Part shown: in pieces, positions 1 through 64,000 of the stretch
Layout of the letters: every line of letters starts with the position of its first letter
How positions within the stretch are numbered: position 1 is the first letter of the stretch
NCBI RefSeq assembly: GCF_900205865.1
Contig: NZ_LT906662.1
Location: forward strand, 1,623,411-1,687,410
DNA: 64,000 bases
Direction of reading: 5' to 3'
From: Thermoanaerobacterium sp. RBIITD
GTDB taxonomy: Bacteria > Bacillota > Thermoanaerobacteria > Thermoanaerobacterales > Thermoanaerobacteraceae
Notes under the pieces: generated by a model
What the model saw: only the letters and a program-made list of their open reading frames with translations
Told to the model about the DNA's origin: nothing
Databases searched by the model: none
Program-made: the position numbers and the translations under genes

Positions 1-496
1 TCCTACAAAACTAGTTATAAATATAAGCAGAACAGGTATGACAGGGTATGAGATAATGAGGCTTTTAAGAACCGAATATCATGTTCAATTGGAAATGGCT
101 GATTTAAGCAATATTATGGCTATTATAAGCCTTGGTGATGATATAGAGGCTATTGACTATTTGGTAAAATCTTTAAATGAGCTTTTACAAGAAAAGGAAG
201 GTACTAATGAAATAATAACGGGAAGTATAGTAAGGCCTGAAGTAATTGTAGCACCACGGGATGCCTACTATGGCAGAAATAGGTCTGTTCCATTAGACAT
301 GGCAGCTGGTGAAATAAGTGCGGAGATGATAATGGCATATCCACCTGGTATACCTATGGTATGTCCAGGTGAAAAGATAACAAAAGACCTCATCGATAGA
401 GTTAAAATGCTTAAAGAACAACATTGCCAACTACAAGGAACAGAAGACCCCAATATAGACCATATAAAAGTTTTAGGACATATGTATAAAGTTTAA
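1..496 (+). CDS. Orn/Lys/Arg decarboxylase family protein, C-terminal part (gene starts upstream of the window)
   Basis: The 152-aa reading frame 38..496 resembles the C-terminal domain of PLP-dependent Orn/Lys/Arg decarboxylases (YNGRNRSVPLDMAAGEISAEMIMAYPPGIP). The ORF is open to the window edge. Confidence 0.55.
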   Translation, partial: PTKLVINISRTGMTGYEIMRLLRTEYHVQLEMADLSNIMAIISLGDDIEAIDYLVKSLNELLQEKEGTNEIITGSIVRPEVIVAPRDAYYGRNRSVPLDMAAGEISAEMIMAYPPGIPMVCPGEKITKDLIDRVKMLKEQHCQLQGTEDPNIDHIKVLGHMYKV

Positions 497-545
497 TCCT
501 CTACAAAAAATATGTATAAATACTAAATTATAGAGGAGGCATAAA

Positions 546-1262
546 ATGAGAAAATATTCTGTTTCGAGGTTAAAGATTATAGCACTGATACTCATTCTAT
601 TTATAACATTTACATTAGAGTATTCAGCGCTAAATCTCTCAAAGACAGCTATATCCAATTTATATTGGGGTAATACAGGTAATGATGTGTCGGCTGTACA
701 GACGAGGCTTAGAGATTGGGGTTATTACAATGGACCTATTGATGGATTCTTTGGAGTAAAAATGTGGCTTGCAGTGAGGAGATTTCAAGCCAATAATGGA
801 CTTAATGTTACTGGAATCGTAGATGATGCTACAAAAACGGCACTTGGCTTTGACATTGGTGCGGCATCAGCTATATCTGGTACATATCAGGCGACAACAT
901 CTACAACGATAAGTGATGATGTGTATCTTCTTGCAATGTTAATAAGTGGTGAAGCAAGGGGTGAGCCTTATATAGGAAAAGTAGCTGTCGGTGCCGTTGT
1001 TATGAATAGAATAAGGTCGCCAAAATTTCCACATACAATTCCTGGAGTTATTTTTCAACCCGGTGCATTTTCAGCAGTTGATGACGGACAGATGTGGATA
1101 CCACCATCGCAAGATAGCATAAGGGCGGCGCAGGACGCTATTTCTGGTTGGGATCCGACGGGTGGCGCATTATATTATTACAACGCAGCAAAAGTACAAA
1201 ATTTCTGGATTTTTAATAGACCAATTATTACACAGATTGGAAATCATATTTTTGCAAGGTGA
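546..1262 (+). CDS. sleB: spore cortex-lytic enzyme SleB (PG-binding domain plus Hydrolase_2 domain)
   Basis: Has a signal/TM N-terminus and a PG_binding_1-like segment (GNTGNDVSAVQTRLRDWGYYNGPIDGFFG). The C-terminal cell-wall hydrolase motif is AVGAVVMNRIRSPKFP..IFQPGAFSAV. An RBS (GGAGG) sits 6 nt upstream. Confidence 0.8.
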   Translation: MRKYSVSRLKIIALILILFITFTLEYSALNLSKTAISNLYWGNTGNDVSAVQTRLRDWGYYNGPIDGFFGVKMWLAVRRFQANNGLNVTGIVDDATKTALGFDIGAASAISGTYQATTSTTISDDVYLLAMLISGEARGEPYIGKVAVGAVVMNRIRSPKFPHTIPGVIFQPGAFSAVDDGQMWIPPSQDSIRAAQDAISGWDPTGGALYYYNAAKVQNFWIFNRPIITQIGNHIFAR

Positions 1263-1272
1263 GGTGATAGGA

Positions 1273-2607
1273 ATGAAGCGAATATCTACAGTTGTAATGC
1301 TGTTACTTCTTTTAGTTGTAGGTGCTTGGGGTTACAACCAATACTTGCAGAAAGTTTCTTATCATAGGTATCTTCAAGCACAATATGATAGGTCTTTTTA
1401 CCAGCTTGTCAATAATGTTGAGAATATTGAGACATCGACAGGAAAACTAATGGTATCATCTCAGGAAAATACTACAATACCTATATTGAGCGACATATGG
1501 AGACAGGCCTTTTCGGGACAGGAGAATTTAGGCCAGCTTCCGATTGGACAGCCTGAGATAGAGAATACATCGAAGTTTTTATCACAGATAGGAGATTACT
1601 CGTTTAGCCTTTCAAAAAAAGTTGCAGACGGAAATAAACTATCTGATAAGGACCTTAAAACATTAGCAGAGCTTCACAATTATGCAGTATATTTAGGAAA
1701 GAACCTCCAGGACCTAAGGAGAAAGATACAAGGAGGGTATGAACTAGGTAATCTCAGAAAAAAAGGCACACAAAAGATGAGTGAAATAGATAGTAAGATA
1801 ATGAATGTAAATATGAATACCGTAAATCAGCAGATGTCAAATTATCCGACATTGATATATGATGGGCCTTTTTCAGAAAGTCAGGCAAAATTAACACCAA
1901 GAGGCCTAACAGGAAGCGATGTATCATATGATTATGCGGTATCTATAGCAAAAAAATTCGTAGCAAAACCAGTGGATGGGGCAAATAAATACAGCCCTAA
2001 CAATGGAAAAATAAATTCCTATGGGATAGAGCTAAAAACACCACAAAGAGGACCTTCGATATATATAAATGTCAGCAAAAAAGGTGGGCATGTCCTTTGG
2101 TTAATGGACCAAAGAGCAGTAACAAAGGTTAATATATCAGAGACGCAAGCACTCAATTATGCATTAAAATATTTGAAAAACAGGGAGTTTAACAATATGG
2201 AAAATACATATTCAATAAAAGCAAATGGAACAGTGCAGTTTAATTTTACTCCGGTACAGGATGGTGTTAGAATATATCCGGATATTGTAAAAGTAAAAGT
2301 AGCCCTTGATAATGGCGATATAGTTGGATTTGATGCAACGTCATACTATATGTCACATGTCAATAGAACAATTGAAAAACCAAAACTTACCGAAACTGAA
2401 GCACAGAATAAAGTAAGTAAGAATTTGAAAGTCGAAAGTGTCAAGCTTTGCATAATACCACTTGAAGGCGGAAAAGAAGTATTGGCATATGAATTTAAAG
2501 GTACCTATAGCGGTGACACATTTTATGTATATATAAATGCACAAAATGGTGTAGAAGAAAAGATCTTAAAAGTAATCAAAACAAATCAAGGCAATCTGAC
2601 AATGTAA
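1273..2607 (+). CDS. ypeB: germination protein YpeB (PepSY-domain protein partnered with SleB)
   Basis: Lies immediately downstream of sleB. It has an N-terminal TM helix (MKRISTVVMLLLLLVVGAW) and a size of about 445 aa. The in-frame ATG at 1273 is preferred over the track start at 1162, which overlaps sleB. Confidence 0.7.
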   Translation: MKRISTVVMLLLLLVVGAWGYNQYLQKVSYHRYLQAQYDRSFYQLVNNVENIETSTGKLMVSSQENTTIPILSDIWRQAFSGQENLGQLPIGQPEIENTSKFLSQIGDYSFSLSKKVADGNKLSDKDLKTLAELHNYAVYLGKNLQDLRRKIQGGYELGNLRKKGTQKMSEIDSKIMNVNMNTVNQQMSNYPTLIYDGPFSESQAKLTPRGLTGSDVSYDYAVSIAKKFVAKPVDGANKYSPNNGKINSYGIELKTPQRGPSIYINVSKKGGHVLWLMDQRAVTKVNISETQALNYALKYLKNREFNNMENTYSIKANGTVQFNFTPVQDGVRIYPDIVKVKVALDNGDIVGFDATSYYMSHVNRTIEKPKLTETEAQNKVSKNLKVESVKLCIIPLEGGKEVLAYEFKGTYSGDTFYVYINAQNGVEEKILKVIKTNQGNLTM

Positions 2608-2800
2608 AGTTAAAAAGTTGGAAGAGGAAATGTTCCTATTCCAACTTTTTGTATGAAACTTTAATTAATTAAATTTTTCGGATATATTTAATAAGAAAAT
2701 AATTAAGAATAATGTAAGTTACGTGTTTCGTAAAAGCCATTATGCATAAAAAATGATATAAAGACGAAAATATAGATGGGCCCAAAAGGAGGAATTAAAA

Positions 2801-2986
2801 TTGAGTAGACGTCATAATAGTCTTATGTCCGACGACTTAAAGATGGAGTTGGCAAAAGAGCTTGGCGTTTACGATACAGTAAAGACTGAAGGTTGGGGAA
2901 GTGTATCATCTCGAAATTGTGGCAATCTCGTTAGGCTCGCTATAGAGAAAGCTGAAAAGAGCATGGTGCAAAATAGAAACTTATAA
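2801..2986 (+). CDS. small acid-soluble spore protein, alpha/beta type
   Basis: A 61-aa protein with the SASP signature (LKMELAKELGV...WGSVSSRNCGNLVRLAIEKAE). An RBS (AAAGGAGG) lies upstream, and a hairpin with T-run follows at 3011-3048. Confidence 0.8.
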   Translation: MSRRHNSLMSDDLKMELAKELGVYDTVKTEGWGSVSSRNCGNLVRLAIEKAEKSMVQNRNL

Positions 2987-3010
2987 GTCGCCTCATATAA
3001 AGCCCAAAAA

Positions 3011-3048
3011 GGCCGGGGAAGATAAAATCTTCTCTGGCCTTTTAATTT
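3011..3048 (+). terminator. rho-independent terminator after the SASP gene
   Basis: GGCCGGGGAAGA...TCTTCTCTGGCC stem followed by TTTT. Confidence 0.5.
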
Positions 3049-3130
3049 TACAACATAATTTATGACTTGAATACATATTGTCAAAAGGGTAGAATATAAT
3101 TAATATAAATTAGATAGTACGCATAATCGT

Positions 3131-4237
3131 ATGAAAGGAATGAAAGTTTATATGGTAAAATTAAATGTGGCGGTTTTATTTGGAGGACAATCAGGCGAGC
3201 ATGAGGTATCGAAAATGTCTGCAAAATCGATTATAAATAATATAAATAAAGATAAGTATGAAATTTATTTGGTTGGAATAACAAAATGCGGAGAATGGTA
3301 TTTATACAAGGGAGATGTTGAAAAAATTGAAACCGATGAGTGGAAGAAAGAAGCCATACCTGTTGTTATCGGACCATCAACAAAATATAAGGGAATATTA
3401 ACATTAAAAGACGGCAAATATGAATTTTATCCGATAGATGTCGTATTTCCTGTCCTTCATGGACCGAATGGTGAAGATGGTACAGTTCAAGGGCTTTTGG
3501 AGCTACTTGAAGTGCCGTATGTTGGTCCGAATGTACTGTCATCTTCATTGTGTATGGATAAAATATTTTCTAAGAGGCTTTTTAAAGAATCGGGCATACC
3601 AACACCTGATTTTACAATAGTTTATAGAAATGAATTAAATGATATAAATAAAAAAGATGAAATATTTAATAGAGTATCAGGGATTGGATATCCTTGTTTT
3701 ATAAAGCCTGCAAATATGGGTTCCAGCGTTGGCATTACAAAAGTTCATAATGAAAATGAATTATATGATGCCTTGAAATTAGCAGCAAAATATGATAGAA
3801 AAATAATTGTAGAGCAGGGAATTGATGCAAGGGAGATAGAATGTGCTGTTCTTGGCAATGAAAATCCTGAAGCATCTATTGCAGGTGAAATATTGCCGGC
3901 ACACGAATTTTATGATTACGATGCAAAATATTATGATGAAGCATCTAAGTTATTCATTCCTGCACCGATACCAGATGTAAAAATGGAGGAAATAAGAGAT
4001 TTAGCAGTAAAGGCGTTTGTTGCACTAGACTGTAGGGGTATGGCGCGAGTAGACTTTTTGATGGACAAAAATACAGGTAAAGTATATTTAAACGAGTTAA
4101 ATACGATACCAGGTTTTACAAAAATAAGTATGTATCCAAAACTATGGGAAGCGACGGGAAAGCCTTATCCTGTTTTGATTGATGAACTTATTGAGCTTGC
4201 AATATCTGCTAATAAAGAGAAGTGTACAAATTGGTAA
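3131..4237 (+). CDS. ddl: D-alanine--D-alanine ligase
   Basis: Ddl family N-terminus (VAVLFGGQSGEHEVS) with an ATP-grasp body and a length typical of Ddl. An alternative start is MVKLN at 3152. Confidence 0.85.
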   Translation: MKGMKVYMVKLNVAVLFGGQSGEHEVSKMSAKSIINNINKDKYEIYLVGITKCGEWYLYKGDVEKIETDEWKKEAIPVVIGPSTKYKGILTLKDGKYEFYPIDVVFPVLHGPNGEDGTVQGLLELLEVPYVGPNVLSSSLCMDKIFSKRLFKESGIPTPDFTIVYRNELNDINKKDEIFNRVSGIGYPCFIKPANMGSSVGITKVHNENELYDALKLAAKYDRKIIVEQGIDAREIECAVLGNENPEASIAGEILPAHEFYDYDAKYYDEASKLFIPAPIPDVKMEEIRDLAVKAFVALDCRGMARVDFLMDKNTGKVYLNELNTIPGFTKISMYPKLWEATGKPYPVLIDELIELAISANKEKCTNW

Positions 4238-4255
4238 AATAAAGGGGAGCTTAGT

Positions 4256-4678
4256 TTGAGAAAAGCTGTAATAACAGTAAAAGGAACACAGAAAAATGCA
4301 CAGAATGAGCTTGATACGATTGAGCTTATTACAGAAGGTGGTTTTTTAAGAAAAGGTGATTATTACTATATAAAATATGACGAGTCGGAAATATCTGGAA
4401 TGGATGGGACGACTACGACATTAAAAATAAGTGAAGATGTTGTTGTACTCATGAGATTTGGCTCAAATCAATCAAAAATGGTATTTGAAAAGGACAAAAG
4501 ACACGAGTCGAATTATGTTACACCATATGGCAATGTATTACTCGGCATAAAGCCACATGTTATAGATGTAAAACTTAATGAAAATGGCGGTGAATTGAAA
4601 TTAAAATATGCTCTTGATTTAAATGAAAATGTAATAAGCGACAATGAATTGCATTTAACAGTTCGGGAGGTTAATTAA
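4256..4678 (+). CDS. DUF1934 (YwiB-like) protein
   Basis: A 140-aa acidic protein immediately upstream of argS, with overlapping stop and start (TAATG). This context is conserved in Firmicutes. Confidence 0.5.
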   Translation: MRKAVITVKGTQKNAQNELDTIELITEGGFLRKGDYYYIKYDESEISGMDGTTTTLKISEDVVVLMRFGSNQSKMVFEKDKRHESNYVTPYGNVLLGIKPHVIDVKLNENGGELKLKYALDLNENVISDNELHLTVREVN

Positions 4679-6366
4679 TGAATAATATTGTACAAAAGGT
4701 GAAAGATGAGATAACAAAGATTGTGACAGAATCAATAAATAAGGCAATAAAAGAAGGATTTCTATCAATAGAAAAAATACCGGATATAGAGATAGAAGAG
4801 CCAAAAGAAAAGCAACATGGAGATCTTGCTATAAATACAGCTATGATAATGGCTAAGTCAGCCAAGATGCCACCGAGGAAGATAGCAGAGAAAATCAAAG
4901 ATGGTATTGACTTGAATGGAACGTTTATAAATAAGGTGGATGTCGCGGGGCCGGGATTTATGAATTTCTATTTAAATGAAAATTACCTTATAGAAGCACT
5001 AAAGCTTATCATTGAAAAAGGCAGTGAGTATGGCCGAGTAAATATAGGAAATGGGAAGAAAGTACAGGTGGAATTCGTTTCAGCAAATCCGACAGGGCCT
5101 ATGCATATGGGCAATGCGAGGGGCGGTGCACTCGGCGATGCACTTTCATCAATACTGGATTGCGCTGGATACAATGTAACTAAGGAATTTTACATAAATG
5201 ATGCAGGTAATCAAATAGAAAAATTTGGTTTATCCCTTGAAGCAAGATATTTAGAACTACTCGGTGAACATGCAGAAATACCTGAAGGAGGATATCATGG
5301 CGATGATATTATTGAAAGAGCTAAGGAATTTTTAAACTTATATGGTGATAAATATAAAGATGTTCCAGCAGAAGAAAGAAGGAGAGCACTGACAGAATAC
5401 GGACTTAATAAGAATATAGAAAAACTTAAAGAGGATTTACATGCATATGGCATAGAATACGACGTATGGTTTTCGGAGAAGTCCTTACATCAAAGTGGTG
5501 AAGTGAATTCTATAATAAATGAACTTAAAGAAAAAGGTTATACGTATGAAAAAGATGGAGCTTTATGGTTTAAAGAGACCTTGTTTGGCGCGGAAAAGGA
5601 TGATGTTTTAGTACGTGCAAATGGGTATCCCACATATCTGGCCTCAGATATTGCATATCATAAAAATAAATTTTTGACGCGTGGCTTTGACTGGGTCATA
5701 GATATATGGGGAGCTGACCACCATGGACATGTTGCACCAATGAAAGGCGCTATGGAAGCTCTCGGTATAAATCCGGACAAGCTTGATGTTTTGCTTATGC
5801 AGCTTGTAAGGCTTATGAAAAGCGGAGAAGTTGTAAGGATGTCCAAAAGAACAGGTAAAATGGTGACATTAAGGGATTTAATTGACGAAGTCGGCAAAGA
5901 TGCGGCACGATTTTTCTTCAATATGCGTTCTGCCGACAGTGCAGTTGATTTTGATATGGACTTGGCGGTTGAACAGTCGAATGAAAACCCAGTATTCTAC
6001 GTACAATATGCCCATGCCAGGATATGCTCTATCATAAGGCAGCTTGAAGAGGATGGTATAGAAATAGAAGATTCCATTAATGCAGACTTAAGTCTACTTA
6101 AAGATGAAACAGAAATTGATTTAATCAAAAAGCTTGCATATTTGCCGGAGGAGATTACAATAGCCGCTAAAACAATAGCACCGCATCGAATAACGAGATA
6201 CATCCTTGATGTAGCGTCACTATTTCATTCTTTTTATAATAGCTGCAGGGTAAGAGGTACTGATGAAAATCTTATGAAGGCAAGGATTGCACTTATAGTC
6301 GCAACAAAGACAGTTATAAAAAATGTTCTTGATATGTTAAAAATAACTGCACCGGAAAAAATGTAA
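4678..6366 (+). CDS. argS: arginine--tRNA ligase
   Basis: 562-aa class-I aaRS with a HIGH-like motif (PTGPMHMGNARGG), an MSKRTG-type KMSK motif, and a DALR anticodon-binding C-terminus. Confidence 0.9.
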   Translation: MNNIVQKVKDEITKIVTESINKAIKEGFLSIEKIPDIEIEEPKEKQHGDLAINTAMIMAKSAKMPPRKIAEKIKDGIDLNGTFINKVDVAGPGFMNFYLNENYLIEALKLIIEKGSEYGRVNIGNGKKVQVEFVSANPTGPMHMGNARGGALGDALSSILDCAGYNVTKEFYINDAGNQIEKFGLSLEARYLELLGEHAEIPEGGYHGDDIIERAKEFLNLYGDKYKDVPAEERRRALTEYGLNKNIEKLKEDLHAYGIEYDVWFSEKSLHQSGEVNSIINELKEKGYTYEKDGALWFKETLFGAEKDDVLVRANGYPTYLASDIAYHKNKFLTRGFDWVIDIWGADHHGHVAPMKGAMEALGINPDKLDVLLMQLVRLMKSGEVVRMSKRTGKMVTLRDLIDEVGKDAARFFFNMRSADSAVDFDMDLAVEQSNENPVFYVQYAHARICSIIRQLEEDGIEIEDSINADLSLLKDETEIDLIKKLAYLPEEITIAAKTIAPHRITRYILDVASLFHSFYNSCRVRGTDENLMKARIALIVATKTVIKNVLDMLKITAPEKM

Positions 6367-6370
6367 AGGC

Positions 6371-8140
6371 ATGTTTCCTACCTTATTTTTGTTAGGAGGA
6401 GCCAATATGTTAGGAACTGAAATGATATTGGAAATATTGTATATTGTTTTGATTGGCGGAGGTTTGTTACTAGGCTTTCAAGTAAATCATCTTTATTTCT
6501 TGTTGCCAATTGTAGGTATTGCCATAGTTTTAATTATCAACAAAATTAAGAAAGATACTGAACAAGAAAAAGCAAAGAGAGAAATCAAAGAAAAATGGGG
6601 CAAAGACCATAAGGAAAAAAGAAATTTTGATTTTATTGAGAAGCTTTATAGAGCTCTTTTAAAGGAAGAGAATTGTGAAAATATCGATGATACCACATGG
6701 CGAGACCTCGATATGGATTTTGTATATGAGAAGCTTGACCATACAATGTCAAGTCCCGGTCAACAATATTTATATTATCTTCTAAGACATCTAATTCACG
6801 ATGAGGTAGAATTAAAAAATAGAAGTACTATGATTGAGGAATTTATGAAGAATAAAGATTATGCTGAGTTACTACAAGTTCATTTAAAAAGGATTGGGAA
6901 AGAGCAAAGTGTTGATATAGTAAGATACTTGTTAGAAGGTATGAAAATTGTTAATAATCCTCTTCCATTATATCAGATTTTAACTTTATTAGTTATTCTG
7001 TCGCCTGTTATTATTTATTTTGGTCATGGCTTTGGAGTACTTCTATTGATTGCGTTAGTTATGATAAATGGCATGGTTTATTCTAATACTAAATCCAAGA
7101 TATTTGAGGAAATGATGGTATTTGAGAATATATCGAAATTATTAAGATGTGTAAATGAAATAATAAAAGAGGATGGCGATAACCCTACTTTTGACTTTTC
7201 TAAATTAAAAGAACTTTATGATAAAGTAAAAAATATATATAGAAATGTAGGTTCAATTGAATTTTTAGAAAAAGCGGCAGCTGGAGGTGACTCAACCGGA
7301 ATATTGAGTTTTCTCAACATGTTATTATTAATAGAAGTAAGAAGCTTTTACAAATCAATTGATTTAATGAATAAATATAAAGGGGAATTACTTGATTTAT
7401 ATATTGAACTTGGCAAAATAGATGCGTATATTGCATTAGCATCGTACAAGGATAGCTTAAAGTACTACACAAAACCATCATTGTCGAAAAAGAAGCCATA
7501 TTTCCTTAGGGCTTTGGACCTATATCATCCACTTCTTAGTGACCCCGTGCCGAATTCCATCGAGGTAAGCGCTAGAGGAATCCTTTTGACAGGTTCAAAT
7601 GCATCTGGTAAGTCCACATTTTTAAAGACTATTGGTATAAATGCAATTTTCGCCCAAACTTTTAATACTGTACTTGCAAAAGAATATTCATCAAGCTATT
7701 TTAATGTGATGACATCTATAGGCACCCTTGACAATATAATTGGCGGTGACAGCTATTTCATGGTTGAAGCAAAATCCCTTAAGAGGATAATAGACACACT
7801 CAATGATGATGTCACTGTTTTATGTATACTTGATGAAATTTTCAGAGGAACAAATACAATAGAGAGGATAAGCGCTGCATCAGAAGTTCTTCACTATATG
7901 ATAAAGAAAAATTGTTTTGTCGTTGCCGCAACACATGATTTAGAGCTTACAAGCCTTGTCGAGGATTACTATGATAATTACCATTTTGAAGAAAATGTTG
8001 ATGATAATGATGTTAAATTTAATTATCTTTTGCAAAAAGGCCCATCAAGAAGTAGAAACGCCATAAAAATACTTAAATTGCTAGGATATCCGGAAGAAAT
8101 TTATAAAAACGCTATGGATAGAGCAAATGAAATTTTGTGA
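6371..8140 (+). CDS. MutS-family ATPase with N-terminal transmembrane region (MutS domain V only)
   Basis: Has N-terminal TM helices and a C-terminal MutS ABC-ATPase core (LLTGSNASGKSTFLK; DEIFRGTN; ATHD). No Smr or mismatch-binding domains are evident. Confidence 0.6.
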   Translation: MFPTLFLLGGANMLGTEMILEILYIVLIGGGLLLGFQVNHLYFLLPIVGIAIVLIINKIKKDTEQEKAKREIKEKWGKDHKEKRNFDFIEKLYRALLKEENCENIDDTTWRDLDMDFVYEKLDHTMSSPGQQYLYYLLRHLIHDEVELKNRSTMIEEFMKNKDYAELLQVHLKRIGKEQSVDIVRYLLEGMKIVNNPLPLYQILTLLVILSPVIIYFGHGFGVLLLIALVMINGMVYSNTKSKIFEEMMVFENISKLLRCVNEIIKEDGDNPTFDFSKLKELYDKVKNIYRNVGSIEFLEKAAAGGDSTGILSFLNMLLLIEVRSFYKSIDLMNKYKGELLDLYIELGKIDAYIALASYKDSLKYYTKPSLSKKKPYFLRALDLYHPLLSDPVPNSIEVSARGILLTGSNASGKSTFLKTIGINAIFAQTFNTVLAKEYSSSYFNVMTSIGTLDNIIGGDSYFMVEAKSLKRIIDTLNDDVTVLCILDEIFRGTNTIERISAASEVLHYMIKKNCFVVAATHDLELTSLVEDYYDNYHFEENVDDNDVKFNYLLQKGPSRSRNAIKILKLLGYPEEIYKNAMDRANEIL

Positions 8141-8186
8141 TATATAATAAAATATTGTCCTATAATATGGAATAGGAGGTGCTATC

Positions 8187-8822
8187 ATGAAAATAAGATA
8201 TTTCGGACATTCCTGTTTCAAGATAACGACAGACAGCGGTGTTTCTATTGTTACAGATCCGTTTGACAAGACTGTTGGCTATCCTTTGCCTGAGACTGAT
8301 GCGGATATTGTAATATCTACACATTCACATTATGACCACAATTATTTCAAAGCGATAAAGGGAAACTTTGATATAATAAATACACCTGGTGAACATAATG
8401 TAAAAGGGATTCACATAAAGGGTGTAAATACCTTTCATGATGATGAACACGGTGCAAAAAGAGGCAAAAATATTGTCTTTATTATGGATGTAGATGGCAT
8501 AAAAGTATGCCATGCTGGTGACCTTGGACATTTACTTACAGATGAAATGATATCGGAAATAAAACCTATTGATATATTAATGATACCTGTTGGAGGTTTT
8601 TTTACAATCGATGATAGACAGGCTGTAAAAGTTATTGATTCACTAAAACCAAAACTTACAATTGCCATGCATTTTAGGACACTTGCTGTTGATATGCCTA
8701 TTGAAACTGTTGATAACTTTTTGAAAATGACATGTGGTGAGAAAATCCAATCTAATGAAATTGATGTTAAAAAGAATGATTTAGAGGGAAAACCAAAAGT
8801 TATCGCATTGAATTATGAATAA
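8187..8822 (+). CDS. MBL-fold metallo-hydrolase
   Basis: Carries an HxHxDH motif (STHSHYDHN) and a later HAGD. An RBS (GGAGGTG) lies upstream. Confidence 0.7.
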   Translation: MKIRYFGHSCFKITTDSGVSIVTDPFDKTVGYPLPETDADIVISTHSHYDHNYFKAIKGNFDIINTPGEHNVKGIHIKGVNTFHDDEHGAKRGKNIVFIMDVDGIKVCHAGDLGHLLTDEMISEIKPIDILMIPVGGFFTIDDRQAVKVIDSLKPKLTIAMHFRTLAVDMPIETVDNFLKMTCGEKIQSNEIDVKKNDLEGKPKVIALNYE

Positions 8823-8926
8823 TATTTTTAAATAATAATTCAATTTAAAAATATTGACACTTATTTCCTAAAAATTTAAAGAATAATTAAGCCTAAATGG
8901 GACAACATAATAACGTAAGGTTCGTA

Positions 8927-9235
8927 ATGGTTGAGCCAAGACCATTTAAGGACGAAAGTTCTTAAATGGTCGGCCAAAGATTGATATCCGATCAAGTGGT
9001 CGGATATCAGTCGGAGGGCAGATTATAATATGTCTTGTAAGGCTTGATATTAGTCGAATTGGATTAATATCAGGTTAAAAGAGATGTATTATAGTCGAGC
9101 TAAGACTATTATAAGTTCCGAAGGTCAAATGTATGGCATAATGTTGTACTTAAACTGGAGGTCTGATATAGTTGAAAGATTATATCAGGTTTCTAAGGTA
9201 TTTATAATAGTCGAGCATAGGTCTTAATAAGTTTT
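8927..9235. repeat. array of imperfect tandem hairpin-forming repeats in an intergenic region
   Basis: Successive inverted repeats occur along the region: AATGGTTGAGCCAAGACCATT, TGATATCCGATCAAGTGGTCGGATATCA, CTTGATATTAG..TTAATATCAGG, TATAGTCGAGCTAAGACTAT, and CTGATATAGTTGAAAGATTATATCAG. An 80-nt core, comprising the GATAT hairpin plus TAnTAGTCGAGC...TTATAAGTT, is repeated with a period of about 118 nt. A TTGACA-like -35 lies at 8855. Confidence 0.5.
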
Positions 9236-9342
9236 GTAATGCTTTTATTAAGTCATATGTTTTGATTTAATAAAGGTATGTAAAGATTTATATAGGCTAA
9301 AGCGAAGATCATTACGAGCCTTTTTAAATATAATTTATATTG

Positions 9343-9374
9343 GAGACGGTACTTATTGAACCGTCTCTTATTTA
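9343..9374 (+). terminator. rho-independent terminator-like hairpin
   Basis: GAGACGGT-loop-ACCGTCTC followed by a T-rich tail. Confidence 0.45.
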
Positions 9375-9404
9375 TTATAATAAAATTATGACTTAAGTCA
9401 TATA

Positions 9405-9449
9405 AAATGGTGACTTTGTGTACTACAAAGATATCACCATTTTTTTTAT
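9405..9449 (+). terminator. rho-independent terminator
   Basis: AATGGTGA...TCACCATT stem followed by TTTTTTTT. Confidence 0.55.
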
Positions 9450-9487
9450 TATAATATTGTAAGATTAGATGAAAGGAGATATTGATT

Positions 9488-10423
9488 ATGAAAGCCGTAA
9501 GAATTGAAGGATTGACTAAAAGATTTGGAGATCTAGTGGCACTTGACAACATAAACCTAGAGATCGAAGAAGGGGAGATATATGGATTTTTAGGGCCTAA
9601 CGGCGCAGGTAAAAGCACAGCTATAAATATTATCTGTGGGCTTTTAAAAATAGACAAAGGAAATGTATATGTACTTGAAAAAGAAATAAGGAAAGATCCC
9701 GATTTTACAAAGAGAAATATCGGTATAGTTCCACAGGACATAGCAATATATGGAGATTTATCCGCATATGAAAATGTGAGCTTTTTTGCAAGCTTATACG
9801 GTTTAAAAGGGAGAGAGCTAAGGGAAAATGTTGAGATGGCATTAAAATTTGTTGGACTCGACGACAAAGCAAAGTGGATTGCAAATAAATTTTCCGGTGG
9901 AATGAAAAGAAGGCTTAATATAGCATGTGCAATAGCTCATAGGCCAAAGATTATCATTATGGATGAGCCGACAGTAGGCATAGATCCGCAGTCTAGAAAC
10001 CATATTTTAGAATCTGTAAGAAGGCTTAACGAGATGGGAAGTACAATAATATACACAAGTCATTACATGGAAGAAGTCGAAGCTATATGTACAAAAATAT
10101 CGATAATAGATCATGGCAAGATAATTGCAGAAGGCACGAAGGAAGAACTTAAGTCCATTATTACAGATACAAATACAACGATGATTACGGTTGGTTCAGT
10201 GACAAATATTGACGAAAACAAGCTTAAAAATATAAGTGGTGTAAGAAGCATTGATATTGATGAAAATGTGGTGAAAATAATAAGTTCAAGAGATGTAAAC
10301 AACCTGGATAAAATGATTTTATATTTCACATCAAATCATATACCGATTAAAAATGTGGAAACTCAGACACCTGATTTAGAGACAGTATTCCTCACGCTGA
10401 CAGGTAGGAAATTAAGGGATTAG
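9488..10423 (+). CDS. ABC transporter ATP-binding protein
   Basis: Walker A (GPNGAGKST), the ABC signature (FSGGMKRRL) and Walker B (IIIMDEPT). An RBS (AAAGGAGAT) lies 9 nt upstream of the ATG at 9488. Confidence 0.85.
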   Translation: MKAVRIEGLTKRFGDLVALDNINLEIEEGEIYGFLGPNGAGKSTAINIICGLLKIDKGNVYVLEKEIRKDPDFTKRNIGIVPQDIAIYGDLSAYENVSFFASLYGLKGRELRENVEMALKFVGLDDKAKWIANKFSGGMKRRLNIACAIAHRPKIIIMDEPTVGIDPQSRNHILESVRRLNEMGSTIIYTSHYMEEVEAICTKISIIDHGKIIAEGTKEELKSIITDTNTTMITVGSVTNIDENKLKNISGVRSIDIDENVVKIISSRDVNNLDKMILYFTSNHIPIKNVETQTPDLETVFLTLTGRKLRD

Positions 10424-10425
10424 GG

Positions 10426-11553
10426 GTGATTATAATGAGAATACTTAAAATTATGTTTAAAGAGATGAAAGGAAATCTGAGGGATAAAAAAGCAATGGCA
10501 ATGATGGTACTGTTTCCAATAGTGCTTATAACAATATTAGGCTTTGCTTTTTCTAATATATTTAACAGCAATTACACTATAAGCGGTATCAATGTAATTT
10601 ATACAGATAATGGAAACAAAGAAATATCAACCGGATTCCAAAATTTTATAAAAAACAGCAAGGAAATTGAAATAAAATTTGATGAGATAAAAAATATAGA
10701 TCAAGGAATAAATGATATAAAAAATGCGAAATATACAGGTTATATTGTTTTAAAAGATAATAATATTACACTCTATAAAAATGATAGAAATTTTTTAGAT
10801 ACTAATATTGTTGAAAGCATTTTAAAAGCTTTTATAGACAGATTTAATGTAATTTCGGTTATTGCCAAAGAAAATCCGGCGATAATTCAAAAAATAGCCA
10901 CAGATGATAATTATAATTTTACCGACATAGTGTCACTAAATAGGAATAAGCAGCCATCATCAAATGACTATTATTCTGTAACAATGTTAACACTTATTAT
11001 ACTTTATGGTTCTATAAGCGGTGTTTATTCTATAGGTGAAGAGAGAACAAAAAAAACAGGTGATAGGGTACTAATGAGCCCCGTAAGAAAATATGAGATA
11101 TTAACAGGCAAACTTCTTGGAGTTTCATTTGCCGTACTTTTACAATCAATTCTGGTATTTATATTCAGCAAATACATCCTTGGAGCAAATTGGGGTACAG
11201 ATATATTTACAATCTTCTTAATAATAATAAGTGAAATAATTTTTTCAATAAGTATCGGGATTTGCTTAGGCTTTTTAATTAAAAATACCAATGCAGCGTC
11301 AGGAGTAATCAACGTGGTAATTCCTTTTATAGCATTTCTTGGCGGTGCATATTTTCCTATAAACGAAACAGGAAGCATTGTATTGATGAAGTTAGCTGAT
11401 ATATCTCCTATCAAGTGGACAAATACATCTATATTTCAGGTGATATTTGCTAATAATTACGGCGATGTATCAATTGCATTAATGATTAACATAATATGTG
11501 CAGCAGTTTTTATAGCGCTATCAGCCTATTTTTTTAGAAAGGAGGCATTTTAA
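10426..11553 (+). CDS. ABC-2 family transporter permease
   Basis: N-terminal TM helix, a large extracytoplasmic loop, then five or more TM helices. It is translationally coupled to the upstream ATPase. Confidence 0.7.
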   Translation: MIIMRILKIMFKEMKGNLRDKKAMAMMVLFPIVLITILGFAFSNIFNSNYTISGINVIYTDNGNKEISTGFQNFIKNSKEIEIKFDEIKNIDQGINDIKNAKYTGYIVLKDNNITLYKNDRNFLDTNIVESILKAFIDRFNVISVIAKENPAIIQKIATDDNYNFTDIVSLNRNKQPSSNDYYSVTMLTLIILYGSISGVYSIGEERTKKTGDRVLMSPVRKYEILTGKLLGVSFAVLLQSILVFIFSKYILGANWGTDIFTIFLIIISEIIFSISIGICLGFLIKNTNAASGVINVVIPFIAFLGGAYFPINETGSIVLMKLADISPIKWTNTSIFQVIFANNYGDVSIALMINIICAAVFIALSAYFFRKEAF

Positions 11554-11555
11554 TC

Positions 11556-12692
11556 ATGAGGAATATGCTATTGTTGATAAAGAATACTTTAAAATTGATA
11601 TTTAGAAAGAAAAGCAATATAATTTTTATTCTTTTGTCAATTACCATTCCACTTATATTCTTATCATTCAGCTTTGCAGATAATGCACAACTTAGAATTG
11701 GCATCGTAAATAAGGATAATGGTTCGTTATCTATGGATATGATAAAATCACTTCAGAATTCAGAAAAATACAAGATTATTACATTAACTAAGAGAAACCT
11801 AAATAATACCGTTGCAAAAGGTGATGTTGATTGTGCAATAGTTATACCAGAAGAATTTAGCAACAGTATAATCGCTGATAATGTACCTAAGCTACAAATT
11901 GTTTCTATAAAAGGTCAGGAAGCGACGTTATTGATACAGAATTATATAAATTTATATATGAAAAATATTAAAGACATATCGAAGGCTTCTAATGGCAATA
12001 AAGACATGTTTTATAAAATGTATGATAAATATAGAAAAAGTACTTTTACACTGAATGAATTTAGCATAAAAGATAAAAGCAGAAGTAATAATGCAACAAT
12101 GCGTAGCATCGGATTTTTTATAATGTTTTTGATGATGGGAACAAGTAGTATATCAGATCTTATGCTACAGGAAAAGAGAGATAAAACATTTTATAGAATA
12201 TGTGCTGCTCCACTAAAATCTCGTACGTATGTATTTAGCAATTTCATCGTAAACGCAGCAGTAACTTTGTTTCAGATAATATTGATTATGACTTTCTTGA
12301 TTATATTTTTGAAATTGCCTATAGATAAATCACTTATCGAAATGTTTGTGGTTTTATCCATATTTGGGCTGACATCTATAGGGCTCAGTATGCTTATTAC
12401 TGCCTTTTCTGATTCGACAATGCAATCTAGCAATTTGTCGACATTAATAATTACGCCTACATGTATGCTTGGAGGTGTGTTTTGGCCTATTGACTTCATG
12501 CCTAAAGCACTTCAGAAAATATCAAATTTTGTTCCACAAAAATGGGCGGTCGATGCAATAATGAAAATTGAAGAAAGCTCAAATCCAAATTTATTGATAA
12601 ACATTGGAATATTAATAGCTTTTACATTGGCATTTCTTCTAATCGCAACATATAAAATAAAAATATCAGAAAAGGTAGCTGATTTTGTATAG
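11556..12692 (+). CDS. ABC-2 family transporter permease (second subunit)
   Basis: Same architecture as the preceding permease; its start is 3 nt after the previous stop. Confidence 0.7.
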   Translation: MRNMLLLIKNTLKLIFRKKSNIIFILLSITIPLIFLSFSFADNAQLRIGIVNKDNGSLSMDMIKSLQNSEKYKIITLTKRNLNNTVAKGDVDCAIVIPEEFSNSIIADNVPKLQIVSIKGQEATLLIQNYINLYMKNIKDISKASNGNKDMFYKMYDKYRKSTFTLNEFSIKDKSRSNNATMRSIGFFIMFLMMGTSSISDLMLQEKRDKTFYRICAAPLKSRTYVFSNFIVNAAVTLFQIILIMTFLIIFLKLPIDKSLIEMFVVLSIFGLTSIGLSMLITAFSDSTMQSSNLSTLIITPTCMLGGVFWPIDFMPKALQKISNFVPQKWAVDAIMKIEESSNPNLLINIGILIAFTLAFLLIATYKIKISEKVADFV

Positions 12693-12759
12693 CTGGTTAT
12701 ACAAGAAATAGGGGCTTATAATCTAAGCCCTTATTTTTATATTTATTTAATGTAATATA

Positions 12760-13929
12760 ATGACAATACAATTATTTCATGCTAAAATACTATTAGTTTA
12801 TAAATGGGAGACATTTCATATGGACATTTGGTTTATACTCTGTAAATTTATTATAATCATTTATATATTGATTAAGTACTTTATTAACGAAATGGCGGTT
12901 TACCCAGAGAGTTTTGTCTTTTTCATTCTCATTTACATATGCATAAATATGGCATACTACATCATAGACAATAAATTAATCAAAAAGGCGATATTAATTT
13001 TATCCATAGCCTTGTCGGCTATTTGCTATTTATATATCAACAAATTATTTGTATTACTCTTACCTATTAATATATATGAACTAAGTTTTAATTTGTTTTC
13101 TACAAATTTAAGCTTTATTATATCAATATTTATTTTATTTTTACTTGATAGTTCAACAGTATCGGAATATACTATAATTGCATTAATGTCATATCTAATA
13201 TGTTTTATTGCCCAAAGGTTATATGAAAAGATAGAAAAATTAAAAAGTCAGAATGATGATTTGCGTGAAAAAATACAGATGTTATACAATAAAATCAATA
13301 AAAGCGAAGAATACGAAAAACAGGTTAGATACACGGCTCAATTAGAAGAGCGAAACAAGATATCACAAAAAATTCACGACAATGTCGGCCATACAATATC
13401 GGGCAGTTTGATGCAGCTGGAAGCATCAAAATTATTGATTGATAAAAATAAGGATGATGCAAAAAAGCTAATTCAAAATGCTATAGACACATTGAGAAAT
13501 GGACTTGAGAGCATACGCCTGGCATTAAGAGAAATAAAGCCACCGGTAGAACAAATGGGCATTAATAGGTTAAGACTTATTATAAATGATTTTACTGTAA
13601 AAACTCACATCCCTGTGAATTTGGAATACACTGGTATTCTTGATAAAATTACATATTCACAATGGAATGTTATTGTAGAAAATGTAAAAGAAGCATTGAC
13701 AAATATCATGAAATATTCAAAAGCGACTAAAGTTGTTGTTAGTATTGATGTTCTTAATAAATTTATAAAGACAGAGGTAAAGGACAATGGTGTTGGTGCA
13801 TATATTATAAAGAAGGGTCTTGGATTAAGTGGCATCGAGGAAAGGTGCGGAAGCATTGGAGGAAAAGTCATAATAGATGGATCAAATGGATTTTCAGTAA
13901 TTTTTTTGTTGCCGCTGGAGGGGGATTAA
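12760..13929 (+). CDS. sensor histidine kinase, HisKA_3 family (intramembrane-sensing)
   Basis: Multi-TM N-terminus, an H-box (ERNKISQKIHDNVGHTISG) and a HATPase_c domain (KDNGVGA...GLGLSGIEER). The true start may be an internal Met. Confidence 0.75.
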   Translation: MTIQLFHAKILLVYKWETFHMDIWFILCKFIIIIYILIKYFINEMAVYPESFVFFILIYICINMAYYIIDNKLIKKAILILSIALSAICYLYINKLFVLLLPINIYELSFNLFSTNLSFIISIFILFLLDSSTVSEYTIIALMSYLICFIAQRLYEKIEKLKSQNDDLREKIQMLYNKINKSEEYEKQVRYTAQLEERNKISQKIHDNVGHTISGSLMQLEASKLLIDKNKDDAKKLIQNAIDTLRNGLESIRLALREIKPPVEQMGINRLRLIINDFTVKTHIPVNLEYTGILDKITYSQWNVIVENVKEALTNIMKYSKATKVVVSIDVLNKFIKTEVKDNGVGAYIIKKGLGLSGIEERCGSIGGKVIIDGSNGFSVIFLLPLEGD

Positions 13930-14559
13930 ATGTCTATTAAAGTACTTATAGCTGATGATGATTCATTGATAAGAGAAAGTCTTAAGATAATACTGGGAAT
14001 GGATGAAGAATTTGAAGTGGTATCATGTGTTGATGATGGACTTAAGGCAGTTAATTATTGTCTAAAATATAATATAGATGTTGCATTAGTAGATGTAAGA
14101 ATGCCTGTAATGAACGGAGTACAGGCGGCTAAAGAAATATGCCGAAAGACAGCTACAAAAGTTTTAATCCTTACTACATTTGATGATGATGAATATATTA
14201 TAGATGTGATAAAAAGCGGCGCAAAGGGGTATCTTCTTAAAAATAATTCGCCGGAAAAGATAAAGAATGCTATAAAGATGGTCTATGAAGGTAATTCCGT
14301 TGTGCAAGATGTAGTTCTTGACAAGATAAAGGAAGGCCTCGGTAAAGACAAAAGCGTTAAAATTGATACATCCTTATTTACAAGAAGGGAAATAGAAATC
14401 ATGGATCTTATATCAAAAGGCCTTTCAAATAAGGAAATAGCTGATAAGCTTTATATTTCAGAAGGAACGGTAAAGAACTATATTACATCTATACTTGATA
14501 AAACGGGATTACAACACAGGACGCAGATTGCTATCTATTATCTGAATGGAGGCGAATAA
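13930..14559 (+). CDS. response regulator, NarL/LuxR family
   Basis: REC domain (LIADDDSLIRESL...DVALVDVRMP) plus a LuxR HTH (LSNKEIADKLYISEGTVKNYITSIL). Its start overlaps the kinase stop. Confidence 0.85.
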   Translation: MSIKVLIADDDSLIRESLKIILGMDEEFEVVSCVDDGLKAVNYCLKYNIDVALVDVRMPVMNGVQAAKEICRKTATKVLILTTFDDDEYIIDVIKSGAKGYLLKNNSPEKIKNAIKMVYEGNSVVQDVVLDKIKEGLGKDKSVKIDTSLFTRREIEIMDLISKGLSNKEIADKLYISEGTVKNYITSILDKTGLQHRTQIAIYYLNGGE

Positions 14560-14651
14560 ATAGTTTATTTGACATTTATTGATGTTATGAATTGTGGTAT
14601 ACTACATAATGCATTTGATATGAAATAAATATATAGAGGAAAGGTGATATA

Positions 14652-15323
14652 ATGAATAGTTCATACATACCAGAAATTGTTTCGCCGCTAAGGCAGAAGA
14701 TGATTCGTGTTCCTGAGGTCATACAAAATGCATCAGGAATTAAAGTGTACGGGAAACTTATAAAATCACTAGTTTTTACTACTGATATAGCTATAATAAG
14801 AAATATCAATGCAAATGCAGTATTGGCTGTATACCCCTTTACGCCACAGCCTGTAATAACACATGCGCTTATGGTAGCGTCAGACATACCTGTATTTTGT
14901 GGTGTTGGTGGAGGACTAACACAAGGGAAGAGGGTTGTTAACCTTGCACTTGATGCAGAATTCGAAGGAGCTATAGGTGTTGTCGTTAACGCGCCTACTG
15001 CAAGCGAGATCATAAAGAGGATGAGGCTAACAATAGATATACCGATAGTTGTAACTATAGTTTCCGAAAAAGAAAATATAAAAGAAAGGGTCGATGCCGG
15101 CGCTACAATTTTAAACATATCTGGAGCTAAGAGGACTCCCCAAATTGTTAGACATGTTAGAGAATTATGCCCGAATATACCAATTATCGCGACTGGTGGC
15201 CCTACAGATGAAAGCATAATGGAAACAATAGAAGCTGGCGCAAATGCAATATCATATACACCACCATCAAATGCAGAAATTTTTTCTGCGATTATGGATA
15301 AATACAGAAGCGAGAGAGACTGA
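14652..15323 (+). CDS. hypothetical (beta/alpha)8-barrel-like protein
   Basis: Has an RBS (GGAAAGGTGA), the Gly-rich loops GVGGG and ATGGP, and a strong bidirectional terminator downstream. It is preferred over the overlapping low-complexity ORF 14585..15217 on the minus strand. Confidence 0.4.
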   Translation: MNSSYIPEIVSPLRQKMIRVPEVIQNASGIKVYGKLIKSLVFTTDIAIIRNINANAVLAVYPFTPQPVITHALMVASDIPVFCGVGGGLTQGKRVVNLALDAEFEGAIGVVVNAPTASEIIKRMRLTIDIPIVVTIVSEKENIKERVDAGATILNISGAKRTPQIVRHVRELCPNIPIIATGGPTDESIMETIEAGANAISYTPPSNAEIFSAIMDKYRSERD

Positions 15324-15339
15324 AACAGGGAATGGAAAA

Positions 15340-15380
15340 AGCAAGGACGGTTTTGAACCGTCCTCTGTTTAATTTTTATT
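15340..15380. terminator. bidirectional rho-independent terminator between convergent genes
   Basis: AGGACGGTTTTGAACCGTCCT hairpin flanked by an A-run on the 5' side and a T-run on the 3' side. Confidence 0.6.
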
Positions 15381-16749
15381 CATATCTTAGTGCTTCTATC
15401 GGGTCAAGTTTTGCTGCACGGGCCGCAGGATAAAGTCCTGCTGTGACAGTTACAAGTATTGAGAAGGCAAGAGAGCCTAAAACAAGCCACAATGGTATAG
15501 AGAATATTTCGGTAGGGGTTCCACCCTTGCTCTTTATAAAGATGTTAAATACAAATCCAAGGATTTTTGTGCCAAACCATCCGAATAAAATCCCCATTAT
15601 ACCTCCGATAAATCCTAGTGAACCGGATTCCACGAGGAAGAGGTTCTTGATATTACTCTTTGACGCACCGACTGCTTTCATTATACCAATAGACCTTGTC
15701 CTTTCATATATTGACATTATCATTGTGTTTATGACGCCTATTGCGGCAACGAAAAGCACTATGATGCCGCCGATTGCAAGTATCCCTTGGAATATGGCAA
15801 ACATGTTCTTTATCTGGTCTAATACTGACTGGTATGTTTGAATGCCATATCCCATTTTCTTTATTTTATCTGCTATGGTTTTTACATCCTGAAAAGACTT
15901 TGCATTTACAATAAGCTGATCCGGACCGTTGTTATCAAAGTAATTCGGATCGCCTTTATAATATCCCTGAATTTTTGCTGCCATATCTATAGACATTATT
16001 ATACTGCCTGCACCGCTGAATTTGTCGCTTATGACACCAGCAATTTTTGCTTTTATAATTAAAGGCTGTACAGGAGCAGTTCCAGGTGATTGTGGTAATG
16101 ATGCAGCCATTGAAATATCTTTACCAATAACGCTATTATAATCGGTAATTCCCATTTTTTTGAGGTAGTTCTGTCCTATAAGGACAGTATCTTTATCATC
16201 CGCATTTAAATCTCTTCCTGCAATAATTGGTTTTATGTTTTTATTCTTTTCTTTAAGTTTAACTGCTTCTATTTCAGAAGGTGAAAATACACCGTATTTT
16301 AAATCATATCCTTCAACTGTTGTAGAGCTTCCGCTTTTATCACCTATCTGTGTCTTTGTAATTTGTGCATATAACAAAGATTTGATATCAGATACATTTT
16401 CTATTTTTTTTATTTTATCAAGGTTTGCTTGTGTCAGTTTTTTAAAGTTTTTCTTGCGGTTTTCTTCCCATTTTTTCTGGTCCTCTGTTGTCATATTTAT
16501 CTCAATAGTTCCTATATCTTTATATGGAGATACCATTATCTGCGTAATGGATGCATGCTCTTTAAGCGAATTAATAACTAAGTTTTGTGTACCGACGCCG
16601 AGACTCACCATTATGATAATAAGCATTGTACCGATTGCAACTGCAAATGATGTAAGGAAAGTTCTTAGCTTTCGCCTTGATAAATTTCTGAAAGAGGTTT
16701 TTATATAATCTTTAAAGTGCATTAACTTCAACCCCCTCGATTTGTCCAT
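15376..16749 (-). CDS. ABC transporter permease, FtsX/MacB-type with large extracytoplasmic domain
   Basis: One TM helix, an extracytoplasmic domain of about 250 aa, and a C-terminal three-TM FtsX core. It pairs with a MacB-type ATPase. Confidence 0.8.
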   Translation of the reverse strand: MDKSRGLKLMHFKDYIKTSFRNLSRRKLRTFLTSFAVAIGTMLIIIMVSLGVGTQNLVINSLKEHASITQIMVSPYKDIGTIEINMTTEDQKKWEENRKKNFKKLTQANLDKIKKIENVSDIKSLLYAQITKTQIGDKSGSSTTVEGYDLKYGVFSPSEIEAVKLKEKNKNIKPIIAGRDLNADDKDTVLIGQNYLKKMGITDYNSVIGKDISMAASLPQSPGTAPVQPLIIKAKIAGVISDKFSGAGSIIMSIDMAAKIQGYYKGDPNYFDNNGPDQLIVNAKSFQDVKTIADKIKKMGYGIQTYQSVLDQIKNMFAIFQGILAIGGIIVLFVAAIGVINTMIMSIYERTRSIGIMKAVGASKSNIKNLFLVESGSLGFIGGIMGILFGWFGTKILGFVFNIFIKSKGGTPTEIFSIPLWLVLGSLAFSILVTVTAGLYPAARAAKLDPIEALRYE

Positions 16750-17392
16750 CTTTTATTTTTATAATTCTATCTGCTTTTTTTGCATCATCTGTATTGTGTG
16801 TTACCATTATGATTGTATATCCTTTTTCTTTTAAATCTTTCAATAAATTAATGATACTTAAACCTGTTTTTGAATCAAGGTTACCTGTCGGCTCATCTGC
16901 CAGAAGTATCGACGGATTGTTGACAATAGCCCTTGCTATGCTTACTCTTTGCCTTTCTCCACCGGACAGCTCAGTAGGTCTGTGTTTTGCCCTTTTCTCG
17001 AGTCCGACAAGTGTAAGTGCATGAAGTGCCATCTCTTTTCTTTTTTTCTCTCCTATTCCGGCAAACATTAAGGGCATCATGACATTTTCGAGTGAGGTGA
17101 TTGAGGGTTCAAGGTTAAATGACTGAAATACAAAACCTATGTTTTGATTTCTGTATTTTGAAAGCTCTTTATCTTTTAATTTACTTATATCATGTCCATC
17201 TACTACGATGCTGCCACCTGAGGGCTTGTCAAGGCCGCCAATTAAATGCATTAATGTGGATTTCCCTGAGCCTGATGGGCCGACAACTGCCACAAATTCT
17301 CCGTCCCTTATTTTAAGGTCAATTCCGTTTAATGCAGCGACTTGTTCTTTTCCCATCTGGTAGAATTTAAAAACTTTGTTTACTTCTATCAT
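16712..17392 (-). CDS. ABC transporter ATP-binding protein (MacB/LolD-like)
   Basis: GPSGSGKST, LSGGERQRVSIARA and LLADEPTGNLD motifs. Confidence 0.85.
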   Translation of the reverse strand: MIEVNKVFKFYQMGKEQVAALNGIDLKIRDGEFVAVVGPSGSGKSTLMHLIGGLDKPSGGSIVVDGHDISKLKDKELSKYRNQNIGFVFQSFNLEPSITSLENVMMPLMFAGIGEKKRKEMALHALTLVGLEKRAKHRPTELSGGERQRVSIARAIVNNPSILLADEPTGNLDSKTGLSIINLLKDLKEKGYTIIMVTHNTDDAKKADRIIKIKDGQIEGVEVNAL

Positions 17393-17407
17393 ACTTTGGC
17401 CTCCTTT

Positions 17408-18166
17408 TTATAAATCTATCTTTTTATCAATAAGATATGATGTTAAAATGAACAGCCCTATATATAAAAGTGTTTGGAAAATAGTGCTTGCTATGTTTAT
17501 AGGCAATACTGCAAAAGATAAAGCAACGACGCCGCTTCTTTGCGCAATTTCTGAAAATGGACTTATATTAAAATTATATGGGAATAAAGTTACGAGATAG
17601 CCGGAGGTTCTACTGATTATATAGGAAATAAGCAAAAATACGACTAATGACAAAATTTTTCCATATTTTTTGTTGTAAAAAGCTATTTTGCTGATTGTAA
17701 GGGAAAAATATGACAACACTAATACTGCGATAAAAGTCAATAAAGCAAATATAAATGTGTACAGTACAGAAATTTTATACTGGAGTATTGTATCTATAAG
17801 TGCTTTAGCTTCATGCATATATAATAGATTTATAAATGCCATTACTCCAGATAAGGTTATAAATAATGTAAATTCAATGATTGATATAATTAACTTTGAA
17901 CCAGCTATAGCATAGCCTCTCTGCGGCAGTGTGAACAAAAGGTAGCCTGTATCACCGTACATATCCCTCTGATACAACATCACTCCAGATATTAGTACGG
18001 CTACAAAGCAGGCAAATCCAGCCATAAAAGATACAACGAATGGTAAGCCATCTGACCATGTATTATTTTTTGTTATAAGGTATATATTCAATAAAATTAG
18101 TGCAATTGAAAATCCAAGATAGTATTTATACCTTCCCGCAAGCTCATACTTTATTAGTTTAAGCAT
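17408..18166 (-). CDS. ABC-2-like integral membrane protein (permease of the ytrA-type operon)
   Basis: Six predicted TM helices. It lies between the ATPase gene and the previous convergent gene. Confidence 0.55.
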   Translation of the reverse strand: MLKLIKYELAGRYKYYLGFSIALILLNIYLITKNNTWSDGLPFVVSFMAGFACFVAVLISGVMLYQRDMYGDTGYLLFTLPQRGYAIAGSKLIISIIEFTLFITLSGVMAFINLLYMHEAKALIDTILQYKISVLYTFIFALLTFIAVLVLSYFSLTISKIAFYNKKYGKILSLVVFLLISYIISRTSGYLVTLFPYNFNISPFSEIAQRSGVVALSFAVLPINIASTIFQTLLYIGLFILTSYLIDKKIDL

Positions 18167-18861
18167 TATGAATACACCTCCCTGAAGATTTCATCAATAG
18201 ATTTATTTCTTTCTGTCCTTAATTCTTCGGCATTTCCATTTAAAATAATTTCACCATCTGAGATAAATGCGACATCGTCGAAAAGCCTTTCAATATCTCT
18301 TACAAGGTGTGTTGATATTATCATTGAGCAATCTTCACGAATATTATCTATAATTGCATCAATAATTTTTTCTCTAGCATTCGGATCAATTCCACCAAGT
18401 GGTTCATCGAAAACATATAATTTTGCATTTCTTGATAGCACTAATGCAAGGTGCAATTTCTCTTTCATACCCTTTGAAAGTGAAGTTACTTTATCATTTT
18501 CATCAAGTTTCATAAAATCCAGCAATCTTTTTGACTTTTCAAGGTCAAAATCAACATAAAAATCTTTGAAGAAATTTATTGCATCTCTAACCCTCATCCA
18601 TTTATAAAGGTAGTTTACATCAGGCAGGTACGATACAATTGATTTTGTATAAATGCCCGGCTTCTGACCATCAATTAGTATTTCACCAGATGTTGGTCTT
18701 AATATACCTGCTGCAATCTTCATAAATGTAGTTTTGCTGCTGCCGTTAGGACCCAAAAGCCCGAGTATTTTCCCTTTTTCCAGTTCAAGGTTTATTCCTT
18801 TTAATGCCTTTTTACTGTAATAATTTTTAGTAAGGTTTGTCGTTTTTAAAATTAGTTCCAT
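18166..18861 (-). CDS. ABC transporter ATP-binding protein
   Basis: GPNGSSKTT, LSKGMKEKLHLALVL and LYVFDEPLGGID motifs. Confidence 0.85.
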   Translation of the reverse strand: MELILKTTNLTKNYYSKKALKGINLELEKGKILGLLGPNGSSKTTFMKIAAGILRPTSGEILIDGQKPGIYTKSIVSYLPDVNYLYKWMRVRDAINFFKDFYVDFDLEKSKRLLDFMKLDENDKVTSLSKGMKEKLHLALVLSRNAKLYVFDEPLGGIDPNAREKIIDAIIDNIREDCSMIISTHLVRDIERLFDDVAFISDGEIILNGNAEELRTERNKSIDEIFREVYS

Positions 18862-19232
18862 CAGTTGACCTCCTTTTTAAGATATTCTTTGATAATTTCG
18901 AGTATTTCATTTGAATTGAAACCTAAGCTTCTCATACCTGTTACAAATGACTCAATTATCTCTTTTGCCATTTCTTTTTTTAATGATGCAAGTTTTTCGG
19001 TATTCTCAGTTATAAATGTTCCCATGCCTCTCTGTGTATATGTGACATTTTCCCTTTCAAGTTCCTGATAAGCTCTTTGAACAGTATTTGGATTTACCTT
19101 AAGGCTTTCGGCCATTTCCCTTACAGAAGGCAATTTATCTCCTCCTTTTAGTTTTTTTGTAACTATATCCCGCTTTATTATATCCATGATCTGGATGTAA
19201 ATGGGTGTTCTCTCGTCAAACTCAATTTTCAT
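18861..19232 (-). CDS. GntR-family transcriptional regulator, YtrA subfamily (wHTH only)
   Basis: Protein of about 123 aa (MKIEFDERTPIYIQIMDIIK...LPSVREMAESLKVNPNTVQRAYQELE). It is the first gene of the GntR/ABC ATPase/permease operon. Confidence 0.8.
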   Translation of the reverse strand: MKIEFDERTPIYIQIMDIIKRDIVTKKLKGGDKLPSVREMAESLKVNPNTVQRAYQELERENVTYTQRGMGTFITENTEKLASLKKEMAKEIIESFVTGMRSLGFNSNEILEIIKEYLKKEVN

Positions 19233-19249
19233 GTTCCACCTCCATACCA

Positions 19250-19289
19250 CTATCATAGTGTACTAATTAAATAGTACACTATGATAGTA
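19250..19289. promoter_or_regulatory. perfect 17-bp inverted repeat (ACTATCATAGTGTACTA-N6-TAGTACACTATGATAGT), putative YtrA-like operator
   Basis: The palindrome is read directly in the sequence immediately upstream of the GntR gene start. Confidence 0.5.
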
Positions 19290-19494
19290 TAAATGTCAAT
19301 AGGATTTTTAAAAAATTTGTTGTAAACTATAAATAGAGGTTGATATGTCAGAAATAATATTCTATGGTGTGATTTTATGATTAAGATTAAAAGAATATAT
19401 GAGTCTAAGGAAAAAAATGACGGTTTAGAATTCAGCATTTACTTATTTTATAAATTTTTGAGCCATGAACACAACGAAAGGAATGGATGTTAAT

Positions 19495-19848
19495 ATGAAA
19501 GGCAACATTACTGATGATTCAATAATTGATAAAATTGCTCTTTTTGGTAAAGCACTAAGTGATCCAAAAAGAATTGAAATGCTTAAGATGTTTGCGGAAA
19601 ACAAAAGGTGCTTTGAAAAATCAGACGGCACAAAGGTTGAAAATAAAGAAGAAACACCAGATGGCATTTGTGTATGCCATTTTGTAAATGAATTTGATAT
19701 GGCACAATCAAAAGTGTCATACCATATAAAAATATTAAAAGACGCAGGAATAATAAAAGAAACTGTTGTCGGCAAATGGAGGTACTATGACATTGATTTT
19801 GAAAAATTTAATGAAATATTGGATTTAATCAAAAATGTCTTTACATAA
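19495..19848 (+). CDS. ArsR/SmtB-family metalloregulatory transcriptional repressor
   Basis: wHTH region (SKVSYHIKILKDAGII) with Cys residues upstream (CVCHF) typical of ArsR-type sensing sites. Confidence 0.65.
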   Translation: MKGNITDDSIIDKIALFGKALSDPKRIEMLKMFAENKRCFEKSDGTKVENKEETPDGICVCHFVNEFDMAQSKVSYHIKILKDAGIIKETVVGKWRYYDIDFEKFNEILDLIKNVFT

Positions 19849-20041
19849 TATGATTTTATCAATTAATGTTTACAAAGTACAATAAAGTGTTCTAGAATTA
19901 TTGGTAGTTATTGGATTCACCTCCTTTCAGTGGAGGTTAATAATATTATATCATTTTTATCTATAAAAGTATGTTATTATTTCCCATATCTTCGTATATA
20001 AATTATTTAACCTTATATATCAAATATTTTTGATATAATTA

Positions 20042-20070
20042 TTGACTTTTTATTTTTGAAGTTTTATAAT
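20042..20070 (+). promoter_or_regulatory. sigma-A type promoter TTGACT-17-TATAAT flanked by ATCAAA-N4-TTTGAT inverted repeats
   Basis: The consensus -35 and -10 elements are read directly. The inverted repeats lie at 20017-20036 and 20082-20097. Confidence 0.5.
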
Positions 20071-20110
20071 TAACATGATGCATCAAAAATATTTGATATG
20101 AGGTGTAATC

Positions 20111-21055
20111 ATGTTAAATTGGATAGCTGATTTTATTGTTTATAAGATGCTTGGTTTAAAAGGACATCTTGGTGATGCACTTCACTTTTTCATATATGAT
20201 TCTATAAAGATATTTTTGCTTTTACTTATAATTATTTTTGCTGTCACATTTATCAGAAGTTATTTTCCACCTGAAAAGGTCAAAAAATACTTAAGTAAAA
20301 AGAATGAATATGTTGGAAATGTCTTAGCAGCGCTTTTAGGCATAGTTACGCCATTTTGTTCATGTTCAGCAGTACCACTATTCATAGGCTTTGTAGAATC
20401 AGGCATACCACTTGGCGTTACATTTTCATTTTTAATTTCATCACCGATGGTAAATGAAGTGGCCCTTGTTATGCTATGGGGATTATTTGGATGGAAGATA
20501 TCGCTTATATACATTTTAACTGGTGTTATAGTTGCTATTATTTCAGGTATTGTGATAGGGAAATTACATCTTGAGCATCTTGTTGAGAGTTTTGTATATG
20601 AGATGAAAATGGGTGAAGAAGCATTAATTGCAGAAATAACTCTTAATGATAGAATAAATCAATCATTAAGCTATACAAAAAGCTTGATAAAGAAAATATG
20701 GCTTTATGTTCTTATTGGTATAGCACTTGGTGGATTCATACATGGATATGTACCGGCAGATTTCATCATAAAATATGCTGGGCGTGGTAATATATTTGCA
20801 GTACCTATAGCAGTATTAATCGGTATACCTATGTATTCAAATGCGGCTGGAACAATCCCGATAATCCAAGCGCTTTTAGGAAAGGGCATACAGATAGGTA
20901 CAGCATTAGCACTAATGATGTCAATAACAGCATTATCACTGCCGGAATTGATTATTCTTAAGAATGTTTTAAAACCTAAGCTAATTGCTATTTTCGTTGG
21001 AATTGTAGGGATATCAATTATTTTTGTAGGTTATTTATTTAATTTTATAATATAG
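20111..21055 (+). CDS. DUF318 / ArsP-like permease
   Basis: Eight or more TM helices and the TPFCSCSAVP motif characteristic of DUF318/ArsP permeases. It lies downstream of ArsR. Confidence 0.65.
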   Translation: MLNWIADFIVYKMLGLKGHLGDALHFFIYDSIKIFLLLLIIIFAVTFIRSYFPPEKVKKYLSKKNEYVGNVLAALLGIVTPFCSCSAVPLFIGFVESGIPLGVTFSFLISSPMVNEVALVMLWGLFGWKISLIYILTGVIVAIISGIVIGKLHLEHLVESFVYEMKMGEEALIAEITLNDRINQSLSYTKSLIKKIWLYVLIGIALGGFIHGYVPADFIIKYAGRGNIFAVPIAVLIGIPMYSNAAGTIPIIQALLGKGIQIGTALALMMSITALSLPELIILKNVLKPKLIAIFVGIVGISIIFVGYLFNFII

Positions 21056-21060
21056 AAAGG

Positions 21061-21303
21061 ATGATTTTAATGGATATCAAAATATTAGGCGGAGGCTGTA
21101 TCAATTGCCGCAACCTTGAGAAAAACACTAGGGAAGCTTTAAAGGAATTAAACATTGAGGCAAACATAGAAGATGTAACAGACTTTAAAGAGATTGCAAA
21201 ATACGGGATAATGAGGACCCCGGGGCTTGTTGTTGATGGTAAAGTTTTATCATACGGCAGAGTACCTGACAAAGATGAAATCAAAAATATGCTTTTAAAA
21301 TGA
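21061..21303 (+). CDS. thioredoxin-fold redox-active disulfide protein 2 family
   Basis: 80 aa with MDIKILGGGCINCRNLE (CxxC near the N-terminus); conserved partner of DUF318 permeases. Confidence 0.7.
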   Translation: MILMDIKILGGGCINCRNLEKNTREALKELNIEANIEDVTDFKEIAKYGIMRTPGLVVDGKVLSYGRVPDKDEIKNMLLK

Positions 21304-21330
21304 GAGATGGAGAAATCCATCTCTCATTTA
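21302..21330 (+). terminator. terminator-like hairpin
   Basis: GAGAGATGGAGAAATCCATCTCTC followed by ATTT. Confidence 0.4.
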
Positions 21331-21803
21331 CGTATAGAGTGCCTCAATATTTATTAAATTGCTTTATATTCGAGGAAATTGTACAATTTTTTTATTTCAT
21401 CACTGAAACTTGATAAAAATCTATAGTTTTTCAGTGTCCTCCAATTAATATAGAATTTTTTTAACTGCCGTAGATATGTTTCCTCGTACAAGAACACAAA
21501 CAAAAAAACAGGGCTTTCCGGCATCTTGACCACCTGTAAGCACTCCTGCCGTAGATGGCAAAACACCGTAAGACCCTGTATTTAAGCCATTTTGCGAGTC
21601 TTTAACCGTTTTTTTACATTTTGCATCAAAACCACGCACTCCACATGTGTTTTGATAGAAAGATAATACAGATACGCAGAAATATTGGCTTTGCGTAAAG
21701 ATGAACCCACTAAAATAGAGGGATGTCGTGGCACTTTATAATTTATAGCTTAACGCAATAATAATCGATTATATTCTGGTTTCAGTTTAAGCCGCCCACA
21801 AAA

Positions 21804-22190
21804 CTAATCCTCCGATCTTTTTAGTTCTTTTTCTTTTTCAACTAACAATTGTTCATATACTTCAATTTTATAATCCAGGCGTTCTAAAGTTTTCTTCATA
21901 TCTTCTATTCTTTTTATTAGATGCTTACGTTGTTCAATTAAGAGTTCTTTTCTAGCCTCAATAGTTTCGTCACCTTGCTCAACCAGCGTAACATATTCAA
22001 TCAATACTTCAATTGAAAGACCTGCATTTCGCATACATTTAATAAATTCAACCCACTTACAGTCTTCTTCCGTATAGTCCCTGTTTCCGCTTTTATTGCG
22101 GTTCACACGAGGAATCAGTCCGATTCGTTCATAATAGCGGAGTGTATCTTGTGATATATCAAATTTTTCACTTACTTCTGCAATCGTCAT
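21804..22190 (-). CDS. MerR-family transcriptional regulator (AdhR/NmlR-like)
   Basis: N-terminal HTH (MTIAEVSEKFDISQDTLRYYERIGLIP), a coiled-coil C-terminus, and Cys residues at about positions 44 and 52. Confidence 0.8.
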   Translation of the reverse strand: MTIAEVSEKFDISQDTLRYYERIGLIPRVNRNKSGNRDYTEEDCKWVEFIKCMRNAGLSIEVLIEYVTLVEQGDETIEARKELLIEQRKHLIKRIEDMKKTLERLDYKIEVYEQLLVEKEKELKRSED

Positions 22191-22215
22191 GCAATTTCAC
22201 CTCCTGATATCCAAT

Positions 22216-22246
22216 ATTATAGCACTTAAAGTTAACTTCGAATCAA
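22216..22246 (-). promoter_or_regulatory. MerR-type promoter with 19-bp spacer and central dyad AAGTTAACTT
   Basis: On the minus strand the sequence reads TTGATT-19 nt-TATAAT, followed by AGGAGGTG and the merR ATG. Confidence 0.5.
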
Positions 22247-22522
22247 GAGTAAACTTATGAAAGTATGAATTATTCCATACTCTTTACTTATTAATTTTTC
22301 TACAGCCAAATTCAACGCCCATAAATCCTTGCTTATTTTCCAGTGAAACTTTATCGATACGTAAAAAGCTGAATGATGAGTTGCCCCGCCAGTCATCCAG
22401 CTTTTTCTCTTATACGTATATCCTTTTATTTTAAATTTTTATATTCTTCATCAGTTACTGGTTCCAACCAAACGGCGCCTCCCTTTTGGATATTAGTACT
22501 TATGGCGATGTGTGTAAACCAG

Positions 22523-22840
22523 CTATCCTGTAGCACCATGCCAATGTTTCACATACGGACGAATCTTTACTACATCCCCTTTATGAAGCACCTGTACCGG
22601 CTTGCCTTCCTCCTGATAATATCCTTTGCCACCGGTAACAAGCAGAATCTGACCACCTGGATGCTTATGCCAATTATTTCTTGCACCTGGTTCAAAAGTT
22701 ACATTACCTATCGAGCAATTAAAAGTGTCGTCATTAGAAACTAGCATCTCAAGCCATGCTGCCCCTATGAAATAGTCATTCGTAATTTTTTCACCTTTCG
22801 GGAAGATTACACTTTCACTTAAATTATTTGATTTATCCAT
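22523..22840 (-). CDS. cupin-domain protein
   Basis: 105 aa with a cupin_2-like pattern (NNWHKHPGGQILLVTGG...GDVVKI). Confidence 0.65.
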   Translation of the reverse strand: MDKSNNLSESVIFPKGEKITNDYFIGAAWLEMLVSNDDTFNCSIGNVTFEPGARNNWHKHPGGQILLVTGGKGYYQEEGKPVQVLHKGDVVKIRPYVKHWHGATG

Positions 22841-22918
22841 ATTTTATCCTCCTTTATATCTTTATATTTATCTATTAAAGTTGTCGCAGCACCACAATTA
22901 CTTATAAAAAAATATTGT

Positions 22919-23155
22919 CTAATTGCCAAATAACTTAACTGCCTGCTTCATTTTATTAATAATATCCACACCAAATGGACAGTTTTTCATACATATCCCA
23001 CATTCTATGCACTCAATTGCATGATGTTCTAATAAGTCATAATGATTCTTTAATGTTTCAGGAACATCTTCTTGAATCAATGCTAAATCTAAATATTTAT
23101 TTACTGATGCAATATCTATCTTTTTCGAACATGGGGCGCAATGTCCGCAATACAT
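22919..23155 (-). CDS. small 4Fe-4S ferredoxin-type domain protein (possible C-terminal remnant of an AKR-FeS oxidoreductase)
   Basis: Two Cys clusters (CGHCAPC and CIECGICMKNCP) resemble the C-terminus of the AKR-FeS protein at 34504..35643. There is no convincing RBS. Confidence 0.4.
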   Translation of the reverse strand: MYCGHCAPCSKKIDIASVNKYLDLALIQEDVPETLKNHYDLLEHHAIECIECGICMKNCPFGVDIINKMKQAVKLFGN

Positions 23156-23310
23156 ACAGTGTCCGCTAAATGAACTTCTTGGAGCATTTGCAAGAACTTC
23201 ACTATAATCTTTTTCTTTATTGCTGGAAGTAGCATAGGCGGTTGCTGCAAGTATTTTCTTCCTAAAATTCGCTATTCTATTTTATACACCTCCTCACCTA
23301 CATTGTGCTT

Positions 23311-23943
23311 TTATCGAATAAAGTTTGTAGATATATTTTCTTCTCTTTTTGGGAACGGGATTCCTGCTTTGATACCAGCCTCTTTACACTTTAAGAACCA
23401 TGCCATATTTCTTCCTAATGTACGCATAATCTGCAATCCCTCTAAATCTTTTTTTACGTCCTCAGGCGTGAAGCCGTGTACCATGTTCCAGTATTTTGAT
23501 GAAATAACCGGCATCTCCATCAATGTGAAATACTTATTAAGCTGGTCAAATGTTGCGGTCGTTCCTGCCCTTCTGGCAGAAACAACGGCGGCTGCCGGTT
23601 TTAAGTAAAAGGATCCCTTTCCAGAACATAAATCGGCAAAGAATGCGCGGTCCATAAAAGATGTAATAGCACCTCCTGCAGCCGCGTAATGTACAGGCGA
23701 ACCAAATACAAAACCGTCAACATCTCCTGCAATTTCAAGAAAATCATTAACTCTGTCATGAAATACACAACGCCCGGTTTTGCGACAGTATCCACAATCA
23801 ATGCATCCGGCTAACGGCTTGGTTCCAATCTGAAATATTTCGGTTTCAATCCCTTCTGCATTCAGTGTTTTAGCCACTTCTTCCAATGCCGTATAGGTAC
23901 ATCCCTTTTCGTGTGGGCTTCCATTCACTAATAATACTTTCAT
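23311..23943 (-). CDS. iron-sulfur flavoprotein / NADPH-dependent FMN reductase family
   Basis: Flavodoxin-like fold (MKVLLVNGSPHEKGCTYT) with the Cys cluster CIDCGYCRKTGRC. Confidence 0.7.
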   Translation of the reverse strand: MKVLLVNGSPHEKGCTYTALEEVAKTLNAEGIETEIFQIGTKPLAGCIDCGYCRKTGRCVFHDRVNDFLEIAGDVDGFVFGSPVHYAAAGGAITSFMDRAFFADLCSGKGSFYLKPAAAVVSARRAGTTATFDQLNKYFTLMEMPVISSKYWNMVHGFTPEDVKKDLEGLQIMRTLGRNMAWFLKCKEAGIKAGIPFPKREENISTNFIR

Positions 23944-23949
23944 TTTTTT

Positions 23950-24620
23950 ACCTCCTTGCTTAGTCCTTCTTCATATCTGTTTTCTTCCGTTGTATGTTTC
24001 TGACCTTCCACTGGAAGGGAAATGTTTTTTCCTTAAATGCTTCATTTATCTGATAAATGGAATTTAGCGTCTTTGAAAATCCGTGCATAGTCCGGGACGT
24101 ACTTTTTCAGCTCATGCTCAAACCCTTTCTTAAGTTTTGAAAGAACCCTTGTCCTCGAGTATGTTACCTTGGAGTAGACAGCACCCAGATGAATCTTCTG
24201 ATTATCTTGTCCCGCCGACATTTCAGCACCTATGCAATGGGCCCGCTGAACTGGAATCATACATGATTGTGTCCATCAGATTTATACCGTGTTACATGCA
24301 AAATGATGATGCCTTTGATTTCCTGCGGTGTGGCTTCGTGCATGTTTCCTGAGCCAATGTCGATGGTGCAACTTTTCCACCGTCATCAGGCAGGTCTCTA
24401 TATTCAGCGTCTAAGTTCATTTTTGCTTTCTCTATAATTATTGATTATTCTTTGATAGGCTATGTTTTTTCCGATTCTGAACAAATTTCAGAACATAGTA
24501 AGTCACACAAATATAAATTCCCATGATGGAAAGGTAATCCGTAAAGAAAAACAAGTCTGATTCATCAAAGTTCCAATATGAAAATGATTCGCCATGCTCT
24601 TGATTGGGATTTGCCTGTCA
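23950..24620. pseudogene. GC-shifted segment with short frame-shifted ORFs (unidentified gene remnant)
   Basis: Only ORFs of 70 to 72 aa are present, in different frames on both strands. The base composition is distinct from the flanking DNA. Confidence 0.3.
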
Positions 24621-24624
24621 ATCT

Positions 24625-25230
24625 TTATTCTGTAATTCCGATTTCACGCAGCCACTCGGATACTTCATCCTGCGCAGTTTCTACATTTGATCCCCTAATT
24701 GCAAGACCATCCAGAATAGTTGACTGTGGGCAAAGTTTTTTGATATCCGTAACGCTTTGACCTAAAGCACTTCCCTCGTGTGTGCAAAATGGTACAATAG
24801 TTTTTCCAGAAAAATCAAATTCTTCCAAAAAAGTAAATACCGCCATCGGCATGGTTCCCCACCAGTTGGGATAACCAATGAAAATCACATTGTAGGAGTC
24901 CATGTTCTTAACCTTTGCTGCAAGTTTCGGTCTATAGTCATTTTTCTGTTCCTGCCTTGCTAGATTGACAACTGCATTATAATTGTTAGGATATGAATCT
25001 ACGGTCTTAATTTCAAAAATATCACCTCCCACGCTTTCGTGAATTTGATTGGCGATTACTCGAGTATTCCCAGAATGTGAAAAATATGCTACAAGAATAT
25101 TTTCTGTTTTTGACATTGGTTGTTCATCCTTTCCATTTGTATTATCCGTATTTGGCGGACTAATTTCTTTTATATCAGCGACATTGTTACTATCATTCTC
25201 TGTTTCTGTCTGTGTGCTTTCATCCGACAC
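24625..25230 (-). CDS. flavodoxin
   Basis: ILVAYFSHSGNTRVIANQI FMN-binding loop. A low-complexity N-terminal extension suggests the real start is probably the internal MSKTEN. Confidence 0.7.
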   Translation of the reverse strand: MSDESTQTETENDSNNVADIKEISPPNTDNTNGKDEQPMSKTENILVAYFSHSGNTRVIANQIHESVGGDIFEIKTVDSYPNNYNAVVNLARQEQKNDYRPKLAAKVKNMDSYNVIFIGYPNWWGTMPMAVFTFLEEFDFSGKTIVPFCTHEGSALGQSVTDIKKLCPQSTILDGLAIRGSNVETAQDEVSEWLREIGITE

Positions 25231-25394
25231 AGCAGACTATTTGGTTCTGCTATATACTATCAGTATCGCTGTTGTTCGTACAACTGTCTCTACAGGCGGT
25301 GAAAAAAGTATTAATGCAAGAATCAATACAATATTCTTTTTATCGAGTTTTACTCCTAACTGTTTATTTAATTGTTTGGTTCTAGAATTGATTT

Positions 25395-26567
25395 TTACTT
25401 GTAGGATGCTTCGTAAATAGCAACACAATCTTCAATGCTGAGTTCGCTTCTGTCACACAGGAACAATCCGCCCATCGTATCCTTTGCATTTTTGGCCATT
25501 GTTTCAAATTCTTCTGGTTTGATACCATAGTCGGACATTTTGAGGTCTGCAACTCTGCATTCTTCCTGCAATTTTACTAACATTGTGATGAAATCCATCG
25601 GCTCTTTCGCATCTTCCATTCCCATAGCTTTTGCCATCTTTATAAATCTATCATTACACACATGCTTGTTAATAAAATGTGTAAAGTAAGCTTTACTCAA
25701 CATAATTAGTCCAGCTCCATGTGGAAGATCCTGATGAAATGCTGACATTGCGTGTTCTAAGGAATGCTGACTTGTAACAGCCCCAACACACATCACCACA
25801 CCGGAAAGAGTATTCCCAAATGCCACCTTTTCACGTGCATCGATGTCGTTTCCATCTTTAACTGCTTTTGCAAGATTTCGTGCAATATTTTCAATCGCTG
25901 TAATTGCGTACATATCACTCATAAGGTTAGCTCCATTTGAAATATAGCCCTCTACACTATGAAATAACGCATCGAAGCCTTGATACGCAGTATATTTTGG
26001 TGGTACAGTAAGCATAAGTTCAGGGTCAACAATTGCCAAAACAGGAAATAGATCGTCAATACCGCCGAATCCTATTTTTTCATGCTTTTCTTCATTGGTC
26101 ACAACGCCCCATGGGTCAACTTCGGAGCCTGTACCTGCTGTAGTAGTAATTGCGATTATAGGGAGCGGTTTATGTTCTATTGGCATTCCTTTTCCACTTC
26201 CACCATGGACATAGTCCCAACAATCACCATCGTTCGTTGCCATAACTGCTATAGCCTTTGCTGCGTCCATACAACTGCCACCGCCTAAAGCAACAATGAA
26301 GTCACAATTGTTTTCTCTTGCAAATGCTCCACCTGCCATAACTGTTGATTTCAATGGATTAGGTTCAACTTTATCAAATACCACAAATTCTACTCCTGCT
26401 AATCTCAACTGTTCTTCTGTTCTTGCAAGGTATCCGTTTGCTTTTGTAGATTTTCCGTTTGAAATAACAATCATAGCCTTTTTGCCAGGCATTTTTTGTG
26501 CATGCAAATTACTTAATTGGCCTGCTCCGAATAAAACTCTTGTAGGTACATACATGTTAAAACTCAT
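25395..26567 (-). CDS. iron-containing alcohol dehydrogenase
   Basis: Fe-ADH motifs GGGSCMDAAKAIA and HSLEHAMSAFH; 390 aa. Confidence 0.85.
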   Translation of the reverse strand: MSFNMYVPTRVLFGAGQLSNLHAQKMPGKKAMIVISNGKSTKANGYLARTEEQLRLAGVEFVVFDKVEPNPLKSTVMAGGAFARENNCDFIVALGGGSCMDAAKAIAVMATNDGDCWDYVHGGSGKGMPIEHKPLPIIAITTTAGTGSEVDPWGVVTNEEKHEKIGFGGIDDLFPVLAIVDPELMLTVPPKYTAYQGFDALFHSVEGYISNGANLMSDMYAITAIENIARNLAKAVKDGNDIDAREKVAFGNTLSGVVMCVGAVTSQHSLEHAMSAFHQDLPHGAGLIMLSKAYFTHFINKHVCNDRFIKMAKAMGMEDAKEPMDFITMLVKLQEECRVADLKMSDYGIKPEEFETMAKNAKDTMGGLFLCDRSELSIEDCVAIYEASYK

Positions 26568-26811
26568 ATTGAATCCTCCTCATTAAATAATTTTTTTAAA
26601 ATTGTATTTTTGTAAACCTTTATTTTGTAGTTTATCGTGACAAGGTTTTTTTATCACTTCTTTCTTGACTACAAGTTGTTTACTTATTTCTGCAATAGTC
26701 ATATTTTACCTCATCGAGATTTATTCTATCACTTTGAGTTAACTCCAAGTCAAGCACTTTTTAGTAGAATTATTATATTGCATCATCAAAGCCTGTATGC
26801 TTTAAAACTAA

Positions 26812-27093
26812 TTATTTTTTAGAATACCTTTCTCTAATATCGTCAAGGAAAACTTTAACGTTAGGTAAGTCTGGTTTAACATATAAATATCTTTCTGCTA
26901 TTTCAAGTCCATCTTTAGTTTTCCAAACAAAGATACTAAAATAATCATTTATGGTTTTTCCACCTGATATTTTAATATCATAACCATTATTCAAATCTAA
27001 ATAAATGCAATTCTCAAAATCAATTGTTTTTACAGTATAAGGTTTTCCTAAATACTCTAATAATCTTTTCTTTCCTTTTGATATCTTTTTCAT
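26812..27093 (-). CDS. hypothetical protein
   Basis: 93-aa ORF with an RBS and no recognisable domain. Confidence 0.35.
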   Translation of the reverse strand: MKKISKGKKRLLEYLGKPYTVKTIDFENCIYLDLNNGYDIKISGGKTINDYFSIFVWKTKDGLEIAERYLYVKPDLPNVKVFLDDIRERYSKK

Positions 27094-27191
27094 TATAAAA
27101 CCTTCTTTCTTTTAATAATTAAAAATAGAGCTTTTAAGCTCTACGGTTTTAAATCCTGTATTTTATTTAAATTACTAAGCAGAAAAATTTA

Positions 27192-28151
27192 TTACCCTAC
27201 AGCTATTCTTTCTTGTCTCCCGTTTTTGAATGCTATATCACCTTCAAGTTCTGTAAGTAAATGATACCTTGCTGTTTTAAATTCTTCTCCTATAAGTCCA
27301 AGCCTTAAAAGCAATGTTCTAAAGGTATATTTTTCGTTTGTGCTTTTGGTTTTTCTTGAACTTGCACTACTTTTGTCAATACTTGGTTGCTTATTGCAAG
27401 ACATAATTGTATGTAGGATTTAATCTTTCCTGCATGGGTTGTAATATTAAAACTTCTAAACTCAACTGTATTTCCATTAAAAAAACTGTGCAGGTTAAGT
27501 CCATAATATCTACTTCTATGGTAGTGTTTATTTCTATCTTCATCAAAGTAGCCTTCATACCAAAGGTCTGCAAACTTTTCTAAAGTATCTGGCTTTCTTT
27601 TATTAAGCTTATCTAAGAAAACTCTGTCTACTTTCTTGCAATATCTGCTTTCCCTTCTGATATCAATCTTTAATGCTTTGTAAATTAAATTCTCCTTGCT
27701 CGCTATAATGTTTACCAAGTTTCTAAGTGTCCTTGGTGTAAAAGGTGATTTATCAACATGAATATGAATACCACAATTAGAGTTTACAAAGGCTCATTCT
27801 TTTCTTAAAGCTCTTATAATCTCCTGTACTATTTCAATATCTTCGTATTTGCATATTGGAGAAACAATCTCTACTCTGTAAGTATTATCAGCTTCAACTA
27901 TTTCTTTGTGGATTAAGACTTGAATCATTAATTATCTTCCAAACCCTGCTTTGGAAATCCTCAACCCTCCAAGCATCATAAGCTTCACCAATATGTTTAA
28001 CATCTGTTCTAAAGTAACTTGCAATGGTCTTTGCTGCTCTTTCTCTTGTAATACCAGTTACCTCTATCTCTATACCTAAACACAAATTTTTCATATCCAA
28101 GAACTTCCTATAGGCTATATATGTGTTTTTTGTTTTATGAGGAAATTGCAC
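27192..28151 (-). pseudogene. frame-shifted amidoligase-like (Amidoligase_2 / GS-like) gene
   Basis: Three consecutive ORF pieces in different frames (27894..28151, about 27719..27893, and 27305..27718 plus 27192..27404). They carry the LGIEIEVTGI and SNCGIHIHVD motifs. Confidence 0.4.
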
Positions 28152-28238
28152 AATTAAACTTTAACTTTTGAAGCTAAAAAAGACAATAGCAAAGCTAAGC
28201 ATATCAATGCCTGTGGATAAGTTATGAACTTTGAAAAT

Positions 28239-28706
28239 TTAATTAAGCTGTTTTTGGTAATGATTTAGTAGCATTAACGACAATATACCTGCAATAAGTA
28301 TAATACAGTTTAATAAAGCAAAGGTTTTAGCTTTTAATATTAATTGTTTAAAGTCTTCCTTAAGAACTTCCGACTCTGATATTAGGTTTAAAAATCTGCT
28401 AAAGGTTGATGTGGATGGTACAGAACCCAATACATTAAAAACACAGTTATATTTAAATACAGGGTCTGATTTTAATCTATCCACAAGCTTTACTATATTT
28501 TGAATTTTCTCAAGTTGCATAGCAATCAAGGCGTAAAGCAAAGGTAATGGGTCATATCCTTTAGGTCCTCTTTTATATTCAGGCCTTGATAGTGAAAGCA
28601 AGACATTTGAGAAATCAAACTGCGACAAAACCATTTCAAGTTTTGTTTCTGATTGAAATTTTATTAATTCGTTAAAGGAAAATAAGCATTCTTGTCGAAT
28701 ATACAT
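28239..28706 (-). pseudogene. truncated IS5/IS1182-like transposase N-terminal fragment
   Basis: KRGPKGYDPLPLLYALIAMQLEKI matches the conserved transposase N-terminal region. No DDE domain follows. Confidence 0.5.
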
Positions 28707-29074
28707 AAGTAGGTTCAGCTCTTTTGCTAGAATTGGGTTATTACTTATAATATATTCGACATTTGGGGTGAACTTCCTTTTTTGTTTCTTAAATAGTCAG
28801 TAATATCAAGCTATTTAAAATAAGAAATTTGCTCATTCTACTACTATGGTATAATATAGTAGAGAGCATCAAATTAGAATTAAGAGTTCAAGAAGCATTA
28901 GGAAATTTATGGTACTTAAGGTGATTTTGGCAAATCATTTGTCTATTTTAAAGATAAGGATAATATAATAATGATGAGTTATATGCTTGATGTCTCTACG
29001 GGAGCAGAAGACTATAGAAAAGTATATAAAAGAAGGCAGGAAAGGATGAAACAATCTTAAAAGAAGTGATTAAA

Positions 29075-30781
29075 ATGGATAAAAAGATTATTGTAGATAT
29101 ATTGAATGAAATAGGGCTTTTATTGGAATTAAAGGGAGAGAACCCTTTTAAATCAAGGGCATATTATAATGCTGCCCGAACAATAGAAGTACTTGATGAA
29201 GACATTGAAACACTTGTAAAAGAGGACAGATTAAAAGATGTAAAGGGAATCGGTGATGCACTAAATAAGAAGCTAACTGAGCTTATAAATACAGGTAAAC
29301 TTCAATATTATGAAAACCTGAAAGAGTCAATACCGAAGGGACTCATCGAAATGCTAAAGATTCCAGGGCTTGGTCCTAAAAAAATAAAAGCACTATACGA
29401 TAAATTGAAGATAACCACAATCGGCGAGCTTGAATATGCCTGTATTGAAAACAGGCTTGTAGAATTACCCGGCTTTGGTGAAAAGACGCAGAAGAAAATC
29501 CTTGACGGTATACAGTTTATAAAGCAGTTCAGCGGTCAGCATCTTTTTGTTGAAGCATATGATGATGCTATTAAATTAAAACAGTATTTGTTAGATAGTG
29601 GACTTGTAATAAGATGCGAGATTGCAGGAAGTTTAAGGCGTAAAAAAGAGATTGTAAAAGATATTGATATACTTGCAACATCAGATAACCCTGGAAAACT
29701 TATGGATATATTTGCATTATATGAAGATGTAAGAGATATCATAGCAAAAGGTGAAACAAAGACCAGTATAACATTAAAATCCGGTATAAATGTAGACCTG
29801 AGAGTCGTAAGTGATAGTGAATACCCATATGCACTGCACCATTTTACAGGCAGTAAAGAGCACAATACTGCCATGAGACATAGGGCAAGAAAAATGGGAA
29901 TAAAGATGAACGAATATGGTCTATTTTACGGTGAGAAATTAATAAAATGCAATAATGAGAAAGAAATTTTCGAAAAACTTAATCTGTCATATATTCCTCC
30001 GGAATTAAGAGAAAATATGGGAGAGATAGAAGCTGCGGAAAATGGCTTGATACCTTTATTAATTGAAGAAAATGATATTAAAGGTATTTTTCATGTACAT
30101 ACAACATATAGTGATGGTGCAAATTTACTGAAAGAAGTGGTAGATGCTGCAAGAAAACTCGGATATAAGTATATTGGTATAACAGATCACAGCAAGTCTG
30201 CATTTTATGCAAGCGGGTTAAAAGGAGAGGATGTAATAAGACAATCTGATGAAATAGATGAATTAAATAATATTTATGATGATATAGTCATATTGAAAGG
30301 TATAGAATCGGATATTCTACCAGATGGTTCACTTGATTATGATGAAGATATATTGAAAAAATTTGATTTTGTAATTGCATCTGTACATTCACATTTTAAA
30401 ATGACTAAAGATGATATGACAGAAAGGCTTATTAAAGCCATAAAAAATAAATATACAAAAATATTGGGACATCCTACAGGTAGGCTTTTACTTGCAAGGG
30501 ACAGCTATGAATTAGATCTATATAGGATAATTGATACTGCCGCTGAATATGGCAAAATAATCGAAATAAATGCAAGCCCATATAGACTTGACCTCGATTG
30601 GAGATATATAAAATACGCCAAAGATAAAGGCGTAAAATTTGCCATATGTCCTGATGCACATAGCATAGATGGCCTTCACAATGTATTCTTTGGCATCGGC
30701 ATTGCAAGAAAAGGTTGGCTTGAGGCAAAAGACGTGATAAATACATATGAAGTTGAAGAATTAAATGAGATATTAAGATGA
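29075..30781 (+). CDS. polX: DNA polymerase X family protein with PHP domain
   Basis: Pol-beta-like HhH N-terminus (GIGDALNKKLTELI; GLGPKKIKALY) with a nucleotidyltransferase core and a C-terminal PHP domain (HVHTTYSDG). Confidence 0.85.
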   Translation: MDKKIIVDILNEIGLLLELKGENPFKSRAYYNAARTIEVLDEDIETLVKEDRLKDVKGIGDALNKKLTELINTGKLQYYENLKESIPKGLIEMLKIPGLGPKKIKALYDKLKITTIGELEYACIENRLVELPGFGEKTQKKILDGIQFIKQFSGQHLFVEAYDDAIKLKQYLLDSGLVIRCEIAGSLRRKKEIVKDIDILATSDNPGKLMDIFALYEDVRDIIAKGETKTSITLKSGINVDLRVVSDSEYPYALHHFTGSKEHNTAMRHRARKMGIKMNEYGLFYGEKLIKCNNEKEIFEKLNLSYIPPELRENMGEIEAAENGLIPLLIEENDIKGIFHVHTTYSDGANLLKEVVDAARKLGYKYIGITDHSKSAFYASGLKGEDVIRQSDEIDELNNIYDDIVILKGIESDILPDGSLDYDEDILKKFDFVIASVHSHFKMTKDDMTERLIKAIKNKYTKILGHPTGRLLLARDSYELDLYRIIDTAAEYGKIIEINASPYRLDLDWRYIKYAKDKGVKFAICPDAHSIDGLHNVFFGIGIARKGWLEAKDVINTYEVEELNEILR

Positions 30782-30847
30782 ATTAATTAATATAAGAATT
30801 GTTCAATAATAAGATAGAATGATAAATAAATAGCTGCATTATAGCAG

Positions 30848-32893
30848 CTATTTATCTTCTTTTTCCTTTGCTGGTGCAGCTTGATCCTGTGTTTCTTTTA
30901 CTAGTTCTTCCTTTTCTTTATTACTTTCTTCGATAGATTTTAATATTGCTTCTTTTATCTTTTTGACCCTTTCGCTTTCTTCTTTATTTAAATTCATATC
31001 AGTGCTTAATTTGACTCCAAGTTTATCACCAATTAAGAGAGTTAGGAGCATTTCAAAGGCATTTGCAGCAGAATTTCCGCCCTCAGCTCCACCCATGCTT
31101 ATAACTGTCTTTGGAACAATATCTATTTTTGATGTTTCAATTGCTTTTGTAAATTTGTCCATAATATCCTGTGTTACTTGATACTGTGGACCACCGTATG
31201 ATTTTACCTGTTCAGATACCGCTATAGCTTTACCTATACCGATTCTCGCTTCTTTCTCTGCTTCTGCTTCTGCAAGTGCTTTGATCTTCGCTGCTTCTTG
31301 CAATGACCTCTGGTATTCAGCTTTACCTTTGTTGCCTTCTATCTGAATATTTATTTCTGATTCTGTAAGAAAAGTCTGCTGTGCTGACCTTGCTTCTGCT
31401 TCTTTTAATTCCTTAGCCTTTTCAGCGGCTTTTTGCTGTCTTGTAAATGTCTCTATTTGTTCAACAGCTATCTGCCTATCTCTCAATTGTGTAAGTATAA
31501 GTTCAATTTTGTTGTCATTTGGTGATGATGAAGGTGTACCAATCAATACTTCTTCAAGTTCAAGGTTGTAGTGCTCGAATTTTTCCTTCATCTCTTTTGA
31601 AGCCATATTCTGAATTTCGCTTCTTTGTTGAATAAGATCTATTAATGTCTTTGTCTGACCTATGTTTTTGAAATATGCAGATACCATTGGGTCAAGTGTT
31701 TGGTCAACAAGCATTTTTATATCGCCAAATCGTTGTATTACGAGCGGAGCTTTTTTATAATCTATATGCATAACAACCGATAGAGGCAAAGATGGCTCAA
31801 AAGCATCTTTAGTTATGAGGCTTACTTCTTTTAAATTTTCGTCATATTTATGTGTACCGCTCTGATTGCTTATCCATTTCAATATGATATTAGTCGTTGG
31901 CACCATCAGTATATGACCTGCATATGTGTTAAAAGCATATTTGCCAGGCATGAGAGGATCTCTCCATACTCCCCTAAAACCTTTTTCTACAAGTTCGCCG
32001 TGTTTGTAATCTTCACCAGATGAATCAATTCCTTTTGAACCAATATATGATACAACGACACCGACATTACCAACGGGGATTACTATCTTATCTATTAATT
32101 CAACTGTAGCAAAAAGCCTATTAATAAAATATGTGCCTTCTACAAGAACTTGATATTGTCTTCCTCTAAAACCGCCAGCTTTTAAGAATTTTTCAGGATC
32201 CTGGAAGTTGTTGTGGTATGTCTCGGGATTCGATACATCATCACCGACAGTAGGTGCTATTATATCGTTCTGATTTAGTGATGGGCCATCATGTACGGTA
32301 ACAATGCCTACTTTATCATCTGTACCCTTTATGACAATTGGTGTAAAGCCGTTTCTGCTTTTTAAAAGTTCAGCCATTTTATTAATTGTGCTTTCCTCTG
32401 AACGGTTTCCCATAGGAAGGTAATATGTTTTATCTTCTGTAATTATCATAAATTGTGCTAAGTTAAAAGCATAGGTTCCTTCACGAATTATTCCTCTTTG
32501 AGGACCTTTTTGACCACCATTAGTCAAAAAACCTCTTACATTTTGGAAGTTGTCACTTTCTGGTATAATTTTACCAAGTGTTTGCGTTGGTGCCATTGGA
32601 ATACCGTCACGTGCAAAGACATATCCTATTTGCCCTTGCGGTATAGTTACAAGTGGAGCTATATGAATTTTATACATTAGAGGTGTGCGAAAATGTATAC
32701 CTCCCCTTAAGACCTCTGGTTGATAACCGGCTTCACCGTGTAATGCAATTATCTGTTCATTGAGTGAGCCCTTCGGTGACCACCATTTTTCAACTATGCC
32801 AATTTTGTTATTTGGGATTATCTTTAAGCCGATAATCCAGAGTAATAGGATTATTGCGACAATAATTAATGCGATTTTAATTATTAAAAACAT
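30848..32893 (-). CDS. flotillin-like SPFH/band-7 domain protein
   Basis: N-terminal TM helix, an SPFH domain and a long coiled-coil/acidic C-terminus. The start is set at MFLIIKIALII (RBS AAGGGAGG); the longer track ORF reads through the leader. Confidence 0.8.
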   Translation of the reverse strand: MFLIIKIALIIVAIILLLWIIGLKIIPNNKIGIVEKWWSPKGSLNEQIIALHGEAGYQPEVLRGGIHFRTPLMYKIHIAPLVTIPQGQIGYVFARDGIPMAPTQTLGKIIPESDNFQNVRGFLTNGGQKGPQRGIIREGTYAFNLAQFMIITEDKTYYLPMGNRSEESTINKMAELLKSRNGFTPIVIKGTDDKVGIVTVHDGPSLNQNDIIAPTVGDDVSNPETYHNNFQDPEKFLKAGGFRGRQYQVLVEGTYFINRLFATVELIDKIVIPVGNVGVVVSYIGSKGIDSSGEDYKHGELVEKGFRGVWRDPLMPGKYAFNTYAGHILMVPTTNIILKWISNQSGTHKYDENLKEVSLITKDAFEPSLPLSVVMHIDYKKAPLVIQRFGDIKMLVDQTLDPMVSAYFKNIGQTKTLIDLIQQRSEIQNMASKEMKEKFEHYNLELEEVLIGTPSSSPNDNKIELILTQLRDRQIAVEQIETFTRQQKAAEKAKELKEAEARSAQQTFLTESEINIQIEGNKGKAEYQRSLQEAAKIKALAEAEAEKEARIGIGKAIAVSEQVKSYGGPQYQVTQDIMDKFTKAIETSKIDIVPKTVISMGGAEGGNSAANAFEMLLTLLIGDKLGVKLSTDMNLNKEESERVKKIKEAILKSIEESNKEKEELVKETQDQAAPAKEKEDK

Positions 32894-33042
32894 TAAAAAA
32901 CCTCCCTTTATCATTATATTTATTATATTCGATAAAAAATAAAAATAACCTGCAAACATTGTAAAATATTTTTTAATTAGAGGAATTTTAAAAATAATAT
33001 AGAATATTAATAAATAATATGATTTTAAGGGAGGTGTAATTA

Positions 33043-33183
33043 TGGCATTGGCATTTCCTATTCTTGTTTTATATATTACATTATTCGGTATTTCGATATA
33101 TACCCTTTGTTTAATTATAATTTTCTTAAGGAAAGCAATTACAGCATTAGACATCTATATCAATAAAAATGGGCAATATTAAG
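33043..33183 (+). CDS. putative small membrane protein (46 aa)
   Basis: An RBS (AAGGGAGGTG) lies 7 nt before the ATG, and the product is hydrophobic (MALAFPILVLYITLFGISIYTLCLIIIFLRKAITALDIYINKNGQY). Confidence 0.35.
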
Positions 33184-33197
33184 AGCAATAGTTTTTC

Positions 33198-34235
33198 CTA
33201 TTGTTCTTTTATAATGTTTTGCATAACATTTAGAACTTTCTTGATATCGTCTTTTTTTACGTAGTAATGTGTTACAAATCTAACATTAAAATCATCAGCA
33301 CCATTTACTTTGATGCCGTGTTCTAATAGTTTTGACGATAGTTCGGATCCTTTCATTCTGGTTCCGGATATATCTGACATCACTATGTTAGTCTGAACCG
33401 TATCAATATCAACTTTAATACCAGGTATATTATTGAGGCCTTCTGCCAGAAGTCTTGCATTTTCATGGTCTTCATGTAACCTCTTTGTCATTTTTTCAAG
33501 TGCGACAATACCCGCAGCTGCTATAATACCAGCTTGTCTCATGCCACCACCCAACATTTTGCGGTATTTTTTCGCTCTTATAATGAATTCCTTCGTGCCT
33601 GTTACAATTGATCCTACAGGTGCACATAGTCCCTTTGACAAGCAGAACATTACACTATCGGCATATTTAGCAATTTCTTTTACATCTAGATTTAAATATG
33701 TCGCTGCATTAAAAATCCTAGCGCCGTCAAGATGTACAGGTATATTATGTTTTTTAGCTATTTCATAAATTGCACTCATAGTTTCAATCGGCGTTACTGT
33801 ACCACCTGCTCTATTGTGAGTATTTTCAAGGCATATGAGGCCTGTTACAGGGTAATGGATATCTTCTGTCCTAATGGCCTTTTCTATGTCACTAGGATCC
33901 ATAATGCCGTTTTCTCCTCTTATCGTTTTAGCTTGTACACCTGAGAGATATCCGATGCCACCTACTTCATATGTAATGATATGGCACCTTTCTTCGAGGA
34001 TTATCTCATTGCCGTGGTGTGTATGTGTCATAATAGAAACTTGATTTCCTTGTGTGCCGCTTGTCACAAACATGGCATCTTCTTTTCCCATAATATCTGC
34101 TGCCATCTCTTCAAGCTTTTTTATTGTCGGATCTTCTCTGTAAACATCATCGCCTACTTTGGCATTATACATGGCATCTCTCATTTCTTGCGTTGGCAAT
34201 GTCACTGTATCACTTCTTAAATCTATATATCCCAA
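33198..34235 (-). CDS. ltaE: low-specificity L-threonine aldolase
   Basis: Beta-eliminating lyase fold with the PLP-Lys region FCLSKGLCAPVGS. Confidence 0.8.
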   Translation of the reverse strand: MGYIDLRSDTVTLPTQEMRDAMYNAKVGDDVYREDPTIKKLEEMAADIMGKEDAMFVTSGTQGNQVSIMTHTHHGNEIILEERCHIITYEVGGIGYLSGVQAKTIRGENGIMDPSDIEKAIRTEDIHYPVTGLICLENTHNRAGGTVTPIETMSAIYEIAKKHNIPVHLDGARIFNAATYLNLDVKEIAKYADSVMFCLSKGLCAPVGSIVTGTKEFIIRAKKYRKMLGGGMRQAGIIAAAGIVALEKMTKRLHEDHENARLLAEGLNNIPGIKVDIDTVQTNIVMSDISGTRMKGSELSSKLLEHGIKVNGADDFNVRFVTHYYVKKDDIKKVLNVMQNIIKEQ

Positions 34236-34503
34236 TTATCTTACCTCCAGTACATTAAAGATTAATTTCTATCTAAATAATAGGTTATCATTAATGATAT
34301 GTTAAAGCAATATTTACACTGTTTATTGTGATGGAAAAATTATCTTTAAATACCATTTAAGTCAATTTACATTGTGTGTAAAGGTAAAATGTTAGGTCGT
34401 ATACTATTTATTCGATTTAATTAGAAATTTTGTAATATCAAAAGTTGATGTTATAATTTTATTAGCATGTATAAAAAATTGAATATATTGGAGGAGGGGT
34501 TTT

Positions 34504-35643
34504 ATGCAGTACAGGAAATTTGGAAGAACGGGTATAGAAGTGTCGGCACTTGGTTTTGGTGCAATGAGACTACCGATTGTTGGCGATGATTATAGTAAAA
34601 TTGATGAAAATGAAGCAATTAAGATGATAAGATTTGCAATTGACAATGGTGTAAATTACGTTGACACAGCATATGCATACCATGAAGGAAATAGTGAGAT
34701 TTTAGTCGGCAAAGCATTAAAAGATGGTTACAGGGAAAAGACAAATCTCGCGACGAAGCTTCCGTCATGGCTTATAAAAGAGAAAGCTGATATGGACAAA
34801 TACTTGAATGAACAGTTAAAAAAACTCGATACAGATCATATCGATTTTTATCTCTTACATGCCCTAGATAAGGAAAGATGGGAGAACTATAAAAAACTTG
34901 ATGTGTTTAGCTGGATCGATAAAGTTAAAAAAGAAGGCAAAATAAGGTATATCGGTTTTTCATTTCATGATGAATATGATGTATTTAAAGGCATTATTGA
35001 TGATTATGATAAATGGGACTTTTGCCAGATTCAGTACAATTACATGGATATTAATAATCAAGCGGGTACAAAAGGATTAAAATATGCAGCGTCAAAGGGA
35101 CTTGGTGTTGTAATAATGGAGCCTATTAGAGGTGGAAAACTTGCGGGGAATCCACCTGATGTTATTAAAGAATTATGGGACAAGTCAAAAGTAAAAAGGA
35201 CACCCGCCGAATGGGCATTACAATGGGTATGGAATCACCCGGAAGTATCTATTGTTTTAAGTGGTATGAGTACGATGGAGCAAGTTATACAAAATATTGA
35301 GAGCGCTTCAAGGTCTGGTGCAAATAGTTTTACTGAAGAAGAGCTAGAGCTTGTCGATCAAGTTAGAAATACTTATAAAAAGCTTTCACCGGTTGCATGT
35401 ACTGCTTGTAACTATTGTATGCCATGCCCGAATGGCGTTATGATACCAAGGAATTTCGCTATTTATAATGAAGCTTGTATGTACAATAATTACAAAGAGG
35501 CTTTGAACAATTATAATAATTTAAAGGATGGCAAAGCAAGTTCATGTATTGAGTGTGGTCAGTGTGAAACTAAATGTCCACAGCATTTAACAATTATTGA
35601 TTATCTAAAAGATGTGAAAAAGTATTTTAAAGAAGCTATATAA
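34504..35643 (+). CDS. aldo/keto reductase with C-terminal 4Fe-4S ferredoxin domain
   Basis: An AKR core (GVNYVDTAYAYHEG) followed by the Cys clusters CTACNYCMPCP and CIECGQCETKCP. Confidence 0.8.
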   Translation: MQYRKFGRTGIEVSALGFGAMRLPIVGDDYSKIDENEAIKMIRFAIDNGVNYVDTAYAYHEGNSEILVGKALKDGYREKTNLATKLPSWLIKEKADMDKYLNEQLKKLDTDHIDFYLLHALDKERWENYKKLDVFSWIDKVKKEGKIRYIGFSFHDEYDVFKGIIDDYDKWDFCQIQYNYMDINNQAGTKGLKYAASKGLGVVIMEPIRGGKLAGNPPDVIKELWDKSKVKRTPAEWALQWVWNHPEVSIVLSGMSTMEQVIQNIESASRSGANSFTEEELELVDQVRNTYKKLSPVACTACNYCMPCPNGVMIPRNFAIYNEACMYNNYKEALNNYNNLKDGKASSCIECGQCETKCPQHLTIIDYLKDVKKYFKEAI

Positions 35644-35670
35644 GAAGATGATTTTTCATCTTCTTTTTCA
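35644..35670 (+). terminator. rho-independent terminator
   Basis: GAAGATGATTTTTCATCTTC followed by TTTTT. Confidence 0.6.
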
Positions 35671-35769
35671 AATATTCAAGCTGAATGTCGTAAGTACGAT
35701 GATAGAAGAGAGCATAATGCACAGCATCAAAAGTATTATTACAATGGTTAGATAAAATTTTTTATCCAT
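35668..35769 (-). CDS. putative small hydrophobic peptide (33 aa)
   Basis: Minus-strand ORF MDKKFYLTIVIILLMLCIMLSSIIVLTTFSLNI, preceded by AAGGGAGTGA. Confidence 0.3.
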   Translation of the reverse strand: MDKKFYLTIVIILLMLCIMLSSIIVLTTFSLNI

Positions 35770-35925
35770 ATGTATTCACTCCCTTAAAATTCCCCCTTAT
35801 ATATTAAGACGTAAAATTTATTAATTGTTTCATGTTAATTAAAATTTTTTTAGGGGCTTGTATTAGTAGTAAAATTATGAAATAATAAAACAGTAAGACT
35901 ATATTAAAAGAAGGGAGTGTTAAGG

Positions 35926-36177
35926 ATGTTCCAACAGCCGAGCATTGTTATGCTAATACTTCAATATTTTGCGGTATTTGCAACACCTATTGTATCAATT
36001 GTTTTTGTAGTATTTTATATAATTTATACATTAAGGAAAATGAAAAAAATTGATTCAATAGAAATAAGCCTTGCTAAACTTGCTTCAGTGCAGGGAAATG
36101 AATCGAAATTATACATAGATAATGCAGATACAGAAACTGAAGATGACAATGATAGTGGTGATAATGACGATGTATAA
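35926..36177 (+). CDS. small membrane protein with acidic C-terminal tail
   Basis: An RBS (AGGGAG) lies 8 nt upstream of the ATG at 35926. The protein has one TM helix and a C-terminus of DNADTETEDDNDSGDNDDV; a terminator follows at 36181-36203. Confidence 0.4.
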   Translation: MFQQPSIVMLILQYFAVFATPIVSIVFVVFYIIYTLRKMKKIDSIEISLAKLASVQGNESKLYIDNADTETEDDNDSGDNDDV

Positions 36178-36221
36178 AATACCGGAGAAATCCGGTGTTT
36201 TTATCATGAGGATGTGGTATT

Positions 36222-36689
36222 GTGATATGTGATTATTTAGATACAGCAATTGGCAAGCTTACTATATATTCAAATGGAAAGGGTATTTGCAGGATAGATT
36301 TTTTTTATGATGAAAATTTTGAATGTTATAGAGGAAAAGATATGTATATCGATGATTGCAAAAAACAGCTTAAACTTTATTTCGAAGGGCAATTAAAAGA
36401 ATTCAATGTAAAGCTTGATATTAACGGTTCGGATTTTCAAAAATCAGTGTGGAAGGAGCTTATGAAAATTCCCTTCGGCTCTTATGCAACATATGGAGAA
36501 ATTGCAAAGAGAATTGGAAAACCAAATGCTAAAAGAGCTGTTGGAGGTGCTCTTAATAGAAATCCAGTTCCTATAATAATTCCATGTCACAGAGTTATTG
36601 GTGCTGATGGAAGTTTGACAGGCTTTGGCGGAGGGTTACCCATAAAAGAGTTTCTTCTAAGACATGAAGGTATTGCATTTAGGATGTAG
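36222..36689 (+). CDS. ogt: methylated-DNA--protein-cysteine methyltransferase
   Basis: PCHRVIG active site and a size of 155 aa. Confidence 0.8.
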   Translation: MICDYLDTAIGKLTIYSNGKGICRIDFFYDENFECYRGKDMYIDDCKKQLKLYFEGQLKEFNVKLDINGSDFQKSVWKELMKIPFGSYATYGEIAKRIGKPNAKRAVGGALNRNPVPIIIPCHRVIGADGSLTGFGGGLPIKEFLLRHEGIAFRM

Positions 36690-36732
36690 CTGACTTATAA
36701 TATTACTTGAGTAAAAATTTAATAGACTATGT

Positions 36733-36852
36733 CCGCTGGGGGAGCTTTAAGCTGAGATGGCAAATGCCGAACCCCTCGAACCTGATTAGGCTAATACCTA
36801 CGAAGGGAATGCGGTTATGAACCGCATATTTCATATGCGGTTTTTTGTTTTT
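36733..36852 (+). ncRNA. TPP (THI-box) riboswitch with intrinsic terminator expression platform
   Basis: CTGGGGGAGC...GCTGAGA...AACCCCTCGAACCTGATTAGGCTAATACCTACGAAGGGAA matches the TPP aptamer consensus. The terminator AACCGCATATTTCATATGCGGTTTTTT follows. Confidence 0.8.
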
Positions 36853-36889
36853 CAGCGGTACATAGCCTCAATAAGAGGAGGTATTTTTA

Positions 36890-37528
36890 ATGTCTTACAT
36901 TGTAAGTATTTTTTCTGATTTTACAAAATTAAAACCAGCTACGATTTCCATCATTGTAGCAATTTTATTCGCAGTTTTGCTCTTTTACATCTTAAGAAAA
37001 AGCGTGAAATTTAATACACAGATGATAGTATATGGTGGTCTTGCAATTGCTATATCGTTTGTACTGTCATACATTAGGTTCTATCATTGGCCACAAGGTG
37101 GGTCTATAACACCTGCAAGTATGTTGCCACTATTCATTTTTGCATATTATTATGGCGCAGGGCCTGGAATAGTTGTTGGCATGGCATATGGCATGCTACA
37201 ACTTATACAGGACCCATTTGTTGTTCACTGGATACAGCTGCTTCTTGATTATCCATTGGCATTTGGTGCACTCGGGCTTGCAGGTTTATTTAAGAAGAAT
37301 TTAAGCCTCGGTGTTCTTGTAGGCGGTTTTGGAAGGTTTTTCTCTCATTTCTTGTCTGGCGTATTCTTTTTCGCAAGTTATGCACCAAAGGGAATGAATC
37401 CAATAGTGTATTCGCTGCTTGTCAATGGAATACTCGTTGGTGTTGAAGTTGGAATTTGTTTTGCAGTATCACTTATACCGCAGGTCAAAAATGTTATTGA
37501 TAGAGTAAAAGCAAAAGCATTTGTATAA
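36890..37528 (+). CDS. thiT: ECF transporter S component for thiamine (ThiT-like)
   Basis: Six-TM protein of 212 aa placed directly downstream of the TPP riboswitch. A terminator follows at 37541-37580. Confidence 0.7.
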   Translation: MSYIVSIFSDFTKLKPATISIIVAILFAVLLFYILRKSVKFNTQMIVYGGLAIAISFVLSYIRFYHWPQGGSITPASMLPLFIFAYYYGAGPGIVVGMAYGMLQLIQDPFVVHWIQLLLDYPLAFGALGLAGLFKKNLSLGVLVGGFGRFFSHFLSGVFFFASYAPKGMNPIVYSLLVNGILVGVEVGICFAVSLIPQVKNVIDRVKAKAFV

Positions 37529-37767
37529 GAAGTTTATAAAAGTCCCTTCTATTTTTTAAGTAGAAGGGACTTTTATTTTATTACGTTTTAACATTTAGAT
37601 GAACATATTTTTTTTTCAATAAAATCAATTTGATGGTATAATAATAAATAGCAATAGAAAATAAACTATATTGATAGCATTAAAATTTAACACATTTATA
37701 ATACAAATTTAATGAGGATTTAATATTCAGGTGAGATAATCAATATAGTGATTGAGAGGGTCTTTAA

Positions 37768-38883
37768 ATGGATAAGATAAGGATTTTGATACTTTATGAA
37801 GATATAGGAACAGGTCATAAAAGGACGGCTATGGCGCTTAAAAAAGCTTTTGAAAAGAGAGAAAATGTTGAAGCTATTGTAGCAAATCCTTTTGGGGAGA
37901 AGTTTCCTGGTCTTGCTAACCTGACAACACAGATTTATTTAAAAACCCTGAAGTTGACACCTGATTTATGGGGATACCTGTATGAGATGGAGAGAGACAA
38001 GATAGAAAGGAAGATAAATAAATTAGTCGGCATATCAATATATACATTTATTAAGGATTATGTGCTAAGCTGCAATCCTGATGCTGTAATTTGTACGCAT
38101 CCTTTTTCATGTTCTATATTGTCACATGTAAAAAGAAATCTTGATATACCTATTTATGCAATATTGACTGATTATGATGTGCATGCATATTGGATACATC
38201 ACCATATTGACGGGTACTTTGTAGGCTGCAGTGAGATGAAAACCCAAATGGAAAATATGGGGGTACCAGATAGTAAGGTATATGTTACGGGTATACCTAT
38301 AGATGAAGTGTTTTATGTTAAAAAGGATAAATCAGATATGCGACAAAAGCTTGGATTTTCTATAGATAAACCACTTGTTCTTGTAATGGGTGGTGGGCTT
38401 GGCCTTGGAAATATAAAAAAAGCTGTGAAAGTCATTCAGGAATATGATAATATACAGATAGCAGTAATATGTGGATTTAATAAAAACCTCAAAGAAAAAC
38501 TTGAGGAGATTGCAAAGGAAAATGTCGTAGTATATGGGCATGTTGATAATGTTCATGAATTTATGGAAGCTGCGGACGTATTGATAACTAAAAGTGGCGG
38601 GCTTACTGTAACAGAGGCCATATCAAAAGGATTACCTATGGTTGTATTTGACCCGATACCAGGTCAAGAGGAGCGCAATCTCGAATTTTTATTAAAGAAA
38701 AAGATAGCAATAAGGATAAAAGATATAGACAAACTTGATAAAAAAATTATAGATTTATTGAATGATAACACAAAATTAAAGGGAATGAAAGAGCGCATGG
38801 CGGAATTATCCGTATATGACTCAGCCGACAGAGTTTGTAGTATAGTGATAAATAATATTAAAAATGATGTAATGAAGGTGTAA
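37768..38883 (+). CDS. MGDG-synthase family glycosyltransferase (UgtP/YpfP-like diacylglycerol glycosyltransferase)
   Basis: MGDG_synth N-terminal region (ILILYEDIGTGHKRTA) plus a GT28 C-terminal domain. Confidence 0.75.
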   Translation: MDKIRILILYEDIGTGHKRTAMALKKAFEKRENVEAIVANPFGEKFPGLANLTTQIYLKTLKLTPDLWGYLYEMERDKIERKINKLVGISIYTFIKDYVLSCNPDAVICTHPFSCSILSHVKRNLDIPIYAILTDYDVHAYWIHHHIDGYFVGCSEMKTQMENMGVPDSKVYVTGIPIDEVFYVKKDKSDMRQKLGFSIDKPLVLVMGGGLGLGNIKKAVKVIQEYDNIQIAVICGFNKNLKEKLEEIAKENVVVYGHVDNVHEFMEAADVLITKSGGLTVTEAISKGLPMVVFDPIPGQEERNLEFLLKKKIAIRIKDIDKLDKKIIDLLNDNTKLKGMKERMAELSVYDSADRVCSIVINNIKNDVMKV

Positions 38884-38897
38884 GGAGGTTTCATTCC

Positions 38898-39440
38898 GTG
38901 TCAGGGGTAAAGAAATTGATAATAACGGAGGATAGGAATGTTTTCTTTCTTTTAAACGAGAAGATAAAGTGCAAAACACTTGACAGAATAATGCCCAAAA
39001 TTACTCATATTGGAGGGCCTTATTTTACAATTTTATCATGTCTTTTGCTTATTTTAGTTGGGAAAAATAGTGTAAAGGTTTCTGCGCTAGAAGCCTTAAC
39101 TACATTAACAAGCAGCCATATATTTGTGCAGATACTTAAAAGGTTATGCACAAGGCCGCGCCCATATATGGTTTTACCTGAAGCAAATACGTTTAAATAT
39201 TTGCTAAGAGATTATTCATTTCCTTCAGGACATGCAACAGCAAGTTTTTCATTAGCAGTCTCATTTTCATTTTTCTTTCCCGGTTTAGCTGTTTTTTTAA
39301 TCACACTGGCAGTTTTAGTTAGCATATCAAGGATATATATGGGATTGCATTATCCATCAGATGTACTTATCGGCTCAACAATGGGAATAGTATTTTCATA
39401 TATAACTCATATTTATGGGTTAATGTTGCCTATTTTGTGA
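38898..39440 (+). CDS. PAP2-family phosphatase
   Basis: KxxxxxxRP (LCTRPRPY), SFPSGH and SRIYMGLHYPSDV motifs. The start is a GTG. Confidence 0.7.
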   Translation: MSGVKKLIITEDRNVFFLLNEKIKCKTLDRIMPKITHIGGPYFTILSCLLLILVGKNSVKVSALEALTTLTSSHIFVQILKRLCTRPRPYMVLPEANTFKYLLRDYSFPSGHATASFSLAVSFSFFFPGLAVFLITLAVLVSISRIYMGLHYPSDVLIGSTMGIVFSYITHIYGLMLPIL

Positions 39441-39815
39441 AAACAGATAATTATGCTGCAATAAGATGGCAATCAAAGTAAAAACGTATGTCAAAACAGA
39501 GCAGAAGTAATTTCATCTAAATCCCTTTGTATAGAATAATGTTTCAATAATTACTAATAATATAATCCACCCGGCTATATAGACCGGGTATTTATTTTTA
39601 CTCTTCGAGAGGTACTGGATATACAATATACTATATATAGCAGTTAATATAGAAAAACCAATATACCACATAAAATCACCTGATTTTATTTTGCTATATA
39701 GATAATAGATTATACATATAATATATTACAATAATTGTTAAGAAAACATTGACCATGCATTTGTGTTAATGTTAAAATTATTTGTAGGTAATAATAATTT
39801 TTAAGAGGTGTTATA

Positions 39816-40322
39816 ATGGTAAATGATCTTGATAAGAAATATTTAAATGATCTTGAAGTTGTACAGCTTGCCATTGATATCGAAGATAGAGGCTATGAAT
39901 TTTATAGACTTGCCGCCGAAAAGTTTGCTGATGATAAGGAAAAGAAAGGGTTTTTTGAAAACTTAGCAAAGGAAGAAACGATACATAAGGCGAAATTTGA
40001 AGAGCTTTATTCACACCTCATCGATGAGAAAAAAGGCGATGATAGTGCATACTTTGATATTGAGGCTTCAATATACTTAAGAACATTATTCAGGACATCG
40101 GTATTTCCTTCAAAAGATGAAGCACTCAAAAAGTTAGATACCATTAAAACCCCATATGATGCATTGGAACTTGCGATAAGGGCTGAAAAAGATTCAATAC
40201 TTTTTTATGATGGAATAATAAAGGAAGCAAAATTTGACCAAACTAAAAGAGTTGCGACTACATTGATGAATGAGGAGATAAAGCATTTTATTGATTTAAG
40301 CAATGAACTCAAAAAGATGTAA
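39816..40322 (+). CDS. ferritin-like / rubrerythrin-family protein (no rubredoxin domain)
   Basis: Two EExxH-like helices (KEETIHK and NEEIKHF). Confidence 0.6.
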   Translation: MVNDLDKKYLNDLEVVQLAIDIEDRGYEFYRLAAEKFADDKEKKGFFENLAKEETIHKAKFEELYSHLIDEKKGDDSAYFDIEASIYLRTLFRTSVFPSKDEALKKLDTIKTPYDALELAIRAEKDSILFYDGIIKEAKFDQTKRVATTLMNEEIKHFIDLSNELKKM

Positions 40323-40499
40323 ATATTAGTAACATTATGGGCATTTAAGACATAAACATTGTTTTAAATGTCAATTGCATTATGCAAAATTATGAACATT
40401 TAGAATATGATAATTATAAATAATTTAACAAAATTTTAATGCTTTTTTATTTAATCTATGATAATATAGTTAATAGCGATTGTTGAGGAGGTGCAAATA

Positions 40500-41231
40500 T
40501 TGATCGAGGTTAAAGGTTTGTCTAAAGTTTTTAAAGACATAAAAGCAGTTGATAATCTAAACTTTATTGTGAATGAGAAGGAAGTATACGGACTTCTTGG
40601 TGAAAATGGTGCAGGGAAAACAACGACATTAAGAATGCTTGCCACAATGTTAAAACCTACATCAGGCAATGCAATAATGAACGGTATTGACCTTATTAAA
40701 CAACCTGAGCTTATAAGGAAAGAGATAGGCATTCTTTTCGGTGGCGAAAGTGGACTTTATGATAGGTTGACAGCAAGGGAGAATATTACGTATTTTGCAG
40801 AGCTATATGACATGAGTAGAAATGATATAAAGATAAGAATTGATTATCTTGTATCAAAATTTGGCATGGAAGAATTTATTGATAGACCTGCAGGTAAACT
40901 TTCAAAGGGAATGAAGCAAAAAGTTGCAATTGCAAGGTCAATTGTTCATGACCCTAAAATAATGCTTTTTGATGAGCCAACTTCCGGTTTAGATGTAACA
41001 TCCTCAAGAGAAGTTCATGATTTTATAAATCTATGCAGAGATGAAGGAAAATCTATAATATTTTCAAGCCATTCAATGCCGGAAGTTGAGAAACTCTGTG
41101 ATATGATAGGAATAATACATAAGGGGAAACTTGTCGCGGAAGGAACGATAGATGAGCTTAAAAATAAGTACAATAATGACAATTTGGAGGAAATATTTAT
41201 GGAATTGGTAGGTGAGAAAAGTGAAGTTTAG
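40500..41231 (+). CDS. ABC transporter ATP-binding protein (NatA-like)
   Basis: GENGAGKTT, LSKGMKQKVAIARS and LFDEPTSGLD motifs. A TTG start is preferred (RBS GAGGAGGTG). Confidence 0.8.
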   Translation: MIEVKGLSKVFKDIKAVDNLNFIVNEKEVYGLLGENGAGKTTTLRMLATMLKPTSGNAIMNGIDLIKQPELIRKEIGILFGGESGLYDRLTARENITYFAELYDMSRNDIKIRIDYLVSKFGMEEFIDRPAGKLSKGMKQKVAIARSIVHDPKIMLFDEPTSGLDVTSSREVHDFINLCRDEGKSIIFSSHSMPEVEKLCDMIGIIHKGKLVAEGTIDELKNKYNNDNLEEIFMELVGEKSEV

Positions 41232-42402
41232 ACATATTTATATAGTTCTAAAAAAGGAACTTAAAGACATATTTAGAGACAGAAAGACGTGGATATTTAC
41301 ACTTCTATTGCCTATCCTATTTTTGCCTGTTATGATGTATTTTATCGCAGGTGGTGTACAGAGCTTTACATCCGAAAAGGCATCTGATGTAAAAATAGCT
41401 GTAAGAGATGAAGGAAATAATGAGCAATTTATTAATTTCCTTAAATCAACGGGCATAACGGTTGAGAAGATAGATGATCCCAAGGTAGCACTTGAAAAGG
41501 GAAATATAAGAGCTGTAATTAATATTCCTGCAAATTTTGAGAAGGATTTAAATGAGGGCAAAAATTCTTCTGTAACGATTCAAAATGATGAATCAAATCC
41601 AAAGTCATCGACAGCGAAAACAATGCTGGAAAATTATATCAAAGAGTATTCAAATTCTATAGTAAAACAAAGACTTATGGCGAAAGGGATTGATCCTTCA
41701 ATTTTAGAGCCTATAACATTAAAGTTTGAAAATGTTGCATCTGAGAATAAGATGGCAGGTTCATTTCTATCATTTATTGTGCCAATGCTTTTAGCATTAT
41801 GGACAGCTACTGGTGGCATGGGTGCTGCAACAGACCTTGCTGCAGGTGAAAAAGAAAGAGGGACATTAGAGCCATTGCTTACAACATCACCATCGAGGCT
41901 TTCAATTATGTCTGGTAAATATTTAGCTGTTACAATAATGTCGATATTAAGTGCTGCAGCATCTTTAATCGGTCTCTATGTAGCATTTGCAATGAATCCA
42001 AAATTTTTCGGATTAAGCGGCGGATTTAAGATAACTGGTTTTATTATGGGAATAATGATTTTAACATCTATTTTAACAGCTGCAATATTTGCGGCAATTG
42101 AGCTTGCATTAAGTACATATGCCAGGTCATTTAAAGAAGGCCAGACGTATCTTACTCCTGTTACATTTATCGCAATGATACCGGCATATATGATTATGTA
42201 TACAATACCTACAGAGATACCAGTGTATTATTTTGTAATACCGATATTTGGCACTATCTCAATATTTAAAGAGCTTCTTTATGGAATAATAAATATTACC
42301 CATATGGGGATGTTTGTAGCGACATCGTTGATATATATTATTGCTGCCATTTATCTCGCATCAACAATGTTTAAGAAAGAATGGGCTTTATTTAGGACTT
42401 AA
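41221..42402 (+). CDS. ABC-2 permease (NatB-like)
   Basis: N-terminal TM helix, a large extracellular domain and five C-terminal TM helices. It overlaps the ATPase stop. Confidence 0.7.
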   Translation: MKFRHIYIVLKKELKDIFRDRKTWIFTLLLPILFLPVMMYFIAGGVQSFTSEKASDVKIAVRDEGNNEQFINFLKSTGITVEKIDDPKVALEKGNIRAVINIPANFEKDLNEGKNSSVTIQNDESNPKSSTAKTMLENYIKEYSNSIVKQRLMAKGIDPSILEPITLKFENVASENKMAGSFLSFIVPMLLALWTATGGMGAATDLAAGEKERGTLEPLLTTSPSRLSIMSGKYLAVTIMSILSAAASLIGLYVAFAMNPKFFGLSGGFKITGFIMGIMILTSILTAAIFAAIELALSTYARSFKEGQTYLTPVTFIAMIPAYMIMYTIPTEIPVYYFVIPIFGTISIFKELLYGIINITHMGMFVATSLIYIIAAIYLASTMFKKEWALFRT

Positions 42403-42573
42403 GTATAAATTAATTTTTAAGGCTATTTAAGCCTTTTTTAAGGAGATATAATTTGTAAACTTCATTATTTAAAAAAAATAAATTTTTTGGTATAATAAAA
42501 TAGTGAAATAAAGATATATTTTGTCATAAAATGGTTAAAATTATGTTATTGATAAAAAATAGGGACGATTGTT

Positions 42574-45500
42574 ATGTTTGATATAAGCGAATCAGAAATT
42601 AAAAAGAGATGCTTTGATACTTTTACTTATAAAAGAGGACTTGAATATTATGTAAGCGGAAGAATCCATGACTTAAGCTTAAATAAGGATGGGACAGCAT
42701 TTCAAGCCATTGTAACTGGAACAAAAGAATACTATGTCAGAGTACAGCAGTATAATGGAGAATTATTTACTAGCTGTACATGCCCTGCAAAAATGAAATA
42801 TAAAGGTGACTGTAAGCATATCGTTGCAGTATTGACATACATAAAAAATCATAGAGACGATATAATAGATTTTTTAGAAAGTGGCATTTCCAATGAATTA
42901 TTTGAGGCCTTTGAAGAAAGGGAATATATTCCGGAAAGTGTAAAACAACCTGTAAACATCGAAATTACTCTCGAATGTGGTTTAACCTCATTACCAGCAA
43001 TAAGTTTGCGCATGGGGATAGATAAGCTTTATGTTGTAAAAAGCATTAAGAAGTTTTTTGAGGATACAGATAATGGTGAAGTAGTGGAATTTGGTAAGAA
43101 TTTTTCCTTTGATCCAAGGATTAATACTTTTAAAGATGAAGACAAGAAGTTTATTCAGTTTTTAAGAGAGATATATGAGATAGACAAGTTTAATACAGAA
43201 GGCTCATACTATAGAATTGATCCTATATTGACAGGTAAGTATGTGAGGCTTACTCCTTCAAATTTGGAAAAATTCTTTGAGATCGTGAAAGATGGTCATT
43301 TTAATGTATCTATAGGTGACAAGACATATTACGATGTAAAAGTTGTTGATGGGGATTTGCCTATAAAATTCAAGCTTGAAAAAGGAAATAATGGTAAAGG
43401 AATAAATGTAAATGTTGAAGGCATCGAGAATCTAAGTGCACTTAGTGAAAAGGGCAATTTCTTCATGTATGATGGTGTAATATATAAAATATCAAGCAGA
43501 CAAAGATATTCATTGGTACCATTTTATAATTTATATGTTAATAATCGTGTCAATAAGATAACATTCAAAGAAAAAGATAAGTTTAGGTTTGCATCAACGA
43601 TACTCCCTGAAATTGATAAGGCCGGAAGTGTTGTCATCGATGAAAATATAAAATCATCTTTTTATAAAGAACCACTTGTAACAAAAATATACCTTGATAA
43701 AGAATATGAGAAGGTAACGGCAGACATAAATTTTACTTACGGAATTTACAATATAAACCTGTATAATCCTGATAAAACAAACATAACAAAAGATTGCATC
43801 CTTATAAGAGATGAAGCAGGAGAAAAAAGTGTTTTAGAAATATTCGAAAGAGCTGAGTTTAAGATAAAGGACAATAGGGTTTATATTGATAATGAGGAAG
43901 CAATATATAATTTTATAGTTAATCTACTGCCTGCATTGCAGAAGAGGGCAGAAGTATATTATTCTGAGTCCTTTAAGGCGATAAAGCTTTATAAAAGGTC
44001 GTATAGTGGAAGAATAAGACTTCGTGATGATAATTTGCTGGAGTTTAGTTTTTCAATAGATGATATCGATCAAGACCTTATACCGAAGATATTTGATTCT
44101 ATAAGAAGAAAGAAAAAATTTTTTAGGCTTCCAGATGGTTCATTCTTACCTATAGAAGATGATGATTTAAGAGATATAGTAAATTTAGCAGATGAACTTG
44201 ATCTAAATGATAAGGACTTAAAAAAGAATATTATAAATATTCCTAAGTACAAAGCTTTATACCTTGATGAGAGGCTTAAAAAAGACAAGGTGCAAATAGA
44301 GAGGGACCTTAAGTTTCGAGAGCTTGTTAAGAATATTAAAGAACCACAGGAAACAACTTATGAAATTCCTAAAGAACTTAGAGGAACACTTAGAAATTAT
44401 CAAGTTGTTGGTTTTAAATGGTTGAAGACATTGGCTTCATATGGACTTGGTGGCATACTTGCGGATGATATGGGATTAGGTAAGACAATACAGACAATAG
44501 CATTTTTGCTATCAGAAAGAGAAAAATATAAAGAACCTGCTATTGTAATCTGTCCGACAACGCTTGTATATAATTGGGAAAGTGAAATAAATAAATTCGC
44601 TCCAAGCCTTAAGACAACGGTTATATCAGGAAATAAAAGTGAAAGGAATTATCTTAGAAAAAATATAAAAGAATCAGATATTGTGATAACATCATATCCA
44701 TTGATAAGAAGGGATATAGACGATTACGATAATATTAAATTTAGCTATTGCATACTCGATGAGGCACAGTACATCAAAAACCCAAATTCACAGAATGCCG
44801 AATCAGTCAAAAGGATAAAAGCAAAGGGATATTTCGCTCTTACCGGTACACCTATTGAGAATTCATTGACGGAATTATGGTCGATATTTGACTTTTTAAT
44901 GCCGGGATATTTACTTTCACATAGAAAATTTGTAGAAAAATATGAAAAACCTATAATAAAGGAAAATAATAAAGAAAAACTAGTTGATTTAAACAGGCAT
45001 ATTAAGCCTTTCGTATTAAGGAGACTTAAAAAAGATGTGCTTAAGGAGCTTCCACAGAAAATCGAGACAACATCAGTTGCAGAACTTACTAAAGAACAGA
45101 AAGAGCTGTATATGGCATATCTTGAAAATGCGAAAGGCGAAATAGCCGAAGAGATAAGGAATAAAGGCTTTGAAAGAAGCCAAATTAAAATAATTTCAGC
45201 CCTTACAAGATTGAGACAGATTTGCTGCCATCCATCAATGTTCATTGAAAACTATAAAGGCGATAGCGGAAAGATGGAGCTTTTAATGGAGCTATTAAAT
45301 GAGCTTAAAGATGGTGGACATAGGGTACTCCTCTTCTCACAGTTTACAACAGCATTAAAACTTATTGAGGAAAAGCTTAAAAAAGAGAAGATTTCTTATC
45401 TCTATCTTGATGGGCAAACAAAATCAGAGGATAGAGGAGCGCTTGTAAAAGCTTTTAATGAAGGAAAGGCAAATGTATTTTTGATATCATTAAAAGCAGG

Positions 45501-45777
45501 CGGCACAGGTCTTAATTTAACAGGAGCAGATACGGTAATACATTTTGACCCATGGTGGAATCCTGCCGTTGAAGACCAGGCAACAGATAGAGCGCATAGG
45601 ATAGGCCAAATAAATACAGTACAAGTAATAAAACTTATTACACAAGGTACTATTGAAGAAAAAATTATAAAATTGCAGGAGAAAAAGAAAGAGATAATAA
45701 ATTCGGTTATAAATCCAGGAGAAACATTTATAACTAGATTGAGTGAAGAAGAAGTAAAAGAGCTTTTTGCTATGTAA
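42574..45777 (+). CDS. SNF2-family helicase with N-terminal SWIM zinc finger
   Basis: SWIM zinc finger (CTCPAKMKYKGDCKHIVAVL). SNF2 motifs LADDMGLGKT, ILDEAQYIKN and LTGTPIEN, plus a helicase C-terminal motif (HFDPWWNPAVEDQATDRAHRIGQ). Confidence 0.85.
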   Translation: MFDISESEIKKRCFDTFTYKRGLEYYVSGRIHDLSLNKDGTAFQAIVTGTKEYYVRVQQYNGELFTSCTCPAKMKYKGDCKHIVAVLTYIKNHRDDIIDFLESGISNELFEAFEEREYIPESVKQPVNIEITLECGLTSLPAISLRMGIDKLYVVKSIKKFFEDTDNGEVVEFGKNFSFDPRINTFKDEDKKFIQFLREIYEIDKFNTEGSYYRIDPILTGKYVRLTPSNLEKFFEIVKDGHFNVSIGDKTYYDVKVVDGDLPIKFKLEKGNNGKGINVNVEGIENLSALSEKGNFFMYDGVIYKISSRQRYSLVPFYNLYVNNRVNKITFKEKDKFRFASTILPEIDKAGSVVIDENIKSSFYKEPLVTKIYLDKEYEKVTADINFTYGIYNINLYNPDKTNITKDCILIRDEAGEKSVLEIFERAEFKIKDNRVYIDNEEAIYNFIVNLLPALQKRAEVYYSESFKAIKLYKRSYSGRIRLRDDNLLEFSFSIDDIDQDLIPKIFDSIRRKKKFFRLPDGSFLPIEDDDLRDIVNLADELDLNDKDLKKNIINIPKYKALYLDERLKKDKVQIERDLKFRELVKNIKEPQETTYEIPKELRGTLRNYQVVGFKWLKTLASYGLGGILADDMGLGKTIQTIAFLLSEREKYKEPAIVICPTTLVYNWESEINKFAPSLKTTVISGNKSERNYLRKNIKESDIVITSYPLIRRDIDDYDNIKFSYCILDEAQYIKNPNSQNAESVKRIKAKGYFALTGTPIENSLTELWSIFDFLMPGYLLSHRKFVEKYEKPIIKENNKEKLVDLNRHIKPFVLRRLKKDVLKELPQKIETTSVAELTKEQKELYMAYLENAKGEIAEEIRNKGFERSQIKIISALTRLRQICCHPSMFIENYKGDSGKMELLMELLNELKDGGHRVLLFSQFTTALKLIEEKLKKEKISYLYLDGQTKSEDRGALVKAFNEGKANVFLISLKAGGTGLNLTGADTVIHFDPWWNPAVEDQATDRAHRIGQINTVQVIKLITQGTIEEKIIKLQEKKKEIINSVINPGETFITRLSEEEVKELFAM

Positions 45778-45842
45778 TAAAATAGATATTTAAAATTGAT
45801 TTTACACAAAGATGATTCAGTAAATTAATAAGCTATTTAAAA

Positions 45843-45875
45843 GCAATTGTCTATTAAAACAATTGCTTTTTTTTG
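45843..45875 (+). terminator. rho-independent terminator after the helicase gene
   Basis: GCAATTGT...ACAATTGC followed by TTTTTTTT. Confidence 0.6.
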
Positions 45876-45892
45876 TAAAAAATTTCTCTGCT

Positions 45893-46157
45893 GATTATGT
45901 TACAAGTTTGTAATAAAAAATTAAGGAATTGTTAATAAATTTTATAAATTTTAATTTTATAATAAAAGGTAAGATATGGGAGGCAAGAATATAAAATGAA
46001 GCATAATATGCGGAAGTGATAAAAATTATTTTTATATTGCGGAATATTTTTAGAATAATTTAGCTTTTATATATATAGAAGGGGAAACAAAAGACGGAGG
46101 TGAAGAAAAAGATTATTCAATGTTCCCAAAAACATATGAGGGAGGGAGATATCTTTT
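45893..46157 (+). repeat. leader module copy A (part 1 joined to part 2; sigma cassette absent; uORF start degenerate)
   Basis: Shares TTATGTTACAAGTTTGTAATAAAAAATTAAGGAAT...GGGAGGCAAGAATATAAAATGAAGCATAATATGCGGAAGTGATAAAAAT...GGAATATTTTTAGAATAATTTAGCTTTTATATA with the other copies. Confidence 0.7.
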
Positions 46158-46838
46158 ATGAAATATCAAAAAAAATTAACAGCAGTATTACTTATAACCA
46201 TATTTTTACTGAGTGTAGTGATTACGGGCTTTACTTCAATATCGAAAGCAAGCACAAAAGAATCACTTGGTGTGAGTGATGCAACAAATTTTGATGATCC
46301 TATTACAGTAATTTCAGGCATGGTTCAGGCGATTAATGAACAGGATCCTTATGAGTATATGACCTATTTTACCAATTCTAATCGCACAGCTATGACACAG
46401 TTTCTTTCAAGTAATAAATCAGAGTCATTCTTTAAAGAGAAGCAAGCAAAGTTGATTCAAATTAAGGAGCTCCCAAAGGACATAGATATAGAAGCAGCAG
46501 GCATATCATCTGGAGAAAACTTAAATTTGGATGATACACGTATTTATTATGCTGAAATTAACTTTAAAGTGGATAAAGAAGATAAATGGCTATATAATGG
46601 TACAAACTATCGTGTTATTGTTGTTACAAAAGAAGATGGAAACTGGAAAATAGTCAGGCTATCAGTTCCATCTATAGAATACTTAAAAGATACTGGCAAT
46701 GGATTTAATTCAAAGGATGAAAATATTGCTGTTAAAATTGAAAGTACTCTTGAGAGAAAAGGACAAGTAATGAATATGAAGGGTGCAGTTATTGATAATA
46801 TTGCTGCAACAGAAGAACAGTTAAAAAATGAAAAATAG
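46158..46838 (+). CDS. lipoprotein; truncated paralog of 58729..59997
   Basis: Signal peptide/lipobox-like N-terminus. It is about 85% identical to the first 225 aa of the 58729 gene and is followed after the stop by a remnant of that gene's C-terminal domain at 46846-46925. Confidence 0.5.
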   Translation: MKYQKKLTAVLLITIFLLSVVITGFTSISKASTKESLGVSDATNFDDPITVISGMVQAINEQDPYEYMTYFTNSNRTAMTQFLSSNKSESFFKEKQAKLIQIKELPKDIDIEAAGISSGENLNLDDTRIYYAEINFKVDKEDKWLYNGTNYRVIVVTKEDGNWKIVRLSVPSIEYLKDTGNGFNSKDENIAVKIESTLERKGQVMNMKGAVIDNIAATEEQLKNEK

Positions 46839-47193
46839 TCCTAGCAAAAACAGCAGTTCAAGCTGGAGCTATAGCTGTAAAAATGTATGGCTGGTACCAT
46901 GTGAATCATCCAAAATGGAACTTTCGTATAATTAGGGGATTATTTGAATGGTATCTGTTGTAAAAATATCAGAAGTAGTAGCCTCTTACAGTTAATATTC
47001 CTAAATTATTATGACATTTCTAAAATGTAAAAAGATAACATTTAATAAAAAATTTATTATTATATAAATTTTAACAGTTATTACATAAATAAAAAAGAAG
47101 GTGATATATTAAAAACCTACTTTAAATTACATGATATTTTATTTAAATTGGAGGAAAAGGAAAATAATTAATTCAAATAAGGAGAGATCTGAA

Positions 47194-47427
47194 ATGAAAA
47201 GAATTTTAGTTACTATTATAATGTGCACTATTTTGGTTTTTTCATCAACTGTTGGCTTTGCAAATGTTGGTGATAATAAACTGAATAGTGTTTCTGCAAT
47301 TGTGAATAAAAATGATGCGAAAAAGATTGCAGCAAATCATGTCATTAGAGAAAAGCATAATGCTGAATTTAAAGACTGGATTAATGGCGAAGTAGACGAT
47401 GGAACAGAATTAGTCGATTTTAAATAA
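47194..47427 (+). CDS. small exported PepSY-like protein fragment (probably part of a disrupted gene)
   Basis: Signal peptide (MKRILVTIIMCTILVFSSTVGFA) and a PepSY-like segment. The reading continues in another frame to about 47570. Confidence 0.3.
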   Translation: MKRILVTIIMCTILVFSSTVGFANVGDNKLNSVSAIVNKNDAKKIAANHVIREKHNAEFKDWINGEVDDGTELVDFK

Positions 47428-47813
47428 TAATGTTATTGCTTATCTTTTTAATGTATATGACAAGACTGCATTATTAGGCTATATTATAGTAAGTGCTAAT
47501 AAAAATATGCCGCCTATTTTAGAATATTCCCGAGCTAGTTCTATAGTATTGGCTTATCCAAGATAAAACAAAATCTTCAAAGAAATGAAACACTTAAAAA
47601 AGCGACTTATGTATATTTTTTCCCTAATACATATATGATAAAATTTATTATAAATAGAAACAATTATGATCAAGAGGAAGAATTATTTGATATTAGAAAT
47701 TATAAAAAAATTATTTATAAAGACATAAATCAAAGTACAATAAATTCCTCAGATATTAACTCTTAGATGTTAATAATGTAAAAACATGGAACAAATTATT
47801 TGATTTTAATCCA

Positions 47814-48341
47814 ATGAATAGTGGAACAATAACTACGAAGAAAATAAGTGGTGTTCCAGATTTGACTTGGTATAAAGGCTGTGCTCCTACATCAGCAGCT
47901 AACTTGATTTATTATTGGGATGCTCATGGATATCCTAACCTTGTTATTAATGAAACTACTAATCAAGTAATAGAAAAATTGGCAATGAATATGGGAACAG
48001 ATAGTAATGGTTCTACTAATGTTTTATTTATTATGTCTGGTACTATTCAATATATAAAATCAAAAGGATATACAAATTTTGATGGTTATGATTTAAATCC
48101 TCCTAGCTATTATGATATAAGGAATGAAATAAATAATTCAAGACCCCTATTATTATCGGTAATAGGACATCCAACTTATGAAAATCATACAATGGCATGT
48201 GTTGGATATGAATACGTAACAGAACTTGGAGAAATAACAGAAGAATATGTAATAGTACATGATACATGGAGTGAAACTCCTACAGATGTGTATATTGCAT
48301 TTGATGGGACTTTCAAATATGCACATATATTTATTCCATAA
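47814..48341 (+). CDS. C39-like papain-fold peptidase domain protein (possibly the 3' part of a disrupted gene)
   Basis: Catalytic-type Cys (WYKGCAPTSAANLIYYW) and His (VIVHDTW). No signal peptide is present on this ORF. Confidence 0.45.
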   Translation: MNSGTITTKKISGVPDLTWYKGCAPTSAANLIYYWDAHGYPNLVINETTNQVIEKLAMNMGTDSNGSTNVLFIMSGTIQYIKSKGYTNFDGYDLNPPSYYDIRNEINNSRPLLLSVIGHPTYENHTMACVGYEYVTELGEITEEYVIVHDTWSETPTDVYIAFDGTFKYAHIFIP

Positions 48342-48354
48342 AAAGGTGATATTT

Positions 48355-48690
48355 ATGATATCAAAAAAATGGATAATGACCATGCTACTTATTTTGGCTC
48401 TCACAGGATGTTCAAATCTAAAAAAACAAGGAGATGTGGTAGGTGGAATATCTGATAATGAAGCTTTGAAGGTAGCTAAAGAAAAAGCGGAAATTACTAA
48501 AGTAAAATCAGAAGAGCTTAAAAATTTAGAAGTTGATCTCGACAAATTTTTTGATGATCCAAAACTTATGGAAAAATCTCCTTGCCCCGTTTACTGGATA
48601 ATAAAAGGTGTTGATAAAGAAGGGAAATCCTTAACTGTATATGTAAATTATAAAAAACCCAGCATTTATTATATTAAAAATGAAAGATAG
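48355..48690 (+). CDS. small lipoprotein
   Basis: Lipobox LILALTGCSN and an RBS (AAAGGTGA). It is about 95% identical to the product of 58106..58441. Confidence 0.55.
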   Translation: MISKKWIMTMLLILALTGCSNLKKQGDVVGGISDNEALKVAKEKAEITKVKSEELKNLEVDLDKFFDDPKLMEKSPCPVYWIIKGVDKEGKSLTVYVNYKKPSIYYIKNER

Positions 48691-48707
48691 TCTAATTGTT
48701 GAATTTG

Positions 48708-48733
48708 TCATGGCATTTGCCATGCTTTTTTTA
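48708..48733 (+). terminator. rho-independent terminator
   Basis: CATGGCATTTGCCATG followed by TTTTTTT; the same element occurs at 58458-58483. Confidence 0.6.
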
Positions 48734-48826
48734 TGTTACAAGATTGTAATAGAAAATTAAGGAATAATTAATAAAATTTATAATTTTTAATTTTATAATA
48801 GAGGTGAGGTATGGGAGGTTAAGAGT
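48731..48826 (+). repeat. leader module copy B, part 1
   Basis: TTATGTTACAAGATTGTAATAGAAAATTAAGGAATAATTAATAAAATTTATAATTTTTAATTTTATAATAGAGGTGAGGTATGGGAGGTTAAGAG, immediately before the ATG of 48827. Confidence 0.7.
48737..48750. promoter_or_regulatory. palindrome TTACAAGATTGTAA, putative operator
   Basis: Also present at 45899-45912 (as TTACAAGTTTGTAA), 52951-52964 and 58487-58500. Confidence 0.4.
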
Positions 48827-49228
48827 ATGGGAGAGAGCGATGTAGAATTTGCATTTATTAAGTTTATTGAAAAATCTATTAATTATGAAGCAGTAAAAGC
48901 CATAAAAAAATATAATGACATTAAAAAGAAAGAACTTTTAACATTAGAGTTACCAGATTACAATGGCAATATTGAAAATGATGGGAAAATTATTGACAGT
49001 ACGGTATACGATAATGTGTTAATTGAAAATGAAATAATAGATAGATTAATGATTTCAAAATGCAAGGAACTGTTGGAAGCGGAAGAATTTAATGTTGTAA
49101 TGCTAAATATAATGCAAGATATACCACAAAAAGAGGTAGCTAAAATGTTAAATAAATCACAATCATCCATAAGCAAGATTAAGAAAAAAGCCCTTAAGAA
49201 AATAAGAAAGTTTATGGAGGGTTCTTGA
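48827..49228 (+). CDS. ECF-type sigma-70 C-terminal fragment (regions 2.3/2.4 to 4.2)
   Basis: EFAFIKFIEKSINYEAVKAIKKYNDIKKKEL aligns to region 2.3-2.4 (compare SigW FSTWLYRIATNLTIDRIRKKK). The C-terminal VVMLNIMQDIPQKEVAKMLNKSQSSISKIKKKALKKIRK is a region 4.2 HTH. Confidence 0.6.
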   Translation: MGESDVEFAFIKFIEKSINYEAVKAIKKYNDIKKKELLTLELPDYNGNIENDGKIIDSTVYDNVLIENEIIDRLMISKCKELLEAEEFNVVMLNIMQDIPQKEVAKMLNKSQSSISKIKKKALKKIRKFMEGS

Positions 49229-49232
49229 AAGT

Positions 49233-49433
49233 ATGTGTAAAAATAAAAGCCTTTTTGAAATTATTTTAAAGGCTAAAGAAGGTGATAAAGATGCTATGCA
49301 AGAGATAATATTGCGATTTCAGCCTCTTATAAAGAAAAACATGAGAAATGTTGATATGGACATAAAAGATGATATAAGTCAGGATATTGTTGAGGTAATA
49401 ATAAAAGCAATCAAAAAATTTGATATAAAATGA
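49233..49433 (+). CDS. ECF-type sigma-70 N-terminal fragment (regions 2.1-2.2 only)
   Basis: LKAKEGDKDAMQEIILRFQPLI...DDISQDIVEVIIKAIKKFDIK aligns to the SigW-type regions 2.1-2.2 (QVKKGDQDAFADIV...AEDIAQEAFIRAYVNIDSFDIN). It has its own RBS (GGAGGG, 10 nt), and its start lies 4 nt after the previous stop. Confidence 0.6.
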   Translation: MCKNKSLFEIILKAKEGDKDAMQEIILRFQPLIKKNMRNVDMDIKDDISQDIVEVIIKAIKKFDIK

Positions 49434-49589
49434 AGCATAACATTCGGAGATGATAAAAATAATTTTTATGATGTGGAATATTTTTAGAAAAAGTTAGCTT
49501 TTATATAAGTAGAAGGAGAAATACGGAAAATGGAGGTGAAAAAAGATTATGAAATATTCCCCTTAAATATGAGGGAGGATTGGATTTAA
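49434..49589 (+). repeat. leader module copy B, part 2
   Basis: CATAACATTCGGAGATGATAAAAATAATTTTTATGATGTGGAATATTTTTAGAAAAAGTTAGCTTTTATATAAGTAGAAGGAGAAATACGGAAAATGGAGGTGAAAAAAGATTATGAAATATTCCCC... Confidence 0.7.
49530..49589 (+). CDS. conserved leader uORF (MEVKKDYEIFPLNMREDWI); its stop abuts the ATG of 49590
   Basis: An RBS (AAGGAGAAA) lies upstream. Equivalent uORFs occur at 54934..54978 and 58670..58732. Confidence 0.35.
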   Translation: MEVKKDYEIFPLNMREDWI

Positions 49590-50327
49590 ATGAAAAGGTT
49601 AGTATCGCTCATTTTATGCTTATCTTTAGCTTTATCTGTGACAATCGCTTATGCAGATCTTTCTACTAATGAACAATCAATAGGTGAAGTATCAGCTGAG
49701 TCAAAAAAACTTTCTGATCAAAAAATAGTTGAAACGGCAAAGCGGTTAGAAGTGTTAAACAAAAAAGTTTCTAATGGACAAGTAAATCCTATGAGTGATC
49801 CACAAATACCACCAAGCAAAATATTAAGTACTTCCGGATATATTGCACAACCTGATAATAGTACATGTGGACCTACTTCTGCTCATAATCTGCTCTTAAG
49901 CTGGGGTAAAAATATATCTATAGATACACTGAAGAAAGATTTGGGATATAATGGTCAAACTCCTTTTGGAGATGCATGGAAAACGACGCTTAATAATTAT
50001 ACAAATTCAACTTATTATGTAGTTACTTGGAGCCCTAGTCAGACAACAATTTGGAATGCTTTCGTTGGGGACACAATTGATGGACACCCATTTATATTAG
50101 ATACACATATGTCGTCTGAAAATGGTTATCTTGAAGGTTATTCTGGATCAACATGGTGGCATTATGTAACAGGAATTGGATATAGTGGCTATAATTTAAA
50201 TTCAGACAATAGTAAATATGGAATATACTTTGATCCGTATGATGGACGTGTGGGTACTTTTGGCCAGCATTCTTTGGAACTGCCCAAATGGGTAAAATTA
50301 GTATCAGAAAGAGGAATAGTTTGGTGA
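49590..50327 (+). CDS. exported C39-like papain-fold cysteine peptidase
   Basis: Signal peptide (LILCLSLALSVTIAYA), a catalytic-type Cys (DNSTCGPTSAHNLL) and a His (WWHYVTGIGY). Confidence 0.6.
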   Translation: MKRLVSLILCLSLALSVTIAYADLSTNEQSIGEVSAESKKLSDQKIVETAKRLEVLNKKVSNGQVNPMSDPQIPPSKILSTSGYIAQPDNSTCGPTSAHNLLLSWGKNISIDTLKKDLGYNGQTPFGDAWKTTLNNYTNSTYYVVTWSPSQTTIWNAFVGDTIDGHPFILDTHMSSENGYLEGYSGSTWWHYVTGIGYSGYNLNSDNSKYGIYFDPYDGRVGTFGQHSLELPKWVKLVSERGIVW

Positions 50328-50408
50328 TTTCATGGTATTCCTTAAGTGTTTTACTTAAGGAATACCATAATCTATATAGATAAAAGTCACTTTGTCTGGG
50401 AGGCTATT

Positions 50409-51488
50409 ATGAATAAAGTGAAACTATGTTTATTAATCATCGTAATCTTAATAATTGGTGGCTGTAGTATTAATAGTACAAGTACAGACTTAAGCAATGA
50501 GAATATAATTATTGATAAAACAAATGGTAATATACTTGATGAGTTAGAAGCTAAAAAAACCTCATCGATTGAAAATGCACATCCAATAGCTGTGCTTGAT
50601 GATGGCAGAAAAGTGTTTTTGCAGGTTAATCCTGAAGTAGACAACAGTATTTTTGTCACTTCAATCGATGGCTCAATAGTGCTTAAAATTAATGCTGAAA
50701 TTTCTAAAAATATTTATGATGCAAAAGTCATGGGGAATTGGATCGTGTATGTTGAATCCAGCAACGATATGACAAAAAGCGATTGGGCTTTGTATGCCAA
50801 AAATATAGATGACAATCGTCGCATAGAAATTGATAAGGGAAATGTTGTAAATGCAAAAGTAAAAACGCCTACTTTGTTAGGAGCGTTGATATCTGCATCT
50901 AACGACAAAATTGTTTGGACAGCTTTTGAAAAAGATGAGAAATCTGTTAATGCAATTGTCAAATTATACGATATTGAAAACAATACTTATAAAATCGTTG
51001 ATAAATTAAATGTTGAAGACGGAGAATTTGGGCAGCCAGGGTTGGATGGGGATTGGCTTGTATATGATATTGGAAAAATCGATATGAAAGCACTGGCGAG
51101 AAATGGGAAATTGGTCCTTGTAAATCTTAAGAATAACGAGAAAAGAATATTAGATGAAGGATTAAGAGTTAGCGGTGCATCAATTAAATATCCATATGTA
51201 GTATGGAATTCAGGCGATTCTATTCTAAAATTATACAATATAAAGACAAAAGAAGAAAAAACTATTGTAAATTGGGGTATGACAGGCGTTTGGAATAGCT
51301 CACTTAATGATAAGTTTATTTCATGGAATACAAACGGTGATGGTTTATACATTTACTCTATAGAAAGAGGAGAGATATTGAAGTTAAAAGATTCAGGTAT
51401 TACAAGCGGTGGTAATATTTCAGGCAATATACTGTGGTGGTACGTCAAAGGAGAAAAGTGCAAATCAGAGTGGATTACTTTAGATTGA
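50409..51488 (+). CDS. lipoprotein with beta-propeller-like repeats
   Basis: Lipobox IIGGCSI, with repeated W/Y-rich strands (WIVYVES, KIVWTAF, WLVYDIG, YVVWNSGD). An RBS (GGGAGG) lies before MNKVKL. Confidence 0.5.
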   Translation: MNKVKLCLLIIVILIIGGCSINSTSTDLSNENIIIDKTNGNILDELEAKKTSSIENAHPIAVLDDGRKVFLQVNPEVDNSIFVTSIDGSIVLKINAEISKNIYDAKVMGNWIVYVESSNDMTKSDWALYAKNIDDNRRIEIDKGNVVNAKVKTPTLLGALISASNDKIVWTAFEKDEKSVNAIVKLYDIENNTYKIVDKLNVEDGEFGQPGLDGDWLVYDIGKIDMKALARNGKLVLVNLKNNEKRILDEGLRVSGASIKYPYVVWNSGDSILKLYNIKTKEEKTIVNWGMTGVWNSSLNDKFISWNTNGDGLYIYSIERGEILKLKDSGITSGGNISGNILWWYVKGEKCKSEWITLD

Positions 51489-51501
51489 ATGAAATTACTG
51501 A

Positions 51502-51912
51502 ATGCTTTTTAATCATATTGGAGTGAGATTTATGATAAAAATTACTAGTACATGTAAATATATACCTTATAAAATTATGTTTGCGCTTTTTATAATTGTA
51601 ATGCTATTGTCACATCTATCAAATATAGCATCAGCAAATGAAAGTTTTGTTATTTTAGACATCAGCAAAGGAAGTATTGTCATAACTTCTACAGGTTATT
51701 CACAAAATAGCAGCAAAGAAATTCCATATACTATACGAGAATACAGTGGACTTCCGGAGTAGGACACGCTATGGTTATTAAAGGTTATGATACCAGCACG
51801 AATTATGTTATTTATAACGATCCTTGGGATGGATACGGGCATGGCGCAACTTACTCATATTATGTAAGTAACAGTAGCTGGTACTGGACAGATTCTCTAT
51901 TTTGGGAATAGT
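51502..51912 (+). pseudogene. C39-like peptidase remnant (frameshifted)
   Basis: An 86-aa ORF with a signal-like N-terminus is followed, in a different frame, by GHAMVIKGYDTSTNYVIYNDPWDGYGHGATYSYY. This is the conserved C-terminal His region of C39-like peptidases. Confidence 0.4.
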
Positions 51913-51934
51913 ATGAATGAGGAGGTGAATTATT

Positions 51935-52798
51935 TTGAAAAAGGTTCTTACTTTTGTTGTGATTGCTATATTGATATTAATATCAACTTTTCCGGCTTTT
52001 GCAGCTACTCCAATAAATACTCTGGTTCAACAACAATTAGATCTAGCTAAAGAAAAAGATCAGGTAGAACGTGCAATTAGCGATAGCCAGTCAAATCCTA
52101 AAAAATTTTTATTCGATAACAAACATGAGCTGGGACGTAAAGAGTTAATGGATGTAAGTAATCCTGACGATTTAATATACGGGAAAGCATATAAAGTGTA
52201 TATTGCTAATAAAGAAGTTATTCAAGATCTAATAGAAGGGAAAAATATTTCTAATGTTCTGTTAAATGCACCTTATGAGTGGGAAGTGCCTGTAAAATTT
52301 AATAATAAAAGTGTAGCGTCAATTACCGTATCTTTTTTGGACAATAGATGGAATGTTGGTGAAATTGGCGGCTATCTTTCGCCTAATTCTATTGATTTTG
52401 TAAGCAATCCTGATGATATAACTTCATATCTTGATAACAATAATTTAAAAGAAGCAAAAACATTTATTCATTTCAGAATACCTTCGTTGCATTCCGATTT
52501 TCTTTATATTGAAGCAAATAGTGGAGAATATTTTATCCCTGTTATTCACGGCGAAGGTAAAAGTGAGCTTTATGGTCTTAAAGACAAAAAAATATATACA
52601 AAAGACGAGATAATTTCCGCTGTTGGTCATACTCTTAAAGCTGGTTTGAAAGATACGGGAATGACAACAGGCCGCCCGTCGGTTAATGGGAAATATCTTG
52701 GCAATCAAGTATACTATTTAATTGTATTGACAATTTTTATTGCCTTTATAACAATTTTTCACTTTATTAGATTGAAACGAAAATACAGTTATAAGTAA
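51935..52798 (+). CDS. exported protein with C-terminal membrane anchor (hypothetical)
   Basis: Signal peptide (VIAILILISTFPAFAATP) and a C-terminal TM helix followed by a basic tail (LKRKYSYK). It has a TTG start with an RBS (GAGGAGGTG). Confidence 0.5.
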   Translation: MKKVLTFVVIAILILISTFPAFAATPINTLVQQQLDLAKEKDQVERAISDSQSNPKKFLFDNKHELGRKELMDVSNPDDLIYGKAYKVYIANKEVIQDLIEGKNISNVLLNAPYEWEVPVKFNNKSVASITVSFLDNRWNVGEIGGYLSPNSIDFVSNPDDITSYLDNNNLKEAKTFIHFRIPSLHSDFLYIEANSGEYFIPVIHGEGKSELYGLKDKKIYTKDEIISAVGHTLKAGLKDTGMTTGRPSVNGKYLGNQVYYLIVLTIFIAFITIFHFIRLKRKYSYK

Positions 52799-52944
52799 AT
52801 AAGCGAATCTAAGGTGGAATATTAAAATTCTATGTTAGACACCCATCAAAAATAGTTGGTGTCTTTTATTTTTTATTTTGCATAGGCAATCAGGATGTAA
52901 GTGTTTATCTGATAAGTTAAGGGACCAATAAAATTTTTCTGCCA

Positions 52945-53000
52945 ATTATGTTACAAGATTGTAATAAAAAATTAAGGAATAATTAATAAAATTTATGATT
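52945..53000 (+). repeat. leader module copy C, part 1, interrupted by an IS
   Basis: ATTATGTTACAAGATTGTAATAAAAAATTAAGGAATAATTAATAAAATTTATGATT, then the IS begins. Confidence 0.65.
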
Positions 53001-54782
53001 TGATTCAAGTGTCATAAGAAGCATTTTTTTAAGCTGCTAATGATAACTTTGCTTGATTTTTACCTGATTTTGTAAGAATAAATTTGATTTTGATATTTTT
53101 ATACAAAGTTGCAGCCATCTCCGCTGCCATTTTCAGTATTTTTTTTGCATTTATGGCTCCTATTTTGAATGAAAACCAGATTTTTGAGCGCACTAATCCC
53201 CTTACAGGTATCACATCTACATAATATTTGCGCCTTAGTATTGATGGAATACCCTCCACTCCATTTCTTATCTTTTGAAGTACACTGTATTCTTCTGTTG
53301 ACATCTTTTTCAAATAGCTTGCTCTTTGTATTGTTTTTGCTGTTATCAGTACATATGCCGATTTCTTTTGTAGCTTCGCTCCACATTTTTCTCTTAGTGG
53401 ACAATGTTCACATGTTTTTTTATTGAAGGATGCTCTATATAATCCTGTTTTTTCATAGTATCTTGTTTTGTATGGTTTTTCTCCTCTTGGGCATTTGATT
53501 ATTTCATGGGTCGTTTCATCTAATTCAAATTCGCTTTGTATTTCATCTGGCAATTTCCCTATAAGAGCTGTTGTTATTAGTTCGATATTGTTTTTATCTG
53601 CAAGTTCTATGTTTTCAATGCTGCTGTAAGCTCCATCTGCTATTATTGTTATTTCTTTTTCTTGTTTCCCTAGCTTTTCTATTGTTTCTTTGCAAAAGCT
53701 GCTATCGCTGTGTGTGTTTACATCATAGTCATAGCTGGTTATTATGGAGCCTTTTTCGTCTATTGTTTCTACTATGTTAGCTACATAGCCTTTATGGTCT
53801 TTTCCTGCTTTTTTGCGATATGTTGCATCTGGGTCGCTTGGGTTTTGAAGACTATCAGGGCTTATTTTTTCTTTTTCTACTGGTACTATCTTGCCTTCTT
53901 CTGTTATTTCTGTTTGTTCTTTTAGTACACGCTGTAATAGCTGATATTCTGGTAATTCAGCGTATGCTTCTCCTAATTCTTTTATTAGTGTATAGGCATC
54001 TTCAATTATTTCTTGAAGTCTTTTTGTTATTTCTTCGTTTTTTCTATGATAGATTGTTTTGTTTCTGTCGTCTTCATCTAGGTAGTGTTCCATGTTTTTG
54101 AGGTGTTGATATTCTCCTGTTTTGTATACTGCCTTGACCATATTTGCTACGCATGTGTATAGTATTTCTAATCTGGACATTTTTTTGCAACTGGATGATA
54201 CCATAATGCTGTCCATTCTTTTTACTGATGGATTTATATTAAAGTATTTTACAAATACGTTTGCCATGGCTTCCATTTCTTCATGAAGAAGGTCTCTTCC
54301 TGTTTCTAGATTGTAAAGATATAGCCTTTCACGAAAACGGCTAAAAGTCCTATCACTGAAAGGTTGACTTTTGAAGCTTGTAGTGTGAAGGGCGTATTGG
54401 AAACGGACATCACATAGGATGCTTGCTAATAGTTCGTCATCTGTGAGATTAAACATTTCTTTTAGTATTAGGGCTCCAATTATTGCGTTTACAGGACTGT
54501 TTGGACGAGAAGCGGGATTGTCACTGTACAATACGGAAAAGCGTTTCTCATTGATTGCTGGAAATATGATTTCAGCAAAGCCTTTTGCCCATGAATTTAA
54601 AACAAACGTTTTTGTTCTTTCATCCAAGTTTAAGAATCTATCATCAATTGTGATTTGTTGATATTCGTTTGGTTTGAATGCCATGGCTATGTATCGCTCC
54701 TTCTATTTCCTTTTGTTTGTATTTCTATTTTACCATATTTTTAGTTTATCATGAAGGAAAAATACTTTTGACACCTTAATCA
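53001..54782 (-). mobile_element. IS1182-family (IS5/IS1182) insertion sequence, about 1.78 kb, with imperfect terminal inverted repeats of about 25 bp and a TGATT direct-repeat flank
   Basis: Left end TGATTCAAGTGTCATAAGAAGCATTTTT and the reverse complement of the right end, TGATTAAGGTGTCAAAAGTATTTTT. TGATT is present at 52996-53000 and at 54783-54787. Confidence 0.7.
53029..54684 (-). CDS. IS1182-family transposase
   Basis: 551 aa with the N-terminal conserved region NPASRPNSPVNAIIGALILKEMFNLTDDEL. A DDE region and a C-terminal Cys-rich segment (CPRGEK...CEHCPLREKC) follow. Confidence 0.85.
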   Translation of the reverse strand: MAFKPNEYQQITIDDRFLNLDERTKTFVLNSWAKGFAEIIFPAINEKRFSVLYSDNPASRPNSPVNAIIGALILKEMFNLTDDELLASILCDVRFQYALHTTSFKSQPFSDRTFSRFRERLYLYNLETGRDLLHEEMEAMANVFVKYFNINPSVKRMDSIMVSSSCKKMSRLEILYTCVANMVKAVYKTGEYQHLKNMEHYLDEDDRNKTIYHRKNEEITKRLQEIIEDAYTLIKELGEAYAELPEYQLLQRVLKEQTEITEEGKIVPVEKEKISPDSLQNPSDPDATYRKKAGKDHKGYVANIVETIDEKGSIITSYDYDVNTHSDSSFCKETIEKLGKQEKEITIIADGAYSSIENIELADKNNIELITTALIGKLPDEIQSEFELDETTHEIIKCPRGEKPYKTRYYEKTGLYRASFNKKTCEHCPLREKCGAKLQKKSAYVLITAKTIQRASYLKKMSTEEYSVLQKIRNGVEGIPSILRRKYYVDVIPVRGLVRSKIWFSFKIGAINAKKILKMAAEMAATLYKNIKIKFILTKSGKNQAKLSLAA

Positions 54783-54995
54783 TGATTTTTAATTTTATAA
54801 TATTAGGTGAGGCAGGTATGTATAAAGTATAAAATGAAGCATAACATTCGTAAATGATAAAAATAATTTTTATGATGTGGAATATTTTTAGAAAAAATTA
54901 GCTTTTATATAAGTAGAAGGGGAAATACGGAAAATGGAGGTGAGGAAAGAGATTATGAAATATTCCCCTAAAATATGAGAGAGGGAAATAAGATT
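54783..54995 (+). repeat. leader module copy C, part 2 (resumes after the IS)
   Basis: ATGATTTTTAATTTTATAATATTAGGTGAGGCAGGTATGTATAAAGTATAAAATGAAGCATAACATTCGTAAATGATAAAAAT... The uORF MEVRKEIMKYSPKI lies at 54934..54978. Confidence 0.65.
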
Positions 54996-56096
54996 ATGAA
55001 AAAGATTTTCTCAATTTTTATTTTAATGATACTCTTTATATGTGGGGCAGTTATTAATGTAAATGCATACACAAATAACGAAAATATGAACAGTAAAGAA
55101 ATCACTAATATAATTACAGAAGCATATCAATATAGGACAAAATCAATAGTTGATCCGTCTTATATAGATAAATTGGAGTTGTTTTATGCAAAATATACAA
55201 AAATTTATAATTTCGAAAAGAATAGATATAAAAATTATATTGAGATGGCAGATAGACTGAATATAAAAATATTAAACATTAAATCCAATGTAGAAATTAG
55301 TAATATTAAGTTAAAAAACAATGATGAATGTCAAGTTGATTTAAAAGAGATTATAAGTTTTGACTGGATAAATTCAAATGATGATCCAATTAATTCTAAG
55401 ACTAACAAATCTGATATGGGTATTGATCATAAAGTTACATTAATTAAGAAAGATAATGAATGGAAAATACAAAAAGATGAATATACTGAAGGATATTTAA
55501 CAAATGTTACTTCTCCGGATTTTGATGTTTCACAATTAAAATCACTGAGTGTACCTGAAATAACGCATGATAATGTAGTTCCATATTCACCACCAGGATC
55601 AACTCCTTATAATAGAAATGCAGCTGCTAACTATGCAGAAAATTATTGTTTGAAATATAATCCTAGTTATAAAAGCTATGATTCAGTTGGTGGTGACTGT
55701 GCAAATTTTGTTTCTCAGTGCTTATATGCTGGTGGGGCCTATTATATTGGATTTGGGATTAATAGTAGTACAAACTGGTGGTATGATAATAAAAATACTT
55801 CTTTAACTACAGATGATGTTGCATCTACTACATGGACATATTGTCCTTCTCAAAGACCTTTTATACTATCAGGGTGGGGTAGTGAAACAACTTCATCAAG
55901 TTTATCAAGAGGAGACATTATATATTATGATTGGGCTGGAGATGGTATATGGGATCACGTTGCTATAGTAACAGGCTTTGATAGTTCTGGCGCTCCCCTT
56001 GTTAGCTGTCATACTACCGATTATCACAATATAAAATGGAATTATGGTGGAAGTTCTTGCAAATATAGTTGCATACACATTAATAATTATATTTAA
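54996..56096 (+). CDS. exported Amidase_6-like putative cell-wall hydrolase
   Basis: Signal peptide (IFILMILFICGAVINVNA). The C-terminal domain has Cys (GGDCANFVSQCLYAGG) and His (GIWDHVAIVTGFD) residues typical of the putative-amidase (PF12671-like) family. Confidence 0.55.
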   Translation: MKKIFSIFILMILFICGAVINVNAYTNNENMNSKEITNIITEAYQYRTKSIVDPSYIDKLELFYAKYTKIYNFEKNRYKNYIEMADRLNIKILNIKSNVEISNIKLKNNDECQVDLKEIISFDWINSNDDPINSKTNKSDMGIDHKVTLIKKDNEWKIQKDEYTEGYLTNVTSPDFDVSQLKSLSVPEITHDNVVPYSPPGSTPYNRNAAANYAENYCLKYNPSYKSYDSVGGDCANFVSQCLYAGGAYYIGFGINSSTNWWYDNKNTSLTTDDVASTTWTYCPSQRPFILSGWGSETTSSSLSRGDIIYYDWAGDGIWDHVAIVTGFDSSGAPLVSCHTTDYHNIKWNYGGSSCKYSCIHINNYI

Positions 56097-56200
56097 TATG
56101 TTAATGTGTTGCATTGATTTTAACCCTTATAAATATAAGGCAATTTTTATGTACTCTTATATTTAAAATTGAATTCAAATTGTAAATTTATATCTGATTT

Positions 56201-56245
56201 CTGCATACTCTAAATAACATAGTAAAGAGTATGCAGTGTTTTTTA
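56201..56245 (+). terminator. rho-independent terminator
   Basis: CTGCATACTCT...AGAGTATGCAG followed by TGTTTTTT. Confidence 0.6.
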
Positions 56246-56272
56246 AACAATTTTCAATGGAGGTGATCGGTA

Positions 56273-56833
56273 GTGGTATTATTTAAAAAAATTGTTTTGT
56301 GTTTTTTGATATTTTTTGCCTTTATTGTGGTCGGATGTTCGGTTCCAAATAACAACATTGCCATTAAAGAAAAGGGAAATAATTCAATAGCACAGAAGTA
56401 TTTCAATATGCTGACGAAGGAAGATATAATTAGAATTTCAAAGGCGTCTCCGGAAGAAATAATAAACATCTATTATAATAGCATAAATGATAAAAATTAT
56501 AATCTCGCCGTTGTTTGTGCTTCCAATTTTTTAAATAATGCAGCAAATAAATCATCTGAAGATATTAGTTATGTGTATAATGAACATATAGAGTATTTGA
56601 AAAATATAAAAAGTATTGATATCAAATCAATAGAAATATATCCAGATACGATAAAAAAGAATGACAGCGAAAATATAGAAAAACCTTCTAAGCTTTACTG
56701 TGTTTATTATATGCAAAAATCGAATGATATTAACAAATTTCCTGAAGAGGGGTACTTCACCAGATTTATTGCAGTTTCTAAGTCACCTTTATATGGTGGT
56801 TGGTGTATAAGTTATATTGCTTCATCACCATAA
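56273..56833 (+). CDS. lipoprotein (hypothetical)
   Basis: Lipobox FIVVGCSV with a GTG start after an RBS (GGAGGTGA). Confidence 0.5.
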   Translation: MVLFKKIVLCFLIFFAFIVVGCSVPNNNIAIKEKGNNSIAQKYFNMLTKEDIIRISKASPEEIINIYYNSINDKNYNLAVVCASNFLNNAANKSSEDISYVYNEHIEYLKNIKSIDIKSIEIYPDTIKKNDSENIEKPSKLYCVYYMQKSNDINKFPEEGYFTRFIAVSKSPLYGGWCISYIASSP

Positions 56834-56872
56834 ATTTTTTTTAAGAAAAGCTATATAGGGGAGGTAGATAAT

Positions 56873-57979
56873 GTGATTAAATCGTTTAAAACTTTATTAG
56901 CTGTTGTATTTTTATTACTTATGTCTGTTGTATTCTCTGGCTGTTCTGACACAGTGAAAAATAATACTGAAGTGCCATTTGTTGTCTTAAATAATGATGA
57001 TGGAAACTTTAAGGCAGATATATATTACTGGAATATAAAAACTAATAAAATAAAAGAAACAAATGAAAATTTATATAAGATTCCACAAAATATAATAACA
57101 AATAAAGAATTATATACGATATTCCCTATGGCTTGGGATGAACAGAATCATGCAGTTTTGCCTTCTTATTTAGAAGTATCAGATAAATTCAAAAACTTTG
57201 TTAAAAAAGCGGATTTTTATTTTCAACCAAAGACGATATGGGGGCAAGACGTAAAGTTGGTAAAAAGCGATGAAGAAAATAGATATAAGTTAACATTAAT
57301 AGATGGCGGTAAGACTGAGGAGAAAGAAATAACAATTCCTCTTCATACTTTTAAAGGTGAAGATGGTAAAGGGTATGAAGCAACAAAATGCGGAACAGTA
57401 ACATCGGTAGTTAAGACAAGTTATGGTGCAGCAATGCTCTATCCTTGCTTCACATTAGGTGGCGGAAAATTATTCATTGTAAAGTATGATAACGCATCAG
57501 AAAGTATCAAATGGCAAGAAGTTGGACCTATTAAAGGTATAGAGTTATCACCTAGCTTTCCGCCATTGGCTAATCATACAGCTACTATCGGAGATAATTT
57601 TATCATAAGAACGCAGACTAATCCTATAGAAGTGTATACCGAAAAAGTAGGTTATAAGATTATAAATAACATATATGATCTTCGGAAGAAATACGCACCT
57701 GAAACATTAAATAGTGAATTTCCTGAATATATAGATATTTTAGGAAGCTATAATGATATTTTGTTTTTAAGTATACCAGTGCATAAAAATGAAGGGACAG
57801 AATTGTATATATTTGCTGTGAAGGATGATAAACTTATAGGGATTATGCACAGAACGATAAATGATATTGAAATAATTGATGCGGCAGGAAATGTTGCATC
57901 AAAATATAATATGCCTAAAGCGAAAACTTTAATTGGCGAAAATGATGTCTATTTTCCAAATGTGAACGGCATGGATTGA
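56873..57979 (+). CDS. lipoprotein (hypothetical)
   Basis: Lipobox VVFSGCSD with an RBS (GGGGAGG). Confidence 0.5.
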   Translation: MIKSFKTLLAVVFLLLMSVVFSGCSDTVKNNTEVPFVVLNNDDGNFKADIYYWNIKTNKIKETNENLYKIPQNIITNKELYTIFPMAWDEQNHAVLPSYLEVSDKFKNFVKKADFYFQPKTIWGQDVKLVKSDEENRYKLTLIDGGKTEEKEITIPLHTFKGEDGKGYEATKCGTVTSVVKTSYGAAMLYPCFTLGGGKLFIVKYDNASESIKWQEVGPIKGIELSPSFPPLANHTATIGDNFIIRTQTNPIEVYTEKVGYKIINNIYDLRKKYAPETLNSEFPEYIDILGSYNDILFLSIPVHKNEGTELYIFAVKDDKLIGIMHRTINDIEIIDAAGNVASKYNMPKAKTLIGENDVYFPNVNGMD

Positions 57980-58105
57980 TTAATAGATTAAATGTTGAAG
58001 ACGGAGAATTCGGACAGCCAGGGTTGGATGGGGATTGGATTGTATATGATATTGGGAATACTTTCATATACACACATATATTTATTCCATAAAAAGGTGA
58101 TATTT

Positions 58106-58441
58106 ATGATATCAAAAAAATGGATAATGACAATGCTACTTATTTTGGCTCTCGCAGGATGTTCAAATCTAGAAAAACAAGGAGATGTGGTTGGTGGAAT
58201 ATCTGATAATGAAGCTTTGAAAGTGGCTAAAGAAAAAGCAAAAATTACTAAAGTAGAATCAAAAGAGCTTAAAAATTTAGAAGTTGATCTGGACAAATTT
58301 TTTGATGATCCAAAACTTATGGGAAAATCTCCTTGCCCCGTTTATTGGATAATAAAAGGTGTTGATAAAGAAGGGAAATCCTTAACTGTATATGTGAATT
58401 ATAAAAAATCCAGCATTTATTATGTTAAAAATGAAAGATAG
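58106..58441 (+). CDS. small lipoprotein, paralog of 48355..48690
   Basis: Lipobox LILALAGCSN. The whole 58020-58570 block duplicates 48290-48830. Confidence 0.55.
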   Translation: MISKKWIMTMLLILALAGCSNLEKQGDVVGGISDNEALKVAKEKAKITKVESKELKNLEVDLDKFFDDPKLMGKSPCPVYWIIKGVDKEGKSLTVYVNYKKSSIYYVKNER

Positions 58442-58457
58442 TCTAATTGTTGAATTT

Positions 58458-58483
58458 GTCATGGCATTTGCCATGCTTTTTTT
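58458..58483 (+). terminator. rho-independent terminator (duplicate of 48708-48733)
   Basis: CATGGCATTTGCCATG followed by TTTTTTT. Confidence 0.6.
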
Positions 58484-58728
58484 ATGTTACAAGATTGTAA
58501 TAGAAAATTAAGGAATAATTAATAAAATTTATAATTTTTAATTTTATAATAGAGGTGAGGTATGGGAGGTTAAGAGCATAATATGCAAAATGATAAAAAT
58601 AATTTTTATGATGTGGAATATTTTTAGAATAATTTAGCTTTTATATAAGTAGAAGGGGCAATACAGAAGATGGAGGTGAAAAAAGATTATGAAATATTCC
58701 CCAAAAATATTAAGGAGGGAGATCTTTT
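58484..58728 (+). repeat. leader module copy D (part 1 joined to part 2, no sigma cassette)
   Basis: Part 1 is identical to copy B up to GGGAGGTTAAGAG and is then joined directly to CATAATATGCAAAATGATAAAAAT... The uORF MEVKKDYEIFPKNIKEGDLL lies at 58670..58732 and overlaps the ATG of 58729. Confidence 0.7.
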
Positions 58729-59997
58729 ATGAAACATCTAATAAGATTAACAGCAGTACTGCTTATAACAACATTTTTAATAGGTATAGTGATTACAGGA
58801 TTTACTTCAATACCGAAAGCAAGCGCAAAAGAATCGGTTAGTCTGAGCAATATAACAAATTTTGATGACCCTATTGCAGTAATTAAAGGGATGATTCAAG
58901 CAATTAACGATCAGGATCCTTATGAGTATATGAACTATTTTACCGATTCTAATCGCACAGCCATGACACAATTTCTTTCAACTAATAAGTCAGAATCATT
59001 CTTTAAAGAGAAAGAGGCTAAGTTGATTCAAATTAAAGAGCTTCCAAAGGAAGTAGGTGTAGTAGCTGCAGGTATTTCATCTGGAGAAAACTTAAATTTG
59101 GATGATACACGTGTTTTTTATGCCGAAATTAACTTTAAAGTGGATAGAGAAGATAAATGGCTATATAATGGTACAAACCATCGTGTTATTGTTGTCACAA
59201 AAGAAGATGGAAGCTGGAAAATAGTAAGGCTATCAGTCCCATCTATAGAATACTTAAAAGATACTGGCAATGGATTTAATTCAGATGACGAAAATATTGC
59301 TGCTAAAATCGAAAGTACTCTTGATAAAAAAGGACAAATAATGAATATGAAAGGTGCGGTTATTGATAATATTGCTGCAAGTGAAAAACAGCTAAAAGAT
59401 GAGAAATTAAATCCTAGAGCTATTGAACCTGAAATAGGCATAGATAGCACAGCAGTTGATGAACATACGAGGCCTTCTAATATCAGGGTTTACATGACAA
59501 ACTCAGTAAATATAAATCATTATGGTTCCGGAACTCACCTTGTTGATTTTGGAGATTATGTGTATAATGTACTGCCAAATGAATGGGGCGACTGGTACAA
59601 TACGGCTAAAACAGCAGTTCAAGCAGGAGCTATAGCTGTAAAAATGTATGGTTGGTACCATGTGTATCATCCAAAATGGAATTTTAGCCCTTACTATGCT
59701 GACGTACAAGATAATATAAATGACCAAGTATATAAATACAATTCAGCGACAACTAATTTTAATAGTGCAGTTAATGATGTTGGAGGGATTGGTGTCGATA
59801 TACTCAGTGGATCGGCTTATGTTCTATTTGAAGTGCATTACGTAGCAGGAACTGAAGGACCAGGCGGGCAATATAGTGGTACGATGTGGCAATATGGAAC
59901 GTTATATTGGGCAAAACAAGGTAAAGGCTATACTTACATGTGCCATTATTATTGGGACAGATCGTCAACTCAGCCAATACATTTCTTTTACTATTAG
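58729..59997 (+). CDS. lipoprotein with C-terminal SpoIID/LytB-like domain (tentative)
   Basis: Lipobox/signal ITGFTSIPKASA. The C-terminal VLPNEWGDWYNTAKTAVQAGAIAVKMYGWY resembles the SpoIID ...ALKAQAVAARTYA region. Confidence 0.45.
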   Translation: MKHLIRLTAVLLITTFLIGIVITGFTSIPKASAKESVSLSNITNFDDPIAVIKGMIQAINDQDPYEYMNYFTDSNRTAMTQFLSTNKSESFFKEKEAKLIQIKELPKEVGVVAAGISSGENLNLDDTRVFYAEINFKVDREDKWLYNGTNHRVIVVTKEDGSWKIVRLSVPSIEYLKDTGNGFNSDDENIAAKIESTLDKKGQIMNMKGAVIDNIAASEKQLKDEKLNPRAIEPEIGIDSTAVDEHTRPSNIRVYMTNSVNINHYGSGTHLVDFGDYVYNVLPNEWGDWYNTAKTAVQAGAIAVKMYGWYHVYHPKWNFSPYYADVQDNINDQVYKYNSATTNFNSAVNDVGGIGVDILSGSAYVLFEVHYVAGTEGPGGQYSGTMWQYGTLYWAKQGKGYTYMCHYYWDRSSTQPIHFFYY

Positions 59998-60066
59998 AGA
60001 TTATTTAATTGAGTAGGAATAATTTATATTTTCCTACTCAATTTTAAAGTTTAGGAGGTATTGTCA

Positions 60067-61131
60067 ATGCGAATAAAAAAATTAACGATATTGGTTTTAT
60101 TTTTACTTTTACTTTTTTTATATGGATGCCGGTATCATATTTTTGATAAAAATCAAGTCAAAGTAATCAAATATTCTGTTCCGAATTTCGGATATTTCTG
60201 TCCGATTTTTTTTCAAGGGAAAGAGGTTGTAGCACAGCAAGGACAAGATACACCAAGGGATTTAACAAATATGACTTTGTATTCTAGTAAAGATTTTAAG
60301 AAATACAATAAAATAGCTTTATTTGAAGGTCATTTTGGACAATTTTATGTTTCACCGTATAATTCAAAAGAAATATTTTTTATGTCTACTGAAGGGAAAG
60401 AAGGCACAGAGCAAATTGTTTTCAAAAGCAACGATGGCGGAAAAAGTTGGGGGCAAGTTTATTATAATTCAGATGATAGTATGATGCTAGCTGATATGAC
60501 ATTTAGTCCTTCCAATAGAAACGAAATATTTTTAGTTAAAAATGATAAAGAACATGGCATTGAAATAATAGAAAGCCATGATTCAGGGATTCATTGGAGC
60601 AAAGCAAATTCTACAAAAGAGATTATTATGTCTACTCATCTTGTGATTGATCCTAATAATTCTAAGCATTTTTTAGTTTCTGCTTCAAATGGTCTTTGGG
60701 AGAGCATTGATGGAGGTGTTTCGTGGAAACAAATAACTACCTCAGAGTCTTTGACAGCTATTTTTGCTCTTTCCAAAAATGATAATGTGTACTTCACAAC
60801 TATGGAATCCATTAATGAAGGATGTATATATGAATTAAATAATGGAAAAATAAAAAAGATTAGCATCCCAAACATGGGAGAGTTAATTTACAACGTTGGA
60901 ATTGCTTATCAAAGCAGTACAGGAAAAGTTTATGTTATAGTAATACGGCAAAATGAAAGCAATTCTATGTATGATACTACTTTATATTACATTAAAAATG
61001 ATTCTTTTAACAAAGTAACTAATATTAAGAGTAAATATAGTACTCTTCCAAATCTGATTTTTGATGCTACAAACTCGAACGTTATATATTTTTACAGCTA
61101 TAAAAATATATACAAAGTTGTCTTATCTTGA
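60067..61131 (+). CDS. lipoprotein with BNR/Asp-box repeats (Ycf48/sialidase-like beta-propeller)
   Basis: Lipobox LFLYGCRY, with BNR-like motifs SNDGGKSW, SHDSGIHW and SIDGGVSW. An RBS (GGAGGT) lies 8 nt before the ATG. Confidence 0.55.
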   Translation: MRIKKLTILVLFLLLLFLYGCRYHIFDKNQVKVIKYSVPNFGYFCPIFFQGKEVVAQQGQDTPRDLTNMTLYSSKDFKKYNKIALFEGHFGQFYVSPYNSKEIFFMSTEGKEGTEQIVFKSNDGGKSWGQVYYNSDDSMMLADMTFSPSNRNEIFLVKNDKEHGIEIIESHDSGIHWSKANSTKEIIMSTHLVIDPNNSKHFLVSASNGLWESIDGGVSWKQITTSESLTAIFALSKNDNVYFTTMESINEGCIYELNNGKIKKISIPNMGELIYNVGIAYQSSTGKVYVIVIRQNESNSMYDTTLYYIKNDSFNKVTNIKSKYSTLPNLIFDATNSNVIYFYSYKNIYKVVLS

Positions 61132-61173
61132 TCCGGATTAAGAAGGCTGAATTTATTTCAGTCTTTTTTACTG

Positions 61174-61674
61174 CTATTTTCTCCGGCTTCTTATGACTAA
61201 AGCAAGGCCCAATAAGATTATCATTATTGAGATTATCAAGTTTGGATTAAGCCATGCGATGGAGAATTGGTTGTACAAAATTGATACATAGCTTAATATT
61301 ACAGCAGCCGTTATGACCATGACTAAGCCCATTAGCACAAAATCTCTGCTTATGATGTAAAGCTGAAAAAGACCTATTGCAACAGATAGAATGTATAAAG
61401 GCCATGTGTATTCAGAGTAAATCCAGTTTGTAAAGATATCAAAGTAAAAAATTATGCCCATTGATGTAAGTATTCCGCCTGGAACTAATATTTCGGGATT
61501 TTTTCTTTGCTTTAAGTAGCTTACTTCCATCATGATCCCTGGTATCAATATAAAAAGAGGCCATACATTAGACATATCTAATGTTATTCCATATCTCGAT
61601 AAAAAGCCAAGGTTGTCATTAAGATATATAAGCCCAAGCAATATAAGTACAATTCCGATTATTTTCTTTCCCAT
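61174..61674 (-). CDS. integral membrane protein (hypothetical, 5 TM)
   Basis: Hydrophobic 166-aa ORF preceded by an RBS (CAGGAGGTTT). Confidence 0.5.
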   Translation of the reverse strand: MGKKIIGIVLILLGLIYLNDNLGFLSRYGITLDMSNVWPLFILIPGIMMEVSYLKQRKNPEILVPGGILTSMGIIFYFDIFTNWIYSEYTWPLYILSVAIGLFQLYIISRDFVLMGLVMVITAAVILSYVSILYNQFSIAWLNPNLIISIMIILLGLALVIRSRRK

Positions 61675-61910
61675 GATTAAACCTCCTGAAAAGTTTTAGA
61701 CTTCATTTATATTTTACTATAACTGAACGGAAATTTAACTACATTTTTATGAAAAATACTTGCAAAAATTTTAGAAGATGATATAATAATAAAAACAGTG
61801 AATAAATATAATAAAATACTAATTATGCATATTGCTCATTATTTTTTTAATATTTAATGCATAAATATTAATAGAAATTAATATATATAAAACATTGGAG
61901 GCGGATCTCA

Positions 61911-62945
61911 ATGGTGAGAGTCGGCATACTTGGGGCAACCGGCTATACTGGTGCAGAGCTTATAAGGATCTTATCTAATCATGAAGATGTTCAGATAAAA
62001 TATTTATCATCTCAAAATTTTAATGGTAAAAAGATTGAAGATGTATATCCTTCATTAAAAGGGTTTTGCAGCGAGAAGCTTCAGGAATATGACACTGATA
62101 AAATTATTGAGAATTGTGATGTGGTATTTACAGCACTTCCATCGGGGTATGCAGTAAATATAGCTGAAAAATTATGCAAAAATGGAGTAAAGCTTATTGA
62201 CCTCGGCGCAGATTTTAGGTTTGATAATTTTGAAACATACAGAGATTGGTATGGAAGCGATAAAAATGGATATGGCGATATTAAAAGGGCGTATGGGCTT
62301 CCGGAACTTCATAGACAAGAGATTAAGGATGCTTTAGCGGTAGGAAATCCCGGATGTTATCCTACTTCTGCAATACTTGGTCTGTCACCTGCTTTAAAAA
62401 GCAGAATAATAGAAAATTTTATCATAATCGATTCTAAATCTGGAGTGTCCGGTGCCGGCCACAGCCCAAAACAGGGCAATATGTATGCAGAATGCAATGA
62501 CAATATAAAGCCTTACAATGTTGCTAAGCACAGACACATACCCGAGATAGAGCAAGAGCTTTCACATGTGAATCGCAAAGAGACAAAAGTTGTTTTCACA
62601 CCTCATTTAACGCCAATGACTAGAGGAATATTAAGCACCATGTACTGCAGGTTAATAAAAGAAATTTCAGCAGAAGATATATATGAGATATATAATGAAT
62701 TCTACAAAGATGAGTATTTTGTAAAAATATTAGATATCGGTGAATATCCATCAACAAAAAATGTATACGGCTCAAATTTTTGCCACATAGGATTTGAAAT
62801 TGATAAACATTCAAAAACACTGATAATCATGTCAGCAATAGACAATTTAGTAAAAGGTGCATCAGGGCAAGCTGTACAAAATATGAATATAATGTTTGGA
62901 ATTGAAGAGACAAGGGGACTTAATATGATACCAATTTTTCCTTAG
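61911..62945 (+). CDS. argC: N-acetyl-gamma-glutamyl-phosphate reductase
   Basis: N-terminus [14 protein letters not shown] and the active-site region GNPGCYPTS. Confidence 0.9.
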
Positions 62946-63018
62946 AAATATGTTTTAAAGTGTTATTCTGAAAGAAGATAGAGATAAAATGCTTACTAAA
63001 ATTGAGGAGGACTTGATA

Positions 63019-64000
63019 ATGGGAGATTTTGAGGTTATAGAAGGCAATGTCACATCACCTAAGGGATTTTTAGCTTCAGGTGTTTTTGCCGGCATAAAAA
63101 AAGCTAAAAAAGATTTTGCTTTGATATATTCAGAAAAAAAAGCAAATGTAGCAGCGTCATTTACGACAAACAAAGTGAAAGCTGCACCTGTGTTATTAGA
63201 CATGGAGAAAATAAAAAATGGTGAAGCACAAGCCATAGTCATAAACAGCGGCAATGCCAATGCTTGCACTGGGAAAAGAGGCTACGAAGATGCGTGTGCT
63301 ACGGCTGATACAGCAGCCAAGCACCTAAATATAGACAGTGATGATGTGCTTGTCTGTTCAACAGGTGTTATAGGTGTAACACTTCCAATGGATAAAGTTG
63401 CTAAGGGAATAGAGTTGGCGGTTCAAAGCTTATCAAGAGATGGCGGCAAAGAAGCTGCAAAAGCAATTCTTACTACAGATACATTTTCAAAAGAAGTAGC
63501 CGTAAAATTCGCTATAAAAGGTGTGGAAGTTACGATAGGCGGCATTGCTAAAGGTTCTGGAATGATATCGCCAAATATGGCGACTATGCTGTCTTTTATT
63601 ACTACAGATGCCAATATAACAAAAAATGCTTTAAATAGAGCTTTAAAGGATACTGTAAAGAGATCTTACAACATGATATCTGTCGATGGAGACATGAGCA
63701 CAAATGATACGGTGATAATACTAGCAAATGGCGAGGCCGGCAATCCTGTTATAGAAGATGGCACAGATGATTATGAAATTTTCTATAAAGCGCTTGAATA
63801 TGTGAATAAGAATTTAGCAAAGCAGATAGCAAAAGATGGAGAGGGCGCTACAAAGTTCATGGAGGTAAATGTTCTTCATGCATTAACAGAAGATGATGCG
63901 ATAATTGCGGCAAAGGCTACTGTAAACTCAAGTCTCGTAAAGACTGCAATTTTTGGTGAGGATGCCAATTGGGGAAGGATTATTGCCGCTGTTGGATATT
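63019..64000 (+). CDS. argJ: bifunctional ornithine acetyltransferase / N-acetylglutamate synthase ArgJ (3' end beyond the window)
   Basis: An RBS (GAGGAGG) precedes MGDFEVIEGNVTSPKGF..., and the autoproteolytic ATML site (PNMATMLSFITTDA) is present. The frame is open to the window end. Confidence 0.85.
   Translation, partial: MGDFEVIEGNVTSPKGFLASGVFAGIKKAKKDFALIYSEKKANVAASFTTNKVKAAPVLLDMEKIKNGEAQAIVINSGNANACTGKRGYEDACATADTAAKHLNIDSDDVLVCSTGVIGVTLPMDKVAKGIELAVQSLSRDGGKEAAKAILTTDTFSKEVAVKFAIKGVEVTIGGIAKGSGMISPNMATMLSFITTDANITKNALNRALKDTVKRSYNMISVDGDMSTNDTVIILANGEAGNPVIEDGTDDYEIFYKALEYVNKNLAKQIAKDGEGATKFMEVNVLHALTEDDAIIAAKATVNSSLVKTAIFGEDANWGRIIAAVGY

Follow-up and report, generated by a model that had tools for sequence, protein, structure and literature searches.

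The window analysed here is a stretch of 64 kb of Thermoanaerobacterium DNA, in which a gap of 660 bp (8823-9488) separates a gene for an MBL-fold hydrolase of the TM0207 type from an ABC transporter and two-component (HisKA_3/NarL) module. Stem-loops pack this gap, as had been stated in an earlier note on the same DNA, but the stems measure 13-18 bp and not 6-10 bp. The note described a tandem array of imperfect hairpin repeats. Repeats are indeed present, but Tandem Repeats Finder returned no array, and the description had missed P1, a long-range 16-bp helix that joins the 5′ and 3′ ends of the element. Because P1 closes the element, the hairpins form one fold. Judged by comparison with its relatives, the region is therefore best described, in place of a ‘hairpin repeat array’, as a single conserved non-coding RNA of ~410 nt on the + strand, at ~8915-9327 (Table 1). 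Its length in relatives ranges from 313 to 417 nt, and there is one copy in the window and one per locus.

Table 1. Features of the predicted RNA gene, its promoter and its terminator, in window positions.
Feature	Position	Strand	Basis or remark
-35-like block GAATA	8881..8885	+	G[AT]ATA in all 19 homologues listed
-10-like block CAACATA ([CAT]AA[CT]ATA), GG before it	8903..8909	+	homologue comparison
RNA gene	8915..9327	+	MFE structure, consensus structure, covariation controls
P1, 5′ strand	8917..8932	+	pairs with 9307-9322; 16 pairs, 100% of cells paired
J1/2 linker GAGCCAA(G)	8933..8939	+	GAGCC[AC]AG in 18 of 18 sequences
P2 hairpin, 14 bp, GNRA-type tetraloop GAAA at 8954-8957	8940..8971	+	covariation in 10 of 14 pairs
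J2/3 linker GGCCAAA(G)	8972..8978	+	linker alignment
P3 hairpin, 15 bp	8979..9012	+	covariation in 9 of 14 pairs, e.g. C-G / G-C / U-A at one position
J3/4 linker GGAGGGCA(G)	9013..9020	+	linker alignment
P4	9021..9096	+	basal 16-bp helix 9021-9036 / 9081-9096, A-rich internal loop, distal hairpin 9041-9076
J4/5 linker GAGCTAA(G)	9097..9103	+	AGTCGAGCTAAGA invariant, identical in 18 of 18 sequences
P5 domain	9104..9212	+	basal helix 9104-9119 / 9197-9212 and three-way junction with P5a 9122-9154, P5b 9156-9195
J5/6 linker GAGCATA(G)	9213..9219	+	GTCGAGCA[TCA]AG in all sequences
P6	9220..9298	+	helix 9220-9235 / 9283-9298 at the base, then internal loop and length-variable distal hairpin 9239-9279
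J6/1 linker AAAGCGAA(G)	9299..9306	+	AG[CT]GAAGA in all sequences
P1, 3′ strand (9307-9322) running into T-run	9307..9327	+	homologue comparison
Extra intrinsic-terminator hairpin GGAGACGGT...ACCGTCTCT, 9 bp, with T-rich tail	9342..9377	+	only in the Thermoanaerobacterium-type lineage
Promoter-pattern matches	484-512; 2744-2772		upstream of sleB; upstream of SASP gene; also upstream of the RNA

The minimum free energy (MFE) of the + strand at 8885-9375 was -196.5 kcal/mol, compared to -101.9 ± 5.5 kcal/mol in shuffles (z = -17.1), whereas the - strand reached only -108.8 kcal/mol. This asymmetry between the strands is due to G-U pairs, which account for 31 of the 156 pairs in the MFE structure. 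In the resulting fold six long helices meet at one junction, which is closed by P1 and from which P2, P3, P4, P5 and P6 radiate. Helix tips and distal helices differ in length or are missing among the homologues: the distal hairpin of P4 is shorter or absent in other lineages, and homologue L033 has no P5b.

Covariation was evaluated on 18 distinct full-length homologues. Standard pairs occupy 98.3% of the pair cells, compared to 90.7% in shuffles and 31-40% when the partners were slid. Compensatory (two-sided) changes were detected in 58 of the 119 pairs, against 24 in shuffles and 8-15 with slid partners, and the shuffle control for covariation gave 0/500. Evolution keeps pairing rather than sequence in the helices. 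The structure is thus retained through compensatory changes, as in a stand-alone structured non-coding RNA, which is what the earlier note had put forward as one of two possibilities. The covarying pairs are spread over the fold, with 17 in the P5 domain (helices 7-9), 11 in P6 (helices 10-11) and five in P4, the latter chiefly due to L033 and L021. In the case of P1, six of the 16 pairs are changed on both sides, many of these in L021. Three short linker-linker pairings proposed by folding (helices 2 and 4) show no variation in the alignment, and a search for covarying pseudoknots and long-range tertiary or loop-loop pairs gave only cross-matches among similar helix ends. Loop sequences are conserved only in P2, where 17 of 18 sequences have a GAAA, GCAA, GUAA or GGAA loop.

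The six junction linkers are short, purine-rich and near-invariant, and they share the pattern RGTY|GRGCNNAG|RYY. At the DNA level, sequences flanking the linkers, such as ATAGTC-N7-GACTAT, are inverted repeats. Within the element, 9040-9120 and 9156-9236 are an internal duplication at an offset of 116 nt, with 61 of 86 positions identical (71%) and an alignment score of 29, against -3.8 ± 4.4 for shuffles. This corresponds to the composite repeat reported before, and the two elements noted upstream of it are likewise present, AATGGTTGAGCCAA at 8926-8939 and AATGGTCGGCCAA at 8965-8977. A diverged third copy, also claimed, is not significant (score -2 versus -8.7 ± 3.7). The region had further been said to hold no plausible ORF. 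A 47-aa ORF does exist at 9084-9227, but its length is not kept: from the conserved ATG at 9084 it runs for 47, 34, 26, 20, 12 or 1 codons across the homologues, and a small protein gene was rejected on these grounds. A k-turn extending P1 was dropped after manual inspection, as its G-A pairs are out of register with P1.

Regarding the promoter, the TTGACA hexamer proposed as the upstream boundary lies at 8854-8859, but it is absent from 17 of 17 homologues checked. The conserved promoter is instead GAATA (8881)-N17-CAACATA (8909). In generalised form, G[AT]ATA-N17-NAAYATA, it has a spacing of exactly 17 nt in 19 of 19 homologues listed, with a spacer of varying sequence, and the -10-like block ends 6-7 nt 5′ of P1 in every homologue. 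Transcription would thus start at ~8915-8917, at the first base of P1. The MBL gene's own promoter is different, with an extended -10 (TGnTATAAT).

The textbook forespore -10 is CATnnTA, and NAAYATA differs from it in the third base, which is A instead of T. Otherwise the sequence agrees with the sigma-G/sigma-F form, that is, a -35 of GnATA/GHATR, a 17-18-nt spacer and an A-rich -10 ending in TA, often with a G before it. The pattern occurs eight times in the window, compared to 2.5 expected, and the promoters of the SASP and sleB genes in the window and in related loci have the same form as that of the RNA. From this shared form we infer transcription of the RNA in the forespore by sigma-G/F. 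Mapped sigma-F/G promoters of C. difficile (Table S6 of PMC3789822) also resemble the promoter of the RNA and its -10-like block. As the -10 block overlaps a TATAAT/CATAAT hexamer, a sigma-A start a few bases downstream of the predicted one is possible.

At the 3′ side, homologues of the Thermoanaerobacter type carry T5-T8 directly after P1, and P1 itself therefore looks like a terminator stem. In these loci P1 and the U-tract are the only terminator of the MBL gene; from the MBL stop codon to the element, no homologue has a terminator. Both terminators that had been proposed to close the region in the window were found. The first is a hairpin followed by a T-rich tail at 9342-9377; the hairpin (9342-9368) stands apart from the fold, and P1 has no alternative pairing with it. 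The second consists of a 10-bp hairpin and T8 at 9404-9447, but this hairpin and its surroundings move with the ABC transporter gene and not with the RNA; judged by this behaviour, it belongs to the control sequences of the ABC operon itself. As far as sequence features go, the RNA thus has both a promoter and a terminator of its own, as expected of a non-coding RNA gene.

In every locus with a readable upstream side, the TM0207-type hydrolase gene directly precedes the RNA and has the same orientation. One further contig (P0001), with an MBL gene 98% identical, stops 158 nt past the gene. On the 3′ side the genes vary by locus and include the ABC/two-component module, an MFS transporter, a CN-hydrolase, a P-type ATPase, a GATase and a phosphofructokinase, in some loci on the opposite strand. 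Because of this variation, the RNA is neither a leader of the ABC/two-component module nor an array of regulator-binding sites for it. In L004 and L031 a 485-aa gene is placed between the RNA and the ABC operon, and the operon retains its own upstream region. In L035 and L036 the MBL gene is found in a different neighbourhood, accompanied by a reduced element that keeps these promoter blocks and the two strands of P1; in L035 the -35 block overlaps the MBL stop codon.

The RNA was found only in thermophiles of the Thermoanaerobacterium/Thermoanaerobacter type. Of 12 pattern matches in metagenomes, one (L024) is a chance match without homology. The RNA-bearing clade is narrow, with MBL orthologues of at least 60% identity, so that the constant synteny could be plain inheritance; an nhmmer profile search of loci with MBL orthologues of at most 55% identity gave no RNA. 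The MBL protein is acidic (pI ~5.8) and shows no charge shift between lineages with and without the RNA, which argues against a role as a classical RNA-binding partner. For TM0207, a relative of the hydrolase, a crystal structure is available (PDB 1VJN); a literature search on its function gave nothing relevant.

Rfam 15 families include OLE, GOLLD, ROOL, HEARO, raiA, 6S, RNase P, SRP, tmRNA and group I/II introns. A scan of the 2.5 kb around the element (8000-10500) against Rfam 15 gave no match at E <= 1, and the RNA alone and the most divergent homologue, L021, returned only noise even at permissive thresholds (best E = 1.3, SNORA25, 18 bits versus a threshold of 85). The sole Rfam match in the window is a TPP riboswitch at 36728-36826. 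On the strength of these searches, the RNA is assigned to a new family outside Rfam 15. The earlier note had named two outcomes that would speak against its proposal, unconserved hairpins in related genomes together with the absence of a transcript, and a match to a known Rfam family; the hairpins are conserved and the Rfam match is absent, which favours a new RNA. ARAGORN found no tRNA or tmRNA in the element, and a literature search for a large non-coding RNA of Thermoanaerobacter/Thermoanaerobacterium gave no relevant description.

Several other classes were considered and rejected. Phage, plasmid and viral collections, searched by BLAST and by a pattern scan of viral contigs, gave no match, which indicates that the element is neither mobile nor viral. 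A mobile repeat of the MITE, REP or BOX type disagrees with the single copy at a constant site after the MBL gene. The earlier statement that this is not a CRISPR array holds: such an array would alternate near-identical direct repeats of 24-48 nt with unique spacers of similar length, but there are no tandem repeats, the best internal repeat reaches 71% with irregular modules, and no cas genes are among the neighbours. An RNA of the ToxI type (type III toxin-antitoxin) would have near-identical short tandem repeats right before a toxin endoribonuclease gene; it was rejected because the repeats here are imperfect and unequal in length, and because an ABC transporter or other genes follow instead of a conserved partner.

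Altogether, the explanation that we favour, at a probability of roughly 0.72, is that of a large structured RNA with its own forespore-type promoter and a core of linkers, located after a TM0207-type hydrolase gene. The RNA would be produced by two routes, from its own promoter and, because no terminator separates the gene from the RNA, as the 3′-terminal part of the hydrolase mRNA. Transcription would stop at P1 and the U-tract, backed up in the window by the extra terminator hairpin, and the pairing of its ends would shield the RNA from exonucleases. The junction of linkers would be the functional core, probably a platform for protein binding; this reading rests on the conserved six-fold linkers, the variable or deleted distal helices and the internal duplication. 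As the likeliest mode of action, although we hold it only tentatively, the six linkers ringed by the junction would together offer several sites to a protein, probably an oligomeric one, and so act as its platform. Here the RNA would serve as a scaffold or a sequestering RNA in the developing or dormant spore, acting neither by base-pairing with mRNAs nor as a cis regulator. A TRAP-like reading of the linkers (11 NAG triplets), or one involving an Hfq hexamer, is speculation.

Could the element be only a cis-acting 3′-UTR or terminator structure that stabilises the hydrolase message at high temperature, with no separate function as RNA? The uninterrupted stretch from the MBL stop codon to the element, the -35 block placed over this stop codon in L035, the dependence of Thermoanaerobacter-type loci on P1 and the U-tract for termination and the continued linkage of the pair after relocation would all agree with this. 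However, one hairpin suffices to terminate or stabilise a message, and an element of ~400 nt, with 119 conserved pairs and six single-stranded linkers that hardly vary, would be superfluous for this; a two-block promoter of fixed spacing right before P1 in all homologues would be purposeless in a pure 3′ UTR. We consider this account unlikely, if worth keeping in mind. Similarly improbable, in our view, is a catalytic or self-assembling RNA, such as a ribozyme or a homo-oligomeric RNA particle, in the place of a protein platform. The loops besides P2 are unconserved, the search for pseudoknots and loop-loop covariation was negative, and there is no sign of a processing site; on the other side, the size, the contrast between a conserved junction core and a variable periphery, the conserved GNRA tetraloop of P2 and the A-rich internal loops in P4 and P6 typify RNAs with tertiary structure, and RNA-only oligomers are formed by other large orphan bacterial RNAs, according to PMC12286853.

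The second possibility raised in the earlier note was that the element works as DNA, as a series of sites to which the downstream NarL-type response regulator, or another DNA-binding protein, would bind. The inverted repeats at the linker flanks and the HisKA_3/NarL module downstream in the window would suit such an array, but the module is missing from most homologous loci and the ABC operon carries its own conserved control region, which co-moves with the operon. Furthermore, G-U pairs would not match in a DNA duplex or on the opposite strand, and double changes preserve pairing while the sequence is not preserved. As the element is inherited with the upstream MBL gene, the array can be given hardly any credence. 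A cis-regulatory leader (riboswitch or attenuator) of the ABC transporter operon is just as far-fetched: the operon does lie downstream in the same orientation, separated from the element by terminator-like hairpins, but the genes after the RNA vary from locus to locus and in some loci point the other way, the terminator hairpin neither overlaps nor competes with the fold as an alternative structure, and the 485-aa gene intervenes in L004 and L031.

Compared with known systems, the large structured RNA that we favour resembles OLE RNA, described in PMC9723947 as a large, intricately folded stand-alone non-coding RNA of anaerobic or extremophilic Gram-positives, with conserved nucleotides among variable helices. 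As predicted here, the present RNA would share these traits. Unlike OLE RNA (~600 nt, with oap genes), the present RNA has ~410 nt, a six-fold modular junction, a TM0207-type hydrolase gene and a much narrower distribution, without a covariance-model match to any Rfam family. The raiA motif RNA is a structured RNA of Firmicutes whose disruption affects sporulation (PMC10861870); here the pointer to spore biology comes from the promoter sequence only, and fold and size are different, again without an Rfam match. In Bacillus, CsfG is a forespore-restricted sRNA under sigma-F/sigma-G control, and Bvs196/S547 (294 nt) is expressed in middle and late sporulation (PMC9147052). Like these, the present RNA would be transcribed independently, judging by its predicted promoter. 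Unlike these Bacillus RNAs, which are thought to target mRNAs, it is larger, occurs in Thermoanaerobacteraceae, has no sequence relation to them and is conserved in its junction linkers, not in accessible seed loops. Two bacterial RNAs of very large size and ornate fold, GOLLD and ROOL, can act as RNA-only assemblies (PMC12286853). In contrast to these, the present RNA is smaller and occupies a constant chromosomal site, without phage or viral homologues or Rfam match. Sequestering RNAs of the CsrB/RsmZ type repeat a protein-binding motif, GGA in hairpin loops, for CsrA. By analogy, and not by membership, we propose that the present RNA may work in this way, but its motif is GRGCNNAG and not GGA, and the six copies are located at helix junctions, in a closed ring.

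Few bacterial RNAs above ~300 nt have an extensive conserved structure, and those understood so far are ribozymes, ribonucleoprotein cores or RNA-only assemblies; each new class is therefore a candidate for new biochemistry. The narrow distribution restricts the general importance of this RNA. It offers experimental handles in a mutable six-module architecture with invariant linkers, a promoter that predicts forespore expression and a constant gene partner with a structured relative, and some members of Thermoanaerobacterium/Thermoanaerobacter are genetically tractable. In its widest form, which we regard as doubtful but possible, the RNA would represent a previously undescribed class of large RNA restricted to thermophiles that form endospores. 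It would be synthesised in the forespore and kept in the spore, with a six-fold pseudo-symmetric junction that docks a ring-shaped or oligomeric protein or else forms a self-organising or catalytic core. If true, dormancy or germination of the spore would involve a ribonucleoprotein or RNA machine of a new kind, with a genetic link to an uncharacterised metallo-hydrolase of the TM0207 type.

The gap between the gene of a TM0207-type MBL-fold hydrolase (MBL gene) and the ABC ATPase gene is dense with inverted repeats and holds no conserved ORF. Folded as RNA, its + strand from 8885 to 9375 reached -196.5 kcal/mol versus -101.9 ± 5.5 for dinucleotide shuffles (z = -17.1), whereas the - strand of the same region folded to -108.8 only. 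This strand difference is due to G-U pairs: the MFE fold of 8915-9330 has 156 pairs, and 31 are of this type. The model is one fold in which five helices leave a junction closed by P1, not separate hairpins in series. The hairpin-rich region described in the earlier note is real, although several of its details were wrong: Tandem Repeats Finder reported no tandem array, and the "third copy" of the composite repeat of about 80 nt is without significance. The repeat itself was confirmed (9040-9120 versus 9156-9236, 61/86 identical; score 29 versus -3.8 ± 4.4 for shuffles): a module made up of hairpin, linker and next helix has been duplicated within the RNA.

Features of the RNA and its surroundings (window positions unless a locus is named; P, helices; J, linkers between consecutive helices, as window sequence)
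Feature	Position	Strand	Remarks
Promoter-form site	484-512		GTATA-N17-AAAAATA; upstream of sleB-ypeB; form as in the RNA promoter
sleB-like cell-wall hydrolase gene	546-1262		
ypeB gene	1162-2607		
Forespore-type promoter	2744-2772		GCATA-N17-GAAAATA; upstream of SASP gene
SASP gene	2801-2977		TTG start; 61% identical to Caloramator SASP by tblastn
MBL-fold gene	8187-8822		
Gap, MBL-fold to ABC ATPase gene	8823-9488		
RNA promoter blocks	8881-8885; 8903-8909	+	GAATA; CAACATA; conserved two-block pattern
P1	8917-8932 with 9307-9322	+	16 bp; encloses whole region
P2	8940-8971	+	leaves P1-enclosed junction
P3	8979-9012	+	leaves P1-enclosed junction
P4	9021-9096	+	leaves P1-enclosed junction
P5	9104-9212	+	three-way junction with P5a and P5b
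P6	9220-9298	+	leaves P1-enclosed junction
J1/2			GGTT-GAGCCAAG-AC
J2/3			GGTC-GGCCAAAG-AT
J3/4			AGTC-GGAGGGCAG-AT
J4/5			AGTC-GAGCTAAG-AC; invariant in 18/18
J5/6			AGTC-GAGCATAG-GT
J6/1			GGCT-AAAGCGAAG-AT
ABC ATPase gene start	ATG 9489		start as placed here; AAGGAG 9473-9478 ahead
Element of about 210 nt	L035: 3647-3895; same in L036		3' of MBL gene

Judged by relatives of its MBL protein in the genome collection, the window falls next to Thermoanaerobacterium (79% to T. butyriciformans). The intergenic region 3' of the MBL gene is kept in three Thermoanaerobacterium genomes (82-88%) and in two MAGs, one of Thermoanaerobacter and one of Clostridia (73%). Scanning metagenomes with two junction motifs gave 11 further homologues and one chance match (L024), and contig look-ups via MBL homologues gave L032, L033, L034 and L041. 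For an alignment of 18 distinct full-length homologues, the RNAalifold consensus comprises 119 pairs, with compensatory changes in 57. In an independent count on this structure, standard pairs fill 98.3% of the cells versus 90.7% after shuffling (0/500 as high) and 31-40% with partners slid by 1-3 columns, and the covariation score is 0.339 versus 0.196 (shuffled) and 0.05-0.08 (slid). By this count, both-side changes occur at 58 pairs, versus 24 shuffled and 8-15 slid. Each helix of at least 4 pairs contains at least 3 covarying pairs.

Distal P2, P4, P5b and P6 are shorter, longer or missing in some lineages; the L033 homologue (313 nt) lacks P5b and that of L032 lacks distal P4. In the case of the most divergent full-length homologue (L021, 4920-5336, - strand, 417 nt), P1 is almost wholly rewritten through compensatory changes and P2 is longer; a phosphofructokinase gene follows, and the contig stops 137 nt upstream of the element. 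Altogether, this pairing and covariation with variable distal helices is the signature of a functional + strand RNA structure. The element is, with near certainty, a conserved structured RNA, and the ncRNA reading proposed earlier was right, given a conserved + strand fold with compensatory changes.

That reading had been made to depend on conservation in relatives, which was found, and on Rfam, where release 15 gave no credible match: nothing at E <= 1 appeared around the element, and the RNA alone and the divergent L021 homologue returned noise only. Across the window, a TPP riboswitch (36728-36826, 76.1 bits) was the sole Rfam family to exceed its threshold, and membership failed for every Rfam family. 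ARAGORN gave no match, and literature searches found no such RNA described. A mobile element was rejected, as BLAST and an nhmmer profile found one copy per locus (one in the window) and phage, plasmid and viral-contig collections gave no match. A protein-coding gene was rejected likewise, because the ORF from the conserved ATG 9084 spans 47, 34, 26, 20, 12 or 1 codons across homologues. Downstream neighbours vary by locus (ABC/two-component module, MFS transporter, CN-hydrolase, GATase, phosphofructokinase and a P-type ATPase, the latter on the opposite strand). Therefore, the RNA is neither a leader of the ABC operon nor the regulator-binding array that the earlier note had considered.

The block at 9385-9460 contains a perfect palindrome TATGACTTAAGTCATA (9387-9402), a GTGACT half-site, a hairpin (9404-9443) with T8 and TATAAT (9451-9456). 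In L002, L003, L004 and L031, it is likewise kept ahead of the ABC ATPase gene, also where the ABC operon does not adjoin the RNA (L004, L031); apart from the window, only L004 and L031 retain its outer hairpin. The ABC/HisKA_3/NarL module probably has its operator and promoter in this block.

Every homologue has G[AT]ATA, exactly 17 variable bases and [CAT]AA[CT]ATA with GG ahead, the -10-like block stopping 6-7 nt short of the TAAGG of P1. From this position, the predicted transcription start coincides with the first base of P1, at about 8915-8917. The TTGACA at 8854-8859, formerly taken as the -35, is present in 0/17 homologues checked. On the 3' side, T5-T8 follows P1 immediately in Thermoanaerobacter-type homologues; in the Thermoanaerobacterium type, including the window, the T-run is shorter and an additional hairpin terminator is present (window: 9342-9377). 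On such sequence features, the transcript would start and end as placed here.

The forespore sigma-F/G promoters of C. difficile mapped in Table S6 of PMC3789822 have the same two-block form. GHATA-N17-NAANATA matches the window 8 times versus 2.5 ± 1.7 expected, with sites upstream of sleB-ypeB, SASP and the RNA among them; the SASP gene falls under the ORF-list cutoffs applied. The Caloramator SASP promoter (GATTA-N17-AAACATA after GGG) is near-identical to the RNA promoter of L033. In B. subtilis, transcription of both sleB and the ssp genes depends on sigma-G. A further site, GTATA-N17-CAAAATA, precedes a 52-aa hydrophobic ORF (MWYIGFSILTAIYS...; 39513-39715, - strand) with a good RBS and no Pfam match, which could encode a small membrane protein of the forespore.

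In all loci with a readable upstream side, the RNA lies directly 3' of a Lactamase_B_3 gene (210-217 aa) on the same strand, usually in the order ddl - DUF1934 - argS - (optional MutS-like gene) - MBL - RNA. The optional gene (6371-8140 in the window) encodes a 589-aa MutS domain III/V protein below the MutS1 and MutS2 cutoffs; it is present in the window, L002, L004, L030 and L043 and absent from L001, L003, L005, L029, L032 and L033. A close relative of the MBL protein is TM0207 of Thermotoga (PDB 1VJN, E = 9e-63), for which a literature search found no function. In contrast to the RNA promoter, that of the MBL gene is a strongly conserved extended -10, TGnTATAAT (TGTGGTATAATATGG or TGTGTTATAATATGG; 8150-8186, equivalents in L001-L034), only about 7-10 nt upstream of the Shine-Dalgarno, which would make the MBL 5' leader very short. 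With a pI of about 5.8, the MBL proteins are acidic, and RNA-bearing lineages show no charge shift; a physical MBL-RNA complex is thus possible but unsupported. Downstream of MBL orthologues at <=55% identity (Tepidanaerobacter, Caloramator, a Thermoanaerobacterales MAG and others), the nhmmer profile had no match, only a short spacer and plain terminator being present.

L035 and L036 differ in neighbourhood: here a 60%-identical MBL gene is flanked by trpR-like and IF-2B-like genes of the opposite strand and followed by a structured element (z = -9.2). The promoter blocks are retained in this element, as are GTAAGGTTCGTAA, the 5' strand of P1, and the 3' strand of P1 with T6. Its interior is unrelated to the RNA, and a 17-bp hairpin in the 3' part duplicates the P1 5' strand sequence (GGTCCGTAATGG...). 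We tentatively take it for a reduced relative; it may be a subtype of the RNA or else a decayed copy.

Conservation within the RNA is highest in the six linkers, whose pattern makes it a six-fold pseudo-repeat, the unit being a purine-rich linker and a helix with the same closing pairs, in a ring closed by P1. The RNA probably grew through module duplication. P2 bears a GNRA-type tetraloop in 17/18 sequences, and the other loops vary freely. A conserved core, variable periphery and six equivalent sites suggest a platform for an oligomeric protein, as which such a junction would serve; this is the mode of action we favour, as a tentative prediction. As no terminator separates the MBL stop codon from the RNA in any homologue, MBL mRNA must continue into it; a pure 3'-UTR role of an element that also has its own conserved promoter blocks is unlikely. 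A compact RNA-only tertiary core with an activity of its own is less likely still, and no covarying pseudoknot was found. For the full explanation, which extends to transcription in the forespore and a function centred on the junction, we put the shown parts taken together at about 0.7, with confidence in the platform as specific mode of action well below that.

In kind, the RNA resembles OLE and raiA, large orphan RNAs of Firmicutes, and CsfG and Bvs196, forespore sRNAs of Bacillus (PMC9147052), but it differs from all of these in fold, modular junction, gene partner and taxonomic range. We would class it as a new family among the large structured stand-alone bacterial ncRNAs.

Follow-up and report, generated by a model that had tools for sequence, protein, structure and literature searches.

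Why should one repeat of about 250 bp precede the genes of different exported proteins in Thermoanaerobacterium sp. RBIITD? The 64-kb stretch analysed, here called the window, holds four copies of this module with pairwise identities of 81-96% by self-BLAST, and the repeat search gave the four-copy families D1, D4, D5 and D6. Both searches of the window bore out the repeat where a sequence-only reading had placed it (Table 1). That reading had counted five copies, but the number is four: the cores of P1 and P2, like TTACAAGWTTGTAA, were each found four times without mismatch in the window, all within modules. Its figure of at least 85% identity was slightly too high for copy 1, which aligned at 82.4% (45989-46145 versus 49423-49578) and 80.6% (45949-46151 versus 54787-54990); the other listed pairs ranged from 86.3% (45895-46844 versus 58482-59417) over 89.7% (49434-49578 versus 58575-58718) and 94.3% (49424-49578 versus 54828-54984) to 96.2% (48309-48828 versus 58060-58579). 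The terminator hairpin described before each copy was recovered by the scan for copies 1, 2 and 4 and by eye for copy 3.

Table 1. Features of the island, in window coordinates.
Feature	Position	Strand	Details
Whole island	45800-61850	.	SNF2-helicase gene to argC; ~16 kb
Terminator of SNF2-helicase gene, just 5' of copy 1	45839-45870	+	12-pair stem then T run
Copy 1, P1 fused to P2	45895-46157	+	repeat search, self-BLAST
Copy 1 P1	45895-45992	+	palindrome 45900-45913; GGAAT 45925-45929
Copy 1 P2	45993-46157	+	GGAATA 46041-46046
Truncated DUF4829 gene, 3' of copy 1	46158-46838	+	226 aa; repeat families D3, D7; self-BLAST
Terminator 5' of copy 2	48709-48724	+	terminator scan
Copy 2 P1	48731-48826	+	contains GGGAGG RBS of first sigma gene
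Copy 2 P1 motifs		+	palindrome TTACAAGATTGTAA 48736-48749; GGAATA 48761-48766; TATAAT 48779-48784, 48794-48799
133-aa protein, predicted C-terminal sigma part	48827-49228	+	Pfam Sigma70_r4, 34.2 bits; TIGR02937 positions 51-164
66-aa HTH_16 protein, predicted N-terminal part of sigma-2 (regions 2.1-2.2)	49233-49433	+	Pfam HTH_16, 56.8 bits
Copy 2 P2	49434-49589	+	AT-rich palindrome 49450-49472; GGAATA 49475-49480
Copy 2 P2 boxes		+	TTTTATATA 49499-49507; GGAGGTGA 49534-49541
Copy 2 cargo operon	49590-52798	+	
Terminator-like hairpin, ~70 nt 5' of copy 3	52837-52875	+	AGACACC...GGTGTCT + T run; by eye, outside scan list
Copy 3, 5' half of P1, interrupted by IS	52946-53001	+	palindrome 52951-52964; GGAAT 52976-52980
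IS element, 1780 bp, inside copy 3 P1	53002-54781	-	read from sequence
IS transposase	53029-54684	-	DUF772 + DDE_Tnp_1_6
Copy 3, rest of P1 and complete P2	54782-54995	+	GGAATA 54879-54884
Copy 3 cargo operon	54996-58441	+	secreted Amidase_6/CHAP hydrolase, then lipoproteins of 186, 368 and 149 aa
Terminator 5' of copy 4	58460-58475	+	terminator scan
Copy 4, P1 joined to P2	58482-58728	+	palindrome 58487-58500; GGAATA 58512-58517, 58615-58620
Copy 4 cargo operon	58729-61131	+	DUF4829 + SpoIID-like exported protein, 422 aa
LiaF-like gene, inside island	61174-61674	-	

The repeat, which consists of two separable units, is the predicted promoter and leader common to the island operons. P1 (~95 bp) contains a TTACAA-NN-TTGTAA palindrome with invariant arms and variable central bases (GA, GT, AT), a GGAATA box, two TATAAT boxes and a GGGAGG RBS. 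P2 (~105 bp to the GGAGGTGA RBS) contains an AT-rich palindrome, a GGAATA box, a TTTTATATA box and that RBS. Some copies continue for another 45 bp, an optional extension with a second RBS; in copy 2 it comprises the uORF ATGAAATATTCCCCTTAA and the second RBS GAGGGAGG. All motifs of the earlier description (palindrome, TATAAT hexamers, both GGAAT motifs, GGGAGG RBS and second RBS) were found in the sequence, except that the short uORF did not hold as a module part, as it differs in copy 1, and many copies elsewhere have a different one or none. Each unit also occurs alone immediately 5' of genes: P2 without an intact P1 begins directly after the preceding stop codon (loci L001:12678, L002:14102 and L003:12425), and P1 without P2 is found at L003:8275 and at L012:3542, where homology stops 4 nt past TATAAT.

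The description of the module as bipartite was correct in that copies 2 and 3 are split, but the causes differ, namely two small sigma-related genes in copy 2 and an IS element in copy 3. The IS is bounded by 12-bp inverted ends (GATTCAAGTGTC and GACACCTTAATC, complementary at 10 of 12 positions) and flanked by the duplicated 7-bp target ATGATTT (52995-53001 and 54782-54788). In copy 1 the sigma genes are deleted and the final codons of the second one are retained (ATATAAAATGA), and the P1/P2 deletion joint of copy 4 reads TTAAGAG followed by CATAATATGC.

Sequence and structure prediction indicates that the gene pair separating P1 from P2 in copy 2 specifies a single sigma-70-family factor in two pieces; the break falls within domain sigma-2, and the gene order is permuted so that the C-terminal part is encoded first. 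The 133-aa protein has a region 2.4-like helix, a region 3.2-like linker and a region 4 HTH, and its family profile matches region 3.2-4 of FliA, SigB and SigF structures; a database protein of Thermoanaerobacterium sp. RBIITD matches it at 100% identity. For the 66-aa protein, the best NCBIfam match was RsoA, followed by the N-termini of SigH, SigY and SigI, and the PDB matches were the N-termini of SigI6 and SigF. Each ORF singly scores below the curated TIGR02937 cutoff (42.9 bits), whereas the two fused in silico match this model in a single unbroken stretch at 54.2 bits (positions 1-164 of 165) and also match the SigH, SigE, SigK and SigY models end to end. The AF2 model of this artificial fusion, made from a single sequence, had a pLDDT of 67-86 across residues 1-100 and aligned to sigma-E region 2 over 96-109 columns with a TM of 0.63-0.72 in Foldseek, at weak E-values (1e-3 to 0.1). 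Sigma-2 would be built from both proteins, since the best PDB matches of the model were sigma factors throughout.

The predicted island products are secreted cell-wall-type hydrolases and lipoproteins. The operon of copy 2 encodes a secreted Peptidase_C39_2 protein (49590-50327), a 380-aa lipoprotein, a small ORF and a 287-aa exported protein, and includes a C39-like gene fragment (51763-51911). In the operon of copy 3, the gene of the 186-aa lipoprotein (56273) retains the GGAGGTGA RBS and has a terminator hairpin (56203-56245) in place of a module, and the second gene of the copy 4 operon encodes a 356-aa BNR/Sortilin-like lipoprotein. The C39, Amidase_6 and SpoIID-like types assigned earlier were all recovered, but the proteins encoded next to the modules carry signal peptides of the Sec type that lack a lipobox cysteine, and the true lipoproteins are encoded further downstream in each operon. 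Also the statement that the downstream genes are non-homologous was right only in part, as those after copies 1 and 4 are paralogues: the truncated DUF4829 protein shares 82% amino acid identity over 226 aa with the product of 58729-59997, and a leftover of its lost SpoIID-like part remains at 46844-46924.

Comparison with other genomes indicates that the island is horizontally exchanged among Thermoanaerobacterium species, between which it is 92-98% identical and its flanks just 70-82%. Cassette order differs in each genome with the module located at the cassette junctions, and the 13 Thermoanaerobacterium sequences compared hold 25 P2 copies, which precede seven unrelated first-gene families. 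These comparative data strengthened the view of a portable regulatory cassette before diverse exported-protein genes. P1 lies immediately 5' of the sigma genes in every sigma-bearing island. Copies without sigma genes look like deletion derivatives; their joints take at least three forms, several retaining final codons of the 66-aa gene (e.g. ...ATATAAAATGAAGCATAA), and repeated deletion is therefore favoured over one insertion. That the module is nearly identical between species reflects recent transfer rather than selection. The sigma genes are just as conserved at their third-codon positions (90-95%), and module conservation is therefore uninformative on which bases matter.

The explanation proposed, given a probability of roughly 0.55, is that the modules are shared 5' control regions of an exchanged island in which a split sigma factor and the cargo operons are switched through P1 and P2. 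P1 would be the promoter and RBS of the two-gene split-sigma operon and P2 the promoter and leader of the cargo operon, and the ancestral layout, P1 followed by the sigma genes, P2 and cargo, would be the one seen in copy 2. Copies 1, 3 and 4 would be duplicates minus the sigma genes, the IS having entered copy 3 later. Recombination between module copies, with edges joined by microhomology, would place new cargo behind the module and reshuffle the cassettes. The split sigma may activate its own promoter P1 together with the P2 promoters, so that a single switch would turn on all secreted hydrolase and lipoprotein operons together, and a further dimeric regulator may bind the invariant arms of the P1 palindrome. 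For cargo control, the split sigma encoded in copy 2 is a plausible candidate and the most likely one.

P1 and P2 have in common the bipartite motif GGAATA-N18-TTTTAW, which was picked out post hoc; it has six matches in the 64 kb, all in modules, against 0.63 expected. The GGAAT motif common to both units is statistically weak: among shuffled pairs, 10.6% have a 6-mer and a 5-mer in common in register (2.9% when at least two G/C are required in the 6-mer), the local alignment of P1 and P2 was not significant, as 329 of 500 shuffles aligned at least as well, and the bipartite motif was not found at the loci of distant sigma relatives. This weakness would suit an alternative that is possible but rather unlikely, in which the modules serve as housekeeping promoters of the ordinary sigma-A type, an unlinked dimeric regulator acts on TTACAA-NN-TTGTAA and the split sigma has its targets elsewhere or none. 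The candidates would be TTGTAA-17-ATTAAT or TTAAGG-16-TATAAT in P1 and an AT-rich UP-like element with TATATA in P2. Perfect TATAAT hexamers in P1 and the operator-like palindrome, with fixed arms and two variable central bases, speak for it, as do two metagenomic islands, L030 (genes intact) and L032 (genes broken), which have one module each and zero sigma genes within the island; these islands and the weak motif at the same time count against control by the split sigma. Yet the promoter scan gave no sigma-A-type match of at least 10/12 in any module and was overall at chance (96 found versus 94.7 expected), the sigma pair comprises the sole regulator genes in or beside the island, and it is present in all named genomes that have the module.

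Segmental duplication of neighbouring genes with their upstream regions, leaving the repeats as passive by-products without special regulation, would account for the match of copy 1 and its gene to copy 4 and its gene over 950 bp (86%), and for that of copy 2 P1 and its upstream gene to those of copy 4 over 520 bp (96%). It is improbable, as homology between copies 2 and 3 ends at the module edges and one module stands before seven unrelated gene families and at the junctions of differently ordered cassettes. Still more doubtful is that P2 acts as a cis-acting RNA leader (riboswitch, attenuator or uORF-coupled switch) governing translation or termination of the cargo, for example by TTCCCC pairing alternatively with GGGGAA or with the RBS. 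GGGGAAATA is complementary to TATTCCCC, copy 1 carries an apparently compensating ACA/TGT change and AGGG of the second RBS can pair with CCCU; but Rfam gave no match up to E = 1, RNAalifold runs at 37 and 60 C gave no consensus structure, 8 of 23 copies stop at GGAGGTGA without the 3' partner and the uORF, and the uORF varies in length and frame and starts with ATT in T. butyriciformans (L013). Direct repeats between cassettes, variable cassette order and the palindrome inside the module might suggest a recombination site of an integron-like cassette system; this is scarcely credible, as the island contains neither integrase nor recombinase genes, the IS transposase inside one copy being its only mobile-element gene, and junctions vary in position with microhomology (GGAG(G)TGAG) instead of sharing a single fixed crossover point.

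The island resembles integron cassette arrays in its conserved repeat between exchangeable cassettes of strain-dependent order, but its repeat lies 5' of each cassette and bears predicted promoters, joints are variable and microhomology-based, and it has no integrase. A parallel to the proposed switch is offered by TcdR, UviA, BotR and TetR of clostridia, each a dedicated self-activating sigma factor that is encoded in a variable locus and turns on the secreted toxins or bacteriocins of that locus. They are single-chain factors using other promoter elements than those of the island, whose cargo consists of predicted secreted hydrolases and lipoproteins. In Tn916, Orf7 and Orf8 are reported to activate their own promoter Porf7 with read-through to downstream genes (PMC5812530); in this pair, too, a small HTH protein comes after one with Sigma70_r4 (PMC5812530, PMC12229494), and distant relatives of the 133-aa protein adjoin HTH_16 genes in conjugative-element contexts (Paenibacillus locus L025), although integrase, excisionase and conjugation genes are absent from the island. 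In Bacillus subtilis, transcription from PoxdC is reported to require cooperation of SigO and RsoA (PMC10028694). That system too has its sigma in two polypeptides from adjacent genes, the gene of the sigma-4-bearing protein preceding that of a small sigma-2-like one, and by analogy both proteins may be needed at the target promoter and the regulon may be small and local here as well (PMC10028694, PMC7826278). RsoA is the top NCBIfam model for the 66-aa protein, but the score of 24.7 bits lies below the cutoff of 100 and the protein is therefore not an equivalog. SigO is 22.5 kDa and its target is oxalate decarboxylase, whereas the larger island protein has 133 aa and the putative targets are secreted hydrolase and lipoprotein operons, whose predicted promoters are multi-copy cassettes of a horizontally exchanged island.

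The module, a repeat of about 250 bp made up of two candidate promoter/leader units, P1 and P2, was placed by a repeat search in families of four-copy direct repeats at exactly the positions that the sequence-only reading had assigned to it, and a BLAST self-comparison of 45-62 kb gave off-diagonal matches there with 80.6-96.2% identity. The identity was 96.2% between 48309-48828 and 58060-58579, 94.3% between 49424-49578 and 54828-54984, 89.7% between 49434-49578 and 58575-58718 and 86.3% between 45895-46844 and 58482-59417, and the second half of copy 1 matched copies 2 and 3 at 80.6-82.4%. Five copies had been counted and only four are present: without mismatch, the 64-kb window holds TTACAAGWTTGTAA (the palindrome), TTAAGGAATWRTTAATAAA (P1 core) and GYGGAATATTTTTAGAA (P2 core) four times apiece, always inside a module, and these exact searches rule out a fifth copy there. 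The terminator hairpin described before each copy was recovered by scan for copies 1, 2 and 4 and by eye for copy 3. The halves of copy 2 are split by two ORFs, the sigma pair, and those of copy 3 by an element with all the hallmarks of an insertion sequence (IS): a 551-aa DDE transposase ORF with DUF772, DDE_Tnp_1_6 and DDE_Tnp_1 domains, 12-bp terminal inverted repeats complementary at 10/12 positions, and a 7-bp target-site duplication, ATGATTT. Taking out the IS together with one ATGATTT duplicate restores an intact module sequence; the insertion probably knocks out P1 and spares P2.

Positions, in the window, of the module copies and of the genes, remnants and elements around them
Feature	Position	Strand	Remark
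Island	45800-61850		between the SNF2-helicase gene and argC
Module copies 1-4	starts at 45895, 48731, 52946, 58482
Operon of copy 1	46158-48341		decayed
DUF4829 gene remnant	46844-46924		gene truncated at 226 aa
C39-like gene piece	47131-47427		98-aa ORF
C39-like gene piece	47814-48341		175-aa ORF
First ORF of the sigma pair	48827-49228		133 aa, Sigma70_r4
Second ORF of the sigma pair	49233-49433		66 aa, HTH_16
AT-rich near-palindrome ATGATAAAAATAATTTTTATGAT	49450-49472		directly 5' of the P2 GGAATA box
Orphan peptidase fragment	51763-51911		between an 86-aa ORF and a 287-aa gene
IS splitting copy 3	53002-54781	minus (transposase)	interrupts P1 at its first TATAAT box
Upstream region of 186-aa lipoprotein gene	56203-56272		ATGGAGGTGATCGGTAGTG RBS and start retained from the module
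LiaF-like membrane protein gene	61174-61674	minus	no module motif upstream

The anatomy of the module across genomes was based on 18 P1 and 23 P2 copies. The arms of the P1 palindrome, TTACAA/TTGTAA, are invariant and only its central two bases vary (GA, GT or AT); downstream of it lie one GGAATA and two TATAAT boxes and then the first sigma gene's RBS, GGGAGG. P2 starts with an AT-rich palindrome of two length variants, each still palindromic, and continues with GGAATATTTTTAGA and TTAGCTTTTATATA, between which a few positions vary, then, past another two variable positions, with TAGAAGGGG and finally the RBS GGAGGTGA. The near-palindrome listed in the table keeps its place in other P2 copies, and its variant AAAATTAATTTT in other genomes is one base shorter and likewise palindromic; it could be an operator or an UP-like element. 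The start codon of the cargo, the operon downstream of P2, comes immediately after GGAGGTGA in 8/23 P2 copies, and the remaining copies have an extension of about 45 bp with a 'uORF' and a second RBS. The short uORF had been taken as a part of the module. It is missing from those eight copies, has an ATT start in T. butyriciformans (L013) and varies in length and frame, and so does not define the module, nor is a functional uORF accepted.

P1 and P2 are separable units. P2 is found directly behind the stop codon of the gene before it, with the 5' half of P1 missing, P1 is found by itself in a metagenome contig (L003:8275), and in the P1 at L012:3542 the homology stops 4 nt past the second TATAAT. 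At least three forms of sigma-less P1-P2 joint exist, several of which still contain the final codons of the 66-aa gene, stop included, and this retained gene end favours repeated loss of the sigma genes by deletion from an ancestor resembling copy 2. The microhomology GGAG(G)TGAG is present at one junction. An origin of P2 as an old duplicate of P1 was rejected, as the two units show no significant overall likeness and their local alignment scores no better than shuffles.

Together, the two ORFs of the sigma pair are, on the evidence of profile matches and a predicted structure, one sigma factor in two polypeptides. The HTH_16 domain (PF12645; 56.8 bits, gathering threshold 22) and the Sigma70_r4 domain (PF04545; 34.2 bits, gathering threshold 24.1) lie on separate ORFs 4 nt apart, in a permuted order with the C-terminal part preceding the N-terminal part. 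Against the sigma-70 family model TIGR02937 of NCBIfam (165 positions, curated cutoff 42.9 bits) the 133-aa ORF alone scored 42.3 bits over positions 51-164, slightly under the cutoff, and an in-silico fusion with the 66-aa protein first scored 54.2 bits over positions 1-164 in one stretch; neither ORF alone reaches the cutoff. The fusion also gave end-to-end matches to the SigH, SigE, SigK and SigY models. The best match of the 66-aa ORF was the RsoA model NF041489 at 24.7 bits (E = 1.7e-5; cutoff 100), so by its score it is only distantly similar to RsoA and not an equivalog; next came the first ~70 positions of the SigH, SigY, SigI and SigF models, and PDB sequences were matched too. The profile of the 133-aa family matches region 3.2-4 of the FliA, SigB and SigF structures, and the 133-aa protein itself is 100% identical to a Thermoanaerobacterium sp. 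RBIITD protein. A single-sequence AlphaFold (AF2) model of the fusion had pLDDT 67-86 for residues 1-100 and was poor past residue 100. Its best Foldseek matches in the PDB were all sigma factors, and the isolated region-2 domain of sigma-E aligned to residues 1-100 of this moderate-confidence model over 96-109 columns with TM 0.63-0.72. From the fusion profile matches and the model, sigma-2 would thus combine the 66-aa protein with an N-terminal piece of about 35 residues from the 133-aa protein.

The island occupies a site with the SNF2-helicase gene on one side and the LiaF-like gene and argC on the other, and related islands with 3-4 module copies each were found at the same site in strain CMT5567-10 (L001), PSU-2 (L002) and the metagenome contig L003. 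In a scan of one genome per species the P2 core was restricted to Thermoanaerobacterium (T. saccharolyticum, T. thermosulfurigenes, T. butyriciformans and a MAG), other matches being due to chance, and the sigma pair was found in every named genome carrying the module. Two metagenome contigs, L030 and L032, hold minimal islands of SNF2, one module, one lipoprotein operon, the LiaF-like gene and argC; neither has sigma genes inside the island, and the genes that L030 carries are intact, those of L032 fragmented. When the window is compared with L001-L003, the SNF2 gene has 72% nucleotide identity (46-48% at third codon positions) and argC 80% (58%), as against 93-97% (90-95%) for the sigma genes, 90-94% for the LiaF-like gene, which is part of the exchanged block, and 92-98% for all cassettes. 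With L001-L004 and L013 compared, the whole island is 92-98% identical and flanking SNF2 and argC only 70-82%. The order of the cassettes differs in every genome, with the module at the junctions. This sequence comparison indicates that the island was recently exchanged between species at a fixed chromosomal site. Since synonymous sites of the island genes are equally conserved, which points to recent transfer, the near-identity of the modules is not evidence of purifying selection, and such a reading of their cross-species conservation was rejected. An integron-like cassette array was rejected as no integrase or recombinase gene is present in the island and the joints are variable rather than at a fixed site. 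The PHROG matches of the island were to generic sigma and endolysin families only, and a phage origin was rejected, the two viral-contig matches to the P2 core being chance matches in coding sequence.

The best-supported reading is that the module comprises two promoter/leader units and that the split sigma is likely to activate both. The split sigma would switch on its own promoter at P1 and activate the cargo operons at P2. This reading is supported because no regulator besides the sigma pair is encoded in the island or close to it, where no gene for a regulator able to bind the P1 palindrome was found, because the pair co-occurs with the module, and because both units contain GGAATA-N18-TTTTAW. 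The motif has 6 matches in 64 kb against 0.63 expected, all in modules. It was found post hoc; 10.6% of shuffled pairs share some in-register 6-mer plus 5-mer, and 2.9% do so with a G/C requirement. The apparent absence of a good sigma-A promoter is also counted in its favour: the modules have perfect TATAAT boxes with no good -35 alongside, and reach only 9/12 (at 46031 and 48750) in a scan for TTGACA-16..18-TATAAT that was at chance level overall. Some caution comes from the want of significant overall likeness between P1 and P2, and from the two metagenomic islands with one module and no sigma genes within them, one of which has an intact operon. Control by a riboswitch or attenuator in the second part of the module was rejected; a scan of 44000-61000 against Rfam 15, taken to E = 1, gave nothing relevant (one chance snoRNA match only), and RNAalifold gave no consensus structure for 14 distinct extended leaders at 37 or 60 C. 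Pairing of GGGGAAATA with TATTCCCC fails as an explanation, since copies without the 3' arm conserve the 5' arm just as well.

The proposal of a portable cassette in front of diverse genes was borne out, as P2 heads seven unrelated families of first genes in 13 sequences. Pure passive duplication would account for part of the pattern, namely copies 1 and 4 with their genes and the likeness of copies 2 and 4 together with the gene ahead of each, and fails for the spread ahead of seven unrelated gene families. The typical first cargo gene encodes a predicted Sec-secreted, enzyme-like protein of the Peptidase_C39_2, Amidase_6/CHAP or DUF4829-SpoIID-like type, and the later cargo genes encode lipoproteins; a search for solved structures of the cargo proteins gave no useful match. 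The C39-like gene that is broken in the copy 1 operon is 382 aa in L001 (13809-14957), with 98% DNA identity. The orphan fragment in the table is the C-terminal part of a C39/C70-like peptidase (...GHAMVIKGYDTSTNYVIYNDPWDG...), and is a further gene remnant within the island. Upstream of the 186-aa lipoprotein gene a terminator hairpin is present in the window and a module in L002, L003, L012 and L030.

The locus offers a natural system for a split sigma, with up to four candidate target promoter copies nearby per genome and with natural variants in which P1 or P2 stands alone or an IS disrupts the copy, which makes promoter specificity and self-activation directly testable. It also shows a promoter cassette spreading ahead of unrelated genes, and the exchange, as one block, of operons for secreted hydrolases and lipoproteins among species that share only 70-80% identity in their core genes. 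As a warning for annotation, two small ORFs called 'HTH' and 'sigma-like' would be one sigma factor. Module repeats break assemblies, as seen from draft genomes in which the module lies on contigs of 2.3-4.1 kb (L006, L008, L015 and L020), so that island content in draft genomes is likely under-reported. A wider proposal, to which we give roughly one chance in four, is that a locus-specific two-subunit sigma may be the single switch of an exchanged, cassette-shuffling arsenal, the module serving both as common sigma target and as homology for duplication, deletion and swapping of cassettes within and between species. In this arsenal lipoproteins would come after each secreted cell-wall hydrolase, a layout like that of bacteriolysin and immunity genes.

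The island pair has the same architecture as SigO-RsoA of B. subtilis, whose subunits must cooperate at PoxdC (PMC10028694), and also matches that of Orf7/Orf8 of Tn916, reported as an activator of its own promoter (PMC5812530). Genes of the int, xis or tra kind, as in an integrative conjugative element, are absent from the island. Split-domain sigmas were named an open area in the ECF reclassification paper (PMC7826278), and few cases have been studied, SigO-RsoA being the one cited as characterised. An exhaustive HMMER search gave only 66 representatives at E <= 0.001. The distant sigma relatives (Pelotomaculum, Paenibacillus, Ignavigranum) have 22-45% identity and lie in unrelated, often mobile-element contexts; the GGAATA-type module motif was not found at their loci, and footprinting with them was dropped on these grounds. 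At one Paenibacillus locus (L025), in a conjugative-element context, a distant relative of the pair has the reverse gene order, which is the unpermuted one of an intact sigma: HTH_16 (81 aa) precedes the sigma-4 protein (142 aa), and the stop codon of the first overlaps the start codon of the second. At a distance of 4 kb are a YvrJ-family gene and another HTH_16 gene. No description of the island was found in the literature searched. Promoter duplication and split sigmas are each already known; what appears to be new is their combination: a promoter cassette of two units, present in several copies, one of which carries a split sigma; natural deletion derivatives of this cassette; and a cassette-shuffling island of secreted hydrolases and lipoproteins exchanged between species.

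Follow-up and report, generated by a model that had tools for sequence, protein, structure and literature searches.

Architecture of the island

The window, a 64,000-nucleotide stretch of the chromosome of the thermophile Thermoanaerobacterium sp. RBIITD, contains an island of ∼15 kb bounded by an SNF2 helicase gene and a LiaF-like membrane protein gene. An intrinsic terminator after the helicase gene (45839–45870, plus strand; terminator scan and sequence) forms the left boundary and the LiaF-TM gene (61174–61674, minus strand; Pfam) the right flank; the exact span from the first island gene, a truncated copy termed A′, to the last, a BNR gene, is 46158–61131. Features described below are on the plus strand unless stated otherwise. 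The island is organized into four transcription units (cassettes), each of which opens with a near-identical leader of ∼270 nt. The cassette architecture proposed in the original prediction is borne out by a 19-nt leader motif that occurs four times in the island versus 0.12 expected in the window. That nearly all products are exported also holds: all 12 of the 12 non-regulatory, non-IS genes begin with a signal peptide or lipobox, and the only island genes without an export signal are two sigma ORFs and an IS transposase. The domains detected are Peptidase_C39_2, Amidase_6, a SpoIID-like domain and BNR. Integrase, relaxase, conjugation and phage genes are all absent from the island.

Secreted enzymes

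Protein A (58729–59997) is a 422-aa secreted protein in which an NTF2-like (DUF4829) domain is joined to a SpoIID/SleC-type lytic transglycosylase domain. The predicted SpoIID-like assignment was confirmed by fold, with SleC and SpoIID as the best structural matches, and E285 of the LPNEW motif is invariant. The A family is also found in unrelated contexts. A′ (46158–46924; Pfam, BLAST against A, repeat D7) is a truncated paralog: its ORF (46158–46838, 226 aa) stops short after the signal peptide and DUF4829/NTF2-like domain, and the catalytic domain is reduced to a 27-aa remnant at 46844–46924.

Three or four C39-like peptidases had been anticipated; one intact Peptidase_C39_2 gene, one frameshifted pseudogene and one 59-aa remnant were found, alongside a papain-fold Amidase_6 protein. 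The intact gene, E (49590–50327; Pfam E 1e-10), encodes a 245-aa secreted protein with an SPase-I type signal (AYA/DL) and a weak endolysin PHROG match. The pseudogene, C (47194–48338; tblastn matches in two frames, Pfam), specifies a signal peptide, an Inhibitor_I69-like propeptide and a C10-like Peptidase_C39_2 domain. A stop and a frameshift (near 47428 and 47760) disrupt this 382-aa gene, its C-terminal part (47814–48341) still matches Peptidase_C39_2 (Pfam, E 4e-10), and an intact 382-aa ortholog is present at L004:13809–14957. The remnant (51532–51908) fuses a G-like N-terminus (51532–51732) to the final 59 residues of the H peptidase (C39_2/C70; 51732–51908), which is intact at L006:12596–13150 (Peptidase_C70, 9e-16). 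The C39_2, C70 and C10-like peptidases do not necessarily act on the cell wall. Protein J (54975–56096) carries a signal peptide, the predicted amidase domain (Amidase_6, 112 bits) and a CHAP match; leader homology suggests that its true start is likely 54996.

Anchored partner proteins

The genes that follow the enzymes encode proteins of a different export type. The enzymes have cleavable, SPase-I type signals and the partners are anchored, either by a lipobox or by a C-terminal transmembrane segment. The BNR-type lipoprotein foreseen in the original prediction is B (60061–61131; 356 aa, lipobox LYGC), a Sortilin/BNR protein by Pfam that lies 3′ of A; the A–B adjacency recurs in L006, L009 and L017 and is broken up in L023. 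A 111-aa lipoprotein is present twice, as D1 (48355–48690, lipobox LTGC) 3′ of C and as D2 (58106–58441). F (50409–51488; 359 aa, lipobox IGGC) lies 3′ of E, and I (51935–52798; 287 aa), which combines a signal peptide with a C-terminal transmembrane anchor, is the constant successor of H in other genomes. The K–L cassettes lack a recognizable enzyme. K (56273–56833; 186 aa, lipobox VVGC) is probably a DUF4829/NTF2-like domain lipoprotein, judging from its hhalign comparison with the A family (probability 55%, E 1e-4, 121 columns). L (56873–57979; 368 aa, lipobox FSGC) is an orphan lipoprotein that forms just three clusters among 5.8 billion proteins and was found in all arrays examined. F and L, candidate beta-propeller lipoproteins, have no detectable family, and no match to a known immunity or inhibitor family was obtained for any partner protein.

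Leaders and terminators

Each leader is made up of a P module and then an L2 module, and each complete leader is directly preceded by a terminator (terminator scan). Besides the 19-nt motif, the leaders share a 38-nt motif in three exact copies and one with four mismatches. Copy 1 (45879–46157; repeat families D1/D4/D5, alignments and motif matches) consists of P and L2 with the sigma genes absent; where the two modules meet, it retains the final 11 nt of S2 (ATATAAAATGA). Its cassette is closed by a terminator at 48709–48724. Copy 2 encloses the sigma pair. Its P module (48725–48826) contains the inverted repeat TTACAA-GA-TTGTAA, next TTAAGGAAT, TTAATAAA and TATAAT, and then an RBS; its L2 module (49434–49589) contains the core GTGGAATATTTTTAGAAAAAGTTAGCTTTTATATAAGTAGAAGG (most other copies carry T at position 20), and after it come the RBS GGAGGTGA and a short uORF (MKYSP, then stop). 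Copy 3 is severed by an IS element into a left part (52930–53001, P module) and a right part (54782–54974, the end of P plus L2) that keeps the S2 stop-codon context, one of two leaders in the window to do so. A terminator at 58460–58475 closes cassette 3, and copy 4 (58476–58728) again comprises P and L2 without sigma genes, with the junction TTAAG/AGCATAA.

The P module is nearly invariant across six genomes, and the leader cores in general vary very little. The P blocks and their spacing, and the L2 core, are preserved in Thermoanaerobacter loci, whose S1 is only 45% identical. Leader identity could partly stem from gene conversion instead of function. The −35 and −10 elements could not be assigned in the leaders, and a sigma-70 promoter scan returned 100 sites against 100.8 expected, which is uninformative in AT-rich DNA.

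A split sigma pair

As had been proposed, the island harbours a sigma gene, but not one for a single-chain ECF factor. That assignment was rejected: there are two adjacent ORFs, a sigma-4 protein, S1, and a sigma-2 fragment, S2. S1 (48827–49228, 133 aa; Sigma70_r4, E 1.7e-8) contains a region 2.3/2.4-like segment and region 4, lacks regions 2.1–2.2 and aligns to positions 51–164 of TIGR02937. S2 (49233–49433, 66 aa; HTH_16, PF12645, E 2.4e-15) is a sigma region-2 N-terminal fragment that has a GGAGGG RBS of its own and begins 4 nt past the S1 stop codon. An in silico fusion of S2 and S1 matched TIGR02937 over positions 1–164 and scored 54.6 bits, which exceeds the 42.9 cutoff. In NCBIfam, S2 matches RsoA best and, after it, the N-termini of many sigma factors.

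The order of sigma-4 protein first and sigma-2 fragment second is the same in B. subtilis SigO–RsoA, an established two-subunit sigma (PMC8103513, PMC7826278), and in Tn916 Orf7–Orf8. An identical split point, again with the sigma gene first and a small HTH gene second, is found in an ICE-like E. faecium locus and on a plasmid of P. peoriae, where a YvrJ gene accompanies the pair. S1 itself belongs to a tiny Thermoanaerobacterium/Thermoanaerobacter clade. Both ORFs are intact in seven genomes, at 133 and 66 aa, and under purifying selection there (dN/dS 0.29 for S1 and 0.14 for S2), while neighbouring enzyme genes decay.

Decay, reshuffling and exchange between species

The predicted decay of copies is evident in the truncated A′, the frameshifted C and the remnants of H and F, the last a 29-aa F-gene fragment (57970–58056; repeat D8) that represents a recombination scar. 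The 1,780-bp IS element within leader copy 3 (53002–54781, minus strand; Pfam DDE_Tnp_1_6/DUF772 and sequence) encodes a 551-aa DDE transposase (53029–54684) and has imperfect terminal inverted repeats and a 7-bp target duplication, ATGATTT, on both sides.

The seven sigma-carrying genomes share one chromosomal site and display seven different cassette orders, and three T. thermosaccharolyticum loci hold a reduced island without the sigma pair. The expected turnover is thus seen in content that differs among strains, but the island is not simply strain-variable. Its genes have dS values of 0.02–0.28 versus 1.2–1.3 for the flanking argC, with SNF2 saturated, so cassettes move between species; nucleotide identity is 89–98% in the island versus 71–82% in the flanks. 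The LiaF-TM gene (dS 0.28–0.49) has diverged far less than argC, the gene beyond it, and may travel with the island. Island size ranges from 2.3 to 15.4 kb, the enzymes are often pseudogenes, and most of the genus lacks the island. Of the five other Thermoanaerobacterium genomes with an A gene, four have it truncated or frameshifted. The enzymes are highly conserved rather than diversified, E being 98–99% identical.

The T. thermosaccharolyticum islands contain only partner genes and a catalytically truncated A. Their leaders are intact, and either are readable by another sigma or belong to silent islands. Thermoanaerobacter-type arrays carry the sigma pair or its remnant ahead of several cassettes. 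One such array, outside the window, has a cassette of an Ntox44 toxin (49.8 bits) and a membrane protein with the same L2 leader upstream; Ntox44, the only catalogued toxin domain encountered, belongs to the nuclease domains of polymorphic toxins (bioRxiv 10.1101/2020.05.11.077669).

A possible sigma-gated effector and immunity locus

We tentatively favour a reading in which the island is a sigma-gated locus encoding secreted effectors and anchored immunity or inhibitor proteins. It is a hypervariable set of independent transcription units exchanged between species. The ancestral unit may have been P–S1–S2–L2–cargo, since Thermoanaerobacter-type arrays carry the pair or its remnant and window leaders keep the S2 stop context; small deletions would have removed the pair from all units but one in this lineage. 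S1 and S2 together would form a two-subunit sigma of the SigO–RsoA or Tn916 Orf7–Orf8 type. From the shared leader we infer that the pair activates the leader that houses it as well as those without sigma genes, which would turn all cassettes on together. The enzymes with cleavable Sec signals (A, the peptidases E, C and H, and J) would be released, each followed by one or two surface-retained proteins, the lipoproteins B, D, F, K and L or the membrane-anchored I. The enzymes could be effectors that degrade the wall or surface of related bacteria, with the partners as cognate inhibitors or immunity proteins, and the identical leaders may provide portable homology through which recombination reorders, adds and drops cassettes. 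Among the contexts raised by the original prediction, antagonism has indirect support, from the secreted-enzyme/anchored-partner pattern, the partner-only islands and the Ntox44 cassette. Counting against the favoured reading are the intact leaders of the sigma-less islands, a possible share of gene conversion in leader identity, partners that resemble no catalogued immunity or inhibitor protein, enzymes that are conserved instead of diversified, K–L cassettes with no evident enzyme, peptidase families that need not be wall-directed, and the placement of Ntox44 in a related locus rather than in the window.

A self-directed envelope-remodelling or stress locus is a less probable reading, at a level that still deserves weight. 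Autolysins and surface proteases would then target the wall or S-layer of the producer itself, with the lipoproteins as regulators, scaffolds or inhibitors comparable to IseA-type control of autolysins, and the sigma would sense envelope stress. Such a role accords with peptidoglycan-type enzymes that remain near the cell, with the conservation of the enzymes, with the adjoining LiaF-TM gene that diverges together with the island, and with the reported response of SigO–RsoA to acid stress and cell-wall antibiotics (PMC10141391). However, housekeeping remodelling would not be expected to show such size variation, so many pseudogenized enzymes, interspecies exchange or absence from most of the genus, and it does not fit an Ntox44 cassette under the same leader in a related array.

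That the island is a decaying ICE or prophage remnant, in which an Orf7/Orf8-like pair is left with miscellaneous cargo of no coherent function and the leaders are recent duplications, is improbable. The sigma pair resembles those on ICE-like and plasmid loci, and the IS element, the many gene fragments and horizontal exchange are compatible with this origin. Against it stand the missing mobility and phage genes, the lack of any leader match in the viral collection, the selection on the sigma pair, leader blocks conserved across genera, and a consistent grammar of enzyme then anchored partner. A sporulation or germination module, with A acting on cortex or septal peptidoglycan under a developmental sigma, is the weakest and a very improbable reading because of the island's size range and frequent enzyme pseudogenes: the structural kinship of A and weak S1/S2 matches to sporulation sigma models speak for it, but those matches are generic to regions 2 and 4 and far below equivalog cutoffs, A is usually disrupted and its family occurs elsewhere, and the island is dispensable and mobile.

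Relation to known systems

The proposed sigma-gated effector locus resembles several characterized systems in part. The SigO–RsoA (YvrI–YvrHa) regulon is small and local, and its promoters closely resemble one another, the pair's own among them (PMC8103513, PMC7826278). S2, however, is not an RsoA ortholog, as its 24.7 bits fall below the cutoff of 100; S1 is shorter, neither a YvrJ nor a YvrL homolog was seen here, and the cargo comprises exported hydrolases rather than oxalate decarboxylase. Tn916 Orf7–Orf8 likewise pairs an adjacent sigma-like protein with a small HTH_16 protein, and is reported to activate its own promoter with read-through to downstream genes (PMC5812530). The analogous E. 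faecium pair adjoins an integrase, whereas the island has no integrase, excisionase or conjugation module and its pair presumably controls a chromosomal cassette array. Group-5 clostridial sigmas (TcdR, BotR, TetR, UviA) are also small, divergent, locus-specific factors, dedicated in clostridia-type Firmicutes to genes whose exported products are toxic or lytic (PMC8103513), but are single polypeptides without an array of repeated leaders and share no detectable specific similarity. Unlike SpoIID and SleC, A has an N-terminal NTF2-like domain and a Sec signal, and resides in a mobile, often pseudogenized cassette with a BNR lipoprotein.

Polymorphic toxin–immunity arrays (LXG/T7SS, MafB, Rhs/CDI orphan arrays) differ in that the island exports through plain Sec signals with no secretion system of its own, its effectors are complete small enzymes rather than C-terminal domains on a conserved carrier, the recombining sequence is a non-coding leader, and the immunity role is putative. 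The two share effector-then-protector pairs, cassettes that vary among strains, conserved sequences at which recombination takes place, protector-only ('orphan immunity') loci and, in the related array, Ntox44.

Gene content of the island

The island (46158–61131) is enclosed by an SNF2/SWIM helicase gene on the left (42574–45777) and a LiaF-TM membrane protein gene on the right (61174–61674, minus strand), with argC beyond the latter, and contains 16 open reading frames (ORFs) of interest and one IS element. The domain types of the original prediction (C39-like peptidases, an Amidase_6 protein, a SpoIID-like domain and BNR lipoproteins) were confirmed by Pfam and NCBIfam searches and refined by comparison with intact orthologs. 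Protein E (49590–50327) is an intact Peptidase_C39_2 protein (42.6 bits; Pfam gathering cutoff 24). A second ORF with this domain (47814–48341, 40.9 bits) is the C-terminal portion of C, a frameshifted 382-residue gene (47194–48338) with an Inhibitor_I69-like propeptide. The third C39_2/C70 peptidase, H, is present only as a 59-residue remnant (51732–51908); intact H matches Peptidase_C39_2 with 57.5 bits and C70 with 58.4 bits. The Cys- and His-containing motifs CGPTS/CAPTS and H-x-GY are found in the E, C and H sequences. The bacteriocin-processing C39 domain of ABC exporters was rejected as an assignment, since PF03412 matched with an E-value of only 0.054, failing the cutoff, and the island proteins are stand-alone and Sec-exported.

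Protein J (54975–56096) contains an Amidase_6/CHAP domain (Amidase_6, 112.1 bits against a cutoff of 23.2; CHAP, 29.2 bits). Protein A (58729–59997) combines DUF4829 with a SpoIID domain and is assigned to the SpoIID/LytB lytic transglycosylases by both domain match and fold. Its residue Glu-285, inside an LPNEW motif, is invariant across 40 homologs and is a candidate catalytic glutamate. A is followed by B, a Sortilin/BNR protein (60061–61131), and a second copy of A at the left end is cut after the first domain (46158–46838). The remaining recognisable cargo includes a 29-residue fragment of F (57970–58056); K, probably an NTF2/DUF4829-like domain; and L, an orphan family for which a homolog search returned only three near-identical clusters. 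A PDB sequence search with E, C, A and J gave no useful relatives, no database record of the exact A protein was found, and a single-sequence AF2 model of lipoprotein D was unusable (pLDDT 49.6).

The predicted near-universal export also stands: only the transposase and the two sigma proteins lack an N-terminal signal peptide or lipobox.

Four leader copies define four cassettes

Repeat analysis and alignment defined a ∼270-nt leader that is present in four near-identical copies; the sigma ORF S1 lies downstream of one. Each leader consists of a P module followed by an L2 module. The P module contains, in order, the inverted repeat TTACAA-N2-TTGTAA, TTAAGGAAT, TTAATAAA and TATAAT; the L2 module has the core GTGGAATATTTTTAGAAAAATTTAGCTTTTATATAAGTAGAAGG followed by the ribosome-binding site GGAGGTGA. 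For a 19-nt leader motif, 0.12 occurrences are expected in the window, and four were found in the island. Intrinsic terminators immediately precede the complete leaders, indicating that the island is organized as four transcription units. Leader 1 (45879–46157) heads the truncated A copy, the C pseudogene and D. Leader 2 (48725–48826 and 49434–49589) is split by the sigma ORFs S1 and S2, which lie exactly between P and L2, and its cassette continues with E, F, the H remnant and I. Leader 3 (52930–53001 and 54782–54974) heads J, K, L and D, and leader 4 (58476–58728) heads A and B.

Leader 3 is split within P by the IS element (53002–54781, 1,780 bp), which encodes an intact 551-residue DDE transposase (DUF772 and DDE_Tnp_1_6; 53029–54684, minus strand) and is flanked by a 7-bp ATGATTT target duplication. 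Because the insertion cuts L2 off from the upstream half of P, it provides a natural experiment on whether P or L2 drives J-K-L-D. The last 11 nt of S2 are retained in leaders 1 and 3, and the junction in leader 4 is different. The sigma-less leaders thus derive from units that once held the sigma pair, through no fewer than two independent deletions.

Further analyses addressed the nature of the leader. A riboswitch or structured RNA was rejected because no Rfam match was obtained at gathering or permissive thresholds and the folding energy relative to shuffled sequences gave z-scores of only −1.3 to +0.1. P and L2 could not be aligned as copies of one bipartite promoter, as the spacings disagree. 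A sigma-70 promoter scan was uninformative (100 sites against 100.8 expected), and no promoter was assigned to the leaders. A phage origin was also rejected; the leader core has no match in the viral contig collection, and PHROG matches to the island proteins are weak.

In leaders of cassettes that begin with A, E or J, the ribosome-binding site GGAGGTGA is followed by a tiny upstream ORF (49532–49549, 54946–54963 and from 58673; also in comparison loci L004, L005, L006 and L017). It mostly encodes MKYSP*, with MFPKT..., MFVKRSPE... or MFMKSIPRE* in other copies, and ends just before, or overlapping, the true start codon. In cassettes that begin with H, K or L, the gene itself starts at this position. 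The upstream ORF could be a translational coupling device, a proline-stop stalling element or a mere scar.

A sigma factor split into two ORFs in swapped order

S1 (48827–49228; 133 residues) matches Sigma70_r4 and the sigma70-ECF model TIGR02937, the latter over model positions 51–164 only and with 42.3 bits, just below the cutoff of 42.9. It is thus a sigma-4-bearing protein without regions 2.1–2.2. The ORF has a 100% identical counterpart among the proteins of Thermoanaerobacterium sp. RBIITD, the source of the window. S2 (49233–49433; 66 residues) lies downstream after a gap of 4 nt and has its own GGAGGG ribosome-binding site. S2 strongly matches HTH_16 (E = 2.4e-15); its top NCBIfam match is RsoA, the partner of sigma-O, and the next matches are to numerous sigma models over their N-terminal ∼65 positions. 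When S2 and S1 were fused in silico in that order, TIGR02937 was covered from position 1 to 164 with 54.6 bits, over the cutoff. The complementary model coverage indicates that the two ORFs are parts of one sigma factor encoded in swapped order. Seven genomes have both ORFs intact, at exactly 133 and 66 residues; dN/dS is 0.29 for S1 and 0.14 for S2. The ECF-type sigma named in the original prediction has therefore to be revised: the canonical group 4 architecture is not found, the domains being divided between two ORFs whose swapped order is kept in the seven genomes. Pfam and NCBIfam detected no anti-sigma domain among the island proteins.

The two-ORF architecture is that of Bacillus subtilis SigO-RsoA, a characterised two-subunit sigma (PMC8103513; PMC7826278; PMC10028694), and that of Tn916 Orf7-Orf8, which activates its own promoter with read-through into downstream genes (PMC5812530). 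S2 scored 24.7 bits against the RsoA equivalog model NF041489 (cutoff 100), so it is the same kind of device and no RsoA ortholog. A circularly permuted sigma, with the end of S2 joined in frame to the start of S1, or formation of an excised circle was rejected, because the two-ORF order is kept in seven genomes under purifying selection and is typical of SigO-RsoA/Orf7-Orf8-type pairs.

The arrangement recurs outside the genus. A sigma-4 gene that misses model positions 1–50, followed by a small HTH_16 (sigma-2) gene, is also present on a Paenibacillus peoriae plasmid (L007), with a YvrJ gene in between, and in an Enterococcus faecium locus (L008), where the pair adjoins an integrase. Comparison of the leader with the sequence upstream of these two sigma genes revealed nothing in common. 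Close relatives of S1 form a tiny clade: the 12 word-index matches are all from Thermoanaerobacterium except one (37% identity), and a HMMER search of 1.84 billion representatives gave 66 matches, mostly proteins of 130–155 residues with region 4 only. One representative, P0067, is a 647-residue protein with seven tandem Sigma70_r4 domains (Pfam, 180 bits over seven stretches), an odd architecture related to the S1 C-terminus.

Split sigmas were explicitly put aside in surveys of ECF sigma factors (PMC7826278). The present locus provides a second, compact case with its presumed regulon adjacent, in four near-identical copies.

Cassettes are exchanged at a fixed chromosomal site

Islands at the same site are present in T. 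sp. CMT5567-10, T. sp. PSU-2, T. thermosulfurigenes, T. butyriciformans, a metagenome-assembled genome (MAG) and a JGI metagenome contig. The comparison of the locus among strains that the original prediction called for found genes drawn from the same families, A–L, in an order and content that differ in every genome. Throughout these same-site islands, P and L2 lie on either side of the sigma pair. The island is much smaller in three T. thermosaccharolyticum loci, comprising K-L-F-D plus a truncated A, or only L-D; the leaders are intact and the sigma pair is absent.

A more distant form of the island, in which S1 shows 45% identity, is found in metagenome contigs and in one Thermoanaerobacter MAG. 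It keeps the P blocks, the P spacing and the L2 core despite the divergence of the proteins. Sigma pairs or their remnants stand ahead of several cassettes in the distant arrays, which supports P-S1-S2-L2-cargo as the ancestral unit. In one distant-array cassette, the gene for a protein with a signal peptide and an Ntox44 toxin domain (49.8 bits) precedes that for a DUF5412 membrane protein; Ntox44 is considered a polymorphic-toxin nuclease domain (bioRxiv 10.1101/2020.05.11.077669). The Thermoanaerobacter MAG locus L009 also contains a second, unrelated repeated leader of ∼145 nt (25–169 and 10159–10313), ahead of the Ntox44 cassette and of another exported-protein cassette. An RNPP-type regulator (HTH_3 and RNPP_C) with a 50-residue ORF (8927–10143) adjoins this leader, which suggests that these sister cassettes are under quorum-sensing control.

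Between the window and the other genomes, dS is saturated for the SNF2 gene and 1.2–1.3 for argC, but only 0.02–0.28 for the island genes; nucleotide identity is 89–98% in the island and 71–82% in the flanks. Thermoanaerobacter loci with an identity of only 45% in the sigma reach 87% and 81% in the A-B cassette. These results indicate that cassettes move between species, and probably between genera as well, while the chromosomal site of the island stays fixed. The LiaF-TM protein is 95–97% identical across species in which argC is 80–82% identical (dS 0.28–0.49 against 1.2–1.3), and its gene is absent from Thermoanaerobacter-type loci; it may have been co-transferred with the island or be functionally tied to it.

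The A-B pair also spreads apart from the sigma pair and its leaders. In two JGI metagenome loci (L022, 8001–10347; L023, 7177–9523), Transposase_mut genes enclose an A homolog (67% identical) whose BNR partner is disrupted, with CRISPR RAMP and HEPN/NTase genes next to it.

Enzyme-partner pairs and the proposed function of the island

The cassettes follow a simple grammar. Every enzyme that could be recognised (A, C, E, H, J and the Ntox44 protein) bears an SPase-I-type signal peptide. The genes downstream of the enzymes encode lipoproteins (B, D, F, K and L), except that I has a signal peptide and a C-terminal membrane anchor. The pairs E-F, H-I, C-D and A-B recur across genomes. Breakage is frequent in enzyme genes, partner genes are nearly always intact, and the sigma-less islands contain partner genes without an intact enzyme. 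The finding is real and richer than first described: a common leader connects a SigO-RsoA/Orf7-8-type split sigma with a polymorphic array of effector-partner cassettes.

On the demonstrated anatomy of the island, the following mechanism can be proposed. Some signal would switch on P upstream of S1, and the leaders would then be read by a two-subunit sigma formed from S1 and S2. Acting on its own leader, this sigma would establish positive feedback of the SigO and Orf7/8 kind, and by reading the sigma-less copies it would turn on all cassettes together. The enzymes would be released as secreted wall- or surface-degrading effectors, and the anchored partners would remain on the producer's surface as inhibitor or immunity proteins. 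The leaders would double as homology for cassette reshuffling. We infer both the dependence of the leaders on the sigma pair, with the caveat that leaders are kept in sigma-less islands, and the effector/immunity role of the cargo. Of the readings considered, the latter best fits the release of one product and anchoring of the other, the partner-only islands, the polymorphism among strains, the exchange across species and the toxin cassette in the sister array.

The island was compared with polymorphic toxin-immunity loci. It shares with them the order of a putative effector gene followed by a putative protector gene and the between-strain polymorphism of cassettes, with E-F, H-I, C-D, A-B and J-K-L reshuffled among genomes. 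It differs in that the window has no catalogued toxin domain, Ntox44 being confined to the related array (L017/L009). The island is not an integron: attC/attI sites and IntI are lacking, the sole recombinase is the IS transposase, and the repeats are 270-nt leaders with no attC hairpins.

The chief rival is self-directed envelope remodelling, in which the exported hydrolases would act on the producer's own envelope. The enzymes are conserved, not diversified, a caveat to the effector/immunity reading, and none of the partners could be matched to a known immunity family; the partner-only islands and the cross-species exchange fit effectors with immunity proteins. The envelope or effector locus under sigma control that was originally proposed is supported in its exported hydrolases and cassettes; a canonical ECF sigma is not, and the sporulation context suggested with it is less likely, since four of the five other Thermoanaerobacterium genomes with A have it in truncated or frameshifted form. 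A decaying mobile element, with broken enzyme genes and an IS insertion on its side and a sigma pair under purifying selection against it, is also less likely.

The most far-reaching version of the effector/immunity reading is put forward tentatively, as a possibility we consider rather unlikely. The island would be an integrase-free cassette system in which a conserved non-coding leader serves both as the promoter for a private two-subunit sigma and as homology for swapping Sec-secreted effector/anchored-immunity modules among Thermoanaerobacterium species, even with Thermoanaerobacter, and sister species would retain immunity only. Were it true, Gram-positive thermophiles would have a hitherto undescribed means of organising and regulating interbacterial antagonism that needs no dedicated secretion system. 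If the grammar is one of effector and immunity, it would point to Sec-dependent antagonism in thermophilic anaerobes of biofuel work and to roles for orphan lipoprotein families and for DUF4829, Amidase_6 and C39_2 proteins. The system is directly testable, with the sigma-less islands, the IS-broken leader and the diverged Thermoanaerobacter versions as natural controls.

Elsewhere in the window, a TPP riboswitch (Rfam RF00059, 76 bits; 36728–36826, plus strand), an ordinary known element, lies upstream of an ORF (36890–37528) whose syntenic gene in comparison locus L028 encodes a YuaJ-type thiamine transporter.
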